A stretch of DNA of 64,000 nucleotides from positions 128,001 through 192,000 of the forward strand of contig OZ251459.1 of assembly GCA_965242525.1 (NCBI GenBank), in the 5' to 3' direction. This document shows positions 1 through 64,000 of the stretch, piece by piece. The notes under the pieces were generated by a model that was not told where the DNA came from, ran no database searches, and was given only the letters and a program-made list of their open reading frames with translations. Position numbers and translations under genes: made by a program. Source of the DNA: an uncultured Candidatus Binatia bacterium. Its GTDB lineage: Bacteria; Desulfobacterota; Binatia; UBA9968; JAJDTQ01. The first letter of the stretch is position 1; each line of letters starts with the position of its first letter.

Positions 1-39
1 GCGGCGCCGTCGGGCCGGCGCCTGCCCGGACGGGCCCCC

Positions 40-954
40 TCAGGGCTCCGTCACCGCGATGCGGTCGTATTTCAGGTGGCGGTTGTACCAGTCCACCACC
101 TCGCCGGCGATCTGGTCGAAGTAGTCGTTATAGACCCCGTAGTGGGTGGTCTTGCGCAGCATGACGAGTTTCCTGGGCTCTCCCGCCTTCTCGTACATGC
201 GGACGGACTGCTCCTCCGGGGTGGTGGCGTCGTTCTCCACCGCGATGAACAGGACTCCCCGGGGCGCGATCCTGTGGACCACGTCCTCCGGCCGGTAGTC
301 CAGGATCTCCGCGGCGCACTGCAACGGCATCTGGTTGGGGATCTTGGACGCCACTTCCTTCTTGATGTTGGTGGTCTTGCGCTCCGGGGTCTGGACCATG
401 ATCTCCTCCCGGGCGGGCACGAGTTCGCCGGCGCCGGTGAGCACCCGCTGCCTGCGGTCCTTCTCGATGCGCTTGAGGTAGTCGAGCCACTCGTATTCCC
501 GGCGCATGGAATGGAGCCAGTCGCGGCCGTTGGCCACCCCCAGGTAGCACACCACGCACTTGACGCGGCTGTCGATGCCCGCCACCAGCACCGCGTTGCC
601 GCCCCCGGTGCCGCCGGACCCGTAGGTGGCGATGCGGTCGGAGTCCACGTCGTCGCGGGTCTCCATGTAGGTGATGGCGTTGCGGATGTCCTCCGCCTGC
701 CAGGTGGGCATCACCCAGCCCTTCTGCGGTCCTTCGCTCTCGCCCCAGCCCCGGTAGTCGAAGCACAGGCACGCGTAGCCCGCCTCGCACAACCGCTCGA
801 ACATCAGGATGTAGTGCTTGGCGTCCTTGAGTCCCAGGAAGCCCGGGCCCTGGACGATGCCCGGCCAGGGTTTCCCCTTGTCGCCGTCGGGCAGGTAGAG
901 GGTCCCGTGGACCTTGTAACCCTCGCTGTAGAAACGGACGTCTTCTTTTTGCAT
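40..954 (-). CDS. alpha/beta hydrolase (FrsA/S15/S9-like)
   Basis: ATG at 954 (MQKEDVRFYSEG). Motifs GTLYLP, FDYRGWGESEG and DxDRI, plus C-terminal D/H (VENDATTP, TTHYGVY). The ORF-track extension to 1122 overlaps the upstream gene. Confidence 0.85.
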   Translation of the reverse strand: MQKEDVRFYSEGYKVHGTLYLPDGDKGKPWPGIVQGPGFLGLKDAKHYILMFERLCEAGYACLCFDYRGWGESEGPQKGWVMPTWQAEDIRNAITYMETRDDVDSDRIATYGSGGTGGGNAVLVAGIDSRVKCVVCYLGVANGRDWLHSMRREYEWLDYLKRIEKDRRQRVLTGAGELVPAREEIMVQTPERKTTNIKKEVASKIPNQMPLQCAAEILDYRPEDVVHRIAPRGVLFIAVENDATTPEEQSVRMYEKAGEPRKLVMLRKTTHYGVYNDYFDQIAGEVVDWYNRHLKYDRIAVTEP

Positions 955-1039
955 GTGGCTCTCCCGGAAGCCCGCGGCGCGGAGCGGGCTTCCGCCTCGG
1001 GTCCGCCGGACCCGGGCTTCCGAACCCCGGCCAGGGGCG

Positions 1040-2029
1040 CTAGGCCCGCAGGGCCGGCAGCACTTCCTTGCCCAGCAGGTCGATCTGCTCGTACCAGTCC
1101 GCGTAGCGGAACCGCAGGTCATAGACGATGTGGTCGAGGCCGCCCTCCTCGTAGCGCTGCGAGTCCCGGACGACGTCTTCCGGCGTGCCCGCCAGCAGCA
1201 GCCCCTCGATGTCCTCCAGCCTGGAGAAGGTCCCCGAAGCCGGCTTGACCCAGGTGGGCTTCTTGTTGCCCTCGTTGATGAGTCCCGGGGCGTTGACCTT
1301 GCTCACCGCGGTGTCCTTGTCCCTGGCGATGCTGGTGATGGGGATGGCCCCGGTGGTGACCATGGGCTTGCCGGCCTTGTCGCAGAGGTCGTGCAGGTAT
1401 TCGATGCACTTGTGGAAGGTCGCCAGCGGGATGCGGCCGGGCATCCATCCGTCGCAGTAGTCCACCGCGCGGCGGCACGACGCCGGCGTGCCGCCGCCGT
1501 ACCAGATGGGGATGGGCGCCAACGGCGTGGGCTTGAGCTCCACGTCCTCGAAGGAGAAGTACTCGTCCTCGTAATCGACTTTCTCGCCGGCCCAGAGCCG
1601 CCGCACGATGTGGGAGTTGACCTTGGCGAGGTTGAAGCGGTCGTCGCGCGTGTTCTTGAGGCCGGCCGCGGCGAACTCGTGCTGGAACGTGCCCGCGCCG
1701 ATGCCCATGATGACCTTGCCGTCCGCCAGCACGCTCAGGGCCGCCATGCACTGGGCCAGGTGGATGGGGTGCCGGTGGGAGATGACGGTGCCCGTGCCCA
1801 GCGTCAGCTTCCTGCACACGGACGAGATCGCCGACAGGATGGCGACGCACTCGATGTGGGTGTTGTCCGTGCCTTCCATGCCGTGGGGCTCGAAGACCAG
1901 GTGGTCGCGCACCCAGACGGAATCGAACCCGTAGGACTCCGCCAGCTTCGACCCCTCGATGCACTTCTCGGCCGATCCCTGGTCCCCGAAATGGGGCAGG
2001 AGCAGCCCGAACTTCAGTTTCGTCGCCAT
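1040..2029 (-). CDS. LLM-class flavin-dependent oxidoreductase
   Basis: KFGLLLP, AESYGFDSVWVRDH, LGTG, IPIWYGG and DGWMP are luciferase-like TIM-barrel motifs; GGAGG RBS upstream. Confidence 0.9.
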   Translation of the reverse strand: MATKLKFGLLLPHFGDQGSAEKCIEGSKLAESYGFDSVWVRDHLVFEPHGMEGTDNTHIECVAILSAISSVCRKLTLGTGTVISHRHPIHLAQCMAALSVLADGKVIMGIGAGTFQHEFAAAGLKNTRDDRFNLAKVNSHIVRRLWAGEKVDYEDEYFSFEDVELKPTPLAPIPIWYGGGTPASCRRAVDYCDGWMPGRIPLATFHKCIEYLHDLCDKAGKPMVTTGAIPITSIARDKDTAVSKVNAPGLINEGNKKPTWVKPASGTFSRLEDIEGLLLAGTPEDVVRDSQRYEEGGLDHIVYDLRFRYADWYEQIDLLGKEVLPALRA

Positions 2030-2269
2030 GACTCAGCCCTCCTTGTGGTCTGTCGAACCGGATGAAAACCCTGCGTATCCGGCGGCCGAAGGATTCGAGC
2101 GTCCCGGAAACGGGCGGTTGCAGCGCGTGGCCGAACGGCGCCGCTCCGCGCTCTCCTCGTCTCGACCGCAACCGATGCCGTCACTGCGAAGAACCATGAA
2201 CCATGCGGCCGGGCAGGGTTGTTGGACCGCATTACGGAGTTCACTTCTCGCCTGGTAACCGAGCCGCGT

Positions 2270-2299
2270 ATCATAGACCCGCCTCCCGAGCACTGTCAA
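2270..2299 (-). promoter_or_regulatory. sigma70-like promoter for the LLM/hydrolase operon
   Basis: Minus strand TTGACA (2299-2294)-N18-TATGAT (2275-2270). Confidence 0.6.
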
Positions 2300-2519
2300 G
2301 CGCGCCCGCTCCCCCCAAGTCCACCACCCGGTCGGCGGCGGGCGGGTGCGCCGGTCCTGCCCACGCCCCGGTTCACGTCCCGGTTCCGCCTTGAAACCCC
2401 GTGCGGGATTTGCCATGTTCCCCGCGGCCATGCGTTCCTTGCCCCTCCTGCACGCCGGTCCCGCGGCACACGCCGCGTTGCGCGCCGCGCGGACCCCGGC
2501 GGGCGGTCGTTGAGCGGAC

Positions 2520-5500
2520 ATGTTCACGGATTACTTCCTCACCCGCGGCATAAGGGAGACGCCCGAGTGGAAGGCGTCGGTCTCCCGGCCGGAAGCCTTT
2601 GCCGCCTTTCGGGACGGCGTTGCACGGCGCCATGAGGCCCTCGGCCGGTCTCACGAGCCCAACGAGGCCCAGACCGAGCAGGACCTGGTCCGTCCCGTCC
2701 TGGAGTCGTTGGGATGGACCGACTACCTGCCGCAACAGGGTACGGAGGACGTTCCCGACCACCTGCTGTTTGCGGACGCCGAAGCCAGGGCGTTGGCCGA
2801 GACCGAACGCAACCCCGGGGAGCGTATCCGGTACGCCGCGGCGGTGCAGGAGAGCAAACGCTTCGGTCTGTCCCTGGCCGCCCGGAGCCCGGAGGGCAAG
2901 ACGCGGGCGGAGACGCCTCACAGGCAGGTCCTTCGGTATCTCGCCACCGCGGAGAGCGTTTCGGACGGCCGCGTGCGCTGGGGCATACTGACCAACGGCG
3001 GCGTGTGGCGTCTCTACGACGGGCGCGCCCGGCCCCGGGACAGCGGCTACTTCGAGGTCGATCTGGGGGAAGCGCTCCGCTCGGACGACGACGACCTTCT
3101 CCGCGCCTTCCGCCTGTTGTTCGGCCGGGACGCCTTCACGCTCCGGGAGGGCGCCAAGGCCACTTTCCTGGAAACCGCCCTCGCGGAGGGACGACGCTAC
3201 GAGGAGCAGGTGGCGCGGGACCTGTCCGGCGTGGTGTTCAACCGCGTCTTTCCCAACCTCGTCGGGGCGCTGGCGGACCATACGACCGAGGAGCTTCCCG
3301 AAATACGCCAGGCGGCGCTGATCTTCCTCTACCGACTGCTGTTCGTCTTCTACGCGGAGGACAGGGGGCTGCTGCCGGTCAACGATTCGCGTTACGACGA
3401 CTACGGAGCACGCGAGGGGGTGCGGGACGATGTGGCCCGCAGGACGGCCGACGGGGACGCCTTTTCCGCCGTGGCCGCCAACTACCACGACCGCCTGACC
3501 ACGCTCTTCAAGCTCGTGAACGAGGGTGACGAATCCATCGGACTGCCGCCCTACAACGGCGGCCTGTTCGGTTCGGACGCCGCGCCGCTGCTGGACGAGG
3601 TCCGCCTGCCCGATGCCGCGGTCGCTCCCATCATCCATGACCTCAGCCACGTCGAGGACGCGGACGGGAAGGGTCCGCGTTTCGTCAACTACCGGGACAT
3701 GTCCGTGCAGCAACTCGGTTCGATCTACGAGCGGCTGCTGGAGCAGGAACCGGTCCGCAACGAGGACGGCGCCATCGTGGTCCGTCCCAACCCCTACGCC
3801 CGCAAGGACAGCGGCAGCTTCTTCACCCCCCAGGAGTTGGTGGACCTGATCGTGGACCGGACCCTGAAACCGCTGGTCGAAGAGCGGCGCGAAGCGTTCG
3901 AACGGAAGGCCGCGGAACTGCGGAGCGACCGTCGTCCCAAGGCCCGGCGCAAGGCGGAGTTGCTCGACCTGGACCCCGCGGAGGCGGTGCTGAACCTGAA
4001 GGTGCTCGACCCGTCCATGGGCAGCGGCCACTTCCTGGTCACCGCGGTGGATTTCCTCGCCGACGCCGTGGCCGATCTGGTGGAGCAGGCGTCGGCGATC
4101 CCGGAATGGCTCGACGGCGGTTACGTGTCGCCGTTGGTGGAGCGCGTGGCGGCCATCCGCGGAGACCTCCTGCAACGGGCGCGGGAGTCCGGCTGGGTGC
4201 TGGACGAGGCGCAGCTCACCGACTCGGCCATCATCCGCCGCATGGTGCTCAAGCGCTGCATCTACGGCGTGGACAAGAACCCCCTCACGGTAGAGTTGGC
4301 CAAGGTGTCGCTGTGGCTCCACAGCTTCACGGTGGGCGCGCCGCTCTCGTTCCTGGACCACCACCTGCGCTGCGGCGACTCCCTGGTGGGCATGCGTGTG
4401 GCGGCGGCTACGGAGGACCTGCGCAAGTTCGCCGTCCTGTTCTTCTCCGGCGCCATCGCCGCAACCGAGGCCGCCAGTCGAGGGATGGAGCGCATCGAGG
4501 AGTTGTCCGACGCCGACATCTCGGAGGTGCAGGAGTCGGCGAACCTGTTCGCGGAAGTCGACAAGGGCACCGCGGAGTTGCGCGGCCTGCTCGACTTCCT
4601 CTGCGGTTTCCGGTGGTTGACCGCGGGAAGGAAGAAGAAGGATCTCGCCGCCTTCGAGGCCCCTCTGGCAGAGACCCTGGGCCGACACTTGGCGGACGCC
4701 TGGAAGCTGCTGGTGGAGGGGCCGGACAGCCTTGCCGACGAAACGACCACCGACCACAACGGCTCCCGGGCGGCCTTCGGGGCGACGTGGGAGGAAGCCC
4801 GCTCCATCGCCGGCCGTGAGCGTTTCCTCCACTGGGACTTGGCTTTTCCCGGGGTATGGCGCCGTTGGCATGACCCGCGCCCCGCAGGAGGCTTCGACGC
4901 GGTCATCGGCAACCCGCCGTGGGACCGCATCAAGCTGCAGGAGGTGGAGTGGTTTGCGACCCGCGATTCTGCCATCGCCCACGCCCAGACCGATGCGGAA
5001 CGAAAAAAGCGCGTCAGGCGGCTGCGTCAGCAGGGGGCGTCCCTTGCGGCCGAGTTCGACGACGCCAAGGCCGAGGCCGAGAGCCGGAGCCGGATGGTCC
5101 GCTCCCACGGCGATTACCCTCTGCTCGGCCGCGGCGACGTCAACATCTATTCGCTCTTCGTGGAGCGGGCCATGCAACTGGTGAAGCCGGACGGGTTCGT
5201 GGGACTGCTTACGCCATCGGGCATCTATGGCGATCTGACCGCAGCGCCATTTTTCCAGATGGTCTCCACCAGCGGACGGGTAGCCGCATTGTTCGACTTC
5301 CAGAACCAACCTCCCTCCTATACCGGCAAGCCGCGGTTCTTCCCGGCCGTGCACCCGAGTCTCAAATTCTGTGCCATCGTTTTCGGCGGAGAGGAGCGAA
5401 AGTTCCCTCGCACCGACTACGCCTTCTTCCTGGACGGCACCCAAACCATCCAGGATCCGGATAGGTGCTTCTCGCTGACGCCGGCAGACTTCGCCCGGAT

Positions 5501-6584
5501 CAACCCGAACACCGGCACCACTCCGGTTTTCCGCACCCGCCGGGACGCGGAGATCACCCGTCGGGTCCATGAGCGTCATCCGCTGCTGGTGGACCGTTCG
5601 ACGGATGTAGAACGGCGCGCTTGGCCGGTCCGGTACGTGCGGATGTTCGACATGACCAATGATTCCATGCTGTTCCGAACCCGGGCGCAACTCGAAGCCG
5701 ACGGCTTCTACCCCGTCCGGGGGAACCGCTGGAAACGCGGGGAAGAATTCTGCTGGCCGCTGTACGAAGGCAAGATGGTGCAGGCCTTCGATCACCGCGC
5801 CGCCAGCGTCGTGGTCAACCCGAAGAACCTGAACCGCCCCGCCCAGCCCAGGACCACGACCCTTGAAGAGCACGCCGATCCGAACTGGCTGCCCAATCCG
5901 CAATTCTGGGTCCGCGCGGATGCCTTTGAATGGCCGTGGGAGTTGGATTGGGTCTTGGGATTCAAGGAAATTACTGCGCCGACCAACAGGCGCACCATGA
6001 TTAGCTCGCTGTTGCCGAAGGCGGCGTTTGGGAACAAGACGCCTGTCTTCCTCCCGGTTTACGGCGACCCTTGCGATACCGCGGCTGCCTACAAGGACTC
6101 TGCTCCTTCCCTGGTTGCGAACTTCAACAGTCTGGCGTTCGACTTCGTTACACGGCAGAAGATCCACGGGCAGACACTGAACCTGTACATCGTCGAGCAA
6201 CTTCCCGTTATCGCGCCCGATGGCTACAACCGGCGTTTCGGGAACGCCGCGGCCCGAGACCTCGTCCGCGACCACGTGCTCCGCCTCACCTACACCGCCC
6301 ACGATATGGCCCCCTTCGCCCGTGACCTCGGCTACGACGGTCCGCCTTTCATCTGGGACGAAGAGGAACGCCGCCACCTGCGGGCGCGGCTCGACGCCCT
6401 CTACTTCCACCTCTACGGAATCGACCGGGACGACGCAGAATACATCCTGAGCACCTTCCCCATCGTCCGCCGCGAAGACGAAGCCGAGTTCGGCCACTAC
6501 CGCACCCGTGACCTCATCCTCGCCTACATGAACGCCCTGGCCGCGGGAGACACGGAAAGCGTGGTGGCCGTCGGCCCGAAGTAG
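2520..6584 (+). CDS. Type IIG restriction-modification enzyme (Eco57I-like REase-N6-MTase-TRD fusion)
   Basis: PD...ESK nuclease motif (VPDHLLF...QESKR), LGSIYERLL, GSFFTP, motif I LDPSMGSGHFL, motif IV NPPW, C-terminal TRD. Confidence 0.9.
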   Translation: MFTDYFLTRGIRETPEWKASVSRPEAFAAFRDGVARRHEALGRSHEPNEAQTEQDLVRPVLESLGWTDYLPQQGTEDVPDHLLFADAEARALAETERNPGERIRYAAAVQESKRFGLSLAARSPEGKTRAETPHRQVLRYLATAESVSDGRVRWGILTNGGVWRLYDGRARPRDSGYFEVDLGEALRSDDDDLLRAFRLLFGRDAFTLREGAKATFLETALAEGRRYEEQVARDLSGVVFNRVFPNLVGALADHTTEELPEIRQAALIFLYRLLFVFYAEDRGLLPVNDSRYDDYGAREGVRDDVARRTADGDAFSAVAANYHDRLTTLFKLVNEGDESIGLPPYNGGLFGSDAAPLLDEVRLPDAAVAPIIHDLSHVEDADGKGPRFVNYRDMSVQQLGSIYERLLEQEPVRNEDGAIVVRPNPYARKDSGSFFTPQELVDLIVDRTLKPLVEERREAFERKAAELRSDRRPKARRKAELLDLDPAEAVLNLKVLDPSMGSGHFLVTAVDFLADAVADLVEQASAIPEWLDGGYVSPLVERVAAIRGDLLQRARESGWVLDEAQLTDSAIIRRMVLKRCIYGVDKNPLTVELAKVSLWLHSFTVGAPLSFLDHHLRCGDSLVGMRVAAATEDLRKFAVLFFSGAIAATEAASRGMERIEELSDADISEVQESANLFAEVDKGTAELRGLLDFLCGFRWLTAGRKKKDLAAFEAPLAETLGRHLADAWKLLVEGPDSLADETTTDHNGSRAAFGATWEEARSIAGRERFLHWDLAFPGVWRRWHDPRPAGGFDAVIGNPPWDRIKLQEVEWFATRDSAIAHAQTDAERKKRVRRLRQQGASLAAEFDDAKAEAESRSRMVRSHGDYPLLGRGDVNIYSLFVERAMQLVKPDGFVGLLTPSGIYGDLTAAPFFQMVSTSGRVAALFDFQNQPPSYTGKPRFFPAVHPSLKFCAIVFGGEERKFPRTDYAFFLDGTQTIQDPDRCFSLTPADFARINPNTGTTPVFRTRRDAEITRRVHERHPLLVDRSTDVERRAWPVRYVRMFDMTNDSMLFRTRAQLEADGFYPVRGNRWKRGEEFCWPLYEGKMVQAFDHRAASVVVNPKNLNRPAQPRTTTLEEHADPNWLPNPQFWVRADAFEWPWELDWVLGFKEITAPTNRRTMISSLLPKAAFGNKTPVFLPVYGDPCDTAAAYKDSAPSLVANFNSLAFDFVTRQKIHGQTLNLYIVEQLPVIAPDGYNRRFGNAAARDLVRDHVLRLTYTAHDMAPFARDLGYDGPPFIWDEEERRHLRARLDALYFHLYGIDRDDAEYILSTFPIVRREDEAEFGHYRTRDLILAYMNALAAGDTESVVAVGPK

Positions 6585-6753
6585 CCTCGTGCGTTCCACA
6601 AGGCGGCGCATACGGAAAGACCGCTGCGAGAAGAAGACCGGTCATGGTCCCGTCCGCTCCTTCTTGTGGCCGGACGGGAATTGGTCTAAGAACCCTGTCC
6701 ATCCCGACCGTGCGCCGGTGGGCTGCGCGCAGGGGGGAACCCAGGGAGGAACC

Positions 6754-7701
6754 ATGAGCGATTTCTACAGTGAGTGGCTGGGCGTCACGGAACGGAACGA
6801 GAAGTTCGTGGAGGACGCCCCCAGGGTGGCGCGCCACAAGGACTTGGCGTGGGTACGGACGCGCCAGGACGCCAGGGCGGCGCTCATGATCGCCCCGGAG
6901 TTGGGCTTCCCCACCGGGGGCAGCCTGATGATGCGCGCGGAGATCCCCGTGGGATGGCATACGGGCCTCCACAGCCACGGGGAGGAGGCCATCTACGTGG
7001 AGAGCGGCAACGGCTTCCTGCTGCTGGACGGAAAGCGCTACGACTTCGGTCCCGGCACCGTCCTGCACGTGCCGTACCGGTCCCGGCACCAGTTGTTCAA
7101 TACGGGCGACGCGCCGGTGGGCTATCTCTCGGGGCTGGCTTGGCACCTGGAGGCTTCGGTCTATATGGGCCGCATGGACCAGTTCGAGGACTGCGGCGAG
7201 AACGAGGCAGCGGCGCTGGCCGGCATCGGACCGGAGGAGTCCCAGTACTGGCCGGAGGACCAACGGCGCATCTCCATGCGTCAGGACCAGCACGAGCTCT
7301 CGGCCGAGTCCAAGCACGGCGCCACCTATTTCCTCATGGGCCGCAGCGGCAACCGCAACGGCTTCAAGGCCACGGCCGCGGCCATCAGCTCCATCTTCGT
7401 GGAGTTGCCGCGCTCCAAGAGCCACAGCCACGCCCACCCGGAGGCGTACCTCTACGCTCTTCAGGGGGCCGGCTACTCGGAGATCGGCGGTAGGCAGTAC
7501 ACCTGGGAGCAGGGAGACGCGGTGCACGTCCCCCCGGGCATGATGCACCACCAGCACTTCAACCCCAGCGACGGCGAGACCCGCGAGCTCCGGTTCGAGT
7601 TCGGCATCCGCTACTGGCTGGTGGACCAGTGGAAGGGCTACGCCACCATCGACAAGCACCTCAAGGCCATGTCCATGGACGAGGACGACGAGGACAAGTA
7701 G
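6754..7701 (+). CDS. bicupin protein (gentisate dioxygenase-like fold)
   Basis: GGAGGA RBS then ATG 6754; two cupin motifs HSHGEE...HQLFN and HAHPE...HQHFN. Confidence 0.8.
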   Translation: MSDFYSEWLGVTERNEKFVEDAPRVARHKDLAWVRTRQDARAALMIAPELGFPTGGSLMMRAEIPVGWHTGLHSHGEEAIYVESGNGFLLLDGKRYDFGPGTVLHVPYRSRHQLFNTGDAPVGYLSGLAWHLEASVYMGRMDQFEDCGENEAAALAGIGPEESQYWPEDQRRISMRQDQHELSAESKHGATYFLMGRSGNRNGFKATAAAISSIFVELPRSKSHSHAHPEAYLYALQGAGYSEIGGRQYTWEQGDAVHVPPGMMHHQHFNPSDGETRELRFEFGIRYWLVDQWKGYATIDKHLKAMSMDEDDEDK

Positions 7702-7731
7702 CCGGCGGCCCGAGGGCGGAGGACCCCCGCG

Positions 7732-9786
7732 CTATTCCCCGATCCCCGCAAGGTCCAGGAGGAAGGCGTATTCCAGCGCCACCTCGCGGTAGCGCTTGAA
7801 GCGGCCGGACGCGCCGCCGTGCCCCGCGTCCATGTTGGTCTTGAGCAGCAGCCGGTTGCGGCCGGTCCCGGCGGCGCGCAGCTTGGCGACCCACTTGGCC
7901 GGCTCCCAGTACTGCACCTGGGAGTCGTGCAGCCCGGTGGTCACCAGCATGTGGGGGTACTCCCCGGCCTCCACGTTGTCGTAGGGGGAGTACGACAGCA
8001 TGTAGTCGTAGTACTCCTTGTCGTTGGGGTTGCCCCACTCGTCGTACTCGCCGGTGGTGAGGGGGATGTCCGGGTCGAGCATGGTGGTGACCACGTCCAC
8101 GAACGGGACCTGGGCCACCACGCCCTCGAACAAATCCGGGCGCATGTTCACCACCGCCCCCATCAACATCCCGCCGGCGCTTCCGCCCATGGCGAACAGC
8201 CGATCCGGGGCAGTGTAGCCTTGGGCGATCAGGTGCTCGGCGCAGGCGATGAAGTCGGTGAACGTGTTCTTCTTCCTGAGCAGCTTGCCGTCCTCGTACC
8301 AGGAACGCCCCAACTCCTCGCCGCCCCGGACGTGGGCGATGGCGAAGGTGAAGCCCCGGTCCAGCAGGCTCAACCGCGCCGACCCGAAGCTGGCGTCCAG
8401 GCTGTGGCCGTAGGAGCCGTAACCGTAGAGCAGCAGCGGGTTCCCGCCGGCCCGTTCCATCCCCTTGCGGCGCACCAGCGACAGGGGGACCCGGACGCCG
8501 TCCGGCGCCGTCGCGTGGAGCCGCTCCGTGCGGTAGTTCCCGGGGTCGAACCCGCCCAGCACCTCCTCCCGCTTGAGCAGGGTCTTCTCGCGGGTGGCCA
8601 TGTCGTAGTCATAGACCGAGTTCGGGGTGGTCATGGAGGTGTAGCCGTAGCGCAGCACCGTGGTGTCGAACTCGGGGTTGACGCTCACCCGCGCCAGGTA
8701 CGCGGGCTCGTCGAAGTCCAGGTAGTGGTCTTCCCCTCCGTTCCGGGCCATGACCCGGATGCGCACGAGCCCGTCGCGCCGCTCTTCCAGCACTAGGTGG
8801 TCCCTGAACACCTCGAAGCCTTCCAGCAGCACGTCCGGTCGGTGCGGGACCACCTCCCGCCAGTGCTCCTTGCCGGTCCGGTCCAGCGGCGCCGCCATCA
8901 GGCGGAAGTTCTTCGCCCGGTGGTTGGTGTGGACGAAGAAGCGGTCCTCGAAGTGTTCCACCGCGTACTCGTGGTCCCGCTCCCGGGGCAGGAAGACCGT
9001 GAACTCGCCCTCGGGGTCGTCGGCGTCGAGATAGCGGTACTCGCTGCTCAGGGTCTGGGAGGAGACGACCATCAGGTATCTCCTGGACTTGGTCTTGAAC
9101 ACGTGGGTCGAGAAGGCGTCGTCGGCCTCTTCGTAAACCAGCACGTCCTCGGCCGTGTCGGTTCCCAGCACGTGCCGGTAGATGCGGTGCGACCGCAGGG
9201 TCTCGGGGTCCTGCCGGGCGTAGAAGAGGGTTCGGTCGTCGTTGGCCCAGGTCATGTTCGCGGTGGCCTCCGGGATGACGTCCGCCAGGGTCTCGCCGGT
9301 GGCGAGGTCCTTGAACCGGATGGCGTAGATGCGCCGCCCCCGGCTGTCGGTCGCGTAGGCGAGCAGGTCCTGGCCGAAGCTCACGGCGAGGCCGCCCACG
9401 GCGAAGAACTCGTGGCCCTCGGCCAGCGCGTTCACGTCGAGCATGAGCTGCTCCGGGTTGTCGAGGGAACGGCGCTTGCGGGCGTGCAGGGGGTATTCCC
9501 TGCCCTCCTCGTAGCGGGTGTAATAATAGTAGTCGTCCCGCCTGTAGGGGACGGACATGTCGGTTTCCCTGATCCGCCCCTTGATCTCCCGGAACAGCTT
9601 CTCCTCGAGTCCCCGGACGTGCGCCAGCGTCGTCCTGGTGCGCTCGTTCTCGGCCTCCAGGTACGCCAGGGTGTCGGGGTCGTCCCGGTCCCGCAACCAG
9701 TAGTAGTCGTCGGTGCGCACGTGGCCGTGATGCTCGAGTCGGTGCGGGACCGCCTTGGCTTCCGCGGGTCTTCGGGTTTTCTCCAT
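7732..9786 (-). CDS. ptrB: oligopeptidase B (S9A)
   Basis: DDYYWLRD N-terminus, GGSAGG nucleophile, DSQV, DAGHGGASGRF. Confidence 0.95.
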   Translation of the reverse strand: MEKTRRPAEAKAVPHRLEHHGHVRTDDYYWLRDRDDPDTLAYLEAENERTRTTLAHVRGLEEKLFREIKGRIRETDMSVPYRRDDYYYYTRYEEGREYPLHARKRRSLDNPEQLMLDVNALAEGHEFFAVGGLAVSFGQDLLAYATDSRGRRIYAIRFKDLATGETLADVIPEATANMTWANDDRTLFYARQDPETLRSHRIYRHVLGTDTAEDVLVYEEADDAFSTHVFKTKSRRYLMVVSSQTLSSEYRYLDADDPEGEFTVFLPRERDHEYAVEHFEDRFFVHTNHRAKNFRLMAAPLDRTGKEHWREVVPHRPDVLLEGFEVFRDHLVLEERRDGLVRIRVMARNGGEDHYLDFDEPAYLARVSVNPEFDTTVLRYGYTSMTTPNSVYDYDMATREKTLLKREEVLGGFDPGNYRTERLHATAPDGVRVPLSLVRRKGMERAGGNPLLLYGYGSYGHSLDASFGSARLSLLDRGFTFAIAHVRGGEELGRSWYEDGKLLRKKNTFTDFIACAEHLIAQGYTAPDRLFAMGGSAGGMLMGAVVNMRPDLFEGVVAQVPFVDVVTTMLDPDIPLTTGEYDEWGNPNDKEYYDYMLSYSPYDNVEAGEYPHMLVTTGLHDSQVQYWEPAKWVAKLRAAGTGRNRLLLKTNMDAGHGGASGRFKRYREVALEYAFLLDLAGIGE

Positions 9787-9804
9787 GCGGCCACCTTACC
9801 ACAA

Positions 9805-9938
9805 AGGAACCTCCGAACAATCGGGACAGGAGGCATGAGCGCGTCCTTCGACTCCGCTTCGCTACGCTCGGGACGAACGGGGATAGGGGGTCAAGGTGGG
9901 GGAACCACCCTGGATGTCTCGATTGTTCAGAGGTTCCT
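9805..9938 (+). mobile_element. MITE-like element, copy A
   Basis: TIRs AGGAACCTCCGAACAATCGGGACA / TGTCTCGATTGTTCAGAGGTTCCT (22/24 complementary) enclose the core GCGCGTCCTTCGACTCCGCTTCGCTACGCTCGGGACGAACGGG. Confidence 0.8.
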
Positions 9939-9978
9939 GAAGCCGCGGGCCCGCCACCGAAGGGGACGTGGCCCGCGG

Positions 9979-10130
9979 CGGGTGCGCCCGGGCAGGCATG
10001 GGAGCACGGCAGGGTCGCTGTAGGCTGCTGCGCTCGTCAGCTATGCGTTCGCAGGCGTGGAGCACGCGAAACTTGACTACGCCACGTGCGAGATCGAGAT
10101 CGGTGCGCCCGGACAGGCATGGAGCACGCC
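9979..10130. repeat. three degenerate ~27-29 bp repeats at ~60 bp period
   Basis: GGTGCGCCCGGGCAGGCATGGGAGCAC (9981), ...GCAGGCGTGGAGCAC (10051), GGTGCGCCCGGACAGGCATGGAGCAC (10102). Confidence 0.55.
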
Positions 10131-10178
10131 GCGGACTGGGCAACGTTTGAGCGCATGGCCTCGACGTGGTATCTCTTG

Positions 10179-10377
10179 AGGAACGTCTGAACCATCGAGA
10201 CGTGGAGGGTGGATTCCCTCACCTGACCCTCCTGTCCCCGTTCGTCCTGAGCGTGGGCAGGGAGGCGTGGAAGGGTGGTCGATGGGCTGCCTCCCATCTC
10301 CGTTCGTCCTGAGCGTAGCGAAGCGGAGTCGAAGGACGCGCTCATGTCCCCCCTGTCCCGGTTGTCCAGGGTTTCCT
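10179..10377 (-). mobile_element. MITE-like element, copy B (with partial core duplication)
   Basis: Same TIR family and core in reverse orientation; extra CCGTTCGTCCTGAGCGT at ~10238. Confidence 0.75.
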
Positions 10378-10457
10378 CGATACCGAATCGACGGCAGATG
10401 ACGGTAGATGCCGTGTGGACGGGACGGCGAGGGTCCGGCAGTCGATGACCGGTCCGT

Positions 10458-11624
10458 ATGGGAGGCGACGACTCATTGATCCAGGACGTGACAGGGGAGA
10501 GGGCGCCTGGCGGTACCCGCCTGGTTTGCTTCGTGATCCCCACCTACAACGAAGCGCTCAACATCACGCCGTTGCTGCGGCGGCTGACCGAGTTGCACCC
10601 CGGCGCGGACACCGCCTTCCTGGTGGTGGACGACGAGAGCCCGGACGGGACCGGTGGCCTGGTCCGGGAGTTCGCCGCGGCGGACGGCCGGGTCCACCTG
10701 ATCGAAGGGCCGCGGCGCGGGTTCGGGCGCGCGTGCGTGCGGGGGATGGCCCATGCCCTGGATGTCCTCGGCGCGGACGTGGTGGTGCAGATGGACGCCG
10801 ACTTCTCCCACGACCCTGCGGACGCGGCCCGGCTGCTGGCGCGCGTCGCGGACGGCGCGGACGTGGCCATCGGCAGCCGTTACGTGGACGCGGGCGCCAT
10901 CGACCCGAGTTGGCATCTGGGCAGGCGGCTGTTGTCCCGCTGGGGCAACCGCCTGACCCGGTGGATCGCCGGCGTGCGCGGGATCCGGGACTGCACCGCG
11001 GGCTTCAAGGCCGTCCGGGCGGCTGCGCTCAAGGCCGCGAAGGTGGATGAGGTCCGGGCGCGCGGCCACACGTTCCAGATCGATTTGTTGCACCGTCTGG
11101 TCCGTTCCGGCGCGCGGGTGGTCGAAGAGCCCATCTATTTCCGCGACCGCCAACACGGGCAGACCAAGCTGGGAGCCGCGAGCCTGCTGGAGTTCTTTTG
11201 CAGCGTCTGGCGGCTGCGCCTCGCCGGCCATCCGGTCTTCGTCCGGTACTGCGTGACGGCCTTGGTCGGTCTGCTGGTCAACCTTGGGTCGTTCCAACTC
11301 CTGCTGGAGCTCGGCTTGCACAAGTTCCTGGCGTCGCCCATCGCCATCGAGGTATCCATCGTCTCGAACTTCCTGATGCACAACTACTGGACCTTCGCCG
11401 ACCGGGTACTCGCCGGGCGCAAGCGCGTCCGGGGCCTGAAGTTCAACCTGGTGGCGTTGGGCGCCCTCGCCCTGAGCTACTTCACGTTCGTGGCGCTTTC
11501 GATGCTGTTTCCGCAGGTCTCGCCCGTGTGGCTGCAAGCCTGCGGCGTCCTCCCGGGAGGGGTGTTCAACTACGTCATGAATTCCTCCTGGACGTTCCGC
11601 CGCGTCGCCCGCCCGGCCGTATAG
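10458..11624 (+). CDS. GT2 polyprenol-phosphate glycosyltransferase fused to a GtrA-like flippase domain
   Basis: VIPTYNE, VDDESPDGT, QMDADFSH, IGSRY, DCTAGFK; C-terminal four-TM GtrA-like region (NFLMHNYWTF, NSSWTF). Start codon uncertain. Confidence 0.88.
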   Translation: MGGDDSLIQDVTGERAPGGTRLVCFVIPTYNEALNITPLLRRLTELHPGADTAFLVVDDESPDGTGGLVREFAAADGRVHLIEGPRRGFGRACVRGMAHALDVLGADVVVQMDADFSHDPADAARLLARVADGADVAIGSRYVDAGAIDPSWHLGRRLLSRWGNRLTRWIAGVRGIRDCTAGFKAVRAAALKAAKVDEVRARGHTFQIDLLHRLVRSGARVVEEPIYFRDRQHGQTKLGAASLLEFFCSVWRLRLAGHPVFVRYCVTALVGLLVNLGSFQLLLELGLHKFLASPIAIEVSIVSNFLMHNYWTFADRVLAGRKRVRGLKFNLVALGALALSYFTFVALSMLFPQVSPVWLQACGVLPGGVFNYVMNSSWTFRRVARPAV

Positions 11625-11755
11625 GAAGGGGTCCGTCCGGGCAAGCGGACCGCCGCGAGAGACAGGGAAAACGGGTCCCGGCGCGACGAGTGCGGGCGGA
11701 ACGGGTTCACGGCGCAGGCGCGGCGGCCGGTGGACGGCGGCCCCCGGAGGTTTCC

Positions 11756-12811
11756 ATGGAAGAGCAGAGCATCGAGCAGGAGAGCGCCTATGAGCGCTGG
11801 TTGAAGAGGGAAGGCCTCCCGGTGGTCCGCGATTATTACATCGAGGACATCCGCGCCGTGCGGCTGGCGCCCTGGGAACGCCGGGGCGGCTCGGGCGTCT
11901 ATCTCAACCTCATCGGCACCGGGGACATGAACGACGCCACCATCTGCGAGATCCCTCCGGGCGGGAGCCTCCACCCCGAACGCTACCTGTTCGAGGAGAT
12001 GATCTACGTGGCCAGCGGCCGCGGCGCCACCACCATCTGGCAGGAAGGAGGCCGGAAGCAGACCTTCGAGTGGCAGGAGGGAAGCCTCTTCTCCCCGCCG
12101 CTCAACACATGGAGGCAACATTTCAACGGCAGCGGCGACACCCCGGTCCGGCTGTTCTCGGTGACCAGCGCGCCGTTGGTGTTGAACCTCTTCCACAACT
12201 TCGAGTTCGTGTTCGACAACGGCTTTGCCTTCACGGACCGCTTCGACTCCCGGGACGACTATTTCTCGGGACGGGGCAAGTCCTACCGCGGCAGGGTCTG
12301 GGAGACGAACTTCGTTCCCGACGTGCGCTCCTTCGTCCTGAAGGAATGGAAGGAGCGGGGCGCCGGGGGCCGCAACATCATGTTCGAGCTATCGGACAAC
12401 ACCATGGCTTCGCACATCTCCGAGTTCCCGGTGGGCACCTACAAGAAGGCCCATCGCCACGGCCCCGGGGCCCACGTGATCATCATCGGCGGCGCCGGCT
12501 ACTCGCTCATGTGGCCGGAAGGATCGCCGATCCGGCGCTTCGACTGGCGCGAAGGGAGCGTCATCGTTCCCCCCGAGATGTGGTTCCACCAGCATTTCAA
12601 CGCCGGCGCCGCGCCCGCCCGCTACCTGGCGCTGCGCTGGGGAAGCCGCAAGCACCGGTTCCGCAAGCGCTACGGCATCGACAAGAGCGTCAAGGAAGGC
12701 GGCGACCAGATCGAGTACCGGGACGAGGACCCCGGCGTTCGGGAGATGTTCGAGCAGGCCCTCGCCGAGCAGGGCATCGAGAGCCGGATGGCCGCCGCCT
12801 ACCAATCCTGA
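11756..12811 (+). CDS. bicupin protein
   Basis: GGAGG RBS, ATG 11756 (MEEQSIEQ); FEEMIYVASGRG, KKAHRHGPG, WFHQHFN. Confidence 0.8.
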   Translation: MEEQSIEQESAYERWLKREGLPVVRDYYIEDIRAVRLAPWERRGGSGVYLNLIGTGDMNDATICEIPPGGSLHPERYLFEEMIYVASGRGATTIWQEGGRKQTFEWQEGSLFSPPLNTWRQHFNGSGDTPVRLFSVTSAPLVLNLFHNFEFVFDNGFAFTDRFDSRDDYFSGRGKSYRGRVWETNFVPDVRSFVLKEWKERGAGGRNIMFELSDNTMASHISEFPVGTYKKAHRHGPGAHVIIIGGAGYSLMWPEGSPIRRFDWREGSVIVPPEMWFHQHFNAGAAPARYLALRWGSRKHRFRKRYGIDKSVKEGGDQIEYRDEDPGVREMFEQALAEQGIESRMAAAYQS

Positions 12812-12828
12812 CCGCGCCGCGCGTGCGC

Positions 12829-13866
12829 TCAGGACTTGGCCTTCTTGAAGCCCGTCAGGACCTGGAGGTACTCCTTGATGGCCGGTGGCATGTTGTTGAT
12901 GGCTTTCAACGCCTTGGCGATGTCCTTGGGTGACACGTAATCGACGTTGAGGCGGGCCTTCCCGGCCTCCGCCAGGAAATCCGCATCCTCCATGACCGCC
13001 TTGAAGGCCTTCCGCAAGGCGGCCACGCGGTCCTTGGGCGTGCCCGGCGGCAGGGTATAGACGCGGGTGATCTTGTTCTGCCCGTCCCATGCCTCGAAGG
13101 CCGCGAGGTTCTCGCCCTTGAGCACGTCCGAGAAGAGCGGGATGTCCCGGACCTCGGGTTCGTCGTACCGCCGGGTGATGACGAAGGGGATGAGCTTCTT
13201 GTCCGGAGGCGCGTCCAGCATGCCCCGGGCGGTGACCCTCATGGACTCCCACGTCCAGCAGGCGCCATCCACTTCGCCCGACTCCATGGCCAACCGTACC
13301 TTTGCGGTGCCGCCGTATCCCGGGATGCTCCTGAACTTCGTCCCCAGTTCCCGGTTCAGGAACAGGAACGGGTCGGTGGTGTTCCCGGGGGCGCGGGTGC
13401 CGCCCATGGTGACCTCCTTGCCCGATTTCACCACGTCGTCCAGCGACTTGAGGCCCGAGGCCGCCATGAGGCCGCAGGCCACGGAGTCCGAGGTGGGGGT
13501 GCCGATGTACTCGTACTTGGCGGGGTCGATCCGCACCTTCCTGTCGCCCATGGCGCGGGCGAAGATCAACGCGGGACTCCAGACCCCCAGGGTCGTGCCG
13601 TCGGGTTTGGCCCGTTTGTAGATGTAGTTGGCGGTGATCAGGCTCCCGGCTCCGGGCATGTTCTGCACCACCGGGGTCGGGTTCCCGGGAACGTACTGGC
13701 TGATGTGGCGGGCGATGTAGCGGGTGTAGGTGTCGTAGCCGCCTCCCGGGGAGAAACCCACGAGCATGCGCAAGTTCCTACCCTTGTAGAAGTCCTCGGC
13801 CCCTGCCGGAGCCTGGCCCAGCGCCAGCACCAGCGCCACTGCGACGAATGCGAACCTGGGTATCAT
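12829..13866 (-). CDS. tripartite tricarboxylate transporter (Bug/TctC) solute-binding protein
   Basis: Signal peptide, GFSPGGGYD, QNMPGAGS, KPDGTT, PPGTP. Confidence 0.88.
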   Translation of the reverse strand: MIPRFAFVAVALVLALGQAPAGAEDFYKGRNLRMLVGFSPGGGYDTYTRYIARHISQYVPGNPTPVVQNMPGAGSLITANYIYKRAKPDGTTLGVWSPALIFARAMGDRKVRIDPAKYEYIGTPTSDSVACGLMAASGLKSLDDVVKSGKEVTMGGTRAPGNTTDPFLFLNRELGTKFRSIPGYGGTAKVRLAMESGEVDGACWTWESMRVTARGMLDAPPDKKLIPFVITRRYDEPEVRDIPLFSDVLKGENLAAFEAWDGQNKITRVYTLPPGTPKDRVAALRKAFKAVMEDADFLAEAGKARLNVDYVSPKDIAKALKAINNMPPAIKEYLQVLTGFKKAKS

Positions 13867-13955
13867 GACGCGACCTCCTCGTCCGTTTTCGGTGTCCCCT
13901 TCCATGGGGAACGGCTACCCGTAGCAACCGGCCCGGGTCGTGTCAAGGAGACTTC

Positions 13956-14088
13956 GGGAACCCCTGATCCATCAGGGCAGGGGGCATGAGCGCGTCCTTC
14001 GACTTCGCTTCGCTACGCTCAGGACGAACGGAGACAGGGGCAGGGCGAGGGAATCCATCCTGGGTGTCTCGATTGTTCAGAGGTTCCT
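13956..14088 (+). mobile_element. MITE-like element, copy C
   Basis: Degenerate left TIR, core at 13989-14030, intact right TIR TGTCTCGATTGTTCAGAGGTTCCT. Confidence 0.75.
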
Positions 14089-14090
14089 TT

Positions 14091-14271
14091 GGACAACCCC
14101 ACCGTTCGTCCCCCTCGGCATCGACCCCGCGGGTTCCCCTGTGTCGAGGGGACTCAGGACCCCCACACCGTTCGTCCCCTCGGTATCGACCCTGCGGGTT
14201 CCTCCGTGTCGAGGAGACCCTGGACCACCACACCGTTCGTCCTGAGCGTAGCGAAGCGAAGTCGAAGGACG
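14091..14271 (-). repeat. tandem ~65 bp hairpin units ending in an inverted core repeat
   Basis: Units 14091-14156 and 14157-14221 (CACCGTTCGTCCCCTCGG..TCGAC..GTGTCGAGG); the third unit runs into a complete inverted core at 14233-14271. Confidence 0.75.
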
Positions 14272-14337
14272 GGTTTTCCCCAGGGAGAGCCGGTATCGTG
14301 CGGATCGGACGTCCCTCGAACGGGACCCGCGGTCCGG

Positions 14338-15228
14338 CTACGCCGGGTCCCGCGGCTGCAGGGCCTCGTTGAGGGACCCGGTGCGGTAGCCTTGCAGGTC
14401 GATGCTGACGTAGGTGAACCCGGCCTCCCGGAAACGCCGGAGGACCTCTTCGCGGACCCCGGGCCGGAGCAGCCGGTCGAACTCGTCCGGGGCCGTCTCG
14501 ATGCGCGCCAGCTCGTTGTGGTAGCGCACCCGGCATATGCGGAAACCCAGCTCCCGCAGCACCCGCTCGCATCGGTGGACCTGGGTGAGCTTCTCCGGGG
14601 TGATGGCCGTGCCGTAGGGGAAGCGGCTGGAAAGGCAGGCCAGCGCGGGCTTGTCCCACACGCTCAGCCCCATGCGCCGGGCGGCCTCGCGGATGTCGGC
14701 CTTGGTGAAGCCCAACTCGTCCAGCGGCGAGCGCACCCCGCGCTCGCGCGCGGCCTGGCGTCCGGGTCGGTGGTCGCCCCGGTCGTCCGCGTTGAAGCCG
14801 TCCAGGATGTGGGCGATGCCCAGGGACGCGGCCTCGTCGATGGCCTTGCCGTAGAGCTCGGTCTTGCAGAAGTAGCAACGGTTGGCGGGGTTGGCCGCGT
14901 ACCGGGGGTCGTCGAGCTCGGAGGTGTCCACCAGCAGGTGCCGGGCGCCGATGTTTTCCGCCAGGCGCCGGGCGTCCGCTCCCTCTTCCGGCGCCAGGCT
15001 GGGGGACACCGCGGTGAGGGCCACGGCCCCGTCTCCGAGGGCGTTCACCGCCTCGGCCAGCAGGTAGCCGGAATCGACCCCGCCGGAGAAGCAGACCACG
15101 ACCTGCTCCAGCTCCCCGAGCAGCGCCCGGAGCCCGGCCACCTTCCCGGTCAACGACGCCGCGGCCCCGCGTCCACGGCTCGGCGCGGGCGCATTTTCGG
15201 TTCCGGTCATGCTTTCGGGTCGGTTCAT
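14338..15228 (-). CDS. larE: ATP-dependent sulfur insertase LarE
   Basis: PP-loop FSGGVDS, CYFCK, DDRGDHRPG, WDKPALACLSSRFPYG, RVRYH, GYRTGSLN. Start could be 15210, 15228 or 15252. Confidence 0.9.
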   Translation of the reverse strand: MNRPESMTGTENAPAPSRGRGAAASLTGKVAGLRALLGELEQVVVCFSGGVDSGYLLAEAVNALGDGAVALTAVSPSLAPEEGADARRLAENIGARHLLVDTSELDDPRYAANPANRCYFCKTELYGKAIDEAASLGIAHILDGFNADDRGDHRPGRQAARERGVRSPLDELGFTKADIREAARRMGLSVWDKPALACLSSRFPYGTAITPEKLTQVHRCERVLRELGFRICRVRYHNELARIETAPDEFDRLLRPGVREEVLRRFREAGFTYVSIDLQGYRTGSLNEALQPRDPA

Positions 15229-15262
15229 GCGGTTCCGGTCCGCTCCGGCCAACGCCCGCGCG

Positions 15263-15826
15263 TCAGGGCGTGGCCCTGACCCTGGGCCGGTCCAGCAGGG
15301 AGTCGCGCCAGCGCTTCAGGTTCGGCAGGTCGTCGCCGATGGACACCTTGTAATGGTCTTCCCGGGCAAAGAACGGGATGTAGGTGATGTCCGCCAGCGA
15401 ATAGTCCCCGACGATGAATTCCTGCCCGGCCATCCGTTGGTCCAGCGTCGCCAGGTGCTGCGCCAGCCGCTTCCGGTTGTTCTCGACGTCGTGGTCGTGC
15501 AGTATGTTTCCCGCCGCGGCCTGGAGCCGGGTGTTGCAGAAGTCGATCCAGATGCGCACTTGCGAGCGCAACACCAGGTCCCTGGGCATCAGCGGCGTCC
15601 GGGGGAACTTCTCGTCCAGGTACTCGTTGATGACCGCGGACTCGTAGATCACCGCGTCCCCGTCCACCAGCACCGGCACCTTGGCGTAGGGGTTGAGCCT
15701 CAGGAGCTCCTCGGGCTTGTCGCGGAGGTCGCACTCCACGAGCTCGTAGGGGATGTCTTTCTCTGCCAGGACAAGCCTTGTCCTGTGGGCGTACGGTCAG
15801 GGACCGTACGACAGCAATCGCAACAT
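15263..15826 (-). CDS. glutathione S-transferase (omega/SspA-like), predicted selenoprotein, 187 aa
   Basis: GGAGG RBS, ATG 15826, MLRLLSYGP-[TGA 15799-15797]-PYAHRTRLVLAEKDIPYE, continuous with LNPYAKVPVL and YESAVINEYLDE; SECIS-like hairpin 11 nt after the UGA. Confidence 0.85.
15767..15785 (-). promoter_or_regulatory. candidate bacterial SECIS element
   Basis: mRNA CAGGACAA-GGC-UUGUCCUG: perfect 8-bp stem with a G-led loop, starting after an 11-nt spacer from the UGA. Confidence 0.7.
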
Positions 15827-15863
15827 GTCGTCCTCCCGTGTCGGTGGTTTCCCAATGCCTTCC

Positions 15864-16013
15864 GGAAACTCCGGACCCTTCCGGCTCGAACCCCGTCTCC
15901 CTGTGGGAAAGCGCGTCCTTCGACTTCGCTTCGCTCAGGACGAACGGGGATGCTTCGCTACGCTCGGGACGAACGGGGATAACTGTCCAGGCTTCCCTTG
16001 TCCAGAGCTTCCC
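15864..16013 (+). mobile_element. MITE-like element, copy D (degenerate, doubled core)
   Basis: GGAAACTCCGGAC...TTGTCCAGAGCTTCCC ends; core at 15911-15978 with a tandem partial duplication. Confidence 0.6.
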
Positions 16014-16135
16014 TCTTCCCCTTTCTATACCGGCAGGCGCGCTCCGGCAACCCGCAGCGCTGCCCCGGATCCGCGGCCCGACCCGCCCCCGACCCGGAAA
16101 CGCGCCGCGGCGCGGCCCGGCCGCCCCGCGGATAG

Positions 16136-16164
16136 TTGACGTTCCGCGGCCCGTGTACTAGGCT
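16136..16164 (+). promoter_or_regulatory. sigma70-like promoter of the nuo operon
   Basis: TTGACG-N17-TAGGCT, 54 bp upstream of nuoA. Confidence 0.55.
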
Positions 16165-16218
16165 TGGGGGCCGGTTCGGGCATGACTTTCCTCGCAAGGC
16201 CGTGCGCGGCGACAGCTC

Positions 16219-16620
16219 ATGGGTAGCGATACACTCTGGCCGTTGGGACTGTACTTCCTGATTGCGCTCGTGGTGGCGGGCAGCATGATCGGCCTGTCGT
16301 ACGTCCTCGGGGAACGGCATTCGGACCGCGCCACCGGGGAGCCCTACGAGTCCGGCATCGTCTCCACCGGCTCGGCGCGGGTGCGGCTGTCGGTCAAGTT
16401 CTACGTCGTGGCCATGCTGTTCGTGATCTTCGACCTGGAGGCCGTCTTCATCTTCGCGTACGCGGTGGCCTACGAAGAAGTAGGCTGGGCCGGGTACGCG
16501 GGCCTGCTGGTCTTCGTCGCGGTGCTGCTGGTGGCGCTGGTCTATGAGTACCGCATGGGCGCGCTGGACTGGGAGCCCGCGCGCCTCAGGGCGGCCAAGG
16601 CCGGTGGGGAGAAAGGGTAG
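16219..16620 (+). CDS. nuoA: NADH-quinone oxidoreductase subunit A
   Basis: EPYESGI, FVIFDLEA, GALDW. Confidence 0.95.
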   Translation: MGSDTLWPLGLYFLIALVVAGSMIGLSYVLGERHSDRATGEPYESGIVSTGSARVRLSVKFYVVAMLFVIFDLEAVFIFAYAVAYEEVGWAGYAGLLVFVAVLLVALVYEYRMGALDWEPARLRAAKAGGEKG

Positions 16621-16629
16621 AGGGGTCCC

Positions 16630-17259
16630 ATGCAGTGGTCGTTGTCCAGACCCCGGCCCGCGGACGCGGAAAAGGGCGGTTTCGACGAAGCGATACGCAA
16701 GCTCCTGGTCATGGCCCGCCTGGAGGACCTGGTGAGCTGGGGGCGCAAGAACTCCATCTGGCCGTTCCATTTCGGGCTCTCCTGCTGTTTCGTCGAGATG
16801 GCCACGAGCCTCACCAGCAGGTTCGACGTGGCCCGTTTCGGCGCCGAGGTCATCCGCGGCACGCCCCGGGAAGCCGACGTCATCGTCATCGCGGGCACCT
16901 GCTTCATCAAGATGGCGCCCATCGTCCGGCGGCTCTACGAGCAGATGATGGAGCCCCGCTGGGTGATCTCCATGGGCTCGTGCGCCAACTCGGGCGGCAT
17001 GTACGACATCTACAGCGTGGTGCAGGGGGTGGACAAGATCCTCCCGGTGGACGTCTATGTGCCCGGTTGTCCGCCGAGTCCCTTCGCCTTCCTGGAGGCG
17101 TTGACGCTGTTGCAGAAGGCCGTGGGCAACGAGCGCCGGCCGCTGAGCTGGATGGTGGGCCCCCAGGGCGTGGACAAGGGCCCGCGCCCGGTGATGCGCG
17201 ACCTCAAGCGCCCCGACCGGGTGCGCGCCACGAGCCTGCGCTCGCCGGACGACGTCTAG
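16630..17259 (+). CDS. nuoB: NADH-quinone oxidoreductase subunit B
   Basis: [25 protein letters not shown]. Confidence 0.97.
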
Positions 17260-17370
17260 CGGACCGTTGGACCATGCGAACCGTCGCCGATGGACAGAGG
17301 CCTTCGCTCTTCCCCACGAAACACGACATGGGCGCTGCGTTCATCCGAAGAAGGGCTGCGGTTTCCACCC

Positions 17371-19119
17371 ATGAGTGACGCGCCGGCGGTGGTGACCGAG
17401 CTCGAAGGCCGCTTCGGCCCCGACGCCTTCGTGGCGGAGGACACCCGATGCGGGTTCCCCACCCTGTGGACGTCCGGGGAGCGCCTGCCCGCGGTGCTGA
17501 AGTTCCTGAAGACCGAGGTGGAGCGGCCCTTCGGCACCCTGTACGACCTGACCGCCATCGACGAACGTTTCCGCAAGCACCGGGACGGCCAGCCGGACAG
17601 CGACTTCACCCTCCTCTACCACCTGCTCTCCTACGAGCGGAACGAGGACCTGTGCATCAAGGTGGCCCTGTCCGAGGACTCGGCCTCGGCGCCTTCGGCG
17701 ACCCCCCTGTGGCCCTCGGCCAACTGGTACGAGCGCGAGGTCTGGGACATGTTCGGCGTCCGCTTCGACGGCCATCCGTCGCTGCGCCGCATCCTCATGC
17801 CCCCCACCTGGGAAGGGCATCCGCTGCGCAAGGAGCACCCGGCCCGGGCCACCGAGATGGGTCCGTTCCGACTCCCCGACGACCGGCAGGACCGGGAACA
17901 GGAGGCGCTCCGGTTCCGGCCCGAGGACTGGGGCATGAAGCGCACCCGGGAAGGCGCCGACTTCATGTTCCTCAACGTGGGGCCGCAGCATCCCGGCACC
18001 CACGGCGTCATCCGCATCGTACTCCAGCTCGACGGCGAGGAGATCGTGGACGCCCTGCCCGAGATCGGGTTCCACCACCGGGGCGCGGAGAAGATGGGGG
18101 AACGGCAGTCCTGGCACTCCTTCATCCCCTACACGGACCGCATCGACTACCTGGGCGGCGTCATGAACAACCTGGCCTACGTGCTCTCCGTGGAGCAGTT
18201 GGCCGGCATCCGCGCGCCCGACCGCGCCCAGGTCATCCGCGTGATGATGTGCGAGTTCTTCCGCATCGCCAGCCACCTGGTGTGGTACGGCACCTTTGCC
18301 CAGGACGTGGGCTCCCTCTCCGCGGTGTTCTACACCTTCAACGACCGGGAGCGGATCTTCGACATCGTGCAGGCGGTGTGCGGCGGGCGCATGCATCCGA
18401 GCTGGTTCCGCATCGGCGGCGTGGCCCAGGACCTGCCCAGGGGCTGGCAGGGGATGGTGCGGGACTTCGTGGACTACCTCCCGGAGCGGCTCGACGAGTA
18501 CGACAAGATCGTGATGCAGAACCGCATCTTCAAGGCGCGCACCCAGGGCATCGGCGCCTACACCGCGGAGGAAGCGGTTGACTGGGGCGTGACCGGTCCG
18601 GGTCTCCGGGCGTGCGGCTTCGACTGGGACTTCCGCAAGAAGCGGCCCTACTCGGGCTACGAGCAGTTCGACTTCGACGTCCCCGTGGCCCACAAGGGCG
18701 ACTGCTACGACCGCGCGGTGGTGCGCATCGAGGAGATGCGCCAGAGCCTCCGGATCATCGACCAGTGCCTGAAGAACATGCCTGCGGGCCACTACAAGTC
18801 GGACCATCCGCTGACCACGCCGCCGCGGAAAGAGCGCACCATGCACGACATCGAGACGCTCATCAACCATTTCCTCAACGTGAGCTGGGGGCCGGTGATC
18901 CCCGCGGGAGAGTCCTTCACCGGCATCGAGGCCACCAAGGGGAACAACGGCTACCGGCTGGTGAGCGACGGCGGCACCATCCCCTACCGGGTGCGCATCC
19001 GCACGCCGTCGTTCGCCCACATGCAGATGATCCCGCTCATGAGCCGGGGCGTGATGGTGCCGGACCTGTTGGCGATACTGGGGAGCATCGACTTCGTGCT
19101 CGCGGACATCGATCGGTGA
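17371..19119 (+). CDS. nuoCD: NADH-quinone oxidoreductase fused subunit C/D
   Basis: [13 protein letters not shown] and GHPLRK (C); [16 protein letters not shown] and ADIDR (D) in one frame. Confidence 0.95.
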
Positions 19120-19135
19120 AGGCGGCGAGGGCGTC

Positions 19136-19606
19136 ATGCTGACGGAACGGGAACGGGAGAGGATCCGGGAGGAGGCCGCCCACTACGACCACCCCCAGGC
19201 GGCGTGCGTGGAGGCCTTGAAGATCGTCCAGGAAGGGCGGCGCTGGGTGTCGGACGAGCACCTGAAGGAGGTGGCCGGGTTGCTGGACATGAGCCCGGAG
19301 GCGCTGGACAGCGTGGCCACCTTCTACAACCTCATCTTCCGCAAGCCGGTGGGGGAGAACGTCATCCTGCTCTGCGACAGCGTCAGTTGCTGGATCCTGG
19401 GGTACGAGGAGATCCTGGGCCACCTGAAGGCGCGTCTCGGGGTCGAGCTGGGCGGGACCACCGCGGACGGCAAGTTCACGCTGCTTCCCATGTGCTGCCT
19501 GGGCACGTGCGACCGGGGCCCGGCCATGATGGTGGGGGACGAGCTCTACCGGAACCTCGACAACGACAAGGTGGACGAGATCCTCGGCCTCCATGGGGGC
19601 GCGTGA
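19136..19606 (+). CDS. nuoE: NADH-quinone oxidoreductase subunit E
   Basis: VATFY, CDSVSC, CCLGTCD. Confidence 0.95.
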   Translation: MLTERERERIREEAAHYDHPQAACVEALKIVQEGRRWVSDEHLKEVAGLLDMSPEALDSVATFYNLIFRKPVGENVILLCDSVSCWILGYEEILGHLKARLGVELGGTTADGKFTLLPMCCLGTCDRGPAMMVGDELYRNLDNDKVDEILGLHGGA

Positions 19607-19635
19607 GGCAACGGCTTATGGCGGGCGGATCGGCC

Positions 19636-20904
19636 ATGGACAAGCCCCTGACGGGGGATCTCAGGACGGATGGCGGCGTGCTGGACCTGGCCGCCTACGA
19701 GGGGGTGGGCGGGTACGAGGCGCTCCGCCGGGTGCTCCGGGAGATGACCCCCGCGGAGGTACTCAAGGAGGTGACGGACTCCAGGCTCCGGGGCCGCGGC
19801 GGCGCGGGGTTTCCCACGGGCCAGAAGTGGAGCTTCGTGCCCATGGGAGACGACGCCCCGACGCCCAAGTACCTGGTGGCCAACGCCGACGAGATGGAGC
19901 CGGGGACGTTCAAGGACCGCATCCTGCTGGAAGGGAACCCACACCTGCTCATCGAGGGGATGATCCTGGCGGCCTATGCGATCCAGGCCGCCAAGGGGTA
20001 CGTCTTCCTGCGCTGGGCCTACAAGGTGGCGGCCGAGAGGATCTCCCGGGCCTTGGGCGAGGCCTGCGACAAGGGCTACCTGGGCAGGAACATCCTCGGC
20101 TCGGACTTCGGCTTCGAGCTGCGCCTGCACACCAGCGCCGGGCGCTACATGTGCGGCGAGGAGACCGGGTTGCTCAACGCGCTGGAGGGCAAGCGCGCCA
20201 ACCCCCGGGCCAAGCCGCCGTTCCCCCAGGTGAGCGGGCTCTGGGGCAAGCCCACCATCGTCCAGAACGTGGAGACCCTGTGCAACGTGGCCCCGATCCT
20301 CCGCAACGGCGCCCGGTGGTACCTGGACCTGAGCCGCAGCGAGGACGGCGGCACCAAGCTCTACGGCGTGAGCGGCCGGGTGAAGCGGCCGGGCGCCTGG
20401 GAGCTGCCGCTGGGGACCACCATCCGCGAGATCATCGAGCGGCGGGCCCGGGGCATGCGCGACGGCTACCGGTTCCGGGGCCTGCTGCCGGGGGGCGCTT
20501 CCACGGACTTCCTGGTGGAGGAGCACCTGGACGTGAAGATGGACTACCAGTCGGTGCAGGCCGCGGGCAGCCGCCTGGGCACGGGCCTGATGATCGTGCT
20601 GGACCACGAGACCTCGGTGGTGGGCATGGTGCTCAACCTGGAGCGCTTCTTCGCCCAGGAGTCCTGCGGCTGGTGCACGCCGTGCCGCGACGGCCTCCCC
20701 TGGACCGCCCGGATACTCCAGGGGCTGCTGGAGGGCCGGGGCCGCAAGGGGGACCTGGAGCGGCTGGAGATGCACACGCGGATGATGGGTCCCGGCAACA
20801 CCTTCTGCGCGCTGGCCCCCGGCGCCATGGAGCCGTTGCAGAGCGCCCTCAAGTACTTCCGGGAAGACTTCGAGAAACTCGTTCCCCGGAGCGACGCAGC
20901 ATGA
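19636..20904 (+). CDS. nuoF: NADH-quinone oxidoreductase subunit F
   Basis: LRGRGGAGFPTG, NADEMEPG, YMCGEET, ESCGWCTPCRDG. Alternative ATG at 19618. Confidence 0.95.
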   Translation: MDKPLTGDLRTDGGVLDLAAYEGVGGYEALRRVLREMTPAEVLKEVTDSRLRGRGGAGFPTGQKWSFVPMGDDAPTPKYLVANADEMEPGTFKDRILLEGNPHLLIEGMILAAYAIQAAKGYVFLRWAYKVAAERISRALGEACDKGYLGRNILGSDFGFELRLHTSAGRYMCGEETGLLNALEGKRANPRAKPPFPQVSGLWGKPTIVQNVETLCNVAPILRNGARWYLDLSRSEDGGTKLYGVSGRVKRPGAWELPLGTTIREIIERRARGMRDGYRFRGLLPGGASTDFLVEEHLDVKMDYQSVQAAGSRLGTGLMIVLDHETSVVGMVLNLERFFAQESCGWCTPCRDGLPWTARILQGLLEGRGRKGDLERLEMHTRMMGPGNTFCALAPGAMEPLQSALKYFREDFEKLVPRSDAA

Positions 20905-20910
20905 ACGATC

Positions 20911-23607
20911 ATGGCCACGATCCACGTTGACGACCGATCCTACGAGGTGGACCCCGGCAGGAACCTGCTGGAGGAGTGCCTCTCCCGGGGCCTGGACCTG
21001 CCCTACTTCTGCTGGCACCCGGCCCTGGGCTCGGTGGGCGCCTGCCGCCAGTGCGCGGTCAAGCAGTACCGGGACGAGAACGACGAGCGCGGCCGCATCG
21101 TCATGGCGTGCATGACGCCGGCCCTGGACGGCGCCCGCATCTCCATCCGCGACAAGGACGCGGCGCAGTTCCGGGCGGGCATCGTCGAGCTCCTGATGAG
21201 CAACCATCCCCACGACTGCCCGGTGTGCGACGAGGGCGGGGAGTGCCACCTCCAGGACATGACGGTGATGACCGGGCACAACTACCGGGGGTACCGTTTC
21301 GGCAAGCGCACCTTCGCCAACCAGCAACTGGGTCCGTTCCTCAACCACGAGATGAACCGGTGCATCACCTGCTACCGCTGCGTGCGTTTCTACCGGGACT
21401 ACGCCGGCGGCAAGGACCTGGACGCGTTCGCGTCCCACAACCACGTCTATTTCGGGCGCCACGAAGACGGCGTCCTGGAGAACGAGTTCAGCGGCAACCT
21501 GGTGGAGGTCTGCCCCACCGGGGTCTTCACCGACAAGACCCTGAAGCAGCACTACACCCGCAAGTGGGACCTGCAGACGGCCCCCTCCGTGTGCGCCCAT
21601 TGCAGCCTCGGTTGCAACACCATCGCCGGGGAGCGCTACGGCCGGCTCCGCCGCATCCTCAACCGCTACCACGCCGAGGTCAACGGCTATTTCCTGTGCG
21701 ACCGGGGGCGTTTCGGCTACGACTTCGTGAACGGCGACCGGCGCCTGCGGCGTCCGCTGGTGCAGGATCGGGACGAGGGCCGGCCGGTGGACGCCGGGGA
21801 GGCCCTGGACCGGGCCGCCTCGCTGCTGCGCCGGCCGTCCCGGGTCATCGGCATCGGCTCGCCCCGGGCGTCGCTGGAGGCCAACTTCGCGCTCCGCACC
21901 CTGGTGGGCGCCCACAACTTCTTCAGCGGCATGTCCGCGGGGGAGGACTACTTGGTGGCGCGCATGTTGCGGGCGCTCCGCGGCCCCGGAGTCCGCGCCC
22001 CGTCGTTGCGCGAAGTGGAGTCCGCGGACGCGGTCTTCGTGCTGGGGGAGGACCCCACCCAGACCGCGCCCCGCTTGGCCCTGGCCGTGCGCCAGGCGGC
22101 CGGGCAGGCGCCCCGGCGGGAGGCCATGCGGTTGCGCATCCCCGGGTGGGACGACGCCGCGTTGCGCGAGGCGATGCAGCAGCGGAAGGGGCCGGTCTAT
22201 GTGGCCGCCACCGGCGGCGCCAAGCTGGACGAAGCCGCGGCCAAGAGCTATCGGGGGGCGCCGGACGACGTGGCGCGCCTGGGGTTCGCGGTGGCCCGGA
22301 TCCTGGACGAGGACGCTCCTGCGGTGGAGGGGTTGCCGGAGGGGGACCGGGCCCTGGCCGAGGAGATCGCCGCGGCGCTGCGGCAGGCCGAGCGGCCGGT
22401 GGTGGTGTCCGGGTCCGGCAGCGGCAGCGAGGCGGTCATCGACGCGGCCGCGCAGGTGGCCCGGGCCCTGGGCCGGGAGCGGCCCGCGGACCTGTGCTTC
22501 ACCGCTTCCGAGTGCAACAGCTTCGGCCTGGGGCTGCTGAACGCAATGGGAACCGCGGACGCGTTCCAGCGGGTGGCGGACGGTCTGGCGGACACGGTGG
22601 TGGTGCTGGAGAACGACCTCTACCGCCGGGCGGGCCGCGCTTCGGTGGACGCCATGATGGCCGCGGCCCGGGTGGTGGCCATCGACCACTCGACCCACGC
22701 CACCGTGGCCGGGGCCCAAGTCGCCCTGCCGGCCGGCTCCTTCGCCGAGGCCGAGGGCACGGTGGTGAGCAACGAAGGCCGGGCCCAGCGGTTCTACCAG
22801 GTCTTCGTGCCCGAAGGCGACGTGCGGCCCGGTTGGCGCTGGCTGCGGGACTTGGCCCAGGCCGCGGGCCGCACGGAACTGGCGGGGCTCCGGTCGCCGG
22901 ACGACCTGCTGGCGGCGCTGGCCCGGGAGGTGGCGGCGTTCGGCCCGCTGCCGGAGAGCCTGCCCACCGCGGCGTACCGCGTGAACGGGGAGAAAGTGCC
23001 GCGCCAGTCGCCCCGGGCGAGCGGCCGCACCGCGGTCCGGGCGGACGTGGACGTCCACGAGACCAGGCCGCCGGCCGACCCGGATTCGCCGCTGTCGTTC
23101 TCCATGGAAGGCTATCCGCAGCAGCCGCCCTCGCCGCTCATCACCCGGTTCTGGGCGCCCGGCTGGAACTCGGTCCAGTCCCTCAACAAGTTCCAGTCCG
23201 AGGTGGGCGGCGCGCTGGCGGGAGGCGACCCGGGCCAACGGCTGATCGAGCCCGCGGCCGACGGGACCCCGGTGGACGCAGCCGAGGTCCCGGAGCCGTT
23301 CGAGCCGCGCAGCGGGGAAGTCCTGGTGGCGCCGCTGCACCACATATTCGGCTCGGAGGAATGGAGCGCGGCGTCCCCCGCAGTGGCTCAACGGATCCCC
23401 GGGCCCTACGCCGCCATGAACCCCGAGGACGCGCGCGAGCTGGGGGTGGAGGAAGGCGCGCTGGTGGAGGTCCGGCTCGACGGGGCCGCGTACCGGCTGC
23501 CGGCGCGCCTGACCGGGAGCATGACCCGGGGGGTCCTGGGCGTGCCCGTGGGCGTGGCCGTGACGGGCGTGGACCTGCCGGCCTGGAGCCCCTGCCGCAA
23601 GGTGTGA
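20911..23607 (+). CDS. nuoG: NADH-quinone oxidoreductase subunit G (long form)
   Basis: [37 protein letters not shown], and N7 motif CAHCSLGC...CDRG. Confidence 0.95.
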
Positions 23608-23608
23608 C

Positions 23609-24565
23609 GTGACGGACGTTGCTTTGCAGATCGCGGTGGTCCTGGGGGTGCTCAACGCCCCCCTGGTCATCGCCGCGCTGCTCATCTGGGTGGAGCGGCG
23701 GTTCCTGGCCCTGTTGCAGGACCGCTACGGCCCCAACCGGGTGGGGCCCTTCGGCCTCGGCCAGGTGCTGGCCGACATGATCAAGATCTTCACCAAGGAG
23801 GACTGGGTCCCGCCGTTCGCGGACCGGGCCGTGTTCACCCTGGCCCCGGCGGTGATCGTCGTCACCGGGCTCATGTCCGTGGCGGTCATCCCCATCACCG
23901 AGACCATCGGGGTGACGGACCTGAACATCGGCCTGCTGTTCTTCCTCGCCATGTCGTCCATGGGGGTGTACAGCGTGGTGCTGGCGGGTTGGGCCTCCAA
24001 CAACAAGTACGCCCTCCTGGGCGCGCTCCGGGCCTCGGCCCAGATGGTTAGCTACGAAGTGTTCATGGGGCTGTCGCTCATGGGGGTGGTGCTGCTGGCG
24101 GGCTCCTTCAGCCTCCGGGACATCGTGGACGCCCAACGGGATCTCTGGTTCATCGTGCCGCAGTTCCTGGGCTTCGTCATATTCTTCATCGCCGGGCTTG
24201 CCGAGACCCATCGCCTGCCCTTCGACCTGCCCGAGGCCGAGGCCGAGCTGGTGGCGGGTTTCCACTCCGAGTACTCGGGAATGAAGTTCGGCATGTTCTT
24301 CGTGGGCGAGTACATCGGCGTGACCCTGATCGCCGCCATGATCGTGACGCTGTTCTTCGGCGGCTGGACGGGGCCGGTGCTTCCGGGCATCGTGTGGTTC
24401 CTGCTGAAACTGCTGTTCTTCATACTCGTGTTCATCCTGCTGCGGGCGGCGTTGCCCCGGCCGCGGTTCGACCAGTTGATGGCGTTCGGCTGGAAGGTGT
24501 TGTTGCCGTTGTCGCTGCTGAACCTCGTGGTGACGGCCGGAGTGCTGTTGCTCGCGAAGGGGTGA
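23609..24565 (+). CDS. nuoH: NADH-quinone oxidoreductase subunit H
   Basis: [28 protein letters not shown]. Confidence 0.95.
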
Positions 24566-24575
24566 GGAGTCGCCG

Positions 24576-25091
24576 ATGTTGAGCGTGTTGCGAACGATCT
24601 GGACGGTGCTGCTGCACATGTTCCGGCAGCGTGTGACCGTGCAGTACCCGGAGGAGAAGCCGCAGCTCCCGCCCCGCTACCGGGGCCGGATCATCCTTTC
24701 CCGGGACCCGGACGGGGACGAGCGCTGCGTGGGCTGCTACCTGTGCTCCGCGGCGTGCCCGGTGGACTGCATCGCGCTCCAGGCCGCGGAGCGGGAAGAC
24801 GGCCGGCGTTATCCCGAGTTCTTCCGCATCAATTTCTCGCGCTGCATCTTCTGCGGCCTGTGCGAGGAGGCGTGCCCCACCTACGCCATCCAGCTAACCC
24901 CGGACTTCGAGTTGTGCGACTACGACCGGCAGAGCCTGGTCTATGAAAAGGAAGACCTGTTGATCAACGGCCCCGGCAAGTACCCGGGTTACAACTTCTA
25001 CCGGGTGGCGGGTCTCGCCATCGACGGCAAGGACAAGGGGGCGGCCGAGAACGAGGACGAGCCCGTGGACGTCCGGAGCCTGCTCCCTTGA
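24576..25091 (+). CDS. nuoI: NADH-quinone oxidoreductase subunit I
   Basis: Two CxxCxxCxxxCP ferredoxin motifs. Confidence 0.96.
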
Positions 25092-25137
25092 CGGGCGCGG
25101 TCCGCACCGGTCCGCGTCCCGGCCCCCGAAGGACCCC

Positions 25138-25650
25138 ATGACCCTGCTCTACTACCTGGCGTCCGCGGTGGCGGTGGCGGCCACCGCCATGGTGATCACG
25201 CGCTCCAACGCGGTGCACGCGCTGCTGTACATGGTCGTGTCGCTGCTGGCCCTGGCGCTGGTCTTCTTCACCCTGGGGGCCCCCTTCGTGGCCGCCCTGG
25301 AGGTGATCATCTACGCCGGCGCCATCGTGGTGCTGTTCGTGTTCGTCATCATGATGCTCAACCTCGGGGCCGAGGCCACCGAGCGCGAGCGGCGTTGGCT
25401 CGACCCCGCGGCCTGGCGGGGCCCGGCGATCCTCACGGGCGTCCTGCTGGTGGAGTTCCTGGCGCTGCTCGCAACGGACTCCGCGGACCCGGGCGCGTCC
25501 GCGGGCGTCGGGGTCAAGCGCGTGGGCGCGGCGCTCTACGGCCCCTACGTGCTGGGGGTCGAGCTGGCCGCCATGCTGTTGCTGGCGGGCCTGGTGGGGG
25601 CCTTCCACCTGGGCCGCCGGGAGCCGTCGGACGGCGAGGATGAGTCGTGA
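25138..25650 (+). CDS. nuoJ: NADH-quinone oxidoreductase subunit J
   Basis: [24 protein letters not shown]. Confidence 0.95.
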
Positions 25651-25958
25651 CGGCCGGCGTCCCCATGGAGCACGGGCTCGCGCTGGCCGCGGTGCTGTTC
25701 GGGCTGGGGCTCACCGGCGTGCTGGTGCGCCGCAACATCATCTTCGTCCTGCTTTCCCTGGAGATCATGCTCAACGCCGCGGCCCTGGCCTTCGTGGTGG
25801 CGGGGGCCCACTGGGGGCAGGCCGACGGACAGGTCATGTTCTTCTTCATCCTGGCCATGGCCGCGGCCGAGGTGGCGGTGGGCCTCGCCCTGGTGGTGCA
25901 GGTCTATCATCGGTTCCACACCCTGGACGTGGATGCGGTGAGCGACTTGAGGGGATGA
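25647..25958 (+). CDS. nuoK: NADH-quinone oxidoreductase subunit K
   Basis: [23 protein letters not shown]. Confidence 0.95.
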
Positions 25959-25959
25959 C

Positions 25960-27870
25960 ATGCTCGAGCTGCTGTGGCTGATACCGGCCTTTCCCCTGGC
26001 CGGCTTCCTGGTCCTCGTCCTCGTGGGGTCCCGCCTCTCGCGCACCGAGACGGCCTGGGTGGGCGCCGGCTCCGTGGGCCTGTCCGCGGCGGTGACGCTG
26101 CTGGTGGGCCTGAGCTTCCTGGCCGCGCCGCCCCCGGGGGACCGCTTCGTCCAGACCCTGTGGGTGTGGCTGGACGTGGCCGGCTTCCGGCCCGCCTTCG
26201 CCTTCCACCTGGACGCCCTGTCCCTGGCCATGATCTTCGTGGTGACGTTCGTGGGCTTCCTCATCCACCTGTACTCGGTCGAGTACATGATGGAGGAGGA
26301 GGAAGGCTACAGCCGCTTCTTCGCCTACATGAACCTGTTCGTCTGCGCCATGCTCACGTTGCTGCTGGCGGACAACCTGATGCTGTTGCTGCTCGGTTGG
26401 GAAGGCGTGGGCCTGTGCAGCTACCTCCTGATCGGCTTCTTCTACAAGGACGAAGCCAACGGCCGGGCGGCGAGCAAGGCGTTCATCGTCACCCGGGTGG
26501 GGGACACGGCCATGCTGGTGGCGTTGTTCCTCCTGTTCGCGGAGTTGGGGACGCTGGACATCCAGGAGCTGCTCCAACGGGCAGGGCAGCAGTTCGAGCC
26601 GGGTTCGGGAATGGCCGCGGCGGTGGCCCTGCTGTTGCTGGGAGGGGCGGTGGGCAAGTCCGCCCAACTGCCCCTGCAGACGTGGCTGCCGGACGCCATG
26701 GCCGGGCCCACCCCGGTGAGCGCCCTCATCCACGCGGCCACCATGGTCACGGCCGGCGTCTATCTCATCGCACGCACGCACGTGCTGTTCACCCTGGCCC
26801 CCGCGGTGCTGACGCTGGTGGCGGTGGTGGGCGCCCTCACCCTGTTGATGGCGGGCTTCGCGGCGCTGGCGCAGTACGACATCAAGCGGGTGCTGGCCTA
26901 TTCTACTATCAGCCAGATCGGCTACATGTTCCTGGCCCTGGGCGTGGGCGCGTGGTCCGCGGCGTTGTTCCACTTCATGGTCCACGCCTTCTTCAAGGCG
27001 CTGCTGTTCCTGGGCGCGGGCGCGGTCATCCTGTGCCTGCACCACGAGCAGGACATGCGCCGCATGGGCGGGCTGCGCCGGCGGATGCCGTTCACCTTCC
27101 GGTGCTTCCTCGTCGGCGCAGGCGCGCTGGCGGCCATCCCGGTGGTCACCGCGGGCTTCTACAGCAAGGACCTGATCATCTGGAACGCCTACAACTCGGA
27201 GGTCGGCAGCGTCTGGCTCTGGGCCGGCGCCCTGGCCGGGGCGCTGCTCACGTCCCTCTACACCTTCCGCATGGTGTTCCTGACCTTCTTCCGGGAGGCC
27301 ACAGAATGGGTGAGGAAGCTCGCGCCCATCCGCGAGCCGGGGCCGTGCGTCCGGGTCCCGCTGGGCGTCCTCGCGTTCCTTTCGGTGGTGGCCGGGGTCA
27401 TCGAGCTGCCCCACACCATGGGCAAGCTGACGCTGTTCTCGGACTTCCTGCACACCGCGTTGCCCGAGTTCCACGGCGCCCATGCGAGCTACGGCGCCGA
27501 GTTGCTGTTCGAGCTCCTGGCCGCGGCCGCCTCCCTGGGCGGCGTCTATCTGGCGTGGACGCTCGTGATGGGGCCGCCCCGTTACCGGGAGCGCCTCGCC
27601 GCGCTGCCCTGGGCGCCCCGGGTGGAGCGGCTATGGCTTTCCGGCTGGGGTTTCGACCATCTCTATGACGCGCTCTTCGTCCGGCCCTGGCTGTGGTGCG
27701 CCCGGGTCAACAAGGGCGACTTCATCGACCGGGGCTACCGCGCGGTGGCCTTCGCCGCCGAGATGCTGCACTTGGCGGCCAGCCTGACCCAGACGGGAGC
27801 GGTGCGGTGGTACGCCACCGGCATCGCCGCGGGGGCGGTGGTGACCGTGGGATTGGTGATCCTCCTGTGA
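25960..27870 (+). CDS. nuoL: NADH-quinone oxidoreductase subunit L
   Basis: GKSAQLPLQTWLPDAMAGPTPVSALIHAATMV, HAFFKALLF. Confidence 0.96.
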   Translation: MLELLWLIPAFPLAGFLVLVLVGSRLSRTETAWVGAGSVGLSAAVTLLVGLSFLAAPPPGDRFVQTLWVWLDVAGFRPAFAFHLDALSLAMIFVVTFVGFLIHLYSVEYMMEEEEGYSRFFAYMNLFVCAMLTLLLADNLMLLLLGWEGVGLCSYLLIGFFYKDEANGRAASKAFIVTRVGDTAMLVALFLLFAELGTLDIQELLQRAGQQFEPGSGMAAAVALLLLGGAVGKSAQLPLQTWLPDAMAGPTPVSALIHAATMVTAGVYLIARTHVLFTLAPAVLTLVAVVGALTLLMAGFAALAQYDIKRVLAYSTISQIGYMFLALGVGAWSAALFHFMVHAFFKALLFLGAGAVILCLHHEQDMRRMGGLRRRMPFTFRCFLVGAGALAAIPVVTAGFYSKDLIIWNAYNSEVGSVWLWAGALAGALLTSLYTFRMVFLTFFREATEWVRKLAPIREPGPCVRVPLGVLAFLSVVAGVIELPHTMGKLTLFSDFLHTALPEFHGAHASYGAELLFELLAAAASLGGVYLAWTLVMGPPRYRERLAALPWAPRVERLWLSGWGFDHLYDALFVRPWLWCARVNKGDFIDRGYRAVAFAAEMLHLAASLTQTGAVRWYATGIAAGAVVTVGLVILL

Positions 27871-29435
27871 GCCTCGTCTGGATACTGCTGATTCCGGCCG
27901 CGGGCGGCGCCGCGGCGTGGGTTTCCGGCCGCTGGAGCGACCTGTGGCCCCGCTGGATCTCGCTGGGCGCGGCGGCCCTCCACCTGCTGGTGCTGCTGGT
28001 CATCTGGGGCGTCTTCCTGGCCCGGATCGAGACCGGGCAGGAGGCGTGGCTGATGGTTTACCGGCAGCCCTGGATCCCCCCGCTGGGCATCGACTTCCAC
28101 CTGGCGGTGGACGGCCTCAGCCTGCTGCTGCTGCTGCTGGCGAGCTTCCTGACCCTGCTGGCGGTGTTGACGTCGTGGACCTCGGTCCGGCGCTCCGTGG
28201 GGTTCTTCCATTTCAACCTGCTGCTCATCCTCACGTCCCTGTCCGGCGTGTTCATGGCCTTCGACCTGTTCCTCTTCTTCGCCTTCTGGGAGGTCTCCCT
28301 GTTGCCGCTGTACTTCCTCATCGGCATCTGGGGGTACGAGAACCGGGTTTACGCCACCACCAAGTTCTTCCTCATCACCCAGGGCAGCGGCCTGCTCATG
28401 CTGCTGGCCATACTGGGGCTGGCGGCGGTGCATTGGCGGTCCACCGGGGTGCTGACCTTCGACTACCTGGAACTGGTGGGGACCCCCATGTCCGACGCCG
28501 TCGCGTGCTGGCTGATGCTGGGGTTCTTCGTCGCCTTTGCCGTGAAGCTGCCGGTGGTGCCGTTCCACACCTGGCTGCCGGACGCCCATACGCAGGCCCC
28601 CACCGCGGGCAGCGTGGCCCTGGCCGGCCTCGTCCTCAAGATCGGCGCCTACGGCATGATCCGGTTCGTGGTGCCGATCTTTCCCCAGGCGGCCGCGGAC
28701 TTCACCCTCGCGGCCATGACGCTGGCGGTGGTCGGCATCCTCTACGGCGCGCTGCTGGCCTTCGGCCAGACCGACCTGAAGCGCATGGTGGCTTACACCA
28801 GCATCAGCCACATGGGCTTCGTCCTGCTGGGGATCTTCGCCTGGAACGAGCTCGCGCTCCAGGGCGCGGTCATCATCATGCTGTCCCACGGGTTCAGCGC
28901 CGGCGCCCTGTTCATGATGGTGGGCGACCTGCAGCACCGCACGCATACCCGTGACCTGAACCGCCTCGGCGGCCTGTGGGCGGTGGCCCCGCGCATGGGC
29001 GGCGTGGGCGCGTTCTTCGCCATGGCGTCGCTGGGACTGCCGGGGCTGGCCAGTTTCGTGGGCGAGTTCCTGGTGCTGCTGGGCGCGTTCCAGGTCAACG
29101 CGCCGTTGGCGGTGCTGGCCTCGGCGGGCCTCGTGGCCGCCACGGTCTATTCCCTGTGGATGATGCAGAAGGTCTTCTACGGGGGCAATCCGGAGGACTG
29201 GCGGGTCGAAGACGCCAACGGCCGGGAGATGGCCATCATGGCCTCCCTGATCGGGGCGACCCTGTGGCTGGGCCTCTACCCGCAACCGGTGCTGACCACC
29301 TCCGGACACGGCCTGGGCGAGATGCGGAAGTTCGCAGAGGAAGCCCGGTCCCGGGCCTCCCGCGCCGGTGGCGTGGAACCCCGCGAGGCCGAAGCCGTGG
29401 CGTCCGCGCCGCCGGCGGGAGGCAACCGGCCGTGA
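27867..29435 (+). CDS. nuoM: NADH-quinone oxidoreductase subunit M
   Basis: GTG start overlaps the nuoL stop; PFHTWLPDAH, AYTSISHMG, FVGEF. Confidence 0.95.
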   Translation: MSLVWILLIPAAGGAAAWVSGRWSDLWPRWISLGAAALHLLVLLVIWGVFLARIETGQEAWLMVYRQPWIPPLGIDFHLAVDGLSLLLLLLASFLTLLAVLTSWTSVRRSVGFFHFNLLLILTSLSGVFMAFDLFLFFAFWEVSLLPLYFLIGIWGYENRVYATTKFFLITQGSGLLMLLAILGLAAVHWRSTGVLTFDYLELVGTPMSDAVACWLMLGFFVAFAVKLPVVPFHTWLPDAHTQAPTAGSVALAGLVLKIGAYGMIRFVVPIFPQAAADFTLAAMTLAVVGILYGALLAFGQTDLKRMVAYTSISHMGFVLLGIFAWNELALQGAVIIMLSHGFSAGALFMMVGDLQHRTHTRDLNRLGGLWAVAPRMGGVGAFFAMASLGLPGLASFVGEFLVLLGAFQVNAPLAVLASAGLVAATVYSLWMMQKVFYGGNPEDWRVEDANGREMAIMASLIGATLWLGLYPQPVLTTSGHGLGEMRKFAEEARSRASRAGGVEPREAEAVASAPPAGGNRP

Positions 29436-30877
29436 CCGGGCTGCACGCGCTGACTCCCCTCGTCCTGCTGGGCGTGACGCCGCTGGCGCTCATGCTGGCG
29501 ATCTCGTTCCGCCGCAGCCACCGGCTGGCCGCGGCCCTGTCCCTGGCGGGTCTCGCCCTGACCCTTGCGGTGCTGCCCGGGGCGGCCGGGAGCGCGGCGC
29601 CGCCGGTGGCGCCGCTTCTGGTCATCGACGCGTACGCGCTCTTCTACATCGGGCTGCTTTCCGCTGCCACGCTGGTGGTGGTAGTGCTGTCGTACGGCTA
29701 CCTGGAGCGCCTGCCGGGCCGCCCGGAGGAGTTCTACCTGCTGCTCACGCTGGCCGCGTTCGGGAGCGCGGTGTTGACGGCGAGCAACCACTTCGTGTCG
29801 TTCTTCCTGGGACTGGAGATCCTGAGCGTATCCCTGTACGGACTGGTGGCCTACGTTCGCACCACCCGGACGGCGCTGGAGTCCGGCGTCAAGTACCTGA
29901 TCCTGGCGGCGGCGTCCGCGGCCTTCCTGCTCTTCGGCATGGCGCTGATCTACGCGGCCCTGGGCACCATGGACTTCACCGCCATGACCGCGGTGCTGGC
30001 GGGCAAGACGCAGGAGTGGAACCCGTTGCTGCTCGGGGGCTTCGCCATGGTGGTCATCGGCGCCGGGTTCAAGCTGGCGGTGGCGCCCTTCCACATGTGG
30101 GCGCCGGACGTGTACCAGGGAGCGCCCGCGCCGGTGACGGCCTTCCTCACCACCGTTTCCAAGGGCGCCATGGTGGCGCTGCTGCTCCGGTACGCCCGGT
30201 ACGGCGGCCTTCTGGACTACTCGTCGGTGGCTCTGGCGCTGGGACTCGTGGCCGCGGCCTCCATGTTCCTGGGCAACCTCCTGGCGTTGCTGCAGGACAA
30301 CGTCAAGCGCCTGCTGGCCTGTTCCTCCATCGCCCATCTCGGTTACCTGCTGGTGGCGGTCATCGCCGCCTCCCGGGAAGGCTCCCACGCGGTGACCTTC
30401 TACCTGGTGGCGTACTTCGTCACGTCGCTGGGGATCTTCGGCATCATCACCGCGCTCTCGGACGAGCGCCGGGAGGCCGACGACCTGGACGACTACCGGG
30501 GCCTGTTCTGGCGCCGCCCCTGGGTGAGCGCCGCCCTGACGCTGATGCTGTTCTCCCTGGCGGGGATCCCGCTCACCGCGGGGTTCGTGGGCAAGTTCTA
30601 CGTGCTGGCCGCCGGGGTCCTGTCCGACCTGTGGGCCCTCGTCATCCTGCTCGTGGCCAGCAGCGTCATCGGCCTCTACTACTACCTGCGCTTCATCATC
30701 ACCCTGTACCTGTCCGCTCCCGAGGCCGAGACCCGCTCCCCCCTGCCCGCTTCCCGGCGGTTCTCCTTCCCCGAAGGTCTCGTGCTGGCCGGCCTCACGG
30801 TACTGCTGGTCTGGTTCGGCGTGTACCCGGCGCCGCTCCTGGGCGCCATCCAGGCCGCGGTGGGCAGCCTGACCTGA
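29432..30877 (+). CDS. nuoN: NADH-quinone oxidoreductase subunit N
   Basis: GTG start overlaps the nuoM stop; PFHMWAPDVYQGAP, SLAGIPLTAGFVGKF, YYYLR. Confidence 0.95.
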   Translation: MTGLHALTPLVLLGVTPLALMLAISFRRSHRLAAALSLAGLALTLAVLPGAAGSAAPPVAPLLVIDAYALFYIGLLSAATLVVVVLSYGYLERLPGRPEEFYLLLTLAAFGSAVLTASNHFVSFFLGLEILSVSLYGLVAYVRTTRTALESGVKYLILAAASAAFLLFGMALIYAALGTMDFTAMTAVLAGKTQEWNPLLLGGFAMVVIGAGFKLAVAPFHMWAPDVYQGAPAPVTAFLTTVSKGAMVALLLRYARYGGLLDYSSVALALGLVAAASMFLGNLLALLQDNVKRLLACSSIAHLGYLLVAVIAASREGSHAVTFYLVAYFVTSLGIFGIITALSDERREADDLDDYRGLFWRRPWVSAALTLMLFSLAGIPLTAGFVGKFYVLAAGVLSDLWALVILLVASSVIGLYYYLRFIITLYLSAPEAETRSPLPASRRFSFPEGLVLAGLTVLLVWFGVYPAPLLGAIQAAVGSLT

Positions 30878-30907
30878 AGCCGCGGGAAGTCCCGGGTGAG
30901 CCGCTCG

Positions 30908-31912
30908 ATGGAGACGAACCCCAAAGGGACCCGGCGCATCGTGGGAAACGCGGCGCAGCGTCGGCGGCGCATGATCGCCTTCGGCTGGTACGGCGGCAAG
31001 TTCAGCCACCTGGACTTCATCCTGCCCAACCTGCCGGAAGATGCACGGCATTTCTGCGACGTGTTCGGCGGTTCGGCCGCGGTCATCATCAACCGGAAGC
31101 CGGCGCCGGCGGAGACCTACAACGACCTCGACGGGGAACTGGTCAACTTCTTCGCTACCCTGCGCGACGCAAGGACGAGCGATCCGTTGATCAAGGCCAT
31201 CGCGCTTACGCCGTTTTCGCGCGAGGAACTGGTCCGGGCCTGTGAGCCGCCCGACGGCGTCGAGCCGGTGGAGCGGGCGCGTCGTTTCTTCGTGCGCGCG
31301 CGCCAGACGCGCACCGGTTTGGCCCAGACCTCTTCGGAAGGTCGTTGGGCGCACTGCGTGCTGACCTCCCGGGCGGGGATGGCCGGCGCGGTGTCCCGCT
31401 GGCTCGGATCGGTGGAAGGACTGCCGGAAATCGTCCAGCGCCTGCAGCGGATCCAGATCGAGAACGCACCGGCGCTGGAAGTGGTCGAGCGCTACGACAC
31501 CCCCGAAACCCTCTTCTACCTCGACCCGCCCTACGTGCACGACGCACGCGGAGACGCGATCGCCTACGGAGCGGAAATGAGCGACGCCGACCACGCCGAC
31601 CTTGCCCGGTTGCTGCACCGGATCAAGGGACGAGCGGCGATCTCGGGCTACCGCACGCCCCTGTACGATCGACTGTTCGGAGATTGGCTGCGCGTGGACG
31701 CCGACCCCCGCCTGTGCCATTCGGTGCGGCAGCCGCGGCAGGAGTCGCTGTGGATGAACTACGAGGCCGGCCGACCTGTTGCCGACCCGGTTCGGCGCGT
31801 ACCCGGAGCCGTTCTTGGACGCCATCCGGGCCGCGGGGGACAGCCTGATTTGACCGCTACGGGGGCTCGTCCGACTGTCGCAACCCTTGTGCAGACGGCT
31901 CCAACCCGTTAA
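30908..31912 (+). CDS. Dam/D12-family DNA adenine methyltransferase with a read-through tail
   Basis: WYGGK, DVFGGSAAV, YNDLD, YLDPPY, ISGY, ESLWMNY; the last 49 aa run through the nuoN-like duplication. Start could be 30896, 30908 or 30971. Confidence 0.9.
   Translation: METNPKGTRRIVGNAAQRRRRMIAFGWYGGKFSHLDFILPNLPEDARHFCDVFGGSAAVIINRKPAPAETYNDLDGELVNFFATLRDARTSDPLIKAIALTPFSREELVRACEPPDGVEPVERARRFFVRARQTRTGLAQTSSEGRWAHCVLTSRAGMAGAVSRWLGSVEGLPEIVQRLQRIQIENAPALEVVERYDTPETLFYLDPPYVHDARGDAIAYGAEMSDADHADLARLLHRIKGRAAISGYRTPLYDRLFGDWLRVDADPRLCHSVRQPRQESLWMNYEAGRPVADPVRRVPGAVLGRHPGRGGQPDLTATGARPTVATLVQTAPTR
31789..31853 (+). repeat. degenerate direct repeat of the nuoN 3' end (30813-30877)
   Basis: 55/65 identical, ungapped, and includes the TGA stop position. 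Confidence 0.9.
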
Positions 31913-31985
31913 GCAGGGAACTTGACGCATCGACCTCACAGGACCCCTTGGTAGGCGATTCCTTCGCCGGAGAAGGGACGACTCC

Positions 31986-34900
31986 GTGAACCAAACCATC
32001 GAAGACCTGATCGAAGACCATGCCATGCTCATGGCCGAGCAGATGCATGAGGCCGCGAAATGGGCCGGCTCGGAGGAGGACGTGCGCCATGCGTGCAACA
32101 CGCTCATCGACGACTTCATCAAAAAAGCGGGGCTGACCGTCAAAGGTCGGCATGAATACGGCTTGGCTGGTGGGCGCATCGACTCGAAATACGGCGGCGT
32201 GGTCATCGAATACAAGCATCCCAAGGGCGCTGGCCGGATCACCGAGAACAAGGACGCGCCAGGCGTCAGGGCTGTGGTCGAGCAGGTCAGGAAGCGGTTC
32301 CGGGACTTGCAGGCGGAAGAGCACGTCGGCATGGAGCGAATCCTCGGCGTCGGGTGCGACGGCGATACGCTCGTGTTCGTGCGGAAACACGGGAGCACGC
32401 TCGACGCCGAAGACCCGACGCCGGTCACGCCGCAGGCGGTCCAGCGCCTGCTACGCGCTATCGTCTCGCTGGGAGCGCGGGGGCTGTCGTTCACGCCCGA
32501 GAATCTGACCGTCCACTTCGGCGCGGAGGGCCAGAGTGCGCAACAGGGCATCCGCCTCATACACGACCTGATCCGCACGACCGACAGTCCCAAGGCCCGG
32601 ACGTTTTTCCGCCAGTGGCAGATCCTCTTCGGCGAGGTCTGCGGTTACGACATCCACGGCCGAAACGACAAAGTCCGCAAACTGGCCGACCATTACCAAG
32701 CGCCCGACCCGCACCCGGCCGAACTCCTGTTCGCCGTCCACAGCTATTACGCCCTTTTCATGAAAATGCTGGCCGCGGAGATCGTCGCGTCCTTTTCGCC
32801 ACTAGGCACTTCGACGCTGAAGAAACTCGTCTCTGCGCCCACGTCGGCCAAATTACGGGACGAACTCCGCAATCTCGAACAGGGCGGCATCTGGTCGCAA
32901 CTCGGTATCCGCAACTTTCTCGAAGGCGACCTGTTCTCCTGGTATCTCGACTCCTGGAACGAGGGCTGCGCGGAAGCCGTCAGGGCCATGACAGCCTCCT
33001 TCGACAGATTCGACCCGACCACTCTCAGCGTCGATCCCGCGGAGTCCCGCGACCTGCTCAAGCAGCTCTACCAGCAACTTTTTCCCAAGTCGGTGCGCCA
33101 CGACCTGGGCGAATACTACACGCCCGACTGGCTGGCCGAACTGGTGCTCGACGAACTCGGCTACGACGGCAACCCGGACAAACGGCTGCTGGACCCGGCC
33201 TGCGGCTCGGGCACCTTCCTGGTCATGGCGCTGAACCGGGTCCAGACCTGGTACGACGCGCACCGCCACGAGTGCGGCTTCGGGGAAGACGAACTATTGC
33301 GCAAAATCCTGCGCAACGTCATCGGCTTCGACTTGAACCCGCTGGCCGTCATGGCCGCCCGGACCAACTATCTGCTGGCTGTTCGCGAACTGCTGCGCCA
33401 CGCGGATAACGTCGAGTTGCCCGTCTATCTTTGCGACTCCATCATGACGCCTTCGGAGTACGGCGACATGTTCACCGGGGGCGCCAGTAACGCACGCCAA
33501 CTCAAGACCAGCGCCGGCGATTTCAACATCCCCACGGAAGTTACCGAAAACCGTGAACATATAGGGCGCTACGCCGATACGCTCGAAGCCTGTATCCGCA
33601 ACGGCTATTCACCCGACGAGTTCCTCGAACGGTGCGCCGCGGAGGCCATCCCTGCAACGCAAGGCCAACTGCATCAAGACCTCTACCGCCATCTCCAACG
33701 ACTTGCCGCGGACAACGAGAACGGCATCTGGGCGCGCATCATCAAAAACGCCTTCGCGCCACTGTTCATCGGCGCCGTGGACTACGTGGCCGGCAATCCG
33801 CCGTGGGTAAATTGGGAGCACCTGCCGGAAGGCTACCGCGACGGCATGAAACCGCTCTGGGACAGGTACGAACTCTTTACGCTTTCCGGGTCCGCCGGCC
33901 GCTTGGGCGGCGGCAAGAAGGACATCTCGATGTTGTTCACGTATTCCGCTGTGGACAACTACCTGTCCGAAGGCGGACGGCTCGGATTCGTCATCACGCA
34001 AAGCGTGTTCAAGACCTCGGGGGCAGGTGACGGATTCAGGCGATTGCGCTACAGGCGGAACGACACCGAAACGACCTGGTTGAAACCGCTCATGGTCCAC
34101 GACCTGAGCGCAATGCAGGTCTTCGAAGGCGCGGTCAACCGCACCGCGGTTTTCGTCTGCGAAAAGACGCCGCAGCCTTTCCGGTATCCCGTGCCATACA
34201 CGATGTGGACCGGGGCCGGTCGCATGGCTCAAAGTGAGTCGCTGTCGGATGTCCTCGAGGGGAGCAGACGAGTGCAAATCGAGGCCATCCCGGTCGTTGG
34301 CGCGAAAAATTCTTCCCCGTGGCTCACGGTCCCGCAACGCGCCCTGTCCGGCATTCGGAAAGTGATCGGCGCCAGCGGCTACCGGGCGTATGCGGGCTGC
34401 TGTACGTGGTTGAACGGCGTGTACTGGATCAACGTCGTCAAAACCCTGCCCACCGGCGAACTGCTGATCGAAAACCTTTCGGAAGTGGGGAAAGTCAAGA
34501 TCAAGCACGTACAAGCTGTGGTCGAACCGGACCTGGTCTATCCGTTGCTGCGTGGAAGAGACGTTCGACGCTGGCAGGCTGAACCTTCATCGCACATTAT
34601 TTTGGCCCAGGACCCGAAAATGCGAAAAGGCATCCCCGAAGCCGAAATGAAGCGCCGCTGGCCGAAGACATATGCCTACCTCAAGCAGTTCGAGGGCAGT
34701 TCCGAAGGACCTGAACGCGGGACGTTACGAGGGCGTTCCGGTTACCGGCGGTATTTCAACCCTGACGACGATCCATTCTACTCCATGTACAACGTTGGGC
34801 CTTATACGATGGCGAAATGGAAAGTTGTGTGGAGAGAACAGAGTTCCCTATTCCAGGCTGCCCTTGCCGGATCGAGTGCACGACGGGCCACGTTGCCCGA

Positions 34901-35246
34901 CCACAAGCTCATGCTGGTATCCTGCAAAAGCCAACAGGAAGCGAATTTTCTCATTGGAATGCTGAATTCCGCTCCAAGCCTCTTGGCAATTTACTCTTAC
35001 GTCATTTCAACTTCGACCTCGACACATGTTCTCGGCAATGTGTCCGTCCCCCAGTTCGACAAGGCCGACGCCGCTCACACTCGGCTGGCTGAACTCTCAC
35101 GCCAATGCCACGTTGCGGCAAGAAAAACCGGCGCGCAGGAGTTGAAGGAATTGGAGTCTGCAATCGATGAGGCGGGAGCCGGAATCTGGGGCATTACGAC
35201 GCCCGAACTGAAGGCGATTCAGGAGGCCTTGGCCGATGCGAAATGA
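31986..35246 (+). CDS. Type IIG restriction-modification enzyme (REase-N6-MTase-TRD)
   Basis: RIDS...IEYK nuclease motif, LGEYYTPDW, LDPACGSGTFL, NPPW, C-terminal TRD. Confidence 0.88.
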   Translation: MNQTIEDLIEDHAMLMAEQMHEAAKWAGSEEDVRHACNTLIDDFIKKAGLTVKGRHEYGLAGGRIDSKYGGVVIEYKHPKGAGRITENKDAPGVRAVVEQVRKRFRDLQAEEHVGMERILGVGCDGDTLVFVRKHGSTLDAEDPTPVTPQAVQRLLRAIVSLGARGLSFTPENLTVHFGAEGQSAQQGIRLIHDLIRTTDSPKARTFFRQWQILFGEVCGYDIHGRNDKVRKLADHYQAPDPHPAELLFAVHSYYALFMKMLAAEIVASFSPLGTSTLKKLVSAPTSAKLRDELRNLEQGGIWSQLGIRNFLEGDLFSWYLDSWNEGCAEAVRAMTASFDRFDPTTLSVDPAESRDLLKQLYQQLFPKSVRHDLGEYYTPDWLAELVLDELGYDGNPDKRLLDPACGSGTFLVMALNRVQTWYDAHRHECGFGEDELLRKILRNVIGFDLNPLAVMAARTNYLLAVRELLRHADNVELPVYLCDSIMTPSEYGDMFTGGASNARQLKTSAGDFNIPTEVTENREHIGRYADTLEACIRNGYSPDEFLERCAAEAIPATQGQLHQDLYRHLQRLAADNENGIWARIIKNAFAPLFIGAVDYVAGNPPWVNWEHLPEGYRDGMKPLWDRYELFTLSGSAGRLGGGKKDISMLFTYSAVDNYLSEGGRLGFVITQSVFKTSGAGDGFRRLRYRRNDTETTWLKPLMVHDLSAMQVFEGAVNRTAVFVCEKTPQPFRYPVPYTMWTGAGRMAQSESLSDVLEGSRRVQIEAIPVVGAKNSSPWLTVPQRALSGIRKVIGASGYRAYAGCCTWLNGVYWINVVKTLPTGELLIENLSEVGKVKIKHVQAVVEPDLVYPLLRGRDVRRWQAEPSSHIILAQDPKMRKGIPEAEMKRRWPKTYAYLKQFEGSSEGPERGTLRGRSGYRRYFNPDDDPFYSMYNVGPYTMAKWKVVWREQSSLFQAALAGSSARRATLPDHKLMLVSCKSQQEANFLIGMLNSAPSLLAIYSYVISTSTSTHVLGNVSVPQFDKADAAHTRLAELSRQCHVAARKTGAQELKELESAIDEAGAGIWGITTPELKAIQEALADAK

Positions 35247-35300
35247 CGGCTATGGAAGTCGGTCGGATCTCCGAGGACATGGGGCAGGGGGGCGAGGATC

Positions 35301-37052
35301 ATGGCGCAGGCTCCAGTGAACGAGACGAGGTCCACCACCGCCGAAGACACCCTGGCGGCCAAGAGCCGGGACCGGAGCGTGGTCTCCGGCGGCCATCTGG
35401 TGGCGTCGGCGCTCAGGAACGAGGGCGTCGATACCATATTCACGCTGTGCGGCGGCCATATCATCGACATCTACGACGGCTGCATCGACCACGGCATCCG
35501 GGTGGTGGACGTGCGCCACGAGCAGGTGGCGGCCCATGCTGCGGACGGCTACGCCCGGCAGACGGGCCGGCTGGGCTGCGTGGTGACCACCGCGGGGCCC
35601 GGCTTCACCAACGCGTTGACCGGCATCGCCACCGCGTTCCGTTCCGAGAGCCCGGTGCTCCACATCGGCGGGCAGGGCGCCCTCACCCAGCACAAGATGG
35701 GTTCGCTGCAGGACCTGCCGCACGTGGACATCGCCGCGCCCATCACCAAGTTCTCGGCCGGAGTGCGCTCCACCGAGCGCATTGCCGACATGGTGACCAT
35801 GGCCGCGCGCGAATGCTTTGCGGGGGCTCCGGGTCCCAGCTACCTGGAGATCCCCCGGGACGTGCTCGACCGGGAGGCGCCGGTGGAGAAGGTCGTGGCG
35901 CCGCAACCCGGAGGTTACCGGGCGTCCACCAAGTCCATCGGGGACCCCGCGGACGTGGAACGGCTGGCGGAGCTCCTGGTCCGATCCGAGCGTCCCGCGG
36001 TCCTGCTCGGCAGCCAGGTGTGGACCTGCCGGGGACACGAGGCGGCCGCGGCCCTGTTCAAGTCCCTCAACGCGCCCTGCTACATGAACGGGGCGGCCCG
36101 GGGCATCCTGCCGCCCGGCGACCCACACTACTTCAACCGCACCCGGGCCGACGCCTTCCACGAGGCCGACGTCATCGTGGTGGTGGGCACGCCGTTCGAC
36201 TTCCGCATGGGCTACGGCCGGCGGCTGCGCGCCGAAGCGGCCGTGGTCCACATCGACATGGACTACCGCACGGTGGCCAGGAACCGCGACGTCTCCCTGG
36301 GGCTGGTGGGCGACCCCGGCGCCGTGCTGAAGGCGGTGCACGACGCAGTGGAGGAACGCAAGGACAACGGCGCCGGCGCCCGGACCGGGTGGCTCGAGCG
36401 TCTCCGGGACCTGGAGGAGGAGAGGCTGCGGAAGCTCATGCCGCTGTTCCGCTCCGACGCCAACCCCATCCATCCCTACCGGGTGGCCTGGGAGCTCAAC
36501 CGGTTCCTCACCGAGGACACCATCTACATCGGCGACGGCGGCGACGTGGTGACCATCAGCGCCCAGGCGGTGGAGCCTCGTGCCCCCGGCAACTGGATGG
36601 ACCCGGGGGCGCTGGGGTCGTTGGGGGTGGGCACCGGGTTCGCGCTGGCCTCGAAGCTGGCGCACCCGGAAAAGGAAGTGCTGTGCTACTATGGGGACGG
36701 CTCCTTCGGCATGACCGCCTTCGACATGGAGACCGCCAACCGGTTCGGCGCCCCCTACATCGCGGTCATCGGCAACAACTCCGCCATGAACCAGATCCGC
36801 TACGGCCAGCTCTCCAAGTACGGCGAGGAACGCGGCAACGTGGGGAACCTCCTGGGGGACGTGCCCTTCTCGAAGTTCGCCGAGATGCTGGGCGGGTACG
36901 GCGAGGAGGTCACCGACTGCAACGAGGTCGCGCCGGCGCTGGGCCGTGCGCGGCAGGCGGTGCGGACTTCCGGCAAGTCCGCGGTGGTCAACGTCTGGGT
37001 GGACGCGGGGGAATGGGCCCCCGGCACCAAACGGCAGACCATGTACCGGTGA
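35301..37052 (+). CDS. ThDP-dependent enzyme, probable oxalyl-CoA decarboxylase / 2-hydroxyacyl-CoA lyase-like
   Basis: VRHEQ, TAGPG, GDGSFG...NN ThDP motif; function inferred from the adjacent frc. Confidence 0.75.
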   Translation: MAQAPVNETRSTTAEDTLAAKSRDRSVVSGGHLVASALRNEGVDTIFTLCGGHIIDIYDGCIDHGIRVVDVRHEQVAAHAADGYARQTGRLGCVVTTAGPGFTNALTGIATAFRSESPVLHIGGQGALTQHKMGSLQDLPHVDIAAPITKFSAGVRSTERIADMVTMAARECFAGAPGPSYLEIPRDVLDREAPVEKVVAPQPGGYRASTKSIGDPADVERLAELLVRSERPAVLLGSQVWTCRGHEAAAALFKSLNAPCYMNGAARGILPPGDPHYFNRTRADAFHEADVIVVVGTPFDFRMGYGRRLRAEAAVVHIDMDYRTVARNRDVSLGLVGDPGAVLKAVHDAVEERKDNGAGARTGWLERLRDLEEERLRKLMPLFRSDANPIHPYRVAWELNRFLTEDTIYIGDGGDVVTISAQAVEPRAPGNWMDPGALGSLGVGTGFALASKLAHPEKEVLCYYGDGSFGMTAFDMETANRFGAPYIAVIGNNSAMNQIRYGQLSKYGEERGNVGNLLGDVPFSKFAEMLGGYGEEVTDCNEVAPALGRARQAVRTSGKSAVVNVWVDAGEWAPGTKRQTMYR

Positions 37053-37072
37053 CCCGCGGACCAGGGAACGTC

Positions 37073-38353
37073 ATGGACAAGGCACTCTCCGGCATTCGCA
37101 TCCTGGACATGACCCACGTGCAGGCAGGCCCCACCTCCAGCCAGCTCATGGCCTTCCTGGGAGCGGACGTCATCAAGCTCGAATCCCCCGCGGGGGACGC
37201 CACGCGCCGGCAACTCCGGGACATGCCGGACGCGGACAGCCTCTACTTCACCATGCTGAACTGCAACAAGCGGTCCATCACTGTGAACCTGAAGAACGCC
37301 CGAGGCAAGGAGGTCTTCACCCGGCTGGTGCAGGCGTGCGACGTGCTGCTGGAGAACTTCGGCCCCGGCGTGCTGGAGCGGCTCGGTTTCGGCTGGGAGA
37401 AGGTGCACGAACTGAACCCCCGGCTGGTCATGGGCTCCATCAAGGGCTTCGGCAGCGAGGGGCCCTACGCCTCGTTCAAGGCCTACGAGAACGTGGCCCA
37501 GGCCATGGGCGGGGCCATGAGCACCACCGGGCTGTTCGACGGCCCTCCGGTGGCCACCGGCGCGCAGATCGGCGACTCGGGCACCGGCGTGCACCTGCTG
37601 GCGGGCATATTGGCGGCGCTGCTCCAGCGGGAGCGCACGGGACGCGGCCAGTACGTGGAATGCGCCATGATGGACTGCGTCATGAACCTCTGCCGCGTCA
37701 AGTGGCGGGACCACCAGCGCCTCGACCGCGGCCCGCTGGCAGAGTACTCGGTGCAGGAGTTCGAGGACTTCACGCCCCGGGCGGGCAACGACTCCGGCGG
37801 CGGGCAGCTCGGCAACGCGGTGCCGTGCAAGCCCGGCGGCGCCAACGACTACCTCTACGTGGTGGTCCAGGAGCACGTGTGGAACGCCCTGGCCGCCCGC
37901 ATCGGCGGCGGTTCGCTGGCCGCGGACCCGCGCTTCGCCGACATCGACGCCCGGCGCGCCAACCAGGCGGAGATGTGGCGCCTGCTGGCGGACTTCGCCC
38001 GGGACTACACCAAGTGGGAGCTCATGGAGATCCTCAACGAGCTCGACGTTCCCTGCGGCCCGGTCATGAGCACCGCGGACCTGGCCGACGACGAGCACGT
38101 CCAACTCCGGGAGATGATGGTGGAAGTGGATCATCCCGAACGCGGCCCGTGGCGCAACGTGGGCTGCCCCATCAAGCTCTCGGACTCCCCCGTGGAGGTC
38201 CGCCCCTCCCCCCTGCTGGGCGAGCACACCGACGAGGTCCTGCGCGAGGTCCTGGGCTACGGCGCTGAAGAGGTCGCCCGGCTCCGGCAGGAGGGGGCGT
38301 TCACGCGGGAGCCGCCGGCTCAGTCCGGCAACGTGAAGAAAGGTAAGTCTTGA
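37073..38353 (+). CDS. frc: formyl-CoA transferase (family III CoA-transferase)
   Basis: THVQAGP, DSLYFTMLNCNKRS, KAYENVAQ, AQIGDSGTG (catalytic Asp), PRAGNDSGGGQ glycine loop. Confidence 0.92.
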   Translation: MDKALSGIRILDMTHVQAGPTSSQLMAFLGADVIKLESPAGDATRRQLRDMPDADSLYFTMLNCNKRSITVNLKNARGKEVFTRLVQACDVLLENFGPGVLERLGFGWEKVHELNPRLVMGSIKGFGSEGPYASFKAYENVAQAMGGAMSTTGLFDGPPVATGAQIGDSGTGVHLLAGILAALLQRERTGRGQYVECAMMDCVMNLCRVKWRDHQRLDRGPLAEYSVQEFEDFTPRAGNDSGGGQLGNAVPCKPGGANDYLYVVVQEHVWNALAARIGGGSLAADPRFADIDARRANQAEMWRLLADFARDYTKWELMEILNELDVPCGPVMSTADLADDEHVQLREMMVEVDHPERGPWRNVGCPIKLSDSPVEVRPSPLLGEHTDEVLREVLGYGAEEVARLRQEGAFTREPPAQSGNVKKGKS

Positions 38354-39114
38354 TGGCCAAGTGCAGACTGGCCGATTGGCAGGCGGAGAGTCTGCGGCTC
38401 TCCGCTTTCTTGGCCGAAGCGATGGACCCGACGAAGATGCGCTTCTGGGAGTCCCTGGTCGGGAGCCCGCCGGAAGAGCTGCGCAACCGGCCGCAACAGC
38501 AGTTGTTCACCGAGGAAGGTCCCTTCCTCGATGGGCGGCTTCGTGTCCAGGCGAGCAACAATCGAATAGACTGGATGTTGTTCCCGGCCCTCGACAATCC
38601 TCGTTCCGAACTGCCTGTAGTCGGGCCGTATGACGTTCTGGATCAGGGTTTCCGGGAATTGATGCGAAGATGGATCGTTGATTGTCCGCCTGTCAACAGG
38701 CTTGGATATGGCGGCGTGTTGCTGCTGCCGGTCGGAAGTTTGCCGGATGCACACGGAAGACTCGACGGGTTGCTCCCGGCGGTTGAGATCGACCCCGGGA
38801 ATACGCGGGATTTCATGTATCGAATCAACAGGAGACGTGTTTCACGCTGTTCCATTGAGGGACTGGAAGTCAATCGCCTGTCAACGTGGTCTGTGGTTCA
38901 GGTCATCGAAACCCTCGTCGAGTTGTCCGCAGACGGCCAGCAAACGCCGAAAGTGACCCACCAGCCGGGATCGAGGAGCATTTGCAGACTGGAGATCGAC
39001 ATCAACACCGCCCCGGAATTCAGCCGGGTACTCGACAGGGATGCCGTACCCGAAGTCTTCGAGGAGCTTGTCGATATCGGCAATGAAATCGCTATGGAAG
39101 GAGACGTTCGATGA
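38353..39114 (+). CDS. hypothetical protein, cassette gene A (253 aa; possibly TIGR04255-like)
   Basis: ATG overlaps the frc TGA; atypical A/T-richer codons; alpha/beta pattern ending RLEIDINT. Family resemblance is from memory only. Confidence 0.7.
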   Translation: MAKCRLADWQAESLRLSAFLAEAMDPTKMRFWESLVGSPPEELRNRPQQQLFTEEGPFLDGRLRVQASNNRIDWMLFPALDNPRSELPVVGPYDVLDQGFRELMRRWIVDCPPVNRLGYGGVLLLPVGSLPDAHGRLDGLLPAVEIDPGNTRDFMYRINRRRVSRCSIEGLEVNRLSTWSVVQVIETLVELSADGQQTPKVTHQPGSRSICRLEIDINTAPEFSRVLDRDAVPEVFEELVDIGNEIAMEGDVR

Positions 39115-39797
39115 ATGGCGAAGTCGTTTCGACGGAAACCGCCTCTGCACTGCGGAATACGTTCGGTGAACTTGCCACAGGCATGGAATCAGCGTCTCTG
39201 GTGTGGCTTGTGCCAGGTGACGCCACCGAAGACTTGCGGCGGTGGAGTAGTAGGGCGTTTCGAGATCCAACCGGGAACATCATACGGCTTGCCAATGCCC
39301 GGCCGTTGGAGGAGATTGCGGGTGTTGTGGACGGTTGCGCCACCGTCAACAAGAGCACGCCGGTTGCTTCCATCCCTCGCCAAGTGGGAGAGCAATTGAA
39401 CCGCTTGTGTCTGGCCGCTCATGACGAGCAGTTCGAAGCCGGCGTCGAGAGCCGGTTTTCCAGAGGTCTCCAACAACTATTCGCATATGATCCAGCATCG
39501 GTGTTGCAAGCTCTGAGGGTGCGATTGACGAATAACGACGCAAGCTCGGAGGTGTTGGCCGAAATATTGCAGTGGACTTCGCGTCAGGAGGCGGACGCCA
39601 TACGCGCCCTTGTCGTCGATCTGCTGTCAACGGGACTCCATCACACGGCGTCGTTGGTGCGGGACGCGGCAGCGTCAGGGCTGGCCTATCTGGATGAAGG
39701 CGCAGCCATTTCCCACCTCCGGCAAGCCCTCGCAAGAGAGAAGGTGCCCGAGCTTCGGCAGGATTTGGAGGATCTCATCTGCTCGTTGGAGTCCTGA
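39111..39797 (+). CDS. hypothetical protein, cassette gene B, C-terminal HEAT-like repeat
   Basis: GGAG RBS, ATGA overlap with gene A; LVRDAAASGLAYL...AISHLRQALAREKVPELR. Confidence 0.7.
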   Translation: MNGEVVSTETASALRNTFGELATGMESASLVWLVPGDATEDLRRWSSRAFRDPTGNIIRLANARPLEEIAGVVDGCATVNKSTPVASIPRQVGEQLNRLCLAAHDEQFEAGVESRFSRGLQQLFAYDPASVLQALRVRLTNNDASSEVLAEILQWTSRQEADAIRALVVDLLSTGLHHTASLVRDAAASGLAYLDEGAAISHLRQALAREKVPELRQDLEDLICSLES

Positions 39798-39802
39798 AGC
39801 TC

Positions 39803-40303
39803 GTGTCGGCGCTCTTCCGAAAGCTGAGCCAGAAACGGCATTGGGATGCCGAGTCCTGGCTTGAGCCGGGAGACCTCCAGGCGGATGCGACCAAATGTCT
39901 GGCGACGAGTGAGAACAAGCTGTCCGTCTTCGTGTTGGAGGAACCTGACGAACAGGTGGAAAGAGTCGTCGCCGCGTTGGCCGTTACTCGAGACAGCTTG
40001 GCGCATCTTGATATGGCCCTTGCCCCTGAAGAGATCCTTGCGCGATGTGGGATTCGACGGGACGGAGTTCCAGGACAGACGGCTGATTTCAAGGTCAACG
40101 AATGGCATCAGGATCTCGTTGAGTTGACGGTTATGAAAATCGCGCGATTCGCTGCCGCCATAAGAAGCGGCGGAGAGATCAGGCGCTATAATTGGAAGAA
40201 AGTGGGAGCGGCAATCCGGCAGTCCTTGAACGCCGGCTACATCGGCCCTGAACACATCAATGGGAAACTGTTCCAGTCGCTGAGAAGGCGAGGGATCCTC
40301 TAG
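39803..40303 (+). CDS. hypothetical protein, cassette gene C (166 aa), possible ADP-ribosyltransferase-like fold
   Basis: GGAG RBS plus GTG; LFRKL...ADA..CL.TSENKLSVF...PGQT...HQDL pattern (N-terminal Arg strand, LS strand, late His). The fold is an inference. Confidence 0.6.
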   Translation: MSALFRKLSQKRHWDAESWLEPGDLQADATKCLATSENKLSVFVLEEPDEQVERVVAALAVTRDSLAHLDMALAPEEILARCGIRRDGVPGQTADFKVNEWHQDLVELTVMKIARFAAAIRSGGEIRRYNWKKVGAAIRQSLNAGYIGPEHINGKLFQSLRRRGIL

Positions 40304-40318
40304 GGGAGGTCACATAAG

Positions 40319-42463
40319 ATGGCAAACAACCATGAAGGACAGGAGGAAGTCCGTGCACTGCTGCACCGGGCGCAGTCGGAAGGCCGGTCGGTGCTCACCA
40401 CGCAGGAATGCGCCGCGGTGTTGCGGGCCTACGGCGTCGCCGTGCCCCGGGACGGCGTGGCCCGCTCGGCCGCAGAGGCCGCGGAGACGGCCGCGGAGTT
40501 GGGGTTTCCGGTGGTGATGAAGGTCGTCTCCGGGGACATCCTGCACAAGAGCGACGCCGGCGGCGTGCTGGTGGGGGTGGCCGACCGGGAGGCTGCGGCG
40601 CGGGGCTACGATACCCTCATGGAGAACGCCCGGGCCTACAAGGCGGACGCGGCCCTGGACGGGGTGCAGGTCCAGGAGATGGTCCCGCACACGGGCGCGG
40701 AGGTCATCGTGGGCGCGGTCACCGACCCGAGCTTCGGCAAGGTGGTGGCCTTCGGGCTGGGCGGCGTGCTGGTGGAAGTGTTGCGGGACGTGACCTTCCG
40801 GCTCGCCCCGGCGAGCCGCGCGGAGGCCCTCTCCATGCTGGACGGCATCGCCGCGGCCCAGGTGCTCCGGGGGGTCCGGGGCCGGAACCCGGTGCACCGG
40901 GAGGCGCTGGCGGACGTCATCGTCAGCGTCTCGGAACTGGTCAACGATTTCCCCGAGATCCGGGAAGTGGATCTCAACCCGGTGCTGGCGGACGCCGCTG
41001 GCGCCACCGCGGTGGACACGGTGATGACCGTCGATTTCACGCCGGGGCCCGAGCCGTACCGGCCGAGCCGGGAGGCCATCGTCTCCGCCATGCAGCGCAT
41101 CATGAACCCCAGGGCCGTGGCGGTGGTGGGCGCGTCGGACGGGGAGGGGAAGATCGGCAACTCGGTGATGAAGAACATCATCAACGGCGGCTATGCCGGC
41201 GCCCTCTACCCCATCAACCCCAGGTTGGACGAGGTCCTGGGCAGGAAAGCCTACAAGAGCGTCAAGGACGTCCCGGGCGAAGTGGACGTGGCCATCTTCG
41301 CGGTGCCGGCCAAGCTCTGCCGGGCGGCCATGACCGAGGTGGGAGAGAAAGGCATACCCGGCGCGGTGATGATCCCGTCGGGCTTTGCCGAGGTGGGCGA
41401 GAGGGAGATGCAGGAGGAGCTCCTGGCCGAGGCGCGGAAGCACGGCGTGCGCGTCATGGGGCCCAACATCTACGGCTTCTACTACACTCCCGCCAACCTC
41501 TGCGCCACGTTCTGCACGCCCTACGACGTCAAGGGTCCGGTGGCGCTGTCGTCCCAGAGCGGCGGCGTGGGCATGTCCATCATCGGCTTCAGCCGCACCA
41601 CCCGCATGGGCGTCTCCGCCATCGTCGGCCTGGGCAACAAGTCGGACCTGGACGAGGACGACCTGCTCACCTACTTCGAACAGGACGACAACACCCAGGT
41701 GGTGGCCATGCACGCCGAGGACCTGAAGGACGGCCGCAGCTTCTACGAGGTGGCCCGGCGGGTGTCGAAGAAGAAGCCCATCGTCATGCTGAAGGCGGGC
41801 CGGACGCAGCTCGGGGCCCGGGCCGCGGCCTCGCACACGGGCGCCCTGGCCGGCGACGACAAGGTCTATGACGACCTCCTGAGAGCCTGCGGGGTGGTGC
41901 GCGCGTACTCCCTCAACGACATGCTCCAGTTCGCCCGGGGGTTGTCGGTGCTGCCGACGCCCAAGGGCGAAGAGATCGTCGTCATCACCGGCGCGGGCGG
42001 GTCGGGGGTGCTGCTGTCGGACGCGGTGGTGGCCAACGGGCTCTCCCTCATGAAGTTCCCCAAGGACCTCGACGAGGGGTTCAAGCAGTTCATCCCCCCG
42101 TTCGGCGCCTCGGGCAACCCGGTGGACATCACCGGCGGAGAGCCCCCCGCCACCTACGAGCGGACCATCCGGTTCGGCCTGGAAGACGACCGCATCCACG
42201 CCCTGGTCCTGGGCTACTGGCACACCATCATCACCCCGCCCATGGTGTTCGCCGAACTGTGCGCCAGAGTGGTCCAGGAGGGCCGGGACAAGGGCATCCA
42301 CAAGCCCGTGGTGGTGTCGCTGGTGGGCGACGTGCAGGTGGAGGAGGCGTCGGAGTACCTCTACGAGAGGGGCATCGTCGCCTGTCCCTACACCACGGAG
42401 CTGCCGGTGGCCGTCCTGGGCGCCAAGTACCGGTGGGCTCGGGGCGCGGGGCTGCTCGGATAG
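40319..42463 (+). CDS. ADP-forming acyl-CoA synthetase (ATP-grasp domain first, then CoA-binding domain)
   Basis: FPVVMKVVS, HKSDAGGV, DLNPV, VVGAS, GPNIYG, SQSGG, ASHTGALAG, NPVDITG. Confidence 0.9.
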   Translation: MANNHEGQEEVRALLHRAQSEGRSVLTTQECAAVLRAYGVAVPRDGVARSAAEAAETAAELGFPVVMKVVSGDILHKSDAGGVLVGVADREAAARGYDTLMENARAYKADAALDGVQVQEMVPHTGAEVIVGAVTDPSFGKVVAFGLGGVLVEVLRDVTFRLAPASRAEALSMLDGIAAAQVLRGVRGRNPVHREALADVIVSVSELVNDFPEIREVDLNPVLADAAGATAVDTVMTVDFTPGPEPYRPSREAIVSAMQRIMNPRAVAVVGASDGEGKIGNSVMKNIINGGYAGALYPINPRLDEVLGRKAYKSVKDVPGEVDVAIFAVPAKLCRAAMTEVGEKGIPGAVMIPSGFAEVGEREMQEELLAEARKHGVRVMGPNIYGFYYTPANLCATFCTPYDVKGPVALSSQSGGVGMSIIGFSRTTRMGVSAIVGLGNKSDLDEDDLLTYFEQDDNTQVVAMHAEDLKDGRSFYEVARRVSKKKPIVMLKAGRTQLGARAAASHTGALAGDDKVYDDLLRACGVVRAYSLNDMLQFARGLSVLPTPKGEEIVVITGAGGSGVLLSDAVVANGLSLMKFPKDLDEGFKQFIPPFGASGNPVDITGGEPPATYERTIRFGLEDDRIHALVLGYWHTIITPPMVFAELCARVVQEGRDKGIHKPVVVSLVGDVQVEEASEYLYERGIVACPYTTELPVAVLGAKYRWARGAGLLG

Positions 42464-42508
42464 GGGGTCCGGGGACGGGCCGCCAACCACTTGCGGGAGG
42501 GAAGACTC

Positions 42509-43468
42509 ATGGAACGATTGCCTCGCGGGGCGAACTTTCAACGGAGCCTGATGCTGTGGCAGGTCGGGCTGCACATCGCGGGAGACCCGGCGACGCCGTA
42601 CTACGGCAACCGGGACATGTGCATCGCGGTGGGGAGCGGGTCTGCGGAGGACTTCCGCCCCTGGCTGCGCATGTCCACGGGTTCGCCCATCATCGCCCGT
42701 GCGGTGGCCCGGGGGGACCTGGAGATGGCCATGGTCAACCCTTCGGCCTTTCTCACCCAGGCGTACCGGGGCACGGGACTCTTCGATGAGCCGCTGCCTC
42801 TTCGGGTGGTGGCGTGCTACCCGTCCTGGGACCGTTTCGTGTTCATGATCCACCCGCGCACCGGGCTGACGTCGCTGTCGCAGATCAGGGAGCGGCAGTA
42901 CCCGCTGCGGCTGTCCATCCGCGAGGACGCCACCCACTCCACCCGGGTGCTGCTGGACCAGACGCTGGAAATCTACGGGTTCACGCTGGCGGACCTGGAG
43001 TCCTGGGGCGGCAGCCTCCAGCGCAACGGCGGGCCGGGGGACCCGCGGCGGCTGGCGGCGCTGCGGGACGAGACCATCGACGCGGTGTTCGACGAGGGTC
43101 TGGTGCTGTGGTTCGACCAGGCCCTGGAGCGCGGCATGGCGCCGGTGACCCCGGAGGACTTCGCCCTGGAGGCGTTGTGCGCGCTGGGTTGGCGCAAGGT
43201 GACCATGCCCGCGGGCTGCTTTCCTCACCTGGAGGCGGACCACACCTGCCTGGACTACGGCGGGTGGCCGCTCTATGCGCGGGCGTCCCTGCCGGAGGAG
43301 GACGTGTACCGGGTGTGCGAGGCGTTGCAGGAGCGTCAGGCCGAAATCTACTGGGAGAGTTCGTTCACGGGCATCCGGCAGTTGTGGAAGGACACCGAGG
43401 CCACGCCCCTCGACGTGCCGCTCCACTCCGGGGCGGAGAAGTGGTGCAGGGAGCAGGGTTACCTGTGA
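42509..43468 (+). CDS. TAXI-like periplasmic-binding-fold protein
   Basis: TGLTSLSQI, LPEEDVYRV and VPLHSGA C-terminal motif; no obvious signal peptide. Confidence 0.65.
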   Translation: MERLPRGANFQRSLMLWQVGLHIAGDPATPYYGNRDMCIAVGSGSAEDFRPWLRMSTGSPIIARAVARGDLEMAMVNPSAFLTQAYRGTGLFDEPLPLRVVACYPSWDRFVFMIHPRTGLTSLSQIRERQYPLRLSIREDATHSTRVLLDQTLEIYGFTLADLESWGGSLQRNGGPGDPRRLAALRDETIDAVFDEGLVLWFDQALERGMAPVTPEDFALEALCALGWRKVTMPAGCFPHLEADHTCLDYGGWPLYARASLPEEDVYRVCEALQERQAEIYWESSFTGIRQLWKDTEATPLDVPLHSGAEKWCREQGYL

Positions 43469-44922
43469 TGGACCTCCAGGACTTGACCATCGCCGAGGCG
43501 GCGCGCCGGATCGAGGCCGGCGAGCTCTCGCCGGTGGAGTTGACCCGTTCGTACCTGGAACGCATCCACCGCCTGGACCCCGAGATCAACGCGTACGTCA
43601 CCGTGACCCGGGACCGAGCGTTGGCGGACGCGGCCCGGGCCGAAGCCGACCTGGCCGCGGGGGGTTGCCGCGGCCCGCTGCACGGCGTTCCCGTCTCCGT
43701 CAAGGACAACTTGGCCACTGCGGGGGTGCGCACCACCGCGGGCTCGAAGATGCTGGCCGATTGGGTCCCGGACGAGGACGCCACGGTGGTGGCAAGGCTC
43801 AGGCAGGCCGGGGCGGTGGTCCTGGGCAAGACCAACCTGCACGAATGGGCCGCGGGTTGCTCCACCATCAACCCCTACTACGGCGCCACGCGCAACCCGT
43901 GGGACCGGAACCGGGTGCCGGGCGGCTCCAGCGGCGGCTCCGCGGCGTCGGTGGCGGCCGGCCTTGCGCTGGGGTCCATCGGCACCGACAACGCCGGCTC
44001 CGTGCGCAACCCCGCGTCCCTGTGCGGCGTGGTGGGGCTCAAGGCCACCTACGGCCGGGTGAGCCGCTTCGGCGGGGTGGCCGGCACCGGCGGTTACTCC
44101 ACCGACCACTTCGGCGTCCTCACCCGGACCGTGCGCGACAGCGCCCTGATGCTCCAGGCCATCGCCGGTTTCGACCCCCGGGACCCCCTGTGCAGCGACG
44201 CCCCTGTGCCGGATTTCGGCGCCCGCGTGGGCGAGGATGTGGCGGGCTTGCGGGTCGGGGTCGTCCGCGGCTACTTCGACGCCCTTGCGGTGGACGAGGT
44301 CAAGGAGGCGGTGGCGAAGGCCGTCGGGCTGCTGGAGTCCCTGGGCATGTCCGTGCAAGAGCTGTCGATCCCCCACATGGAGCACGTCCCCGCGGTGCAG
44401 AACTGCATCTCCCGGGTGGAGAACCTGTCCCCGGCCGAGCCCTTCCTGCGCGCCCGTCCGCGGGACTACAGTCCGGAGTTGTTGCACCGGCAGGTGCGCG
44501 CGCTGGCCATCCCCGCCCACGGCTACGTGACCGCCCAGCGGGTGCGTCGACTCATCTGCGAAGCCTTCGACGAGGCTTTCCGGCAGGTGGACGTGATCGT
44601 AGGTCCGACGGTGGGCATGCCCGCGGAGACCATGGAGGAGTGCCGGCGCGGGTACGTGGAATCGCCCGGGGGGCGGATCCCGTTGCAGGACGCCCGCGGC
44701 ACCCGGGGCACCCTGTGCACGATCCCGTTCAACCTCACCGGCGCGCCGGCCATCAGCGTGAACTGCGGGTTCTCCGCCCGGGGCCTGCCCATCGGCCTGC
44801 AGATCGCCGCAGCGCCTTTCGAGGAGCCGACCCTGCTCCAGGTGGCCCACGCCTACGAGCAGGCGGCCGGATGGTACGCGAGGAAGCCGCGGCTGGATCC
44901 CGTTGGAGCAGGCGAACCGTAG
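43468..44922 (+). CDS. amidase-signature enzyme (GatA-like)
   Basis: GPLHGVPVSVKDN, GKTNLHE, GGSSGGS, GTDNAGSVRNPA, GLPIGLQ. Confidence 0.92.
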   Translation: MDLQDLTIAEAARRIEAGELSPVELTRSYLERIHRLDPEINAYVTVTRDRALADAARAEADLAAGGCRGPLHGVPVSVKDNLATAGVRTTAGSKMLADWVPDEDATVVARLRQAGAVVLGKTNLHEWAAGCSTINPYYGATRNPWDRNRVPGGSSGGSAASVAAGLALGSIGTDNAGSVRNPASLCGVVGLKATYGRVSRFGGVAGTGGYSTDHFGVLTRTVRDSALMLQAIAGFDPRDPLCSDAPVPDFGARVGEDVAGLRVGVVRGYFDALAVDEVKEAVAKAVGLLESLGMSVQELSIPHMEHVPAVQNCISRVENLSPAEPFLRARPRDYSPELLHRQVRALAIPAHGYVTAQRVRRLICEAFDEAFRQVDVIVGPTVGMPAETMEECRRGYVESPGGRIPLQDARGTRGTLCTIPFNLTGAPAISVNCGFSARGLPIGLQIAAAPFEEPTLLQVAHAYEQAAGWYARKPRLDPVGAGEP

Positions 44923-45063
44923 GAACCGCTGAACAGTCGGGACAGGGGAGGCATGAGCGCGTCCTTCGACTCCGCTTCGCTACGCTCAGGACGAACGGGG
45001 ACAGGGGCCAGGGTGGAGGAATTGGGAACCCATCCCGGATGTCTCGGTTGTTCAGAGGTTCCC
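44921..45063 (+). mobile_element. MITE-like element, copy E
   Basis: TIRs plus core; the left end overlaps the amidase TAG stop. Confidence 0.8.
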
Positions 45064-45191
45064 GTAGCGGACGCAGGGAAACGGACCCGTTCCACTGCCT
45101 CGCAGCGGATTCCCTCTTGCCCGGAACGGCGTCCGGGTCAGCGGCAGGGGCGGTCCGGGAGCCGTCCCGCAATCCGGGAGGTACGACGACC

Positions 45192-46262
45192 ATGAGATAC
45201 CGGGACTTGGGAGTGCTGGTTTACGACAAGGCCAAGGCAACGCCGGGTTACACGCTGATCGTGCCGCAGTCGTCGAGGAAGGCGTACCTCATCGGGCTTC
45301 GGGGAGAGGTGCTGCACGAGTGGAGTTTTCCCCTGTGCCCGGGAAACTACGCCTACCTGCTGCCCAACGGCAACCTGCTGTGGGCCGGCCGGATGGAGGA
45401 GGGACCGCCGTTGCGCCGGGGCAAGGGCGGGCTGCTGCGGGAGTACACATGGGACGGGGAGGTGGTGTGGGAGTACTGCGACCCGGCCCAGCACCACGAC
45501 TTCCGCAGGCGGCCCGACGGCAACACCATCTACATCGGCTGGGAGCCGGTCCCGGCCGACGTGGCCCCCAGGATACGGGGCGGCCAACCCGGCAGCGAGC
45601 GCGACGGGGTCACCTACGGCGACTACGTGCGGGAGGTCTCGCCCGCGGGCGAGACGGTGTGGGAATGGCACGCCTGGAGCGGCCTGGACCTGGACCGCTG
45701 GGAGATCTGCCACTGCTGCGGCCGGGACGAGTTCGCCCACGCCAACGCCTGTTTCCCGCTGGAGGACGGGGGCGTGATGCTCAGCTTCCGACGCTTCAGC
45801 GCCCTCATGATGATCGACCGGGAGACCCGCAAGGTGCGCTGGTCCCAACAGGACGTGACCTGGGGCCACCAGCACGACTGCACGCTCCTGCCCAACGGCA
45901 ACGTCCTGTTCTTCGCCAACGGCATCCACGGCATCGAAAACCCCTTCTCCCGGGTCATCGAGCTCGACCCGGAGTCGGGCGAGACCGTCTGGGAATACCG
46001 GGGATCGCCCATCTGGACCTTCTTCAGCCCCAACATCAGCGGCGCCCAACGCTTCGAGAACGGCAACACCCTGGTCTGCGAGGGGCAGATGGGGCGCGCC
46101 TTCGAGGTCACCCGCGCGGGCGAGATCGTCTGGGAGTACGTCTGCCCGTACTTCGCCGACTACGAGGGCCGCGGCCCCGGCAACAGCATGTTCCGGGTCT
46201 ATCGCTACGCCGCGGACTCGCCGGAGATCCGCGGGAGGCTGGCGACGCCGGTGGCTTGGTAG
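45192..46262 (+). CDS. aryl-sulfate sulfotransferase (ASST-like beta-propeller)
   Basis: GGAGG RBS, ATG 45192; LPNGNLL, QHHDF, HAN, QHD, SGAQR, GNTLVCEG. Confidence 0.82.
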   Translation: MRYRDLGVLVYDKAKATPGYTLIVPQSSRKAYLIGLRGEVLHEWSFPLCPGNYAYLLPNGNLLWAGRMEEGPPLRRGKGGLLREYTWDGEVVWEYCDPAQHHDFRRRPDGNTIYIGWEPVPADVAPRIRGGQPGSERDGVTYGDYVREVSPAGETVWEWHAWSGLDLDRWEICHCCGRDEFAHANACFPLEDGGVMLSFRRFSALMMIDRETRKVRWSQQDVTWGHQHDCTLLPNGNVLFFANGIHGIENPFSRVIELDPESGETVWEYRGSPIWTFFSPNISGAQRFENGNTLVCEGQMGRAFEVTRAGEIVWEYVCPYFADYEGRGPGNSMFRVYRYAADSPEIRGRLATPVAW

Positions 46263-46307
46263 GCGCCCCGGGCCCACGGCGTCGGCTCCAGGCAAGGACT
46301 TCCAGAG

Positions 46308-47242
46308 ATGGACCCCGAAACCAGTCCGTTCCGACCCGGACAACCTGCGCCGGTGGAGTTGTTCGTCGGACGCAGCCGCGAGGTCGAACGCCTTTCGGCG
46401 ACCGCGTCCGCAAGGTGGGACTGTTCGGCGTGACGATCGAGTTGGACCTTGCGGACCGGGACCTTTCGACCCTCGCCCATGACTTCGTTCCGACCGTGGC
46501 GCGGCTTCTGGACGGCATCGGCAAACGGAAGAAGGGCCTCTTCCTGATCCTCGACGACATCAACGGCCTTGCAGGATCCGAGGGCTTCGCCGACTGGCTC
46601 AAGAGCACCGTGGACGAGATGGCCACGTCCCGGCGGAAGGCGCCGCTCTGTGTGCTGGTGGTGGGACTGGAAGAGCGGCGGCGGGAACTGGTGGCAAGGC
46701 AACCGTCCCTGGCCCGGGTCTTCGAGTTGATCGACGTTGCCCCGTGGCCGGACGACGACGTCATGGGTTTCTTCCGCAGCTCGTTCGGTTCCGTGAACGC
46801 CGCGGTGGGGGAGGCGGACCTGCGCGAGCTCGTCCGGTTCAGCGGCGGACTTCCGGTGCTGGCGCACGAGCTCGGCGACGCCGTATGGCGCAGGGCCAAG
46901 CGTCCCGACATCGGTTCGAAAGAAGTCCAGTCGGGCATCTGGACCGCGGCCGAGATGATCGGACGCAAGCTGCTGGAGCCCCAGGTCTTCAGCGCCATCC
47001 GCAGCGAGCGCTACCGGTCGATCCTGCGGAAGACTCTAGACGAACCCCGGTTGCGCTTCCGCAGGTCTGAACTGGTGGAACGCCTGACGAGCGGCGAGCG
47101 CAAGGTCATGGACAACTTCCTGCAACGCATGAAGCGCCTGGGCGCCCTGGAAACCGACCCCGAAGTCCAGGGCGGATACCGGTTCCCCAACCTCCTCCAC
47201 GCACTGTATTTCTGGATGGAGTCGCAGCGGGCCGCCCGGTGA
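46308..47242 (+). pseudogene. AAA/STAND-like ATPase pseudogene with an internal deletion
   Basis: The N-terminus MDPETSPFRPGQPAPVELFVGRSREVERL shifts frame near 46395 into FGDRVRKVGLFG...LFLILDDING (Walker B) and SGGLPVL. No Walker A is present. Confidence 0.75.
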
Positions 47243-47287
47243 GGTCCGCCGGGCGGGCGCGCCAGCGAACGTCCCTTCGAGGACCGT

Positions 47288-47341
47288 CCCCGGCAAACGC
47301 ATGTTTCGGGTGTACCGCTACGCTCCGAACTCGCCGGAGAT
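47288..47341 (+). repeat. degenerate direct repeat of the ASST 3' region (46175-46228)
   Basis: 46/54 identical, ungapped; MFRVYRYAPNSPE versus MFRVYRYAADSPE. Confidence 0.9.
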
Positions 47342-47373
47342 GCTTTCCGGCTCTTCCGGCTTTCGTGTGGGTA

Positions 47374-47515
47374 AGGAAACCCTGAACAATCGGGACAGGG
47401 GACATGAGCGCGTCCTTCGACTTCGCTACGCTACGCTCAGGACGAACGGGGATAGGGGCGTCAGGGTGAGGGAATCGGGAATCCATCCTGGATCTCTCGA
47501 TTGTTCAGAGGTTCC
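47374..47515 (+). mobile_element. MITE-like element, copy F
   Basis: TIRs AGGAAACCCTGAACAATCGGGACA / TCTCGATTGTTCAGAGGTTCC plus core. Confidence 0.8.
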
Positions 47516-47550
47516 ATAAGGCAGGACGGAAAGGGGAGCGACAGGGGTCA

Positions 47551-47888
47551 CGCCGTCATTGCTCCGTAGCCGCCCACTCCGTTATTCCCGCAGCCGCCCA
47601 CGCGCGTCCTTCGACTTCGCTACGCTACGCTCAGGACGTAGACATCTGCCCCGTCATTCCCGCAGCCGCCCACCCCCGTCATTCCCGCGAAAGCGGGAAT
47701 CCAGAGAGAGAGAGAAGGCGTTCAAGAAATGGAATCGGGCATGGAAGATCGAGCTGATCGAGAAGAGTAATCCGAGCCGGAGAGGTTTGTACAACGAAAG
47801 CGATGAAACTGGATGGATTCCCGCCCCCGCTTCCGCGAGGACATGCTTTCGCGGGAATGACGGAGGTGGGCTTTCGCGGGAATGACGG
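47551..47888. repeat. GTCATTCCCGC-type REP cluster flanking a GIY-YIG remnant
   Basis: Repeated CGTCATTCCCGCAGCCGCCCAC units; CGTCATTCCCGCGAAAGCGGGAATCCA at 47677-47703; inverted TGGATTCCCGC...GCGGGAATGAC at 47814-47888; a solo MITE core at 47602-47638. Confidence 0.8.
47710..47800 (+). pseudogene. C-terminal remnant of a small GIY-YIG nuclease
   Basis: REKAFKKWNRAWKIELIEKSNP matches the REK.lK.W.R.WK..LIE..NP C-terminus; the N-terminus is missing. Confidence 0.75.
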
Positions 47889-47974
47889 CGTGGGGGTACA
47901 AACCGGGAACATGGTTTACACAGGGTCACCCCATTGAGGCCCATGAAGGCGGGAGAGATCGATGGGATTCCATC

Positions 47975-48015
47975 CCCGTTTGTCCTGAGCGTAGCGAAGC
48001 GAAGTCGAAGGGCGC
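47975..48015 (-). repeat. solo copy of the MITE core palindrome
   Basis: CCCGTTTGTCCTGAGCGTAGCGAAGCGAAGTCGAAGGGCGC. Confidence 0.75.
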
Positions 48016-48101
48016 ACTCTCCTTCTGGAACAGGGTTGGGGAGAGGGCGCGGGCAGGTGCAGTGCTTGCATGTCAGGCCGCACTCGGCAACAAAGGATGC
48101 G

Positions 48102-51100
48102 ATGACGGCAGCGAACGAAACCAACCTGACCGCGGCGGCCGAAGCGTACTTTGCCGACCTGGGGCGGGTGCGGGCCTCGGGTGGGGCCACCGGGGAGCGG
48201 TCCAGCTACGGACCGCTGGCGCAACTGCTGAACGCCGTTGGCGCGGCCCTCAAGCCCAAGGTGTTCTGCGTCCAGGAGCTTGCCGACCAGGGCGTGGGCC
48301 ATCCCGATTTTGGTCTCTTTGCCGCAAAGCAGGTCCAGAAGGGCCAACCGCGCGAAGGCCAGACGCCGGAACGTGGAGTGGTGGAAGTGAAGGCCGCGGA
48401 CGATGACGCATGGCTTACGGCAGCAGGGGACCAGGTAAGCCGCTATTGGGGCCGTTACCGGCTGGTGCTGGTGACCAACACCCGTGACTTCGTGCTGGTG
48501 GGAGAGGACGCCACGGGCCGGCCGGCGAAGCTCGAAACCTTCCGGTTGGCGGATAGCGCGGACGACTTCCGGCGCAAACTGGAAAAGCCGCGCACTTTCG
48601 CCCGGGATGTGGGCGCGGGGTTGGGCGAGTACCTGTGCCGGGCGCTCTCGCACCGGGCCGCGCTGGCCGAACCCGGGGACTTGGCATGGCTGCTGGCCTC
48701 CTATGCACGGGACGGGCTTGCACGGGTGGAGGCCGCGGGCGACGCGCCATCGTTGGAAGCGGTGCGCAAGGCGCTGGAAGAGGCGTTGGGCGTCCGCTTC
48801 GAGGGAGAGAAGGGCGTGCGCTTTTTCCGTTCGACCCTGGTGCAGACGCTCTTCTACGGCATCTTCTCCGCCTGGGTGCTGTGGGCGCGGGCCAGTGGTG
48901 TGGGAGGCGATGTCGGTGACAGCGGGCCATCGTTCTCCCGCGGCGCTGCACGCTTCGACTGGCGCACCGCGGTATGGCACCTGCGCGCGCCGGTGCTGGC
49001 GGCGTTGTTCCAGCAATTGTCGCAACCCGGCCGCCTGCAACCGCTGGGTCTGGTGGAAGTGCTGGACTGGACCGCAGCGGCGCTGGACCGTGTGGACCAC
49101 GGGGCCTTCTTCGCCCGCTTCCACGAAGGCGAGGCCGTGCCCTATTTCTACGAACCCTTCCTCGAAGCCTTCGACCCCGAACTGCGCAAGCAACTGGGCG
49201 TCTGGTACACCCCTTCCGAAGTGGTGCGCTACATGGTGGCCCGGGTGGACCGGGCCTTGAAGGACGATCTGAACATCCCCGAGGGGTTGGCTGCGGAGAA
49301 CGTCTATGTGCTGGACCCGTGCTGCGGCACCGGGGCCTACCTGGCGGAGGTCTTGCGCCGCATCGCCGCCAACCTGGAAGGCAGCGGCCTGGGAGCGTTG
49401 GCCGGGGCGCGGGTGAAGCAGGCGGCCACCGAGCGGGTGTTCGGCTTCGAGATCATGCCCGCTCCCTTCGTGGTGGCTCACCTTCAGGTGGGACTGACCA
49501 TGCAGGACCTGGACGCGCCCTTGGCGGACGACGGGGCGGAACGGCCCGGGGTCTTCCTCACCAACGCGCTGACCGGCTGGGAGCCGCACACCATCAAGCC
49601 GCTGCCCTTCCCGGAACTGGAGGAAGAACGCGACCGTGCGGAGCGGGTGAAGCAGGACAGGCCCATCTTGGTGATCCTGGGCAACCCTCCCTACAACGGC
49701 TTTGCCGGCATGGCGGTGGACGAGGAGCGGGAACTGTCGGAGTCCTACCGAAGGACCAAGCGGGTGCGGCGACCGGAGGGACAGGGGTTGAACGACCTGT
49801 ACGTGCGCTTCTTCCGCATGGCGGAACGGCGCATTGCGGAGAAGACGGGTCGGGGGGTGGTCTGCTTCATCTCCAACTACTCGTGGCTCGACGGCCTGTC
49901 GTTCACGGGGATGCGGGAACGCTACCTGGAAGCGTTCGACGCGGTGCGCATCGACTGCCTGAACGGGGACAAGTACAAGACCGGGAAGGTAGCGCCGGAC
50001 GGGAGGCCGGACCCGAGCATTTTTTCGACGGATGGGGACCCTGTGGGGATCCAGGTGGGGACGGCGATAGCGACGCTGGTGCGCAAGGCGGAGCATGCGC
50101 CGGCGGAAGCGGTAGGTTTCCGCCATCTGTGGGGTCAGGCGAAGCGGGTGGAGTTGCTGGAAACCGCGGAAGCGGATCCGGACACGGTGTATGCTGAGGT
50201 GTCCCCGCTTCTGCCCCTAGGCCTGCCGTTCGTGCAAACGGCGGTCAGCGAGGACTGGTTCGACTGGCCGGCGTTGCCCGACCTGTTTCCGGTGTCGTTT
50301 CCGGGGGTGCAGACCAGCCGCGACGGGTTTCTCGTCGATACCGACCTTGATCTGTTGAAGGCGCGGATCGGCGATTACTTCGACCCGACTATACGCCACG
50401 AGGAGGTCGCGCAGCGCTATCCATCAGCCATGAAGGATACCGTGTGGTTCGATGCGCGAGCAGTGCGAGACGTTCTGCTCTCACGGGGCGGCCCGAATGA
50501 AGACGGCTTCGTTCGTCATGCCTACCGCCCGTTCGATAACCGATGGCTGTATTGGGAGGCGGATGGAGGGTTGCTTGACCGTCCCCGCGCCGACTACCGT
50601 CCCCATGTGTTCAGGGACAACCTATGGCTATGCAATGCGCAACATGTGAGGAAGGGAGCGGATGAACCGCAAGCGTATTTTACGCGACATACCGGCGCAC
50701 GGCACTTGATAGAACGCGGCGCGAATTGGTTTCCGGCATGGTTGCGCGACGACAGCCAAGGTATGGGCCGCCATCCCAATCTGTCAGGCGATGCGCAACG
50801 CTACCTCGACCGCCTCGGTCTCGGCGTCGAGGACCTGTTCCACCACGTCCTGGCAACCCTCCACGACCCCGCCTACCGGGAGGCCAATGCCGGCGCGCTC
50901 CGCATGGAGTGGCCGCGCATCCCGCTTCCCGGCTGGCCTGCCCCCGGGACCGCAAGGGTATCGCCGGCTTCGATCCGCTCTGCCTTGCCCCCCACCCCTG
51001 CGGGCGGGACGCCCGCGCTCCCAGGGGGGTCCCTCGCTTATGAGGGCCATGAGCCAGCCGGGGAAAGCGCCTTTCCTGGGAACGCGGGCGTCCCGCCCGC

Positions 51101-51695
51101 ATCCGAACAAGGCTCCGCATCCTCGGACAGGGAGACCACCGAAGCGGCTGACGCCCTCGCCCGATCAGCCGCCCGGGGCCGCCAACTCGCAGCCCTGCTC
51201 GACCCCGATACGCCGGTCCCCGGCGTCACCACGGGCGCGCTGCGCCCGGAGATAGCCGCCATCGCCGTGCCCGCCACCACCGACGGACGCAACATGACCG
51301 GCCAGGATTTCGCCCTCACCGCAGGCTGGGGCCACGTCGGAGCGGGCGGCGCGGTCATGCCCGGCCAGGGCCGCATCGTCGAGCGCGCCTTTACACCGGA
51401 CGAACGCGCTGCCTTGAGCAGCGCCCTCCCGGCCCTCGGCGAGACTACCTTCGACGTGTACCTGAACGACCGCGCTTTCTGGCGCAACGTTCCCGCCGCG
51501 GTCTGGAGCTACAAGCTCGGCGGCTACCAAGTCCTCAAGAAATGGCTCTCTTACCGCGAACGCGGCATCATCGACCGTCCGCTGCGCCCGGAGGAAGTCG
51601 GGCGCTTCACCGATGCCGCAAGGCGAATCGCCGCGATTCTGCTGCAAAGTGGATTCCCGCCCCCGCTTCCGCGAGGGCATGCTTTGCGGGAATGA
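48102..51695 (+). CDS. Type ISP-like restriction-modification enzyme without a helicase (nuclease-N6-MTase-ISP specificity domain)
   Basis: HPDFG...VEVK, YFYEPFL, GVWYTP, LDPCCGTGAYL, NPPY, YRPFD..W, YKLGGYQVLKKWLSYR. Confidence 0.88.
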   Translation: MTAANETNLTAAAEAYFADLGRVRASGGATGERSSYGPLAQLLNAVGAALKPKVFCVQELADQGVGHPDFGLFAAKQVQKGQPREGQTPERGVVEVKAADDDAWLTAAGDQVSRYWGRYRLVLVTNTRDFVLVGEDATGRPAKLETFRLADSADDFRRKLEKPRTFARDVGAGLGEYLCRALSHRAALAEPGDLAWLLASYARDGLARVEAAGDAPSLEAVRKALEEALGVRFEGEKGVRFFRSTLVQTLFYGIFSAWVLWARASGVGGDVGDSGPSFSRGAARFDWRTAVWHLRAPVLAALFQQLSQPGRLQPLGLVEVLDWTAAALDRVDHGAFFARFHEGEAVPYFYEPFLEAFDPELRKQLGVWYTPSEVVRYMVARVDRALKDDLNIPEGLAAENVYVLDPCCGTGAYLAEVLRRIAANLEGSGLGALAGARVKQAATERVFGFEIMPAPFVVAHLQVGLTMQDLDAPLADDGAERPGVFLTNALTGWEPHTIKPLPFPELEEERDRAERVKQDRPILVILGNPPYNGFAGMAVDEERELSESYRRTKRVRRPEGQGLNDLYVRFFRMAERRIAEKTGRGVVCFISNYSWLDGLSFTGMRERYLEAFDAVRIDCLNGDKYKTGKVAPDGRPDPSIFSTDGDPVGIQVGTAIATLVRKAEHAPAEAVGFRHLWGQAKRVELLETAEADPDTVYAEVSPLLPLGLPFVQTAVSEDWFDWPALPDLFPVSFPGVQTSRDGFLVDTDLDLLKARIGDYFDPTIRHEEVAQRYPSAMKDTVWFDARAVRDVLLSRGGPNEDGFVRHAYRPFDNRWLYWEADGGLLDRPRADYRPHVFRDNLWLCNAQHVRKGADEPQAYFTRHTGARHLIERGANWFPAWLRDDSQGMGRHPNLSGDAQRYLDRLGLGVEDLFHHVLATLHDPAYREANAGALRMEWPRIPLPGWPAPGTARVSPASIRSALPPTPAGGTPALPGGSLAYEGHEPAGESAFPGNAGVPPASEQGSASSDRETTEAADALARSAARGRQLAALLDPDTPVPGVTTGALRPEIAAIAVPATTDGRNMTGQDFALTAGWGHVGAGGAVMPGQGRIVERAFTPDERAALSSALPALGETTFDVYLNDRAFWRNVPAAVWSYKLGGYQVLKKWLSYRERGIIDRPLRPEEVGRFTDAARRIAAILLQSGFPPPLPRGHALRE
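50943..51101. repeat. REP doublet/triplet inserted in frame within the RM gene
   Basis: TGCGGGCGGGACGCCCGCGCTCCCAGG (50999-51025) and its inverted copy (51075-51101, 26/27); a degenerate third copy at 50943-50968. Confidence 0.85.
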
Positions 51696-51722
51696 CGGGG
51701 TGGGCTTTCTCGGGAATGACGG
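51650..51722 (+). repeat. direct repeat of 47814-47888 (REP-derived)
   Basis: TGGATTCCCGCCCCCGCTTCCGCGAGG.CATGCTTT..GCGGGAATGACGG.GTGGGCTTTC.CGGGAATGACGG at both sites. Confidence 0.88.
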
Positions 51723-51743
51723 GATGAGAGGGAATGACGGGAT

Positions 51744-51840
51744 GGGAACCTCTGGACAATCCTGGCTTGAGGCGCCTCTCCCTATGGAAAGCGCGTCCTT
51801 CGACTTCGCTTCGCTACGCTCAGGACGAACGGGGATAGGA
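51744..51840 (+). mobile_element. MITE-like element, copy G (one TIR only)
   Basis: GGGAACCTCTGGACAATC followed by the core at 51791-51833. Confidence 0.65.
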
Positions 51841-51941
51841 TAGTCAGGATGAGGGGGAGGGTGCGAGTACGTGTCACACTCACGCCGGATACAACGTGTT
51901 CATCACTTGGAGGCTGTTGCGGTGACGTGTGAGCGCGCGCG

Positions 51942-52073
51942 TCACACTGCGACGCCCGCTTCGGCGCGGCGCAGCAGGTTCAACACGGCATGGGCGCCGG
52001 CCGAACAGGAGCGGGCCATGTCCAGGGGCGTAGCGCCGTCCAGCAACGGATGCGGACGCTCGAGGAAACGGGC
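51942..52073 (-). pseudogene. C-terminal remnant of an Xre/MbcA/ParS (DUF2384-like) antitoxin
   Basis: Manual translation ARFLERPHPLLDGATPLDMARSCSAGAHAVLNLLRRAEAGVAV*; the stop overlaps a GTG (GTGA) that opens only a ~21-codon stub. Confidence 0.75.
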
Positions 52074-52121
52074 CGATGGTGGATGGTGGCTTCCGGAAAC
52101 CGGACGGCGGCAGACGGTCCT

Positions 52122-53906
52122 TCAGGACGATGCGACCTGTTCCTCGTTCGGATGGGCTCGTTCGAAAAGGTCCTTCAACAGGTCGAGTTTCTCGCTGACT
52201 TCCCCGGGAATGGACGACGAATGAACGAAGCGCGCGAGTCGGTGCAGTTCGCCTTTTCCGAGCAGCATCGCGTGTCCGGTCTCGTTCGCGAGACGGCGAA
52301 AGAACTCCTCGGCGAAGTCGCTGAGCTTCAACCGTTCGGTTCTGGCCTGCCACAGCAGTCGGGCCGCGTCAGGTCCGGCGTTCTTCCAGGTAGCGAGGTC
52401 CTCCTCGCGACCCTTGAAGGTCCGTTCCAGGATCAGCGCGTCCAGCACCTCGTCGGCCCGGTGAACGAACGGCGACGAGTCCCCGTACTGCTCCACGACT
52501 TCGCTACGGAGCACCTCCGGCGTGACGAGATAATTCTCGACTTCGTAGCGCGTCCAGTAAACGATGCGAAGGCCGCTTTCCTCGGAGTCCATGCGCTGAC
52601 GGCCGTCGTTGTCCAGGATGGCGAGACCGTGCAGGCCTGGCGCCATGTGGCGCAAGGCGTGGAAGTGCCTCTTCGGAGGCATGCCGAATCCTCCCTCCAC
52701 ACGCTCCAGTTCGGCGTCCGGATGGTTGTCCTGCACGTAGAAGACGTTGATTCGTTGGTCCCATACGGTCAACACCGGATGGTCCAGCCGTTGCGCCAAA
52801 GCCCGTAGTACGTCGAGGTCGGTTCGTCCCTCCACGTACAGGACGTAACCGCGCTCGAAGGCCCGGACGTAATGCTCGGCGCCAAAGTGTTTGAGCGCGT
52901 TGCTGATGTCGGTCTTGGCGGCCAAGTCGTTCGCTTGTCCTCGTAACAGCAGCGTAAGGTTTCGTTCGAGTCCCTCGTCGAGGATTACCTCCGAATGGGT
53001 GACCAGTACGACCTGCGACTCGTTCTGCGCCGCGATCTCCCGCAGAAGGACGTAAACCTGTCTTTGCCGGAGGATTTCCAGGTGCGCGTCGGGCTCATCG
53101 ACGAGCAGCACGGCCCGACGATGGGAGTAGAGGTAGGCGAAGATGAGGAGCATCTGCTGGAATCCGCGGCCTGCGAGCGAGACCTCCAGCGGCTCCTTCA
53201 CGTTGGCCTGACGGTACGAGAGGGCGATGGTGCCGCGCGCGGTTTCGGTGGGTTCGCTCAGCTCCACCAAGAACAGCCACGCCATCAGTTCGGTAATCCG
53301 ATGCCAGTTCTCCGGGGCGTCCTCGAACACCAGGAGGCACAGATTGCGGAGCACCTGGGCCGTCTGCCCCTGCCCCAGCAGCACGTCGATACGACCGGGT
53401 TGCAGGATCGGCTCCTCGGTATCGAGACCCGACATCGGGTAGAGCAGCGCCACGTCCAGTCCTGCCGCGGTCTTCACGACGTCCGGCCTCTGCAGGGTCG
53501 CTTCGTCGGGAGTGCAGTAGATCAGTTCGTCTCCCTGGTTGCGGAAGCGCATGGTGACCGGCTCCACCCTGTTCTCGTGCAGGACGCCCATCGTGATCGA
53601 GAGTGGAACGTCCCGGTTGCCGCGCCGTACCATGGCGTTGTGCCAGAAGTAGCGGGTACGCCGGACCGGCGCCGAGACGATGTTCAGTCGGTTGAGCGAA
53701 GTCGCCGTGCGCTCCCTGGGCGTGGAACGTCCCTTTGCGTCGAACCACGTTCTGACCGCCTGGGACCAGAGCGCGATGGCCTGGATCACCGTGGTCTTGC
53801 CACAGTTGTTGGGACCGATGAGTACGGCCGGATGGTCCAGTTCGATCCGCTGACGTTCGCCGAAGCGCTTGAAGTTCTGGATCTCGACGTAGTGAAGCCG
53901 TCTCAT
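52122..53906 (-). CDS. ABC-type ATPase plus TOPRIM protein (OLD-like nuclease)
   Basis: GGAG RBS; IQNFKRF, Walker A GPNNCGKT, signature AGRG, Walker B LLVDEPDAHL, VTHS, TOPRIM YVEGRTD...LDND, EVENY. Confidence 0.85.
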   Translation of the reverse strand: MRRLHYVEIQNFKRFGERQRIELDHPAVLIGPNNCGKTTVIQAIALWSQAVRTWFDAKGRSTPRERTATSLNRLNIVSAPVRRTRYFWHNAMVRRGNRDVPLSITMGVLHENRVEPVTMRFRNQGDELIYCTPDEATLQRPDVVKTAAGLDVALLYPMSGLDTEEPILQPGRIDVLLGQGQTAQVLRNLCLLVFEDAPENWHRITELMAWLFLVELSEPTETARGTIALSYRQANVKEPLEVSLAGRGFQQMLLIFAYLYSHRRAVLLVDEPDAHLEILRQRQVYVLLREIAAQNESQVVLVTHSEVILDEGLERNLTLLLRGQANDLAAKTDISNALKHFGAEHYVRAFERGYVLYVEGRTDLDVLRALAQRLDHPVLTVWDQRINVFYVQDNHPDAELERVEGGFGMPPKRHFHALRHMAPGLHGLAILDNDGRQRMDSEESGLRIVYWTRYEVENYLVTPEVLRSEVVEQYGDSSPFVHRADEVLDALILERTFKGREEDLATWKNAGPDAARLLWQARTERLKLSDFAEEFFRRLANETGHAMLLGKGELHRLARFVHSSSIPGEVSEKLDLLKDLFERAHPNEEQVASS

Positions 53907-54037
53907 GCGGTCTCCCTCCAGCCCTTCGGGCGGGTGCACCTGCAAGCTTCTCCCGGAGACGGTTGTCATCGCCTTGCAGGAGTGGTTCCTCGTGCCGGTC
54001 CTCCGTGCGCAGGACACCCGTCCGCTCCGATGGGAAT

Positions 54038-54067
54038 TTGTGCCTTGGAAAGCGTTGGTGGTATCAT
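54038..54067 (+). promoter_or_regulatory. putative extended -10 promoter of the amidohydrolase operon
   Basis: TTGTGC-N18-TATCAT with TGn directly before the -10. Confidence 0.45.
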
Positions 54068-54144
54068 CTTGGCCAAGGTTGGTCCACCATCGGCGATCCG
54101 TATGACGGCGTGCGCGAATCCGCAGTTTCGGGAAGGACTGGAAG

Positions 54145-55737
54145 ATGGCGACTTACGATACCGTGGTTCACGGCGGGGCGATCATCGACGGGGCCGGCAA
54201 CCCGTGGTTCTACGGCGACTTGGCCATCGCGGACGGGAAGATTGCGGCCGTGGGCAGGCTCGACCCCGGGTCCGGCCGGCGCGCCATCGACGCCCGGGGC
54301 AAGGTGGTCGCTCCGGGTTTCATCGACATGCACACCCACAGCGACCAGCCGCTGGTGGCGGACGGCAACGCCGAAAGCAAGGTCCGGCAGGGGGTGACGC
54401 TGGACATCATCGGCGAGAGCCAGACCGTGGCGCCGCTGGTGGGGCCGGTCTTCGAGGAGTACGCGGCCGAACACCGTTACCGGAGCGGCATCGAGACCGA
54501 CTGGTCCACCTTCCGCGAGTACTTCCACCGGCTGATGGCCGGCGGGATCTCCATGAACGTGGCCTCCGGCGTCTCCCCGCAGCAGGTCAAGCGGGTGGTG
54601 GTGGGGTTCCAGGAACGCCCCGCCAGCGCGGAGGAGCAGGAACGGATGAACGCCTACGTGGCCGCGGCCATGGAGCAGGGCGCCCTGGGGCTCACGGCCG
54701 CGTGGCACGCCAAGGGTCCCGAGTACCCGGACGAGGTGGTCTCCATGGCCCGGGTCGCGCGGCAATACGGCGGCTATTACGGCGTGCACCTGGGCAGCGA
54801 GGGCTTCGACATCATGGAGGAGCTGGAGAAGGCGCTCAAGGTGGGACGGGAAGCGGACATCCCCCTGCACGTCTATCACCTGAAGATGCGCTCCAAGGAG
54901 AACTGGGGGCGCGTCATGCAGGTGGTGGAGCAGATCGAGGAGGCCCGGCGCGAGGGGCTGGACGTGACCGCCAACCAGTACCCCTACACCGCCATGCAAC
55001 ACCCGTGGCGGCGGCTGTTCCCTCGCTGGGTGCAGGACGCCCCGGTGCAGGAGACCATCGGCCAGTTCATGAGTCCGAGCTTCCGCCAGCGGGTCATGGA
55101 CGACCCCGAGTTCCACCAGTACGTCAGCGAGCACGGCGGTTGGGAAGGCGTGGTGGCGGCGCGCCTGGACAAGCCCCAGCACAAGGGGCTGGAGGGAAAG
55201 ACCATCGCCCGGATCGCGGAGATACGCGGCCAGGACCCCGCCAGCGCCTGCTTCGACCTGATCTACGGCGAGGGCGTCTTCATCCATGGCATCCACCACA
55301 CCATGCGCGAGCAGGACGTGCAGGACGTGATGCGGGTTCCCTGGATCTCGGTGGCCTCGGACGGCAGCGCCCTGAACTTCCGGTCCCCCGGCGTGCCCCA
55401 CCCGCGCAGCTTCGGCACCAACCCCCGGGTGCTGGGCCGGTACGTGCGCGACGAGAAGGTGCTGACCCTGCCGGACGCCGTGCGCAAGATGACCTCGCTG
55501 CCGGCCCAGGTGCTGGGCCTCAAGGACCGGGGGCTGCTCCGGGAAGGGTACTGGGCCGACGTGGTGGTGTTCGACCCCGACACGGTGGCGGACCGGGCCA
55601 CGTTCGACAACCCGAAACAGTATCCCGGGGGCATCGAGTACGTGCTGGTCAACGGCGGCGTGGTGGTCGAGAACGGCGACCATACCGGGGCCCGGCCCGG
55701 GCGCGTCGTCCACGGTCCCGGGAAGAAGGAGGCATGA
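54145..55737 (+). CDS. N-acyl-D-amino-acid deacylase family amidohydrolase
   Basis: PGFIDMHTHSD, QGVT, QYPY, SDG, HPRSFG, ADVVVFDP. Confidence 0.88.
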   Translation: MATYDTVVHGGAIIDGAGNPWFYGDLAIADGKIAAVGRLDPGSGRRAIDARGKVVAPGFIDMHTHSDQPLVADGNAESKVRQGVTLDIIGESQTVAPLVGPVFEEYAAEHRYRSGIETDWSTFREYFHRLMAGGISMNVASGVSPQQVKRVVVGFQERPASAEEQERMNAYVAAAMEQGALGLTAAWHAKGPEYPDEVVSMARVARQYGGYYGVHLGSEGFDIMEELEKALKVGREADIPLHVYHLKMRSKENWGRVMQVVEQIEEARREGLDVTANQYPYTAMQHPWRRLFPRWVQDAPVQETIGQFMSPSFRQRVMDDPEFHQYVSEHGGWEGVVAARLDKPQHKGLEGKTIARIAEIRGQDPASACFDLIYGEGVFIHGIHHTMREQDVQDVMRVPWISVASDGSALNFRSPGVPHPRSFGTNPRVLGRYVRDEKVLTLPDAVRKMTSLPAQVLGLKDRGLLREGYWADVVVFDPDTVADRATFDNPKQYPGGIEYVLVNGGVVVENGDHTGARPGRVVHGPGKKEA

Positions 55738-57410
55738 GCATGGCGCTGCCCGATTGTCTTTTCGCCGACACGATCCTGGTCAACGGCAACGTGGTCACGG
55801 TGGACGACGCCCGCCCCGCCGCGGAAGCCGTGGCCGTCAAGGGCGACCGCATCCTGTACGTGGGCGGCAACGACGAGGCGCGCCAGTGCGCCGGCCGGGC
55901 CACCCGGGTCATCGACGTGCGGGGCAAGACCGTGCTGCCGGGCTTCATCGAGCCCCACACCCATTTCATGTCCTTCGGCACCCGGCTGGCGATGGTGAAC
56001 GTCCGCACCCCGCCCAACCGCTCCATGGAGGACGTGCTGGCGCGCATCCGCGAGCGGGCGGCGGTGACCCCCAGGGGCCAATGGATCCAGGCCCAGGGCT
56101 ACGAGCACACCGCCATCGCGGAGAAGCGTTGGCCCACCCGGGCCGAGCTCGACGCCGCGGCCCCCGACCACCCGCTGCTCATCACCTACCGCTCGTCCCA
56201 CGTGTGGATGGCCAACAGCGCGGCGTTGCGGCTCGCGGGCATCGACGACCATACGCCCCAGCCCGAAGGCGGCCACATGGACCGGGACCCGCGCACCGGC
56301 AAGCTCACCGGGGTCTTGCGGGAGAAGGCGGCCAGCCGGCCGGTGACGAGCCTGGTGCCGCACCCCACGCTGGAGGAACTCAAGGACGGCGTGGAGCTGG
56401 CGGGCCGGGAGTACAACTCGGTGGGCATCACGTCCACCCACGACGCCGGCACCGGCGACACGCCGGACTACTACCGCGCCTACCAGGAGGCCATCGACGA
56501 GGGCCGGCTCAAGGTCCGGGTCTATCTCATGATCCACGACCTGCCCTACAAGCGCTTCTACCTGGAGCGGGACTTAGGTCTTCGCACCGGCTTCGGCAGC
56601 GACTGGCTGCGGCTGGGCGCGGTCAAGACCTGCAGCGACGGCTCCATCCAGGTGCATACCTGCGCCTTCTACGACCCCTACGTCACCAGCGACACCGACG
56701 ACCCCACCAAGGACCCTTGCGGCGTGCTCCAGTACTCGCCGGAGGACCAGAAGAAGATCGTGCTGGAGGCCCACGCAAAGGGCTACCAGGTGGCGGTCCA
56801 CGCCCAGGGGGACCGGGGCATCGACGTGACCCTGGACGCCATCGAGAACGCCATGACCCTGGCGCCCCGGCCGAACCCGCGCCACCGCATCGAGCACTGC
56901 CAAGGGGTGACCCGGGCCGCGCTGGAGCGCATGAAACGGCTGGGGGTCATCGCCTCCTTCTACCCGCACCACCTCTGGTACTGGGGCGACCGCCACATCC
57001 ACGACTTCCTGGGCATGGAGCGCGCGCAACGGCTGGACCCCATGCGCACCGCCATGGACTTGGGCGTGGTCACCGTGGCCCACTCGGACACGCCCATCGC
57101 CCTGCCCAAGGACCCGCTCTTCGCCACCGATCCGCTCTTCGGCATCTGGTGCGCGGTCAACCGCACCACCCGGGCCGGCGTGGTGCTGGGTCCCGACGAG
57201 CGCATCACGCCCATGGAGGGCATCCGCGCCTACACCATCAACGCCGCTTATGCGGCTTTCGAGGAAGGAATCAAGGGCTCCATCGAGGTGGGCAAGCTGG
57301 CGGACCTGGTGGTGCTGGGGGAAAACCCCCTCACGGTGGACCCGTGGGAGATACGCCACATCCCGGTGGAGCAGACCATGGTGGGGGGCGAGGTCGTCTA
57401 TCAGGCCTGA
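55734..57410 (+). CDS. amidohydrolase family 3 (YtcJ-like)
   Basis: ATGA overlap; PGFIEPHTH, HAQGD, RHRIEH, HSD, GSIEVGKLADLVVL. Confidence 0.9.
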   Translation: MSMALPDCLFADTILVNGNVVTVDDARPAAEAVAVKGDRILYVGGNDEARQCAGRATRVIDVRGKTVLPGFIEPHTHFMSFGTRLAMVNVRTPPNRSMEDVLARIRERAAVTPRGQWIQAQGYEHTAIAEKRWPTRAELDAAAPDHPLLITYRSSHVWMANSAALRLAGIDDHTPQPEGGHMDRDPRTGKLTGVLREKAASRPVTSLVPHPTLEELKDGVELAGREYNSVGITSTHDAGTGDTPDYYRAYQEAIDEGRLKVRVYLMIHDLPYKRFYLERDLGLRTGFGSDWLRLGAVKTCSDGSIQVHTCAFYDPYVTSDTDDPTKDPCGVLQYSPEDQKKIVLEAHAKGYQVAVHAQGDRGIDVTLDAIENAMTLAPRPNPRHRIEHCQGVTRAALERMKRLGVIASFYPHHLWYWGDRHIHDFLGMERAQRLDPMRTAMDLGVVTVAHSDTPIALPKDPLFATDPLFGIWCAVNRTTRAGVVLGPDERITPMEGIRAYTINAAYAAFEEGIKGSIEVGKLADLVVLGENPLTVDPWEIRHIPVEQTMVGGEVVYQA

Positions 57411-57435
57411 GCGCCGCAGCGGGCGGGTGGGGGGT

Positions 57436-57466
57436 GCAGCCGCGCCGCGGGATGCGGCGCGGCTGC
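57436..57466. terminator. GC-rich hairpin between convergent genes
   Basis: Perfect 13-bp stem GCAGCCGCGCCGC/GCGGCGCGGCTGC with a 5-nt loop; no U-tract. Confidence 0.5.
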
Positions 57467-57524
57467 CGGAGAAGTCCATGATCGTTCCCTCGGCGTTGCC
57501 CGCAAGGGGGCGCCGCCTACGGGA

Positions 57525-59066
57525 TCAGGCCTTGATCTTCATCTCTTCGAGCAGGATCTTCTCGTCCGGGCGCGGGTTCCAGTCGATGTTCCGGGCCGCG
57601 CCGTAGTGGTCGAACAGTTGGTACAGCGGGATCAGCGGCGCCTCGTCCATGATGACCTCGCTCATCTTCCGCAGGATGGACAAGCGCTTGGCTTCATCTG
57701 ATTCGGCCTGCTCCGCGTCCACCAGTTGGTCGAACTCGGCATGGCTGAAGTTGGTGCGCTTGGAGCCGCCGGTGCGGAAGTACTGGTACAGCGGCGTGTC
57801 CGCGTCCAGGACGCTGCCCCTGCCGATGTAGTAGAAGGGGACCTTGCCGCCGTTGACTCCGCCTCGGCCCCAGAAGACCACCCATTCCTGCGGCACGATC
57901 TCGACCCGGAACCCGCCCTTGGACATCTGGTTGGCCACCACCTGCACCAGTTCCGTGTCCTTCTCGTACTTGCCCGGCGAGAAGTGCAGCTTCACGTCCA
58001 CGCCGTCGGGATGGCCGGCCTTGGCCAGCAACTCCCTGGCCTTCCCGGGGTCGTAGGGGTAGCGCTTGACGTCGGGGTTGTAGCCGATGACGCGGGGTCC
58101 CACCGGTCCCTGGAGCACCTCGCCGTTGCCGTCGAAGATGTTCTTGACGATGGCGTCGGCGTCCACGCAGTGGTTGGCGGCCTGCCGCACCAGCTTGTTG
58201 TCCCAGGGCTTGTAGTTGACGTTGAAGGCGAAGAAGTAGATCCGCAGGCCGGGCACGCTGCGCACCCCGACCCGGGGATTGCGGTTGAGCCGCGCCACCT
58301 CGTGGACCGGCACCCGGTCCATGACGTCGGTCTGCCCGGCCTCCAGGCCGGCCATGCGCGACGAGACCTCCACCACCTTGCGCCACACCAAGTCCCGGAC
58401 CGCGGGTTTCCGTCCCCAGTAATCGTCGTTCCGGGTCAGCACCAATTCACCGTCGCGCTTGAAACTGACGAACTTGTAAGGCCCGGTGCCCGTGGGGTGC
58501 TTGTCCACGTCCTGGCCGTACTTGTCGGCCACGGCCTTGCTCATGACGAAACGGTTGCGCACGCCCCGGGACAGGAACGTCACCGAGGGCTTCTTGGTCA
58601 CCACCACCACCGTGTGCTCGTCCGGCGTCCGCACTTCCTGGACGTTCCGGAACGACCGCCGTTGCAGGCTCTTCTTGTCGTTCTTCATGCGGTCGATGGA
58701 GAACGCCACGTCCTCGGAGGTCAGGGAGCTGCCGTCGTGGAACCGGACGCCCTTGCGCAGCTTGAACTCCCATTCCTTGCCTCGGTACTCCCAGGACTCC
58801 GCCAGCCGTCCCACGAACCTGGCCTGCTGGTAGTCGAACTCCACCAGCGGCTCCATCATGTGCTGCCACACGCCGTACAGCGCGCCGCTGCTGTGGTCGT
58901 AGGGATGCAGGTTGTCGAGCCCGCTCGCGTTATAGACGATCACCCGGTCCCTGGACGCCGCCCACGCGAACCGGCCCAGCGAAGGATGCATCATGGCCGC
59001 AAGCCCTACTGCGGCGCCCCCCTTGAGCACGTCCCGACGACTGATGCGTTTCCTGTCGTCACTCAT
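57525..59066 (-). CDS. ABC transporter substrate-binding protein, family 5, Tat signal
   Basis: SRRDVLK twin-arginine motif; LAESW, FKLRKGVRFHDG, GTGPYK, VRQA. Confidence 0.92.
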   Translation of the reverse strand: MSDDRKRISRRDVLKGGAAVGLAAMMHPSLGRFAWAASRDRVIVYNASGLDNLHPYDHSSGALYGVWQHMMEPLVEFDYQQARFVGRLAESWEYRGKEWEFKLRKGVRFHDGSSLTSEDVAFSIDRMKNDKKSLQRRSFRNVQEVRTPDEHTVVVVTKKPSVTFLSRGVRNRFVMSKAVADKYGQDVDKHPTGTGPYKFVSFKRDGELVLTRNDDYWGRKPAVRDLVWRKVVEVSSRMAGLEAGQTDVMDRVPVHEVARLNRNPRVGVRSVPGLRIYFFAFNVNYKPWDNKLVRQAANHCVDADAIVKNIFDGNGEVLQGPVGPRVIGYNPDVKRYPYDPGKARELLAKAGHPDGVDVKLHFSPGKYEKDTELVQVVANQMSKGGFRVEIVPQEWVVFWGRGGVNGGKVPFYYIGRGSVLDADTPLYQYFRTGGSKRTNFSHAEFDQLVDAEQAESDEAKRLSILRKMSEVIMDEAPLIPLYQLFDHYGAARNIDWNPRPDEKILLEEMKIKA

Positions 59067-59171
59067 ATTGTAACTCCTTTCTTCCTGGATTCCAGGTCCT
59101 GGTTGTGGCCTTCGTTGCAGGTTCCTTCAGGGTCTCGACCACCTGTGGCTGCGCGGCCTCCCCTTGCAGCC

Positions 59172-59459
59172 CTAGGCGATGTAGCCCCATTTGCGGAAGG
59201 TGGCTTGCAGTTCCGGATCGTCTCGGAACGCCTGGTAGTAGATATATTCCGGGGCCAGGTCCGTTCCGTTGGGCCAAACGATCGTCTGGAGTTCTTCGTC
59301 CACCCGGAACTTCCTGAACGCCTCCAGCTTCTTCAGCGGCTCGAACACCGGTCCCTCCAGCGCCTCCGTGAGGTCCGCGACGCCCTGGCGCCCGTCGTCG
59401 AAGCATACTTCCACCCTGTAGCCGTCGAGGGGTCTTGCCTTTGTCACGTGAAGGAACAT
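59172..59459 (-). CDS. DUF2442 family protein (antitoxin-like)
   Basis: V..ARPLDGYRVEVCFDDG, GPVFEPLK, TIVWPNGTDLAPE. Confidence 0.82.
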   Translation of the reverse strand: MFLHVTKARPLDGYRVEVCFDDGRQGVADLTEALEGPVFEPLKKLEAFRKFRVDEELQTIVWPNGTDLAPEYIYYQAFRDDPELQATFRKWGYIA

Positions 59460-59563
59460 CGAAGTTGCATGGTGGAGCACGCCGCTTCGGGCCGCTCAAC
59501 TCAACAGGGTTGCTGGAAGCCTTCCGCCGAGTTCAGGCCGCTTATGTTGGCGATGGGCATGGC

Positions 59564-60652
59564 TCAGAACACTACGACGCCCCGGGCCGCTTCTCCCTGC
59601 TTCAGCCGTTCGACCCCTTCGTTGATCTCTTCGAGCTGGTAGCGGTGGGACACCAGCCGGTCCAGGTCCAGGCGTCCGGCTTGGTAATGCTGCACCATCC
59701 TGGGGATGTCGATGAGTTGGCGCGCGTTGCCGTAGCCCGTGCCGGTGAGGGTCTTCTGCTCGCGCACGAAGCGCAGGGGGTCGATGGACGCCCGGTGGTC
59801 CATGGGGGCCATTCCTACTACCACCACGGTCCCGCCCACCCGCGCGCATTCCAGCGCCTGTTCCACTGTGGGACCGAGGCCGATGGCCTCGAAGACGTAG
59901 TCGGCGCCGCCGTCGGTGATCTCGCGCACCCGCTTGGCCACGTCCTCGCGCGCGCCGTTGACCTTGTGGGTGGCGCCGAACTCCTGGGCGTATTCGAGCT
60001 TGCCGTCGAGGATGTCGATGGCGACGATGGCGCTGGCGCCCACCAGCCGCGCCCCTTGGACCACGTTCAGGCCCACGCCGCCGCAGCCGATGACCGCCAC
60101 CGTGTCCCCGGCTTCCACCCGTGCGGCGTTGGTGACGGAGCACACGCCGGTGGTGACGCAGCAGCCGATGAGGGCCGCCACCTCCGGGGGAACGTCCCCG
60201 GTGACCGGGATGGCCTGCTCCGCCGGACACACCACCTGCTCGGCCCAGGTCCCGAGCCGCGCCGAGACGAACAGCGGCTGCCCCTTGAGGCTCACCCGGG
60301 CGGTGCCGTCGTGCATGAGCTGGCGCGGGGAGTCGTGGCCGTTGCACAGCACCGGGATGCCGCGCACGCAGTTCCTGCACCGGCCGCAGTTGGGACGGAA
60401 GGAGAGGATGACGTTGTCGCCGGGCTTCACGTGGTCCACGCCGGCGCCCACCGCTTCGACCGTGCCCGCGCCCTCGTGGCCCAGGATCGCCGGGGTCCGG
60501 TTGTCCCACTCGCCCTTGATGTTGTGCAGGTCGCTGTGGCAGATGCCCGTGGCGCCGATGCGAACCTGCACCTCGCGTTCCCGGGGTCCCTCGACGTCCA
60601 CCTCTTCGACCGCCAGGGGCGTGTTCGTCCCCGTCAGGACCGCGGCTTTCAT
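59564..60652 (-). CDS. Zn-dependent alcohol dehydrogenase (class III-like MDR)
   Basis: GICHSD, GHEGAG, CGRCRNC...C, GCGGVG. Confidence 0.93.
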   Translation of the reverse strand: MKAAVLTGTNTPLAVEEVDVEGPREREVQVRIGATGICHSDLHNIKGEWDNRTPAILGHEGAGTVEAVGAGVDHVKPGDNVILSFRPNCGRCRNCVRGIPVLCNGHDSPRQLMHDGTARVSLKGQPLFVSARLGTWAEQVVCPAEQAIPVTGDVPPEVAALIGCCVTTGVCSVTNAARVEAGDTVAVIGCGGVGLNVVQGARLVGASAIVAIDILDGKLEYAQEFGATHKVNGAREDVAKRVREITDGGADYVFEAIGLGPTVEQALECARVGGTVVVVGMAPMDHRASIDPLRFVREQKTLTGTGYGNARQLIDIPRMVQHYQAGRLDLDRLVSHRYQLEEINEGVERLKQGEAARGVVVF

Positions 60653-60701
60653 GCGCGCGCCTCCGCCTGCGTCACGAACGGGACTCCGGCCGCGGCGTTC
60701 C

Positions 60702-62243
60702 TCACTCGGTGATCCTCATCTCCCAGGTGCGGATGCGCTCGTCGGAACGGGGCGACCACTCGATGTTGGCCGCGGAGCCGTAGATGTCCGCCAGGTTCCA
60801 CAACGGCACCCACGGGGAGTCTTCCTTCAGGATACGGCCCGCCTGGTGCAGCAGCTTCGCCCGCTTCGCGGGGTCGGCTTCCGCCTGCTCCGCGTCCATG
60901 AGCTTGTCGAACTCCGGGTTGCTGTATGAGATCCGCGGGCTCATGCCGGTCTTGAAGTACTGTTCCAGGTGGGTGTGGACGTCGATGACGCCGCCGCGTC
61001 CGATGTAGTAGAACGGGGTCTTGCCGCCGTTGACCCCGGACTTGCCCCAGAACACCCCCCATTCCTGGGACACGAGCTCCACGTCGAAGCCCCCTTGCTT
61101 CATCTGGCCGGCAATGGCCTGGAGCACCTCGTTGTCCTTGGGATACCGTCCCCCGGAATAGTAGAGTTTCACGGACACGCCGTCCGGGTGCCCGGCCTTG
61201 GCCAGCAGTTCCCGGGCCTTCTTCGGGTCGTAGGGATAGCGCTTGGCGTCGGGGTCGTAGCCGATGGTCTGCGGCCCGCCGGCGCCCTCCACCACGAAAC
61301 CGGCGCCGTCGAAGATGTTCTTGACGATGGAGTAGGCGTCCACCGAGTAGTTGGCGGCCTGCCGCACCAGCTTGTCGTCCCAGGGCTCGAACGCCTGGTT
61401 GATGGCCAGGAAATAGATGCGCGACCCCGGCACCGACTTGATGTTGATCCTGGGGTTCTTGGAGAGGCGCGCCACGTCGTGGGCCGGCACCGCGTTGATG
61501 ACGTCCACCTGCCCGGATTCGAGGGCCGCCACCCGCGCCGCCTCTTCGGTGACCTTCCGCCACACCAGGGTCTTGACCTGCGGCTTGACCGCGCCCCAGT
61601 AGGCGTCGTTGCGCTCCAGCACCAGGTCGCCGTCGCGCTTGAAGCTCACGAACCGGTAGGGTCCGGTGCCGGTCGGATGCTTGTCCACGTCCTCGCCGTG
61701 CCTGTCCGCGGCCGCCTTGCTCATGATGAAGCGGCTCTGGAGCTTGTCCAGGAACACGACGTTGGGCTTGTCGGTGACCAGCACCACGGTATGGTCGTCC
61801 GGCGTCCTCATCTCCACCAGTTCCCGCAACTGGCGCCTCTGGCGGCTCTTCTTGTCCGCTTTGACGCGGTTGAAGGAATACACCACGTCCTTGGACGTGA
61901 ACGGCGAACCGTCGTGGAACTGGATGCCCTTGCGCAGCTTGAAGACCCATTCCTTGCCCTTGAACTCCCAGGACTCGGCGAGCTTCGGCACGTACTGCTT
62001 GCGCTTCTGATCGACTTCCACCAGCGGCTCCATGATGTGCTCCCAGATGCCGTAGGCCGGGCTCAGGCTGTGGGCATAGGGATTGAGGGAGTCGATGCTG
62101 CCGGCGTGGTAGATGACCACCCGCTCCTTGGAGGCGGCCCAGGCCGCCCCTGACGCGAGCACGCCCAGGACCAGCGCCGAGGCTGCAAGCAGCATCCACG
62201 CCCTTTGCCGTGGTTTCTCGTGGGAAAGCATTCGAGGTTTCAT
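60702..62243 (-). CDS. ABC transporter substrate-binding protein, family 5
   Basis: GGAGGA RBS, ATG 62243; close paralogue of 57525-59066. Confidence 0.9.
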   Translation of the reverse strand: MKPRMLSHEKPRQRAWMLLAASALVLGVLASGAAWAASKERVVIYHAGSIDSLNPYAHSLSPAYGIWEHIMEPLVEVDQKRKQYVPKLAESWEFKGKEWVFKLRKGIQFHDGSPFTSKDVVYSFNRVKADKKSRQRRQLRELVEMRTPDDHTVVLVTDKPNVVFLDKLQSRFIMSKAAADRHGEDVDKHPTGTGPYRFVSFKRDGDLVLERNDAYWGAVKPQVKTLVWRKVTEEAARVAALESGQVDVINAVPAHDVARLSKNPRINIKSVPGSRIYFLAINQAFEPWDDKLVRQAANYSVDAYSIVKNIFDGAGFVVEGAGGPQTIGYDPDAKRYPYDPKKARELLAKAGHPDGVSVKLYYSGGRYPKDNEVLQAIAGQMKQGGFDVELVSQEWGVFWGKSGVNGGKTPFYYIGRGGVIDVHTHLEQYFKTGMSPRISYSNPEFDKLMDAEQAEADPAKRAKLLHQAGRILKEDSPWVPLWNLADIYGSAANIEWSPRSDERIRTWEMRITE

Positions 62244-62402
62244 GGGGGAGTCCTCCTTCCGGAACCCGAACCCGTCGCGGGTCCGTACCCGCGATACATA
62301 GGAAATTGTCCCGTGGAAAGTCAACCGGAAAGTCACCGGGCGCCCTGTCCCCGAGCGCACGGCCGCGGGATTGACCTTCACCCGCGAGGTCGATATGGGT
62401 AA

Positions 62403-62665
62403 GGGAACGTCTGGACAATCGAGACATGGAGGGTGGATTCCCTCGCTCGACCTTCCTGTCAAGGGTCTTGGAGCAGGCGCCATTGACAGGAAAGGAACCG
62501 GGGTGAAGGGCCTGTAGCCTGTGAACAGGGGCGGCTACCGCGCTATCATACGTCCTTGTAGCGGCAGCTACTCCAGGATCCGCAATATTCCCGTTCGTCC
62601 TGAGCGTAGCGAAGCGAAGTCGAAGGGCGCGCTCATGCCCTCTGCCCAATCGTTCGGAGTCTCCT
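62403..62665 (-). mobile_element. MITE-like element, copy H, with an enlarged interior
   Basis: TIRs at 62403 (GGGAACGTCTGGACAATCGAGACA) and 62665; core at 62591-62633. Confidence 0.7.
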
Positions 62666-62713
62666 GATGTTCGCGCGCCGGCGTCCGCCGGCAGCCGCGA
62701 GTGGAGGTGTCCC

Positions 62714-64000
62714 ATGCCCCGAAACCACCTGCCGTATCCCGACACGGCGTTCGTCAACGGTAAGGTCCGCACGTTCGCGGCCGGGACGCAAACGGCGCAA
62801 ACGGTCCAGGCGGTGGCCTGCTCTGGCGGGCGCATCGCCGCGGTGGGGACATCGGACGAAGTCCTGCGGCTGTGCGGCGCCGATACCCGGGAAGTGGACC
62901 TCGGGGGCCGCACCGCGGTCCCCGGACTCACCGACGCCCACGTCCATCTGGCGGACAAGGGACTGGCCGAGCGGGAACTCGTGGACTGCCGGGACTTCTA
63001 CGGCCCGGTTGCGAGCATCGCCGACGTCCTGGCCCGGCTGTCCAGACAGGCCGCGGACACCCCGGCCGGCCGCTGGGTGGTGGGGCAGGGCAGCCCCATG
63101 CAGGACTTCCGCATGGCGGACAAGCGCTTCCCCGACCGGAACGACCTGGACGCCGCGGTCCCGGACCACCCGGTGTCGCTCTCCTTCGGCGCCCACGTGA
63201 CCGTGGCCAACAGCCGGGCCCTGGCCTTGGCGGGGATCGACCGGGAGACGCCGGACCCGGCCGGCGGCTCCATCGAGCGGGACCCTGGCGCCGGCGAACC
63301 CACCGGCGTCCTGCACGAGCGCGCCCAGCTCATGGTGGCCGGCGTGACCCCGGACTTCGACGCGGCCCAACGGAAGCAGGGCATCGCGTACGCGGTGCAA
63401 CAGAGCCTCGAACGGGGCGTGACCACCATCCACGACATCGTGAAGGACCCGGCCGCGGTGCGCGCCTACCAGGAGTTGGCGCGGGAAGGCGGACTGCACA
63501 TGCGGGTGAGCCTGCTGCTGCGGGTCATCGAGTCCGCCATGAGCACGGACAGCGTGCTGGAGACGGGCCTGCAGACCGGCTTCGGCAACGAGTGGCTGCG
63601 GGTGGGCGGCGTGAAGATGAGCATCGACGGCGGCATCACCGGCAGGAACGCGCTCTTCTACGAACCCTACCTGGACGCGCCGGGGCACCGCGGCCTCATC
63701 CGCATCCGGCAGGACGAGCTGGACGAGACCGTGGCCCGGTGCCACCGGGCGGGCCTCCGGTGCTGCGTGCACGCCATCGGCGACCGCGCCTTCGACATGG
63801 CGCTGGAGGCCTACGAGAAAGCGCTGCGCACGTCTCCCAAGGACGACCACCGCCACCGCATCGAGCACATGGGCAACTGGCTCATGTCCCCGGAGCGCAT
63901 CGAGAAGCTGGTGCGCATGGGCATCGTGGCCATCCCCAACATTTCCCTGGGTTACTTCGTCGGGGACTCCATCCGGGAGTCCATCGGCGCCCATCGTCTG
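62714..64000 (+). CDS. amidohydrolase family 3 (YtcJ-like), truncated by the window end
   Basis: GGAGG RBS, ATG 62714 (MPRNHLPYPDTAFVNG); PGLTDAHVH, HAIGD, RHRIEH. Absent from the ORF track because it has no stop in the window. Confidence 0.88.
   Translation, partial: MPRNHLPYPDTAFVNGKVRTFAAGTQTAQTVQAVACSGGRIAAVGTSDEVLRLCGADTREVDLGGRTAVPGLTDAHVHLADKGLAERELVDCRDFYGPVASIADVLARLSRQAADTPAGRWVVGQGSPMQDFRMADKRFPDRNDLDAAVPDHPVSLSFGAHVTVANSRALALAGIDRETPDPAGGSIERDPGAGEPTGVLHERAQLMVAGVTPDFDAAQRKQGIAYAVQQSLERGVTTIHDIVKDPAAVRAYQELAREGGLHMRVSLLLRVIESAMSTDSVLETGLQTGFGNEWLRVGGVKMSIDGGITGRNALFYEPYLDAPGHRGLIRIRQDELDETVARCHRAGLRCCVHAIGDRAFDMALEAYEKALRTSPKDDHRHRIEHMGNWLMSPERIEKLVRMGIVAIPNISLGYFVGDSIRESIGAHRL

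Follow-up and report, generated by a model that had tools for sequence, protein, structure and literature searches.

The minus strand of the window (the whole 64,000-nucleotide stretch of DNA that was analysed) very probably encodes, at 15826..15263, a selenocysteine (Sec)-containing member of the GST superfamily, in which the UGA at codon 10 stands for Sec. The evidence is of several kinds, all of them observed directly in this analysis: the structure of the gene, the Sec machinery of the genome, a conserved UGA, a constrained hairpin downstream of it, the pairing of Cys and Sec at the same column, and the fold of the protein. The features concerned are collected in Table 1.

Table 1. Position, strand and basis of the features discussed, in window coordinates
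Feature	Position	Strand	Basis
Probable selenoprotein gene, GST fold, Sec at residue 10	15263..15826	-	Sequence, Pfam, AlphaFold2, Foldseek
Shine-Dalgarno-like GGGAGGA, 4 nt ahead of the ATG	15831..15837	-	Read from sequence
In-frame TGA, codon 10, very probably read as selenocysteine	15797..15799	-	Column conservation, Cys in 4hoj/4qq7/6v91
SECIS-type hairpin: 5' arm CAGGACAA, loop GGC, 3' arm UUGUCCUG	15767..15785	-	Pairing conservation, frozen synonymous sites
9-bp hairpin whose loop and 3' arm contain the UGA; not counted as functional	15790..15810	-	Folds in the window, not conserved
LarE-type ATP-dependent sulfur transferase (PP-loop), downstream neighbour	14338..15252	-	TIGR00268, 318.6 bits (cut-off 150)

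The reading frame, its internal TGA and its annotation

Translation of the minus strand gives a GST-fold open reading frame of 187 residues, codon 10 of which is an in-frame TGA. The frame begins at the ATG at 15826..15824, reads MLRLLSYGP-TGA-PYAHRTRLVL at its N-terminus, and stays open from the internal TGA to the terminal one (15265..15263). A sequence-only reading of this DNA had proposed a ribosome-binding site, the ATG at 15826 and this same N-terminus interrupted by a TGA, and each of these elements is present where it was claimed, on the minus strand. The start codon can be considered fixed, because the frame 5' of the ATG carries stops in many orthologues.

Then, we evaluated the conservation of the internal TGA, reading it at the DNA level. 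The best orthologues from 40 related genomes, which represent one order, 3 families and 10 genera with a best-match identity of 52-93%, place a TGA at the corresponding column without exception (40 of 40), and none has a TGT there. In every case the TGA lies 8-10 codons past an ATG or GTG start, and it is flanked by conserved residues on both sides, namely M-(K/L)-(L/R)-(L/Y/F)-S before and PYAHRTR after it. Each best match contains exactly one TGA, bar one copy cut at a contig end, and the paralogues present in these genomes (27-44% identity) have no TGA, except for two weak matches, one with a TGA and one with a TAA.

Two broader collections of loci were also considered. Among species-representative genomes, whose record titles mostly bear Candidatus Binatia or older 'Deltaproteobacteria' labels, the motif is held by 78 of 80 loci (the other two are cut short), with 77 TGA and a single TGT, in locus L098. 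Among metagenome contigs, 79 of 80 loci bear the motif, with 78 TGA and one TGT, in locus L136; this collection was queried with the Cys form P0032, a cluster of 149 member sequences, yet nearly all the loci retrieved are of the Sec form. Summing both collections, TGA is found in 155 and TGT in 2 of the 157 motif-bearing loci, counts that describe one clade of related organisms and not independent events. In the 57-sequence alignment, the columns of L4, C(U)10 and P11 do not vary.

The TGA occupies, as had been proposed, the position of the catalytic Cys of Cys-GSTs: Cys is aligned there in the solved GST homologues and in P0032, L098 and L136, so that the column pairs Cys with Sec among the homologues. 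The further concern that TGC or TGT could stand in place of TGA in other data is answered by independent assemblies, which keep the TGA both in the 40 related genomes and in a contig from another study. This contig, from a run labelled sponge metagenome, differs at 13 positions over 15100-15922 (823 bases) and leaves the TGA untouched; since the codon is kept in an independent contig, a sequencing error is excluded.

Automatic annotation shortens the gene, as the sequence-only reading had anticipated. Indeed, the only ORF listed here for the window is a 158-aa GTG ORF (15739..15263); of the 120 database proteins that match best, 118 are N-terminally short and cover at most 94% of the query. 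Seven of these 118 were inspected and all start downstream of the TGA; the public fragments are 136-177 residues long and lack the catalytic residue. Taken at face value, this listing and the nearly uniform shortness of the public calls would fit a scenario in which the annotated 158-residue gene (GTG 15739) is the real one, and the ATG, the TGA and the hairpin are the decayed remains of a 5'-truncated pseudogene. We regard this scenario as extremely improbable: the 158-residue product would be deprived of strand beta-1, helix alpha-1 and the catalytic position, although the whole stretch from the first nine codons through the TGA and on to the GTG is conserved at the protein level in the 40 orthologues, down to 52% identity. 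Moreover, a decaying remnant would not keep its TGA in 155 of 157 loci, nor would it freeze synonymous sites (see below), and the GTG (Val30) is not kept as a start in distant orthologues, with called lengths of 146, 156, 159, 164 and 177 aa.

Selenocysteine machinery and the hairpins around the UGA

The source genome (4.23 Mb, 98.96% complete) encodes the Sec machinery for which the sequence-only reading had suggested searching. The genes selA (514.5 bits), selB (371.1 bits) and selD (382.7 bits) all exceed curated cut-offs and adjoin at C1:3604834-3608891, and ARAGORN places a tRNA-SeC(tca) at C1:618102-618196. The selD gene has one in-frame TGA of its own, in 'KAAG-TGA-AAK', which we take to be where SelD proteins usually carry Sec, and an OsmC-like gene with an in-frame TGA in 'LSLGF-TGA-LLTQ' is the third selenoprotein candidate of the genome. 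TGA is also the commonest terminator of the genome, closing 2446 of its 3943 long open frames, and it terminates 54 of the 163 distinct Sec-form GST genes. TGA being an ordinary terminator both in the genome and in the gene family, the code is not reassigned and the internal TGA has to be recoded locally.

Downstream of the UGA, an 11-nt spacer (15796..15786) is followed by CAGGACAA (15785..15778), GGC (15777..15775) and TTGTCCTG (15774..15767). This is the perfect 8-bp stem with a GGC loop that had been claimed 11 nt past the UGA, and it lies within the codons for H-R-T-R-L-V-L, in helix alpha-1. Among 86 distinct Sec-form sequences, 96.5% of the cells are paired, against 25-51% in slid-partner controls; the six inner pairs vary little or not at all, and the two outer pairs are loose. 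A single compensatory change, from A-U to G-C, occurs in sequence L114, so that covariation of the inner stem rests on one sequence and the support for the hairpin comes from invariance, not from compensatory change. RNAalifold returns only the 4-bp core GGAC/GUCC with a 7-nt loop and a covariation term of 0, and does not independently recover the 8-bp drawing.

Folding energy was considered as an argument for the SECIS and dropped, as the hairpin alone falls within the range of shuffled sequences (z = -0.96; 28 of 200 shuffles fold equally well). The combination of the TGA and the downstream hairpin stands above chance because it is conserved across relatives, and not because of its folding energy.

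The hairpin overlaps the invariant residues HRTR-L/I-VL; thus, only synonymous sites can speak for selection at the RNA level. Across 163 distinct genes, the codon of Arg15, in the stem, is AGG in 149 and CGG in the remainder, and that of Arg17, also in the stem, is AGG in all 163, whereas four further Arg codons conserved in these genes are AGG in 18/153, 16/153, 4/151 and 4/161 cases. Similarly, the codon of Val19, in the stem, is GTC in 163/163 genes, versus 8/163 for Val50. The frozen-codon pattern is likewise present in 40 genes.

The two Cys forms are informative in this respect. L098 and L136 read AGA-ACA-CGA-ATC where Sec forms have AGG-ACA-AGG-ATT, which leaves three of the six core pairs, and no hairpin folds in this region (z = +0.47). 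Judged by eye, their proteins share about 90% identity with those of neighbouring Sec forms, L097 for example. As the two loci hardly differ from one another, they are counted as one evolutionary event. Judged by these comparisons of sequence, the hairpin 11 nt past the UGA behaves as a constrained RNA element.

A similar element is found elsewhere in the same genome: the SECIS of selD, CUGGCGCAA-GUC-UUGCGCCAG, lies 24 nt past the selD UGA and has an apical CAA-GNC-UUG in common with the GST-gene hairpin. This suggests that the CAA-GNC-UUG top could be what the SelB of this lineage recognises. When the genome was scanned for stems topped by AAG-NN-TT downstream of a TGA, seven matches came up, and a credible coding context was found only for selD and the GST gene; the scan missed the OsmC-like candidate, so it does not amount to a selenoproteome census.

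The same data bear on how the UGA is decoded. A reassigned genetic code or near-cognate read-through could put Trp, Gly or Cys at this codon, in which case the hairpin would only slow the ribosome. P0010, a public gene call, does place W at this codon, and in other systems downstream structures are known to stimulate the read-through of stop codons. We nevertheless consider such decoding highly improbable, given that TGA is the terminator most used by long frames of this genome and also ends the 54 of 163 family genes noted above, that the genome holds a complete Sec pathway whose selD itself contains a TGA, and that the hairpin shares its top with the selD SECIS. Furthermore, Cys, which is chemically analogous to Sec, is the only other residue met at the TGA column in both locus collections; Trp and Gly never occur there.

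The UGA is also enclosed in a hairpin of its own, in which CGTACGGTC (15810..15802), CCT and GACCGTACG (15798..15790) form a perfect 9-bp stem of -13.5 kcal/mol. The stem is present as the sequence-only reading had described it; the idea that it modulates read-through found no support, since only 54.1% of its cells are paired in the 86 distinct Sec-form sequences and the stem is not conserved. Pairs 3/21, 6/18, 7/17, 8/16 and 9/15 are unpaired in most of these sequences, four of the nine pairs depart only through unpaired cells, and the covariation score is not above that of slid controls. That this hairpin is an additional functional regulator, for instance of selenium- or temperature-dependent read-through, is in our view very unlikely. 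Its perfection over 9 bp and its stability in the window would favour such a role, as would the joint folding of the two hairpins, whose stability (z = -3.30) is reached by 0 of 200 shuffles; for the UGA-centred hairpin on its own, z is -1.71 and 11 of 200 shuffles are equally stable. On the other hand, the perfect 9 bp is confined to the window, the closest relative (L013) being already mismatched, and the 5-bp core UACGG/CCGUA is dictated by the mirror-image codons for Tyr-Gly and Pro-Tyr.

Fold, thiol chemistry and gene neighbourhood

With Sec read as Cys, the protein matches the Pfam families GST_N_2 (81.8 bits) and GST_C (37.6 bits) above their cut-offs, in addition to GST_N_3 and GST_N, and its best Pfam match is PF13409. 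The AlphaFold2 model, built with 57 sequences, has a pLDDT of 96.0 and a pTM of 0.91. In the model, a strand spans residues 2-6 and a helix residues 11-22, with residue 10 directly before the helix, at its N-terminus. Foldseek retrieved GST matches at TM 0.83-0.92, the top ones being glutathione-bound GST homologues, and the predicted structure presents the GST-fold architecture, i.e. a thioredoxin-like N-domain followed by an all-helical C-domain. K49-V50-P51 and E62-S63 are invariant in the 57 sequences; we take them to be the cis-Pro loop and the Glu-Ser pair, both of which hold glutathione in GSTs.

As regards the thiol, the genome encodes a glutamate-cysteine ligase of the plant/alphaproteobacterial type (TIGR01436, 479.3 bits, cut-off 463.15), and the E. 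coli-type gshA has no match in it. Glutathione synthetase was not found either: TIGR01380 and PF02955 have no match in this 98.96%-complete genome, an absence that is not proof, and PF03917 has no match but its control likewise matched nowhere. The thiol cosubstrate is therefore uncertain.

The mechanism that we infer, including SelB binding, selenium incorporation, the substrate and the thiol cosubstrate, would be the following. Translation would begin at the ATG at 15826 and the ribosome would reach the UGA nine codons on. There, the hairpin 11 nt past the UGA (core GGAC/GUCC plus A-U pairs, apical GG(C/A)) would recruit SelB with GTP and Sec-tRNA(Sec), and Sec would be inserted at the UGA in place of termination; the terminal TGA, lacking such a hairpin, would stop translation normally. 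Sec10 would lie at the N-terminus of helix alpha-1, at the position of the catalytic Cys of Cys-type GSTs (omega, lambda, DHAR and Cys-bearing SspA-like proteins). Its selenolate could attack a disulfide or an oxidised substrate and form a selenenyl-sulfide with a gamma-glutamyl-cysteine-containing thiol held at the conserved G-site, and a second thiol would then regenerate the enzyme. Sequence and model are coherent with such a Cys-type mechanism with a selenenyl-sulfide intermediate, in which the enzyme would act as a thiol-transferase or reductase and not as a conjugating GST.

The LarE gene lies 10 nt downstream of the GST gene on the same strand, and the two are probably co-transcribed in the source genome. 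Adjacency of the two genes was observed in 36 of 99 loci, all 36 at the genus level; the adjacency was rejected as a sign of a functional link, because it is confined to the genus and shared by descent. On the other side, the GST gene is divergent from nuoA-nuoB and the remaining cluster, and the upstream spacer contains two copies of a 28-nt unit that occurs 653 times in the genome. Two metatranscriptome runs yielded 3 and 11 short pieces, which fall within 15610-15697 or on the repeat upstream of the gene. Most of them continue into unlike sequence, so the pieces come from other organisms or from repeats.

Implications and comparison with known systems

The gene belongs to a widespread family that is systematically mis-annotated, as gene prediction breaks off at the UGA and resumes at a later start codon. 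Since the gene is truncated in databases, the selenoproteome counts of the Binatia-labelled MAGs that carry it are too low. The family also represents a natural experiment on Sec retention: Sec is found across an order-level radiation, with one recent switch to Cys after which the SECIS decayed. Furthermore, the dual-coding hairpin offers an easy way to test what SelB recognises in a lineage that is uncultured.

A broader picture can be drawn, which we put forward tentatively and consider unlikely to hold in full. This would be a near-obligate Sec-GST lineage (155 TGA versus 2 TGT), with RNA and protein constraining the same 19 nt, in an organism that makes gamma-Glu-Cys and has no detectable glutathione synthetase. 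The protein could then be a selenium-dependent reductase acting on gamma-Glu-Cys, or on a thiol of the environment or of a host, and not on self-made glutathione, and it could be one of the most frequent selenoproteins missing from the annotation of Binatia from soil and sediment.

Among known recoding elements, the SECIS of E. coli fdhF is a hairpin in the coding sequence 3' of the UGA, whose upper part starts 11 nt on and whose apical loop carries Gs. The GST-gene hairpin likewise starts 11 nt past the UGA and has an apical G; it is shorter, with 4-8 bp and a GG(C/A) tri-loop, and no bulged U is evident in it.

At the protein level, the best sequence matches among solved structures are 4hoj (Neisseria RegF), 4qq7 and 6v91 (Burkholderia 'stringent starvation protein A'), with E-values from 5e-31 to 5.5e-30. 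They are also the best structural matches (TM 0.83-0.89), their C-P-F-S-x-R aligns to U-P-Y-A-H-R, and 4qq7 and 4hoj were crystallised with glutathione. These SspA/RegF-like homologues differ in having Cys and not Sec, their identity in the structural alignment is 31-34%, and the Binatia protein is about 20 residues shorter. No dedicated NCBIfam model reaches its cut-off, the best being that of SspA, and an identity as SspA was rejected on the score of the equivalog NF007016 (103.1 bits versus a cut-off of 314).

Omega GSTs and the DHAR/lambda classes use a catalytic Cys that forms a mixed disulfide with glutathione, and they act as thiol-transferases or reductases and not in conjugation. The omega-class proteins (human GSTO1/GSTO2) and plant DHAR/lambda proteins have this Cys at the position of Sec10, with E-values of about 4e-21 and a TM of 0.89 for GSTO2; these classes are eukaryotic and carry N-terminal extensions. 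Among solved relatives, tau and omega GSTs come next after the SspA/RegF-like homologues. The Cys-type eukaryotic classes are no closer to the Binatia protein than tau-class Ser-GSTs, and membership in a GST class is therefore not established.

Sec-containing GST homologues had been said to be known from environmental sequence, and the Sargasso Sea and GOS reports bear this out. Four GST selenoprotein sequences were described from the Sargasso Sea (Zhang, Fomenko & Gladyshev 2005, PMC1088965), and the available part of the supplement contains two sequences, with U-P-W and U-P-Y at the Sec position (PMC1088965). The GOS survey of 2008 reports, in its available text, 12 Sec versus 1,036 Cys homologues of GST (PMC2398784), and the accessible sections of two reviews, of 2022 and 2026, list the GST-like selenoprotein as uncharacterised (PMC9312934, PMC13188914). 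On selenoproteins in Binatia, no related literature was found by title and abstract among the matches listed.

The Binatia protein resembles the published GST-like selenoproteins, as far as the available parts of the reports describe them, in its bacterial GST fold, in a Sec encoded by UGA where helix alpha-1 begins and in its U-P-aromatic motif; with PF13409 as its best Pfam match and Sec at the U-P-aromatic position, it agrees with the published family (COG0625/PF13409) in this respect. The two published marine sequences in the available part of the supplement are, by eye, distant from it outside the G-site motifs. The Binatia branch comprises Candidatus Binatia-labelled MAGs and metagenome contigs and is nearly always of the Sec form, a state that is rare in the published family according to the available texts; its SECIS is essentially invariant. 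Proteins of this kind have been on record since 2005 and the Binatia branch opens no new kind of system; what is specific to the branch is its near-constant Sec state, an invariant SECIS set in the catalytic helix, and a short public annotation.

Sec and Cys forms of the GST family

Comparing the Sec-form locus L097 with the Cys-form loci L098 and L136 (TGT), found in other genomes or metagenome contigs, we observed that the encoded proteins are about 90% identical, as judged by eye, and that three synonymous changes fall within the six hairpin codons of the Cys form. A recent switch separates the two forms, either from Sec to Cys or from Cys to Sec. Several genomes carry two Sec-form GST paralogues, one of the SYGP-U type and the other of the SCHT/SSHG-U type; the Sec-form loci L077 and L100 are such a paralogue pair on one contig.

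Gene neighbourhood and thiol synthesis

The LarE-type gene starts about 10 nt past the GST stop, an adjacency conserved within the genus only. For thiol synthesis, the genome encodes a YbdK-type ligase as well as a glutamate-cysteine ligase. Although the GST protein query gave seven matches in its own genome (the GST gene itself counted), no glutathione synthetase was detectable there by TIGR01380 or PF02955.

Features located in the window and elsewhere in the organism's own genome (G000:C1)
Feature	Position	Strand	Remarks
selA, selB, selD	G000:C1:3604834-3608891	one strand	mutually adjacent; outside window
LarE-type ATP-dependent sacrificial sulfur transferase	window 14338-15252	-	TIGR00268, 318.6 bits
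Glutamate-cysteine ligase, plant/alphaproteobacterial-type	G000:C1 about 2500938-2502746 (L132:847-2655, local numbering)		TIGR01436, 479.3 bits
28-nt unit, two copies	window 15924-15951 and 15953-15980	+	
28-nt unit, further copies	window, near 9857, 10296, 14008, 14229, 44975, 47426, 47972, 51809, 62587		
OsmC-like gene with in-frame TGA	G000:C1 about 2197800-2198600	-	LSLGF-TGA-LLTQ

A 28-nt repeat and close relatives

Allowing up to 4 mismatches, the 28-nt unit has 653 copies in the 4.23-Mb genome (315 on +, 338 on -), and 11 of these fall within the window. Certain copies are arranged as inverted pairs spaced 220-550 nt, a pairing by which the repeat looks REP- or MITE-like. In two metagenome runs, contig depth shows a roughly thousand-fold increase across window 15875-15998. 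Spurious ORFs also arise from the repeats, with recurring peptides such as FDFASLRSGRT.

Window 15100-15922 showed 13 differences over 823 bases from a contig of a run labelled sponge metagenome, belonging to a different study; thus, very close relatives of the organism are present in such samples.

Selenocysteine genes and the selD hairpin

The tRNA-SeC gene (C1:618102-618196) lies apart from the selA/selB/selD cluster and not within selB. On the basis of its in-frame TGA (C1:3605725-3605727, context KAAG-TGA-AAK), selD is predicted to be a selenoprotein gene too. The in-frame TGA observed in the OsmC-like gene would bring the selenoprotein genes of this genome to at least three. The selD hairpin, CUGGCGCAA-GUC-UUGCGCCAG, is located 24 nt downstream of the UGA and, compared with the GST hairpin of the same genome, shares with it the apical CAA-GNC-UUG.

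Follow-up and report, generated by a model that had tools for sequence, protein, structure and literature searches.

An architecture in which a resident gene is followed by a short cassette, mostly of defense type, and then by a decayed direct copy of part of the resident gene recurs at 13 loci in the 4.2-Mb genome of an uncultured Candidatus Binatia bacterium. The best explanation, to which we give a probability of roughly 60%, is a variant of insertion with long target duplication, with broader cargo and unusually frequent. Two instances, behind nuoN and behind an ASST-like gene, lie in the window, the 64,000-nt stretch of contig OZ251459.1 analyzed here. An initial annotation had proposed a recurrent, integrase-free architecture; the recurrence stands, and the pattern is one already described for restriction-modification (RM) genes (Furuta et al., 2010; PMC2853133), which that annotation did not recognize.

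The nuoN locus comprises the following features.

29432..30877, forward strand: nuoN, the host gene, which closes the nuo operon (Pfam Proton_antipo_M, E=4e-74)
30787..30883, forward strand: left nuoN repeat copy, consisting of the functional tail, the stop codon and ~6–9 nt more (gapped alignment with 31765–31857)
30896..31912, forward strand: cargo 1, predicted D12-class (Dam-like) N6-adenine DNA methyltransferase ORF (Pfam PF02086, E=8e-17)
31765..31857, forward strand: right nuoN repeat copy, decayed and joined to ancestral intergenic DNA (ungapped and gapped alignment)
31986..35246, forward strand: Type IIG restriction-methyltransferase gene (PADLOC REase_MTase_IIG PDLC03630, full length, 1062 bits)

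The copy of the nuoN tail behind the cassette, as initially annotated, is borne out. Without gaps, positions 30804–30877 (74 nt, including TGA) match 31780–31853 at 81% identity, and both copies end in TGA; with gaps the repeat measures 97/93 nt, the second copy lying 976 nt downstream of the first, and a blastn search of this locus with the nuoN tail returns 60 nt at 86.7% (E=3e-15). Seventeen of 18 same-genus relatives can be aligned up to the nuoN stop codon, and the closest relative, G435, through 30886. In G435, where nuoN is 95–96% identical, a single tail is followed by 81 nt and then by the Type IIG gene (83% identity), constituting an empty site in which no scar was seen. The spacer between nuoN and the RM gene in G435 contains blocks that match the DNA 3′ of the window's right copy, not the DNA after the functional stop codon. 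The Type IIG gene adjoined nuoN before the methyltransferase came.

The nuoN insert, ~880 nt long, is nearly exactly a single ORF. Its native part spans 30896–31762; its original stop codon has been lost, and its final 49 codons are a read-through into the nuoN copy in another frame. Judged by profile matches over the catalytic core and by motifs, the predicted product belongs to the D12-class (Dam-like) N6-adenine methyltransferase family: PF02086 scores 62 bits against a cut-off of 22, PADLOC MTase_II PDLC03244 scores 149 bits (aa 29–293 matching profile positions 31–289 of 295), and the translation contains DVFGGS and LDPPYVH (FGG, DPPY), which we take to be the AdoMet-binding and DPPY motifs. 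TIGR00571 remains below its cut-off (48 vs 115). Homologues stop at '...LWMNY', aa 285–289 here, or after a short tail, and homology to the family ceases ~2 nt short of the nuoN copy, at the last conserved residues. A leader of 12–18 nt, depending on the junction estimate, separates the duplicated DNA or nuoN stop from the GTG start, and cargo placed this tightly behind the host stop is probably transcribed by host read-through.

In the 74-nt register, 12 of the 14 differences in the right copy are present in none or one of nine relatives (9 of 14 in none), and the differences are mostly non-synonymous. The copy diverges from the functional tail by 19–23%, whereas nuoN of G000 and G435 diverge by only 4–5%. 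Three readings of this mismatch are possible: the copy drifts far faster than constrained codons, G435 shed the insert through repeat-mediated deletion, or the two copies differed from the outset.

The second locus and the hotspot in which it lies contain the following features.

44871..46262, forward strand: ASST-like host gene, likely start 45192 (Pfam Arylsulfotran_2, Arylsulfotrans)
46160..46228, forward strand: left ASST repeat copy, within the gene, ending 34 nt short of the stop (ungapped and gapped alignment)
46308..47242, forward strand: cargo 2, pseudogene of a 393-aa AAA_16/ATPase_2/nSTAND1-type ATPase (97% identity to P0001, 393 aa)
47275..47341, forward strand: right ASST repeat copy, decayed (ungapped and gapped alignment)
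47407..47684, no strand assigned: REP-like multicopy repeats at the right border of the ASST copy, outside the duplication (copies number in the hundreds here and in relatives)
47934..51695, forward strand: Type ISP/IIG-like RM gene (Pfam Type_ISP_C, N6_Mtase, Eco57I; PADLOC REase_MTase_IIG)
52122..54017, reverse strand: OLD/Gabija-A-like AAA_15/AAA_21 ATPase at the right end of the hotspot (Pfam/PADLOC scans)

The ASST gene aligns up to its stop codon in all 11 relatives. Its claimed tail copy is real (46172–46228 vs 47285–47341, 57 nt, 84% ungapped; 69/67 nt gapped, 1.1 kb downstream), but the copied stretch does not include the very end of the gene, and no similarity extends beyond 47341 (an equal alignment score was reached in 1997 of 2000 shuffles). 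A copy that falls short of the stop is contrary to simple target duplication, so a later deletion must be assumed. Seven of the nine differences in the right copy are found in no relative. An eroded ASST copy is present at L032, where the first ~30 nt of the right copy lie behind the ATPase gene with the same 2-nt deletion. Because the insert and part of the copy are common to the closest relative, the event is older than the split, an age that fits the ~16–19% decay of the copy. None of the 11 relatives has a second copy of the ASST segment (in G005 only 0.3 kb lies between the flanks), and none of the relatives compared differs solely by the ASST insert. The core gene to the right resumes at 54145, and the Type ISP/IIG-like RM gene has further copies, 82–91% identical, in about seven other regions of the genome.

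Both window cassettes are single-gene, as initially described, that at ASST being a broken gene. A tblastn search with P0001 places residues 1–35 at 46308–46412 and residues 109–393 at 46385–47239, in another frame; at 46393/46394, an additional 247 nt are present in the closest relative and in contigs from two runs. In this genome, cargo 2 has been broken by a 247-nt internal deletion. Residues 36–108, including the Walker A sequence GERGIGKS, are missing, and the P-loop NTPase domain is not intact. Full-length relatives match AAA_16, ATPase_2 and nSTAND1, and PADLOC has no matches to the family. A member of this ATPase family also occurs in L038, a Latescibacterota genome, beside a GH12-domain gene. 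The two genes are enclosed by 60-nt direct repeats (92% identical), of which the left one forms the 3′ end of the upstream ORF, stop codon included; the four neighboring ORFs scanned contain no integrase. At 19 of 22 loci of this ATPase family in other genomes, the flanking repeat is absent.

The genome-wide survey used genes from a home-made gene caller covering 82% of the genome. An unbiased scan for local repeats gave 4618 matches, with 1440 left after filters for length, spacing and collinear paralogy. Orientation is even among repeat families with at least six copies (638 direct, 653 inverted), whereas low-copy local repeats of 40–260 nt (three copies or fewer) are direct in 112 cases and inverted in 8. 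Gene tails with a downstream copy account for 13 direct rows, nuoN and two mixed rows, and gene heads with an upstream copy for three rows and two mixed; tails outnumber heads only modestly (14 vs 4, p=0.03), for classes set after looking at the data and genes from the home-made caller. Low-copy direct repeats are thus more frequent than chance, but in a first scan limited to tails, orphan copies showed no overall excess (22 vs 15–25 in three control layouts). A third, weaker case at an ADH gene did not hold up and is at chance level: the tail has no better copy than 18 nt with 83% identity (E=0.26), its scan score is 12 against a threshold of 20, and the only ADH gene (59564–60661, reverse strand) lies outside the range to which the initial annotation had assigned the pattern.

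At the 13 curated loci, some of them nested, direct repeats of 54–184 nt with 77–95% identity enclose inserts of 365–6503 nt, the smallest of which (365–881 nt) are filled by the cargo ORF. The repeat pairs listed have one to three genome-wide matches each, and are low-copy rather than members of an IS or REP family. Most pairs are old (77–87% identical); young pairs of 90–95% exist, among them that of FrsA (95% over 154 nt). The target sequence differs at every locus, and inspection by eye of the 26 junction sequences revealed no shared motif, in agreement with the earlier remark that the duplicated segments are unlike each other. Cargo includes D12 and N6_N4 methyltransferases, MTaX1-HNH, the YhcG nuclease, GmrSD, AAA_15/21 ATPases, MNT-HEPN, MazE and a Fic-like protein. 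A defense, methyltransferase or toxin-antitoxin domain (Pfam/PADLOC) occurs in the cargo of 11 of the 13 loci, which bears out the claim of defense-type cargo; insertion behind expressed housekeeping genes fails as a general rule, about half of the 'host' genes being defense-type themselves. Cargo shares the orientation of the host gene at 10 of 13 loci, not above the genome baseline of 0.75 for neighboring genes.

Recombinase genes are scarce. As initially reported, no integrase or transposase is present in the window, here among 43 ORFs (40 from the gene caller) scanned with Pfam, and the same kind of scan found no integrase in or around 12 further loci and no transposase within their inserts; a fragment of an ISL3 transposase was detected beyond the bounds of one locus, at a distance of ~700 nt. 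Three tyrosine recombinase genes were recognized in the genome by Phage_integrase matches, none of them closer than 228 kb to any of the 13 loci; the match at C1:2375752 scores too low for an XerC/D-like protein. Resolvase gave no match. A single trans-acting site-specific recombinase, one of the mechanisms suggested initially, is a poor fit to 13 unrelated targets, and RNA-templated insertion, another, has no support, the genome having no RVT_1 (reverse transcriptase) match. The loci do not look like insertions of an IS or transposon: the repeats are 54–184 nt vs a typical <15 bp, and no insert contains a transposase. No Ku gene was found in the genome, which leaves classical end-joining capture without support.

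Empty sites in relatives, envisaged from the start, exist for nuoN (G435), for the 6.5-kb FrsA island, which is absent in G002 and G005 with flanks 5–45 nt apart, and for YhcG, which is missing behind hsdM in G435. These independent empty sites, the predominance of direct over inverted low-copy repeats and the recurrent defense-related cargo make it quite improbable that the two window cases are unrelated accidents, local duplications with later unrelated insertions, and the genome pattern a filter artifact, even with post hoc classes, incomplete gene calling and the lack of excess in the tail-only scan on the side of that reading. An origin as eroded integrative islands, with attL/attR repeats left by a site-specific integrase that worked in trans or has since disappeared, is very improbable. 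Integrases typically target gene 3′ ends, with repeats of tens of bases. Integrase-type insertion is the first class listed by Furuta et al. (2010; PMC2853133), and the location and repeat lengths seen here would suit it, as would an element to which the C1:2375752 match could belong. It accords poorly, however, with the distance to the nearest integrase, with inserts small enough to be filled by one cargo ORF, with 13 different repeat sequences in which no common core was seen by eye, and with the scarless empty site of G435.

We also regard as unlikely, though to be taken seriously, that the duplications arose as side effects of homologous or homology-facilitated illegitimate recombination at variable hotspots, in which DNA from a related strain is anchored in a core gene, brings its own gene tail and cargo and is joined illegitimately at the far end, with no dedicated insertion process. 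The two tails would then be orthologous and never identical. Both window sites are indeed hotspots with variable gaps: nuoN and oxc are separated by 1.0 kb to ~25 kb of varied content in the 12 of 18 relatives in which both flanks were located, and ASST and the next core gene by 0.3–5.0 kb in 11 relatives, the window having 7.9 kb there. Identity of the Type IIG gene drops to 83% between genomes whose flanks are 95–96% identical, and the 15–20% divergence of the copies is near the between-species level in the genus (82–89% identity). Run contigs break precisely at the stop codon of nuoN and, ~10 nt within the repeat, at 31775. Against this origin, the differences found in no relative, at nuoN and at ASST alike, amount to decay rather than an orthologous allele, and where the nuoN tails of G000 and G435 differ, the copy has the G000 states. 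Moreover, double homologous exchange produces no duplication, young pairs such as that of FrsA exist, and the same architecture occurs in the Latescibacterota genome.

Under insertion with long target duplication, the event would leave ~50–180 nt of target on either side of the insert; selection would keep the gene-attached copy and the other would drift. Primary insertion would be independent of target sequence and use host repair or recombination functions. The long repeats and flanking core genes could then serve as portable homology through which RecA-type recombination would delete, permute or transfer modules between strains, which would explain the differing methyltransferase/Type IIG combinations in related strains. 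Further module combinations appear in contigs of public runs: in one X7 contig the methyltransferase is followed by 1.2 kb that does not resemble the window and then by oxc, and X5 and X6 contigs diverge directly after the nuoN stop codon. Campbell-type integration and excision and tandem amplification run through long direct repeats, and those found here, at 50–180 nt, are long enough for RecA-dependent recombination. In line with such exchange, G000 and G435 differ by a circular permutation of the msrA locus, which would be the expected product of excision and re-entry or of amplification and deletion. Most pairs, at 77–87% identity, have probably diverged too far for recombination today. 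The run contigs, in which the listed joints have short sides of 20–30 nt, revealed neither circular nor excision junctions, and no amplified array was observed.

Insertion with long target duplication of RM genes reportedly goes back to Nobusato and colleagues in 2000. Furuta, Abe and Kobayashi (2010; PMC2853133) describe it for RM types I–IV, orphan M genes and mcrA, the lone mcrA included, point out that start or stop codons are often covered by the repeats, so that the target gene survives, and cite RM amplification (their reference 84). The loci here resemble those of that account in having inserts under 20 kb with no mobility genes, direct repeats over 30 bp that vary in length and are unique per locus, empty sites in related genomes with the repeat present once (nuoN, FrsA), a single methyltransferase or Type IV gene as sufficient cargo, and a cargo ORF that may fuse with target sequence. 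They depart from its screening criterion of R and M homologues in the insert, the nuoN insert being a methyltransferase only and the ASST insert an ATPase pseudogene. RM genes make up only about half of the cargo here, the rest being AAA_16/nSTAND, AAA_15/21 and HATPase_c_4 proteins, the YhcG nuclease, MNT-HEPN and MazE. Unlike the RM insertions as presented there, 13 loci share one genome, some nested, and their pairs are mostly old, whereas the pairs in its Table 2 are near-identical and young. The proposal made there that a break by the RM enzyme drives insertion is inapplicable to cargo without a nuclease. Of ten publications from 2014 on that use the term 'insertion with long target duplication' in the literature collection searched, none deals with other defense genes by title and abstract. 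As in the integrase-borne islands of Hochhauser et al. (2023; PMC10121019), defense genes here occupy variable hotspots between core genes, with content differing per relative, but no recombinase gene is in or near the inserts and the repeats are target-derived.

Current accounts, as given in Hochhauser et al. (2023), have defense systems riding on prophages, ICEs, transposons or integrase islets, and insertion with long target duplication has so far been an RM-specific curiosity. That 13 insertions, with very different cargo and some nested in defense islands, occur in a genome almost devoid of recombinase genes suggests a process independent of the cargo's own nuclease, and such insertion may be a regular route of defense-island growth. 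We offer only tentatively, and with considerable doubt, the wider idea that a general recombinase-free pathway docks short, promoterless defense or toxin-antitoxin cassettes at the 3′ ends of resident genes with 50–180-nt target duplications, the repeats then acting as portable homology for circle excision, amplification, permutation and re-insertion in related strains. The mechanism can be studied in this genome, whose examples are dated by repeat identities between 95% and 77%, and in related strains that combine the modules differently; if the wider idea is true, it would be a simple counterpart of the integron, by which defense islands are built gene by gene in lineages poor in classical mobile elements.

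The genome studied here (G000) is 4.23 Mb long with 67% G+C. We read the gene order of the window from codon-position G+C and Pfam matches:

29432-30877, +, nuoN (codon-position G+C, Pfam)
30896-31912, +, 338-codon ORF (cargo 1)
31986-35246, +, Type IIG restriction-methyltransferase gene
35301-38353, +, oxc and frc
38350-40303, +, three low-GC ORFs
between the low-GC ORFs and the ASST-like gene, +, four metabolic genes
ending at 46262, +, ASST-like gene
ending at 47242, +, 328-codon ORF (cargo 2)
between cargo 2 and the Type ISP/IIG-like gene, REP-like repeats
47934-51695, +, Type ISP/IIG-like gene
52122-54017, -, OLD-like ATPase
from 54145 on, core genes

As the initial annotation held, the window contains no integrase or transposase: none of the 43 ORFs scanned matches either family. 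A further Eco57I-like methylase/RM gene of 1356 aa lies at the left (2514-6584), making three large Type IIG-like genes in 64 kb. The Type ISP/IIG-like gene with its flanks (47845-51835) has counterparts at 82-91% nucleotide identity in about seven regions elsewhere in the genome; some are fragmented and differ in their middle part, and relatives also carry several copies. These genes are a multicopy family of ~1250-aa RM-like proteins with REP-like repeats at the borders. REP-like elements of ~45-110 nt (in the window, for example, 44956-45003, 47407-47451 and 51744-51834) are very abundant genome-wide. The three ORFs behind frc have a G+C of 0.57-0.61, and searches of Pfam, NCBIfam and PADLOC returned for them just one sub-threshold HEAT_2 match. 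Contig depth falls near zero over 38398-40218 in two of four sequencing runs while the flanks are covered, so this block seems to be strain-variable; no direct repeat was found flanking it (38350-40303).

The reported copies of host 3' ends were confirmed at nuoN and at ASST. The final 74 nt of nuoN, including the TGA, are repeated 976 nt downstream at 81% identity (gapped alignment, 30787-30883 and 31765-31857), with no further similarity past ~9 nt beyond the stop codon. At ASST, 46172-46228 is repeated at 47285-47341 with 84% identity (gapped alignment, 46160-46228 and 47275-47341); this copy ends 34 nt before the stop codon, and no similarity was found from there to the stop. The weaker third case, at ADH, did not hold up: the sole ADH gene (59564-60661, minus strand) has a best tail copy of 18 nt with E=0.26, as expected by chance, so that two of the three reported cases stand. 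A weak pair in oxc and frc (36725-36774 and 38023-38072; 50 nt, 70%) lies within two conserved host genes and was taken as chance. Most differences between the paired segments are private to the copies and occur in no relative (9 of 14 for nuoN, 7 of 9 for ASST), a pattern of decay; the idea that the copy keeps ancestral states is weakened, as at the one nuoN site concerned the closest relative genome (G435) has the G000 state. Promoter and terminator scans of both loci gave nothing above shuffled sequences, with consensus models that may not suit this host.

Among relatives, nuoN is alignable to its stop codon in 17 of 18 same-genus genomes, most of which resume at oxc 1.0-1.4 kb further on, and a second nuoN tail is found in none of nine relative loci examined. 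In all four relative loci in which the nuoN-oxc gap was inspected, it holds a minus-strand ORF of ~290-300 aa, whose sequence suggests a PhzF-like protein. In G435, nuoN is 95-96% identical through 30886 and is followed, 81 nt on, by the Type IIG gene at 83% (G435:C1:1564194-1567466). The spacer blocks of G435 match the DNA after the nuoN copy of the window, not the DNA after the functional stop codon. This arrangement thus represents an empty site for the methyltransferase, the right-hand copy having kept the original downstream DNA. The lower identity of the Type IIG gene relative to nuoN points to an RM gene that either was replaced by another allele or diverged fast. Contigs from public runs add other arrangements: one from X7 carries the methyltransferase, then from 31775 onward 1.2 kb unlike the window, then oxc, and contigs from X5 and X6 depart from the window immediately past the nuoN stop codon. 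Both genes are therefore present in G000, the Type IIG gene alone in G435, the methyltransferase alone, apparently, in X7, and neither in most of the genus. The contig joints listed have sides of 20-30 nt and resemble matches to repeats or to foreign DNA; not one of them spans an excised or empty cassette.

Cargo 1 is a D12-class methyltransferase (Pfam PF02086) whose residues 29-293 align to positions 31-289 of the 295-position PADLOC MTase_II profile, and relatives were found in 13 of 400 further genomes drawn from the phylum. These relatives terminate in '...LWMNY', followed by an immediate stop codon or a short variable tail. In cargo 1 the motif lies at aa 285-289, and 49 further codons cross the nuoN copy in another frame. 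At the other end, the GTG start follows the duplicated DNA after 12-18 nt, depending on the junction estimate chosen. Together, the family end and this short left gap indicate that the insert (~880 nt) is one ORF minus its stop codon. Within the read-through tail, 9 of the 14 differences fall at third positions of its frame, a bias for which selection and AT-to-GC drift at the second positions of nuoN codons, which are AT-rich, are equally good explanations.

Cargo 2 is a member of an ATPase family (380-393 aa) that matches AAA_16, ATPase_2 and nSTAND1. Its best relative, P0001 (393 aa, 97% identical), maps to the window in two frames, residues 1-35 at 46308-46412 and residues 109-393 at 46385-47239; the missing part contains the Walker A motif, which leaves a broken gene. 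At exactly this break the genome of the closest relative has 247 extra nt, as do contigs from two public runs, which makes the deletion recent and particular to the G000 strain. In the closest relative, an intact ATPase gene stands behind ASST, and after it come the initial ~30 nt of the ASST copy, which show an identical 2-nt deletion; the insertion therefore predates the split of the two genomes. Among 11 relatives, none has an ASST tail copy, and ASST is separated from the next core gene by 0.3-5.0 kb with differing ORFs in each, compared with 7.9 kb in the window. Since no PADLOC model matches the ATPase family, its 'defence-type' label is putative. Family members of 60-92% identity occur in genomes recorded as Binatia, Terriglobia, Acidobacteriota, Latescibacterota, Pirellulales, Sedimentisphaerales and Spirochaetia, a spread that suggests horizontal transfer. 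Bracketing repeats were absent from 19 of 22 ATPase-family loci checked. In a Latescibacterota locus (L038), direct repeats of 60 nt and 92% identity (2574-2633 and 5339-5398), the left one comprising the 3' end and stop codon of an upstream ORF, enclose a GH12-domain gene and the ATPase gene, with no integrase in the four neighbouring ORFs scanned. One of the other two pairs is a repeated leader before two adjacent ATPase genes of different families, and the other is just 20 nt long.

We searched the genome for recurrence in two ways. When the last and first 100 nt of each of 3195 genes called by a codon-usage model were compared with 8 kb on either side, orphan downstream tail copies (22) were no more numerous than those in three control layouts (15-25), but long decayed copies are concentrated in the downstream-tail class. 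An unbiased scan, in which each 2-kb chunk was compared on both strands with the 8 kb after it (blastn, word size 7), gave 4618 hits; 1440 of them remained once pairs had been filtered by length (40-260 nt), by spacing (0.3-8 kb) and for collinear paralogy. REP-like elements, which are common to the genus, account for ~1290 of these pairs, direct and inverted being equal in number (638 and 653 for families with at least six genome copies). Pairs with no more than three copies are 112 direct vs 8 inverted. The direct pairs include 57 in-frame paralogue motifs or within-gene repeats, 21 pairs in DNA without a called gene, gene tails with a downstream copy (13 rows plus nuoN and two mixed rows) and gene heads with an upstream copy (three rows plus two mixed). 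Tails exceed heads by 14 to 4 (p=0.03), an excess that is suggestive only, as the classes were defined after seeing the data.

Thirteen loci in G000 with a host gene and its cargo
nuoN: D12 methyltransferase
ASST: AAA_16 ATPase pseudogene
MFS transporter: 80-aa ORF, opposite strand, no family
SLFN/AlbA_2 gene: NTP_transf_2 and HEPN
Fic gene: MazE-like antitoxin
msrA: Sel1 protein, unknown ORF, D12 methyltransferase
hsdM: YhcG/DUF1016 nuclease
AAA_21 ATPase: HATPase_c_4 / Fic-like_C protein
HTH_3-Peptidase_M78 gene: N6_N4 methyltransferase
SNF2/NOV_C helicase: AAA_15 ATPase and GmrSD
DUF4143 ATPase: ORF with weak AbiEi_4 match
FrsA-like esterase: 6.5-kb island
Band_7 gene (nested in the FrsA island): N6_N4 methyltransferase and MTaX1-HNH

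Repeat length at these loci is 54-184 nt and repeat identity 77-95%; several repeats cross the stop codon and extend ~30-110 nt past it, and the inserts span 365-6503 nt, with a G+C of at most 0.63 in nine of the 13. In at least five loci the right-hand junction falls either inside the last cargo ORF or within ~32 nt of its stop codon. Inspection of the junctions by eye revealed no common motif, and co-orientation of cargo and host (10 of 13) is not above the baseline of 0.75. The D12 methyltransferase behind nuoN is no close paralogue of the one behind msrA (best blastp E=0.14). The hsdM repeat (L074 2894-2993 and 4148-4247; G000:C1:3548894-3550247) includes the first ~30 nt past the hsdM stop codon, and the YhcG ORF, which starts within the left copy, may have borrowed the start of the original gene after hsdM.

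Several of these loci differ among relatives in ways that point to later recombination. The FrsA island is missing from two genomes (G002 and G005), where 5-45 nt separate its flanks; in G435, hsdM has no YhcG gene behind it; and in G433 the helicase is followed directly by GmrSD, without the ATPase. The 2.4-kb methyltransferase-HNH cassette nested in the FrsA island (L078 2469-4841; G000:C1:392469-394841) is found in G435 at 92% identity in a non-homologous chromosomal place (L106 1501-3309), with a 554-nt internal deletion and REP-like neighbours. At msrA, the unit of unknown ORF and methyltransferase and the unit of spacer and msrA-tail copy stand in swapped order in G000 (L073; G000:C1:3413001-3420000) and G435 (L091). 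The two orders are circular permutations of each other, an outcome that either excision with re-entry or amplification with subsequent deletion would be expected to give.

The insertions match a known pattern. Furuta et al. (2010; PMC2853133) report 'insertion with long target duplication' of RM genes of types I-IV, of orphan methyltransferases and of mcrA on its own, with repeats that often cross start or stop codons and cargo that can fuse with target sequence, and propose that a double-strand break introduced by the RM system plays a part. Several cargoes in G000 lack a nuclease, so such a break cannot be general here. We favour, at a probability of about 0.6, a sequence-independent insertion driven by the host that would duplicate the target, after which the repeats and the core genes on either side would mediate recombination. 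The main loose ends of this reading are that the ASST copy is short, that the nuoN copy has diverged strongly for the distance between G000 and G435, and that no intermediate was seen directly. Its main rival, in which the tail of a donor gene was captured during homology-anchored illegitimate recombination, is appreciably less probable. That the pairs are coincidences or filter artefacts is improbable, and slightly more so is their origin as eroded integrase islands. The genome has three Phage_integrase matches, all at least 228 kb from each of the 13 loci, and the two strong ones look like XerC/D. Resolvase, RVT_1 and Ku have no match in it.

Under the favoured host-driven insertion, the long-term survivors would be only those pairs that have diverged enough to stop recombining. 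About half of the 'host' genes are themselves defence-type, and the islands thus seem to grow by nested insertions.
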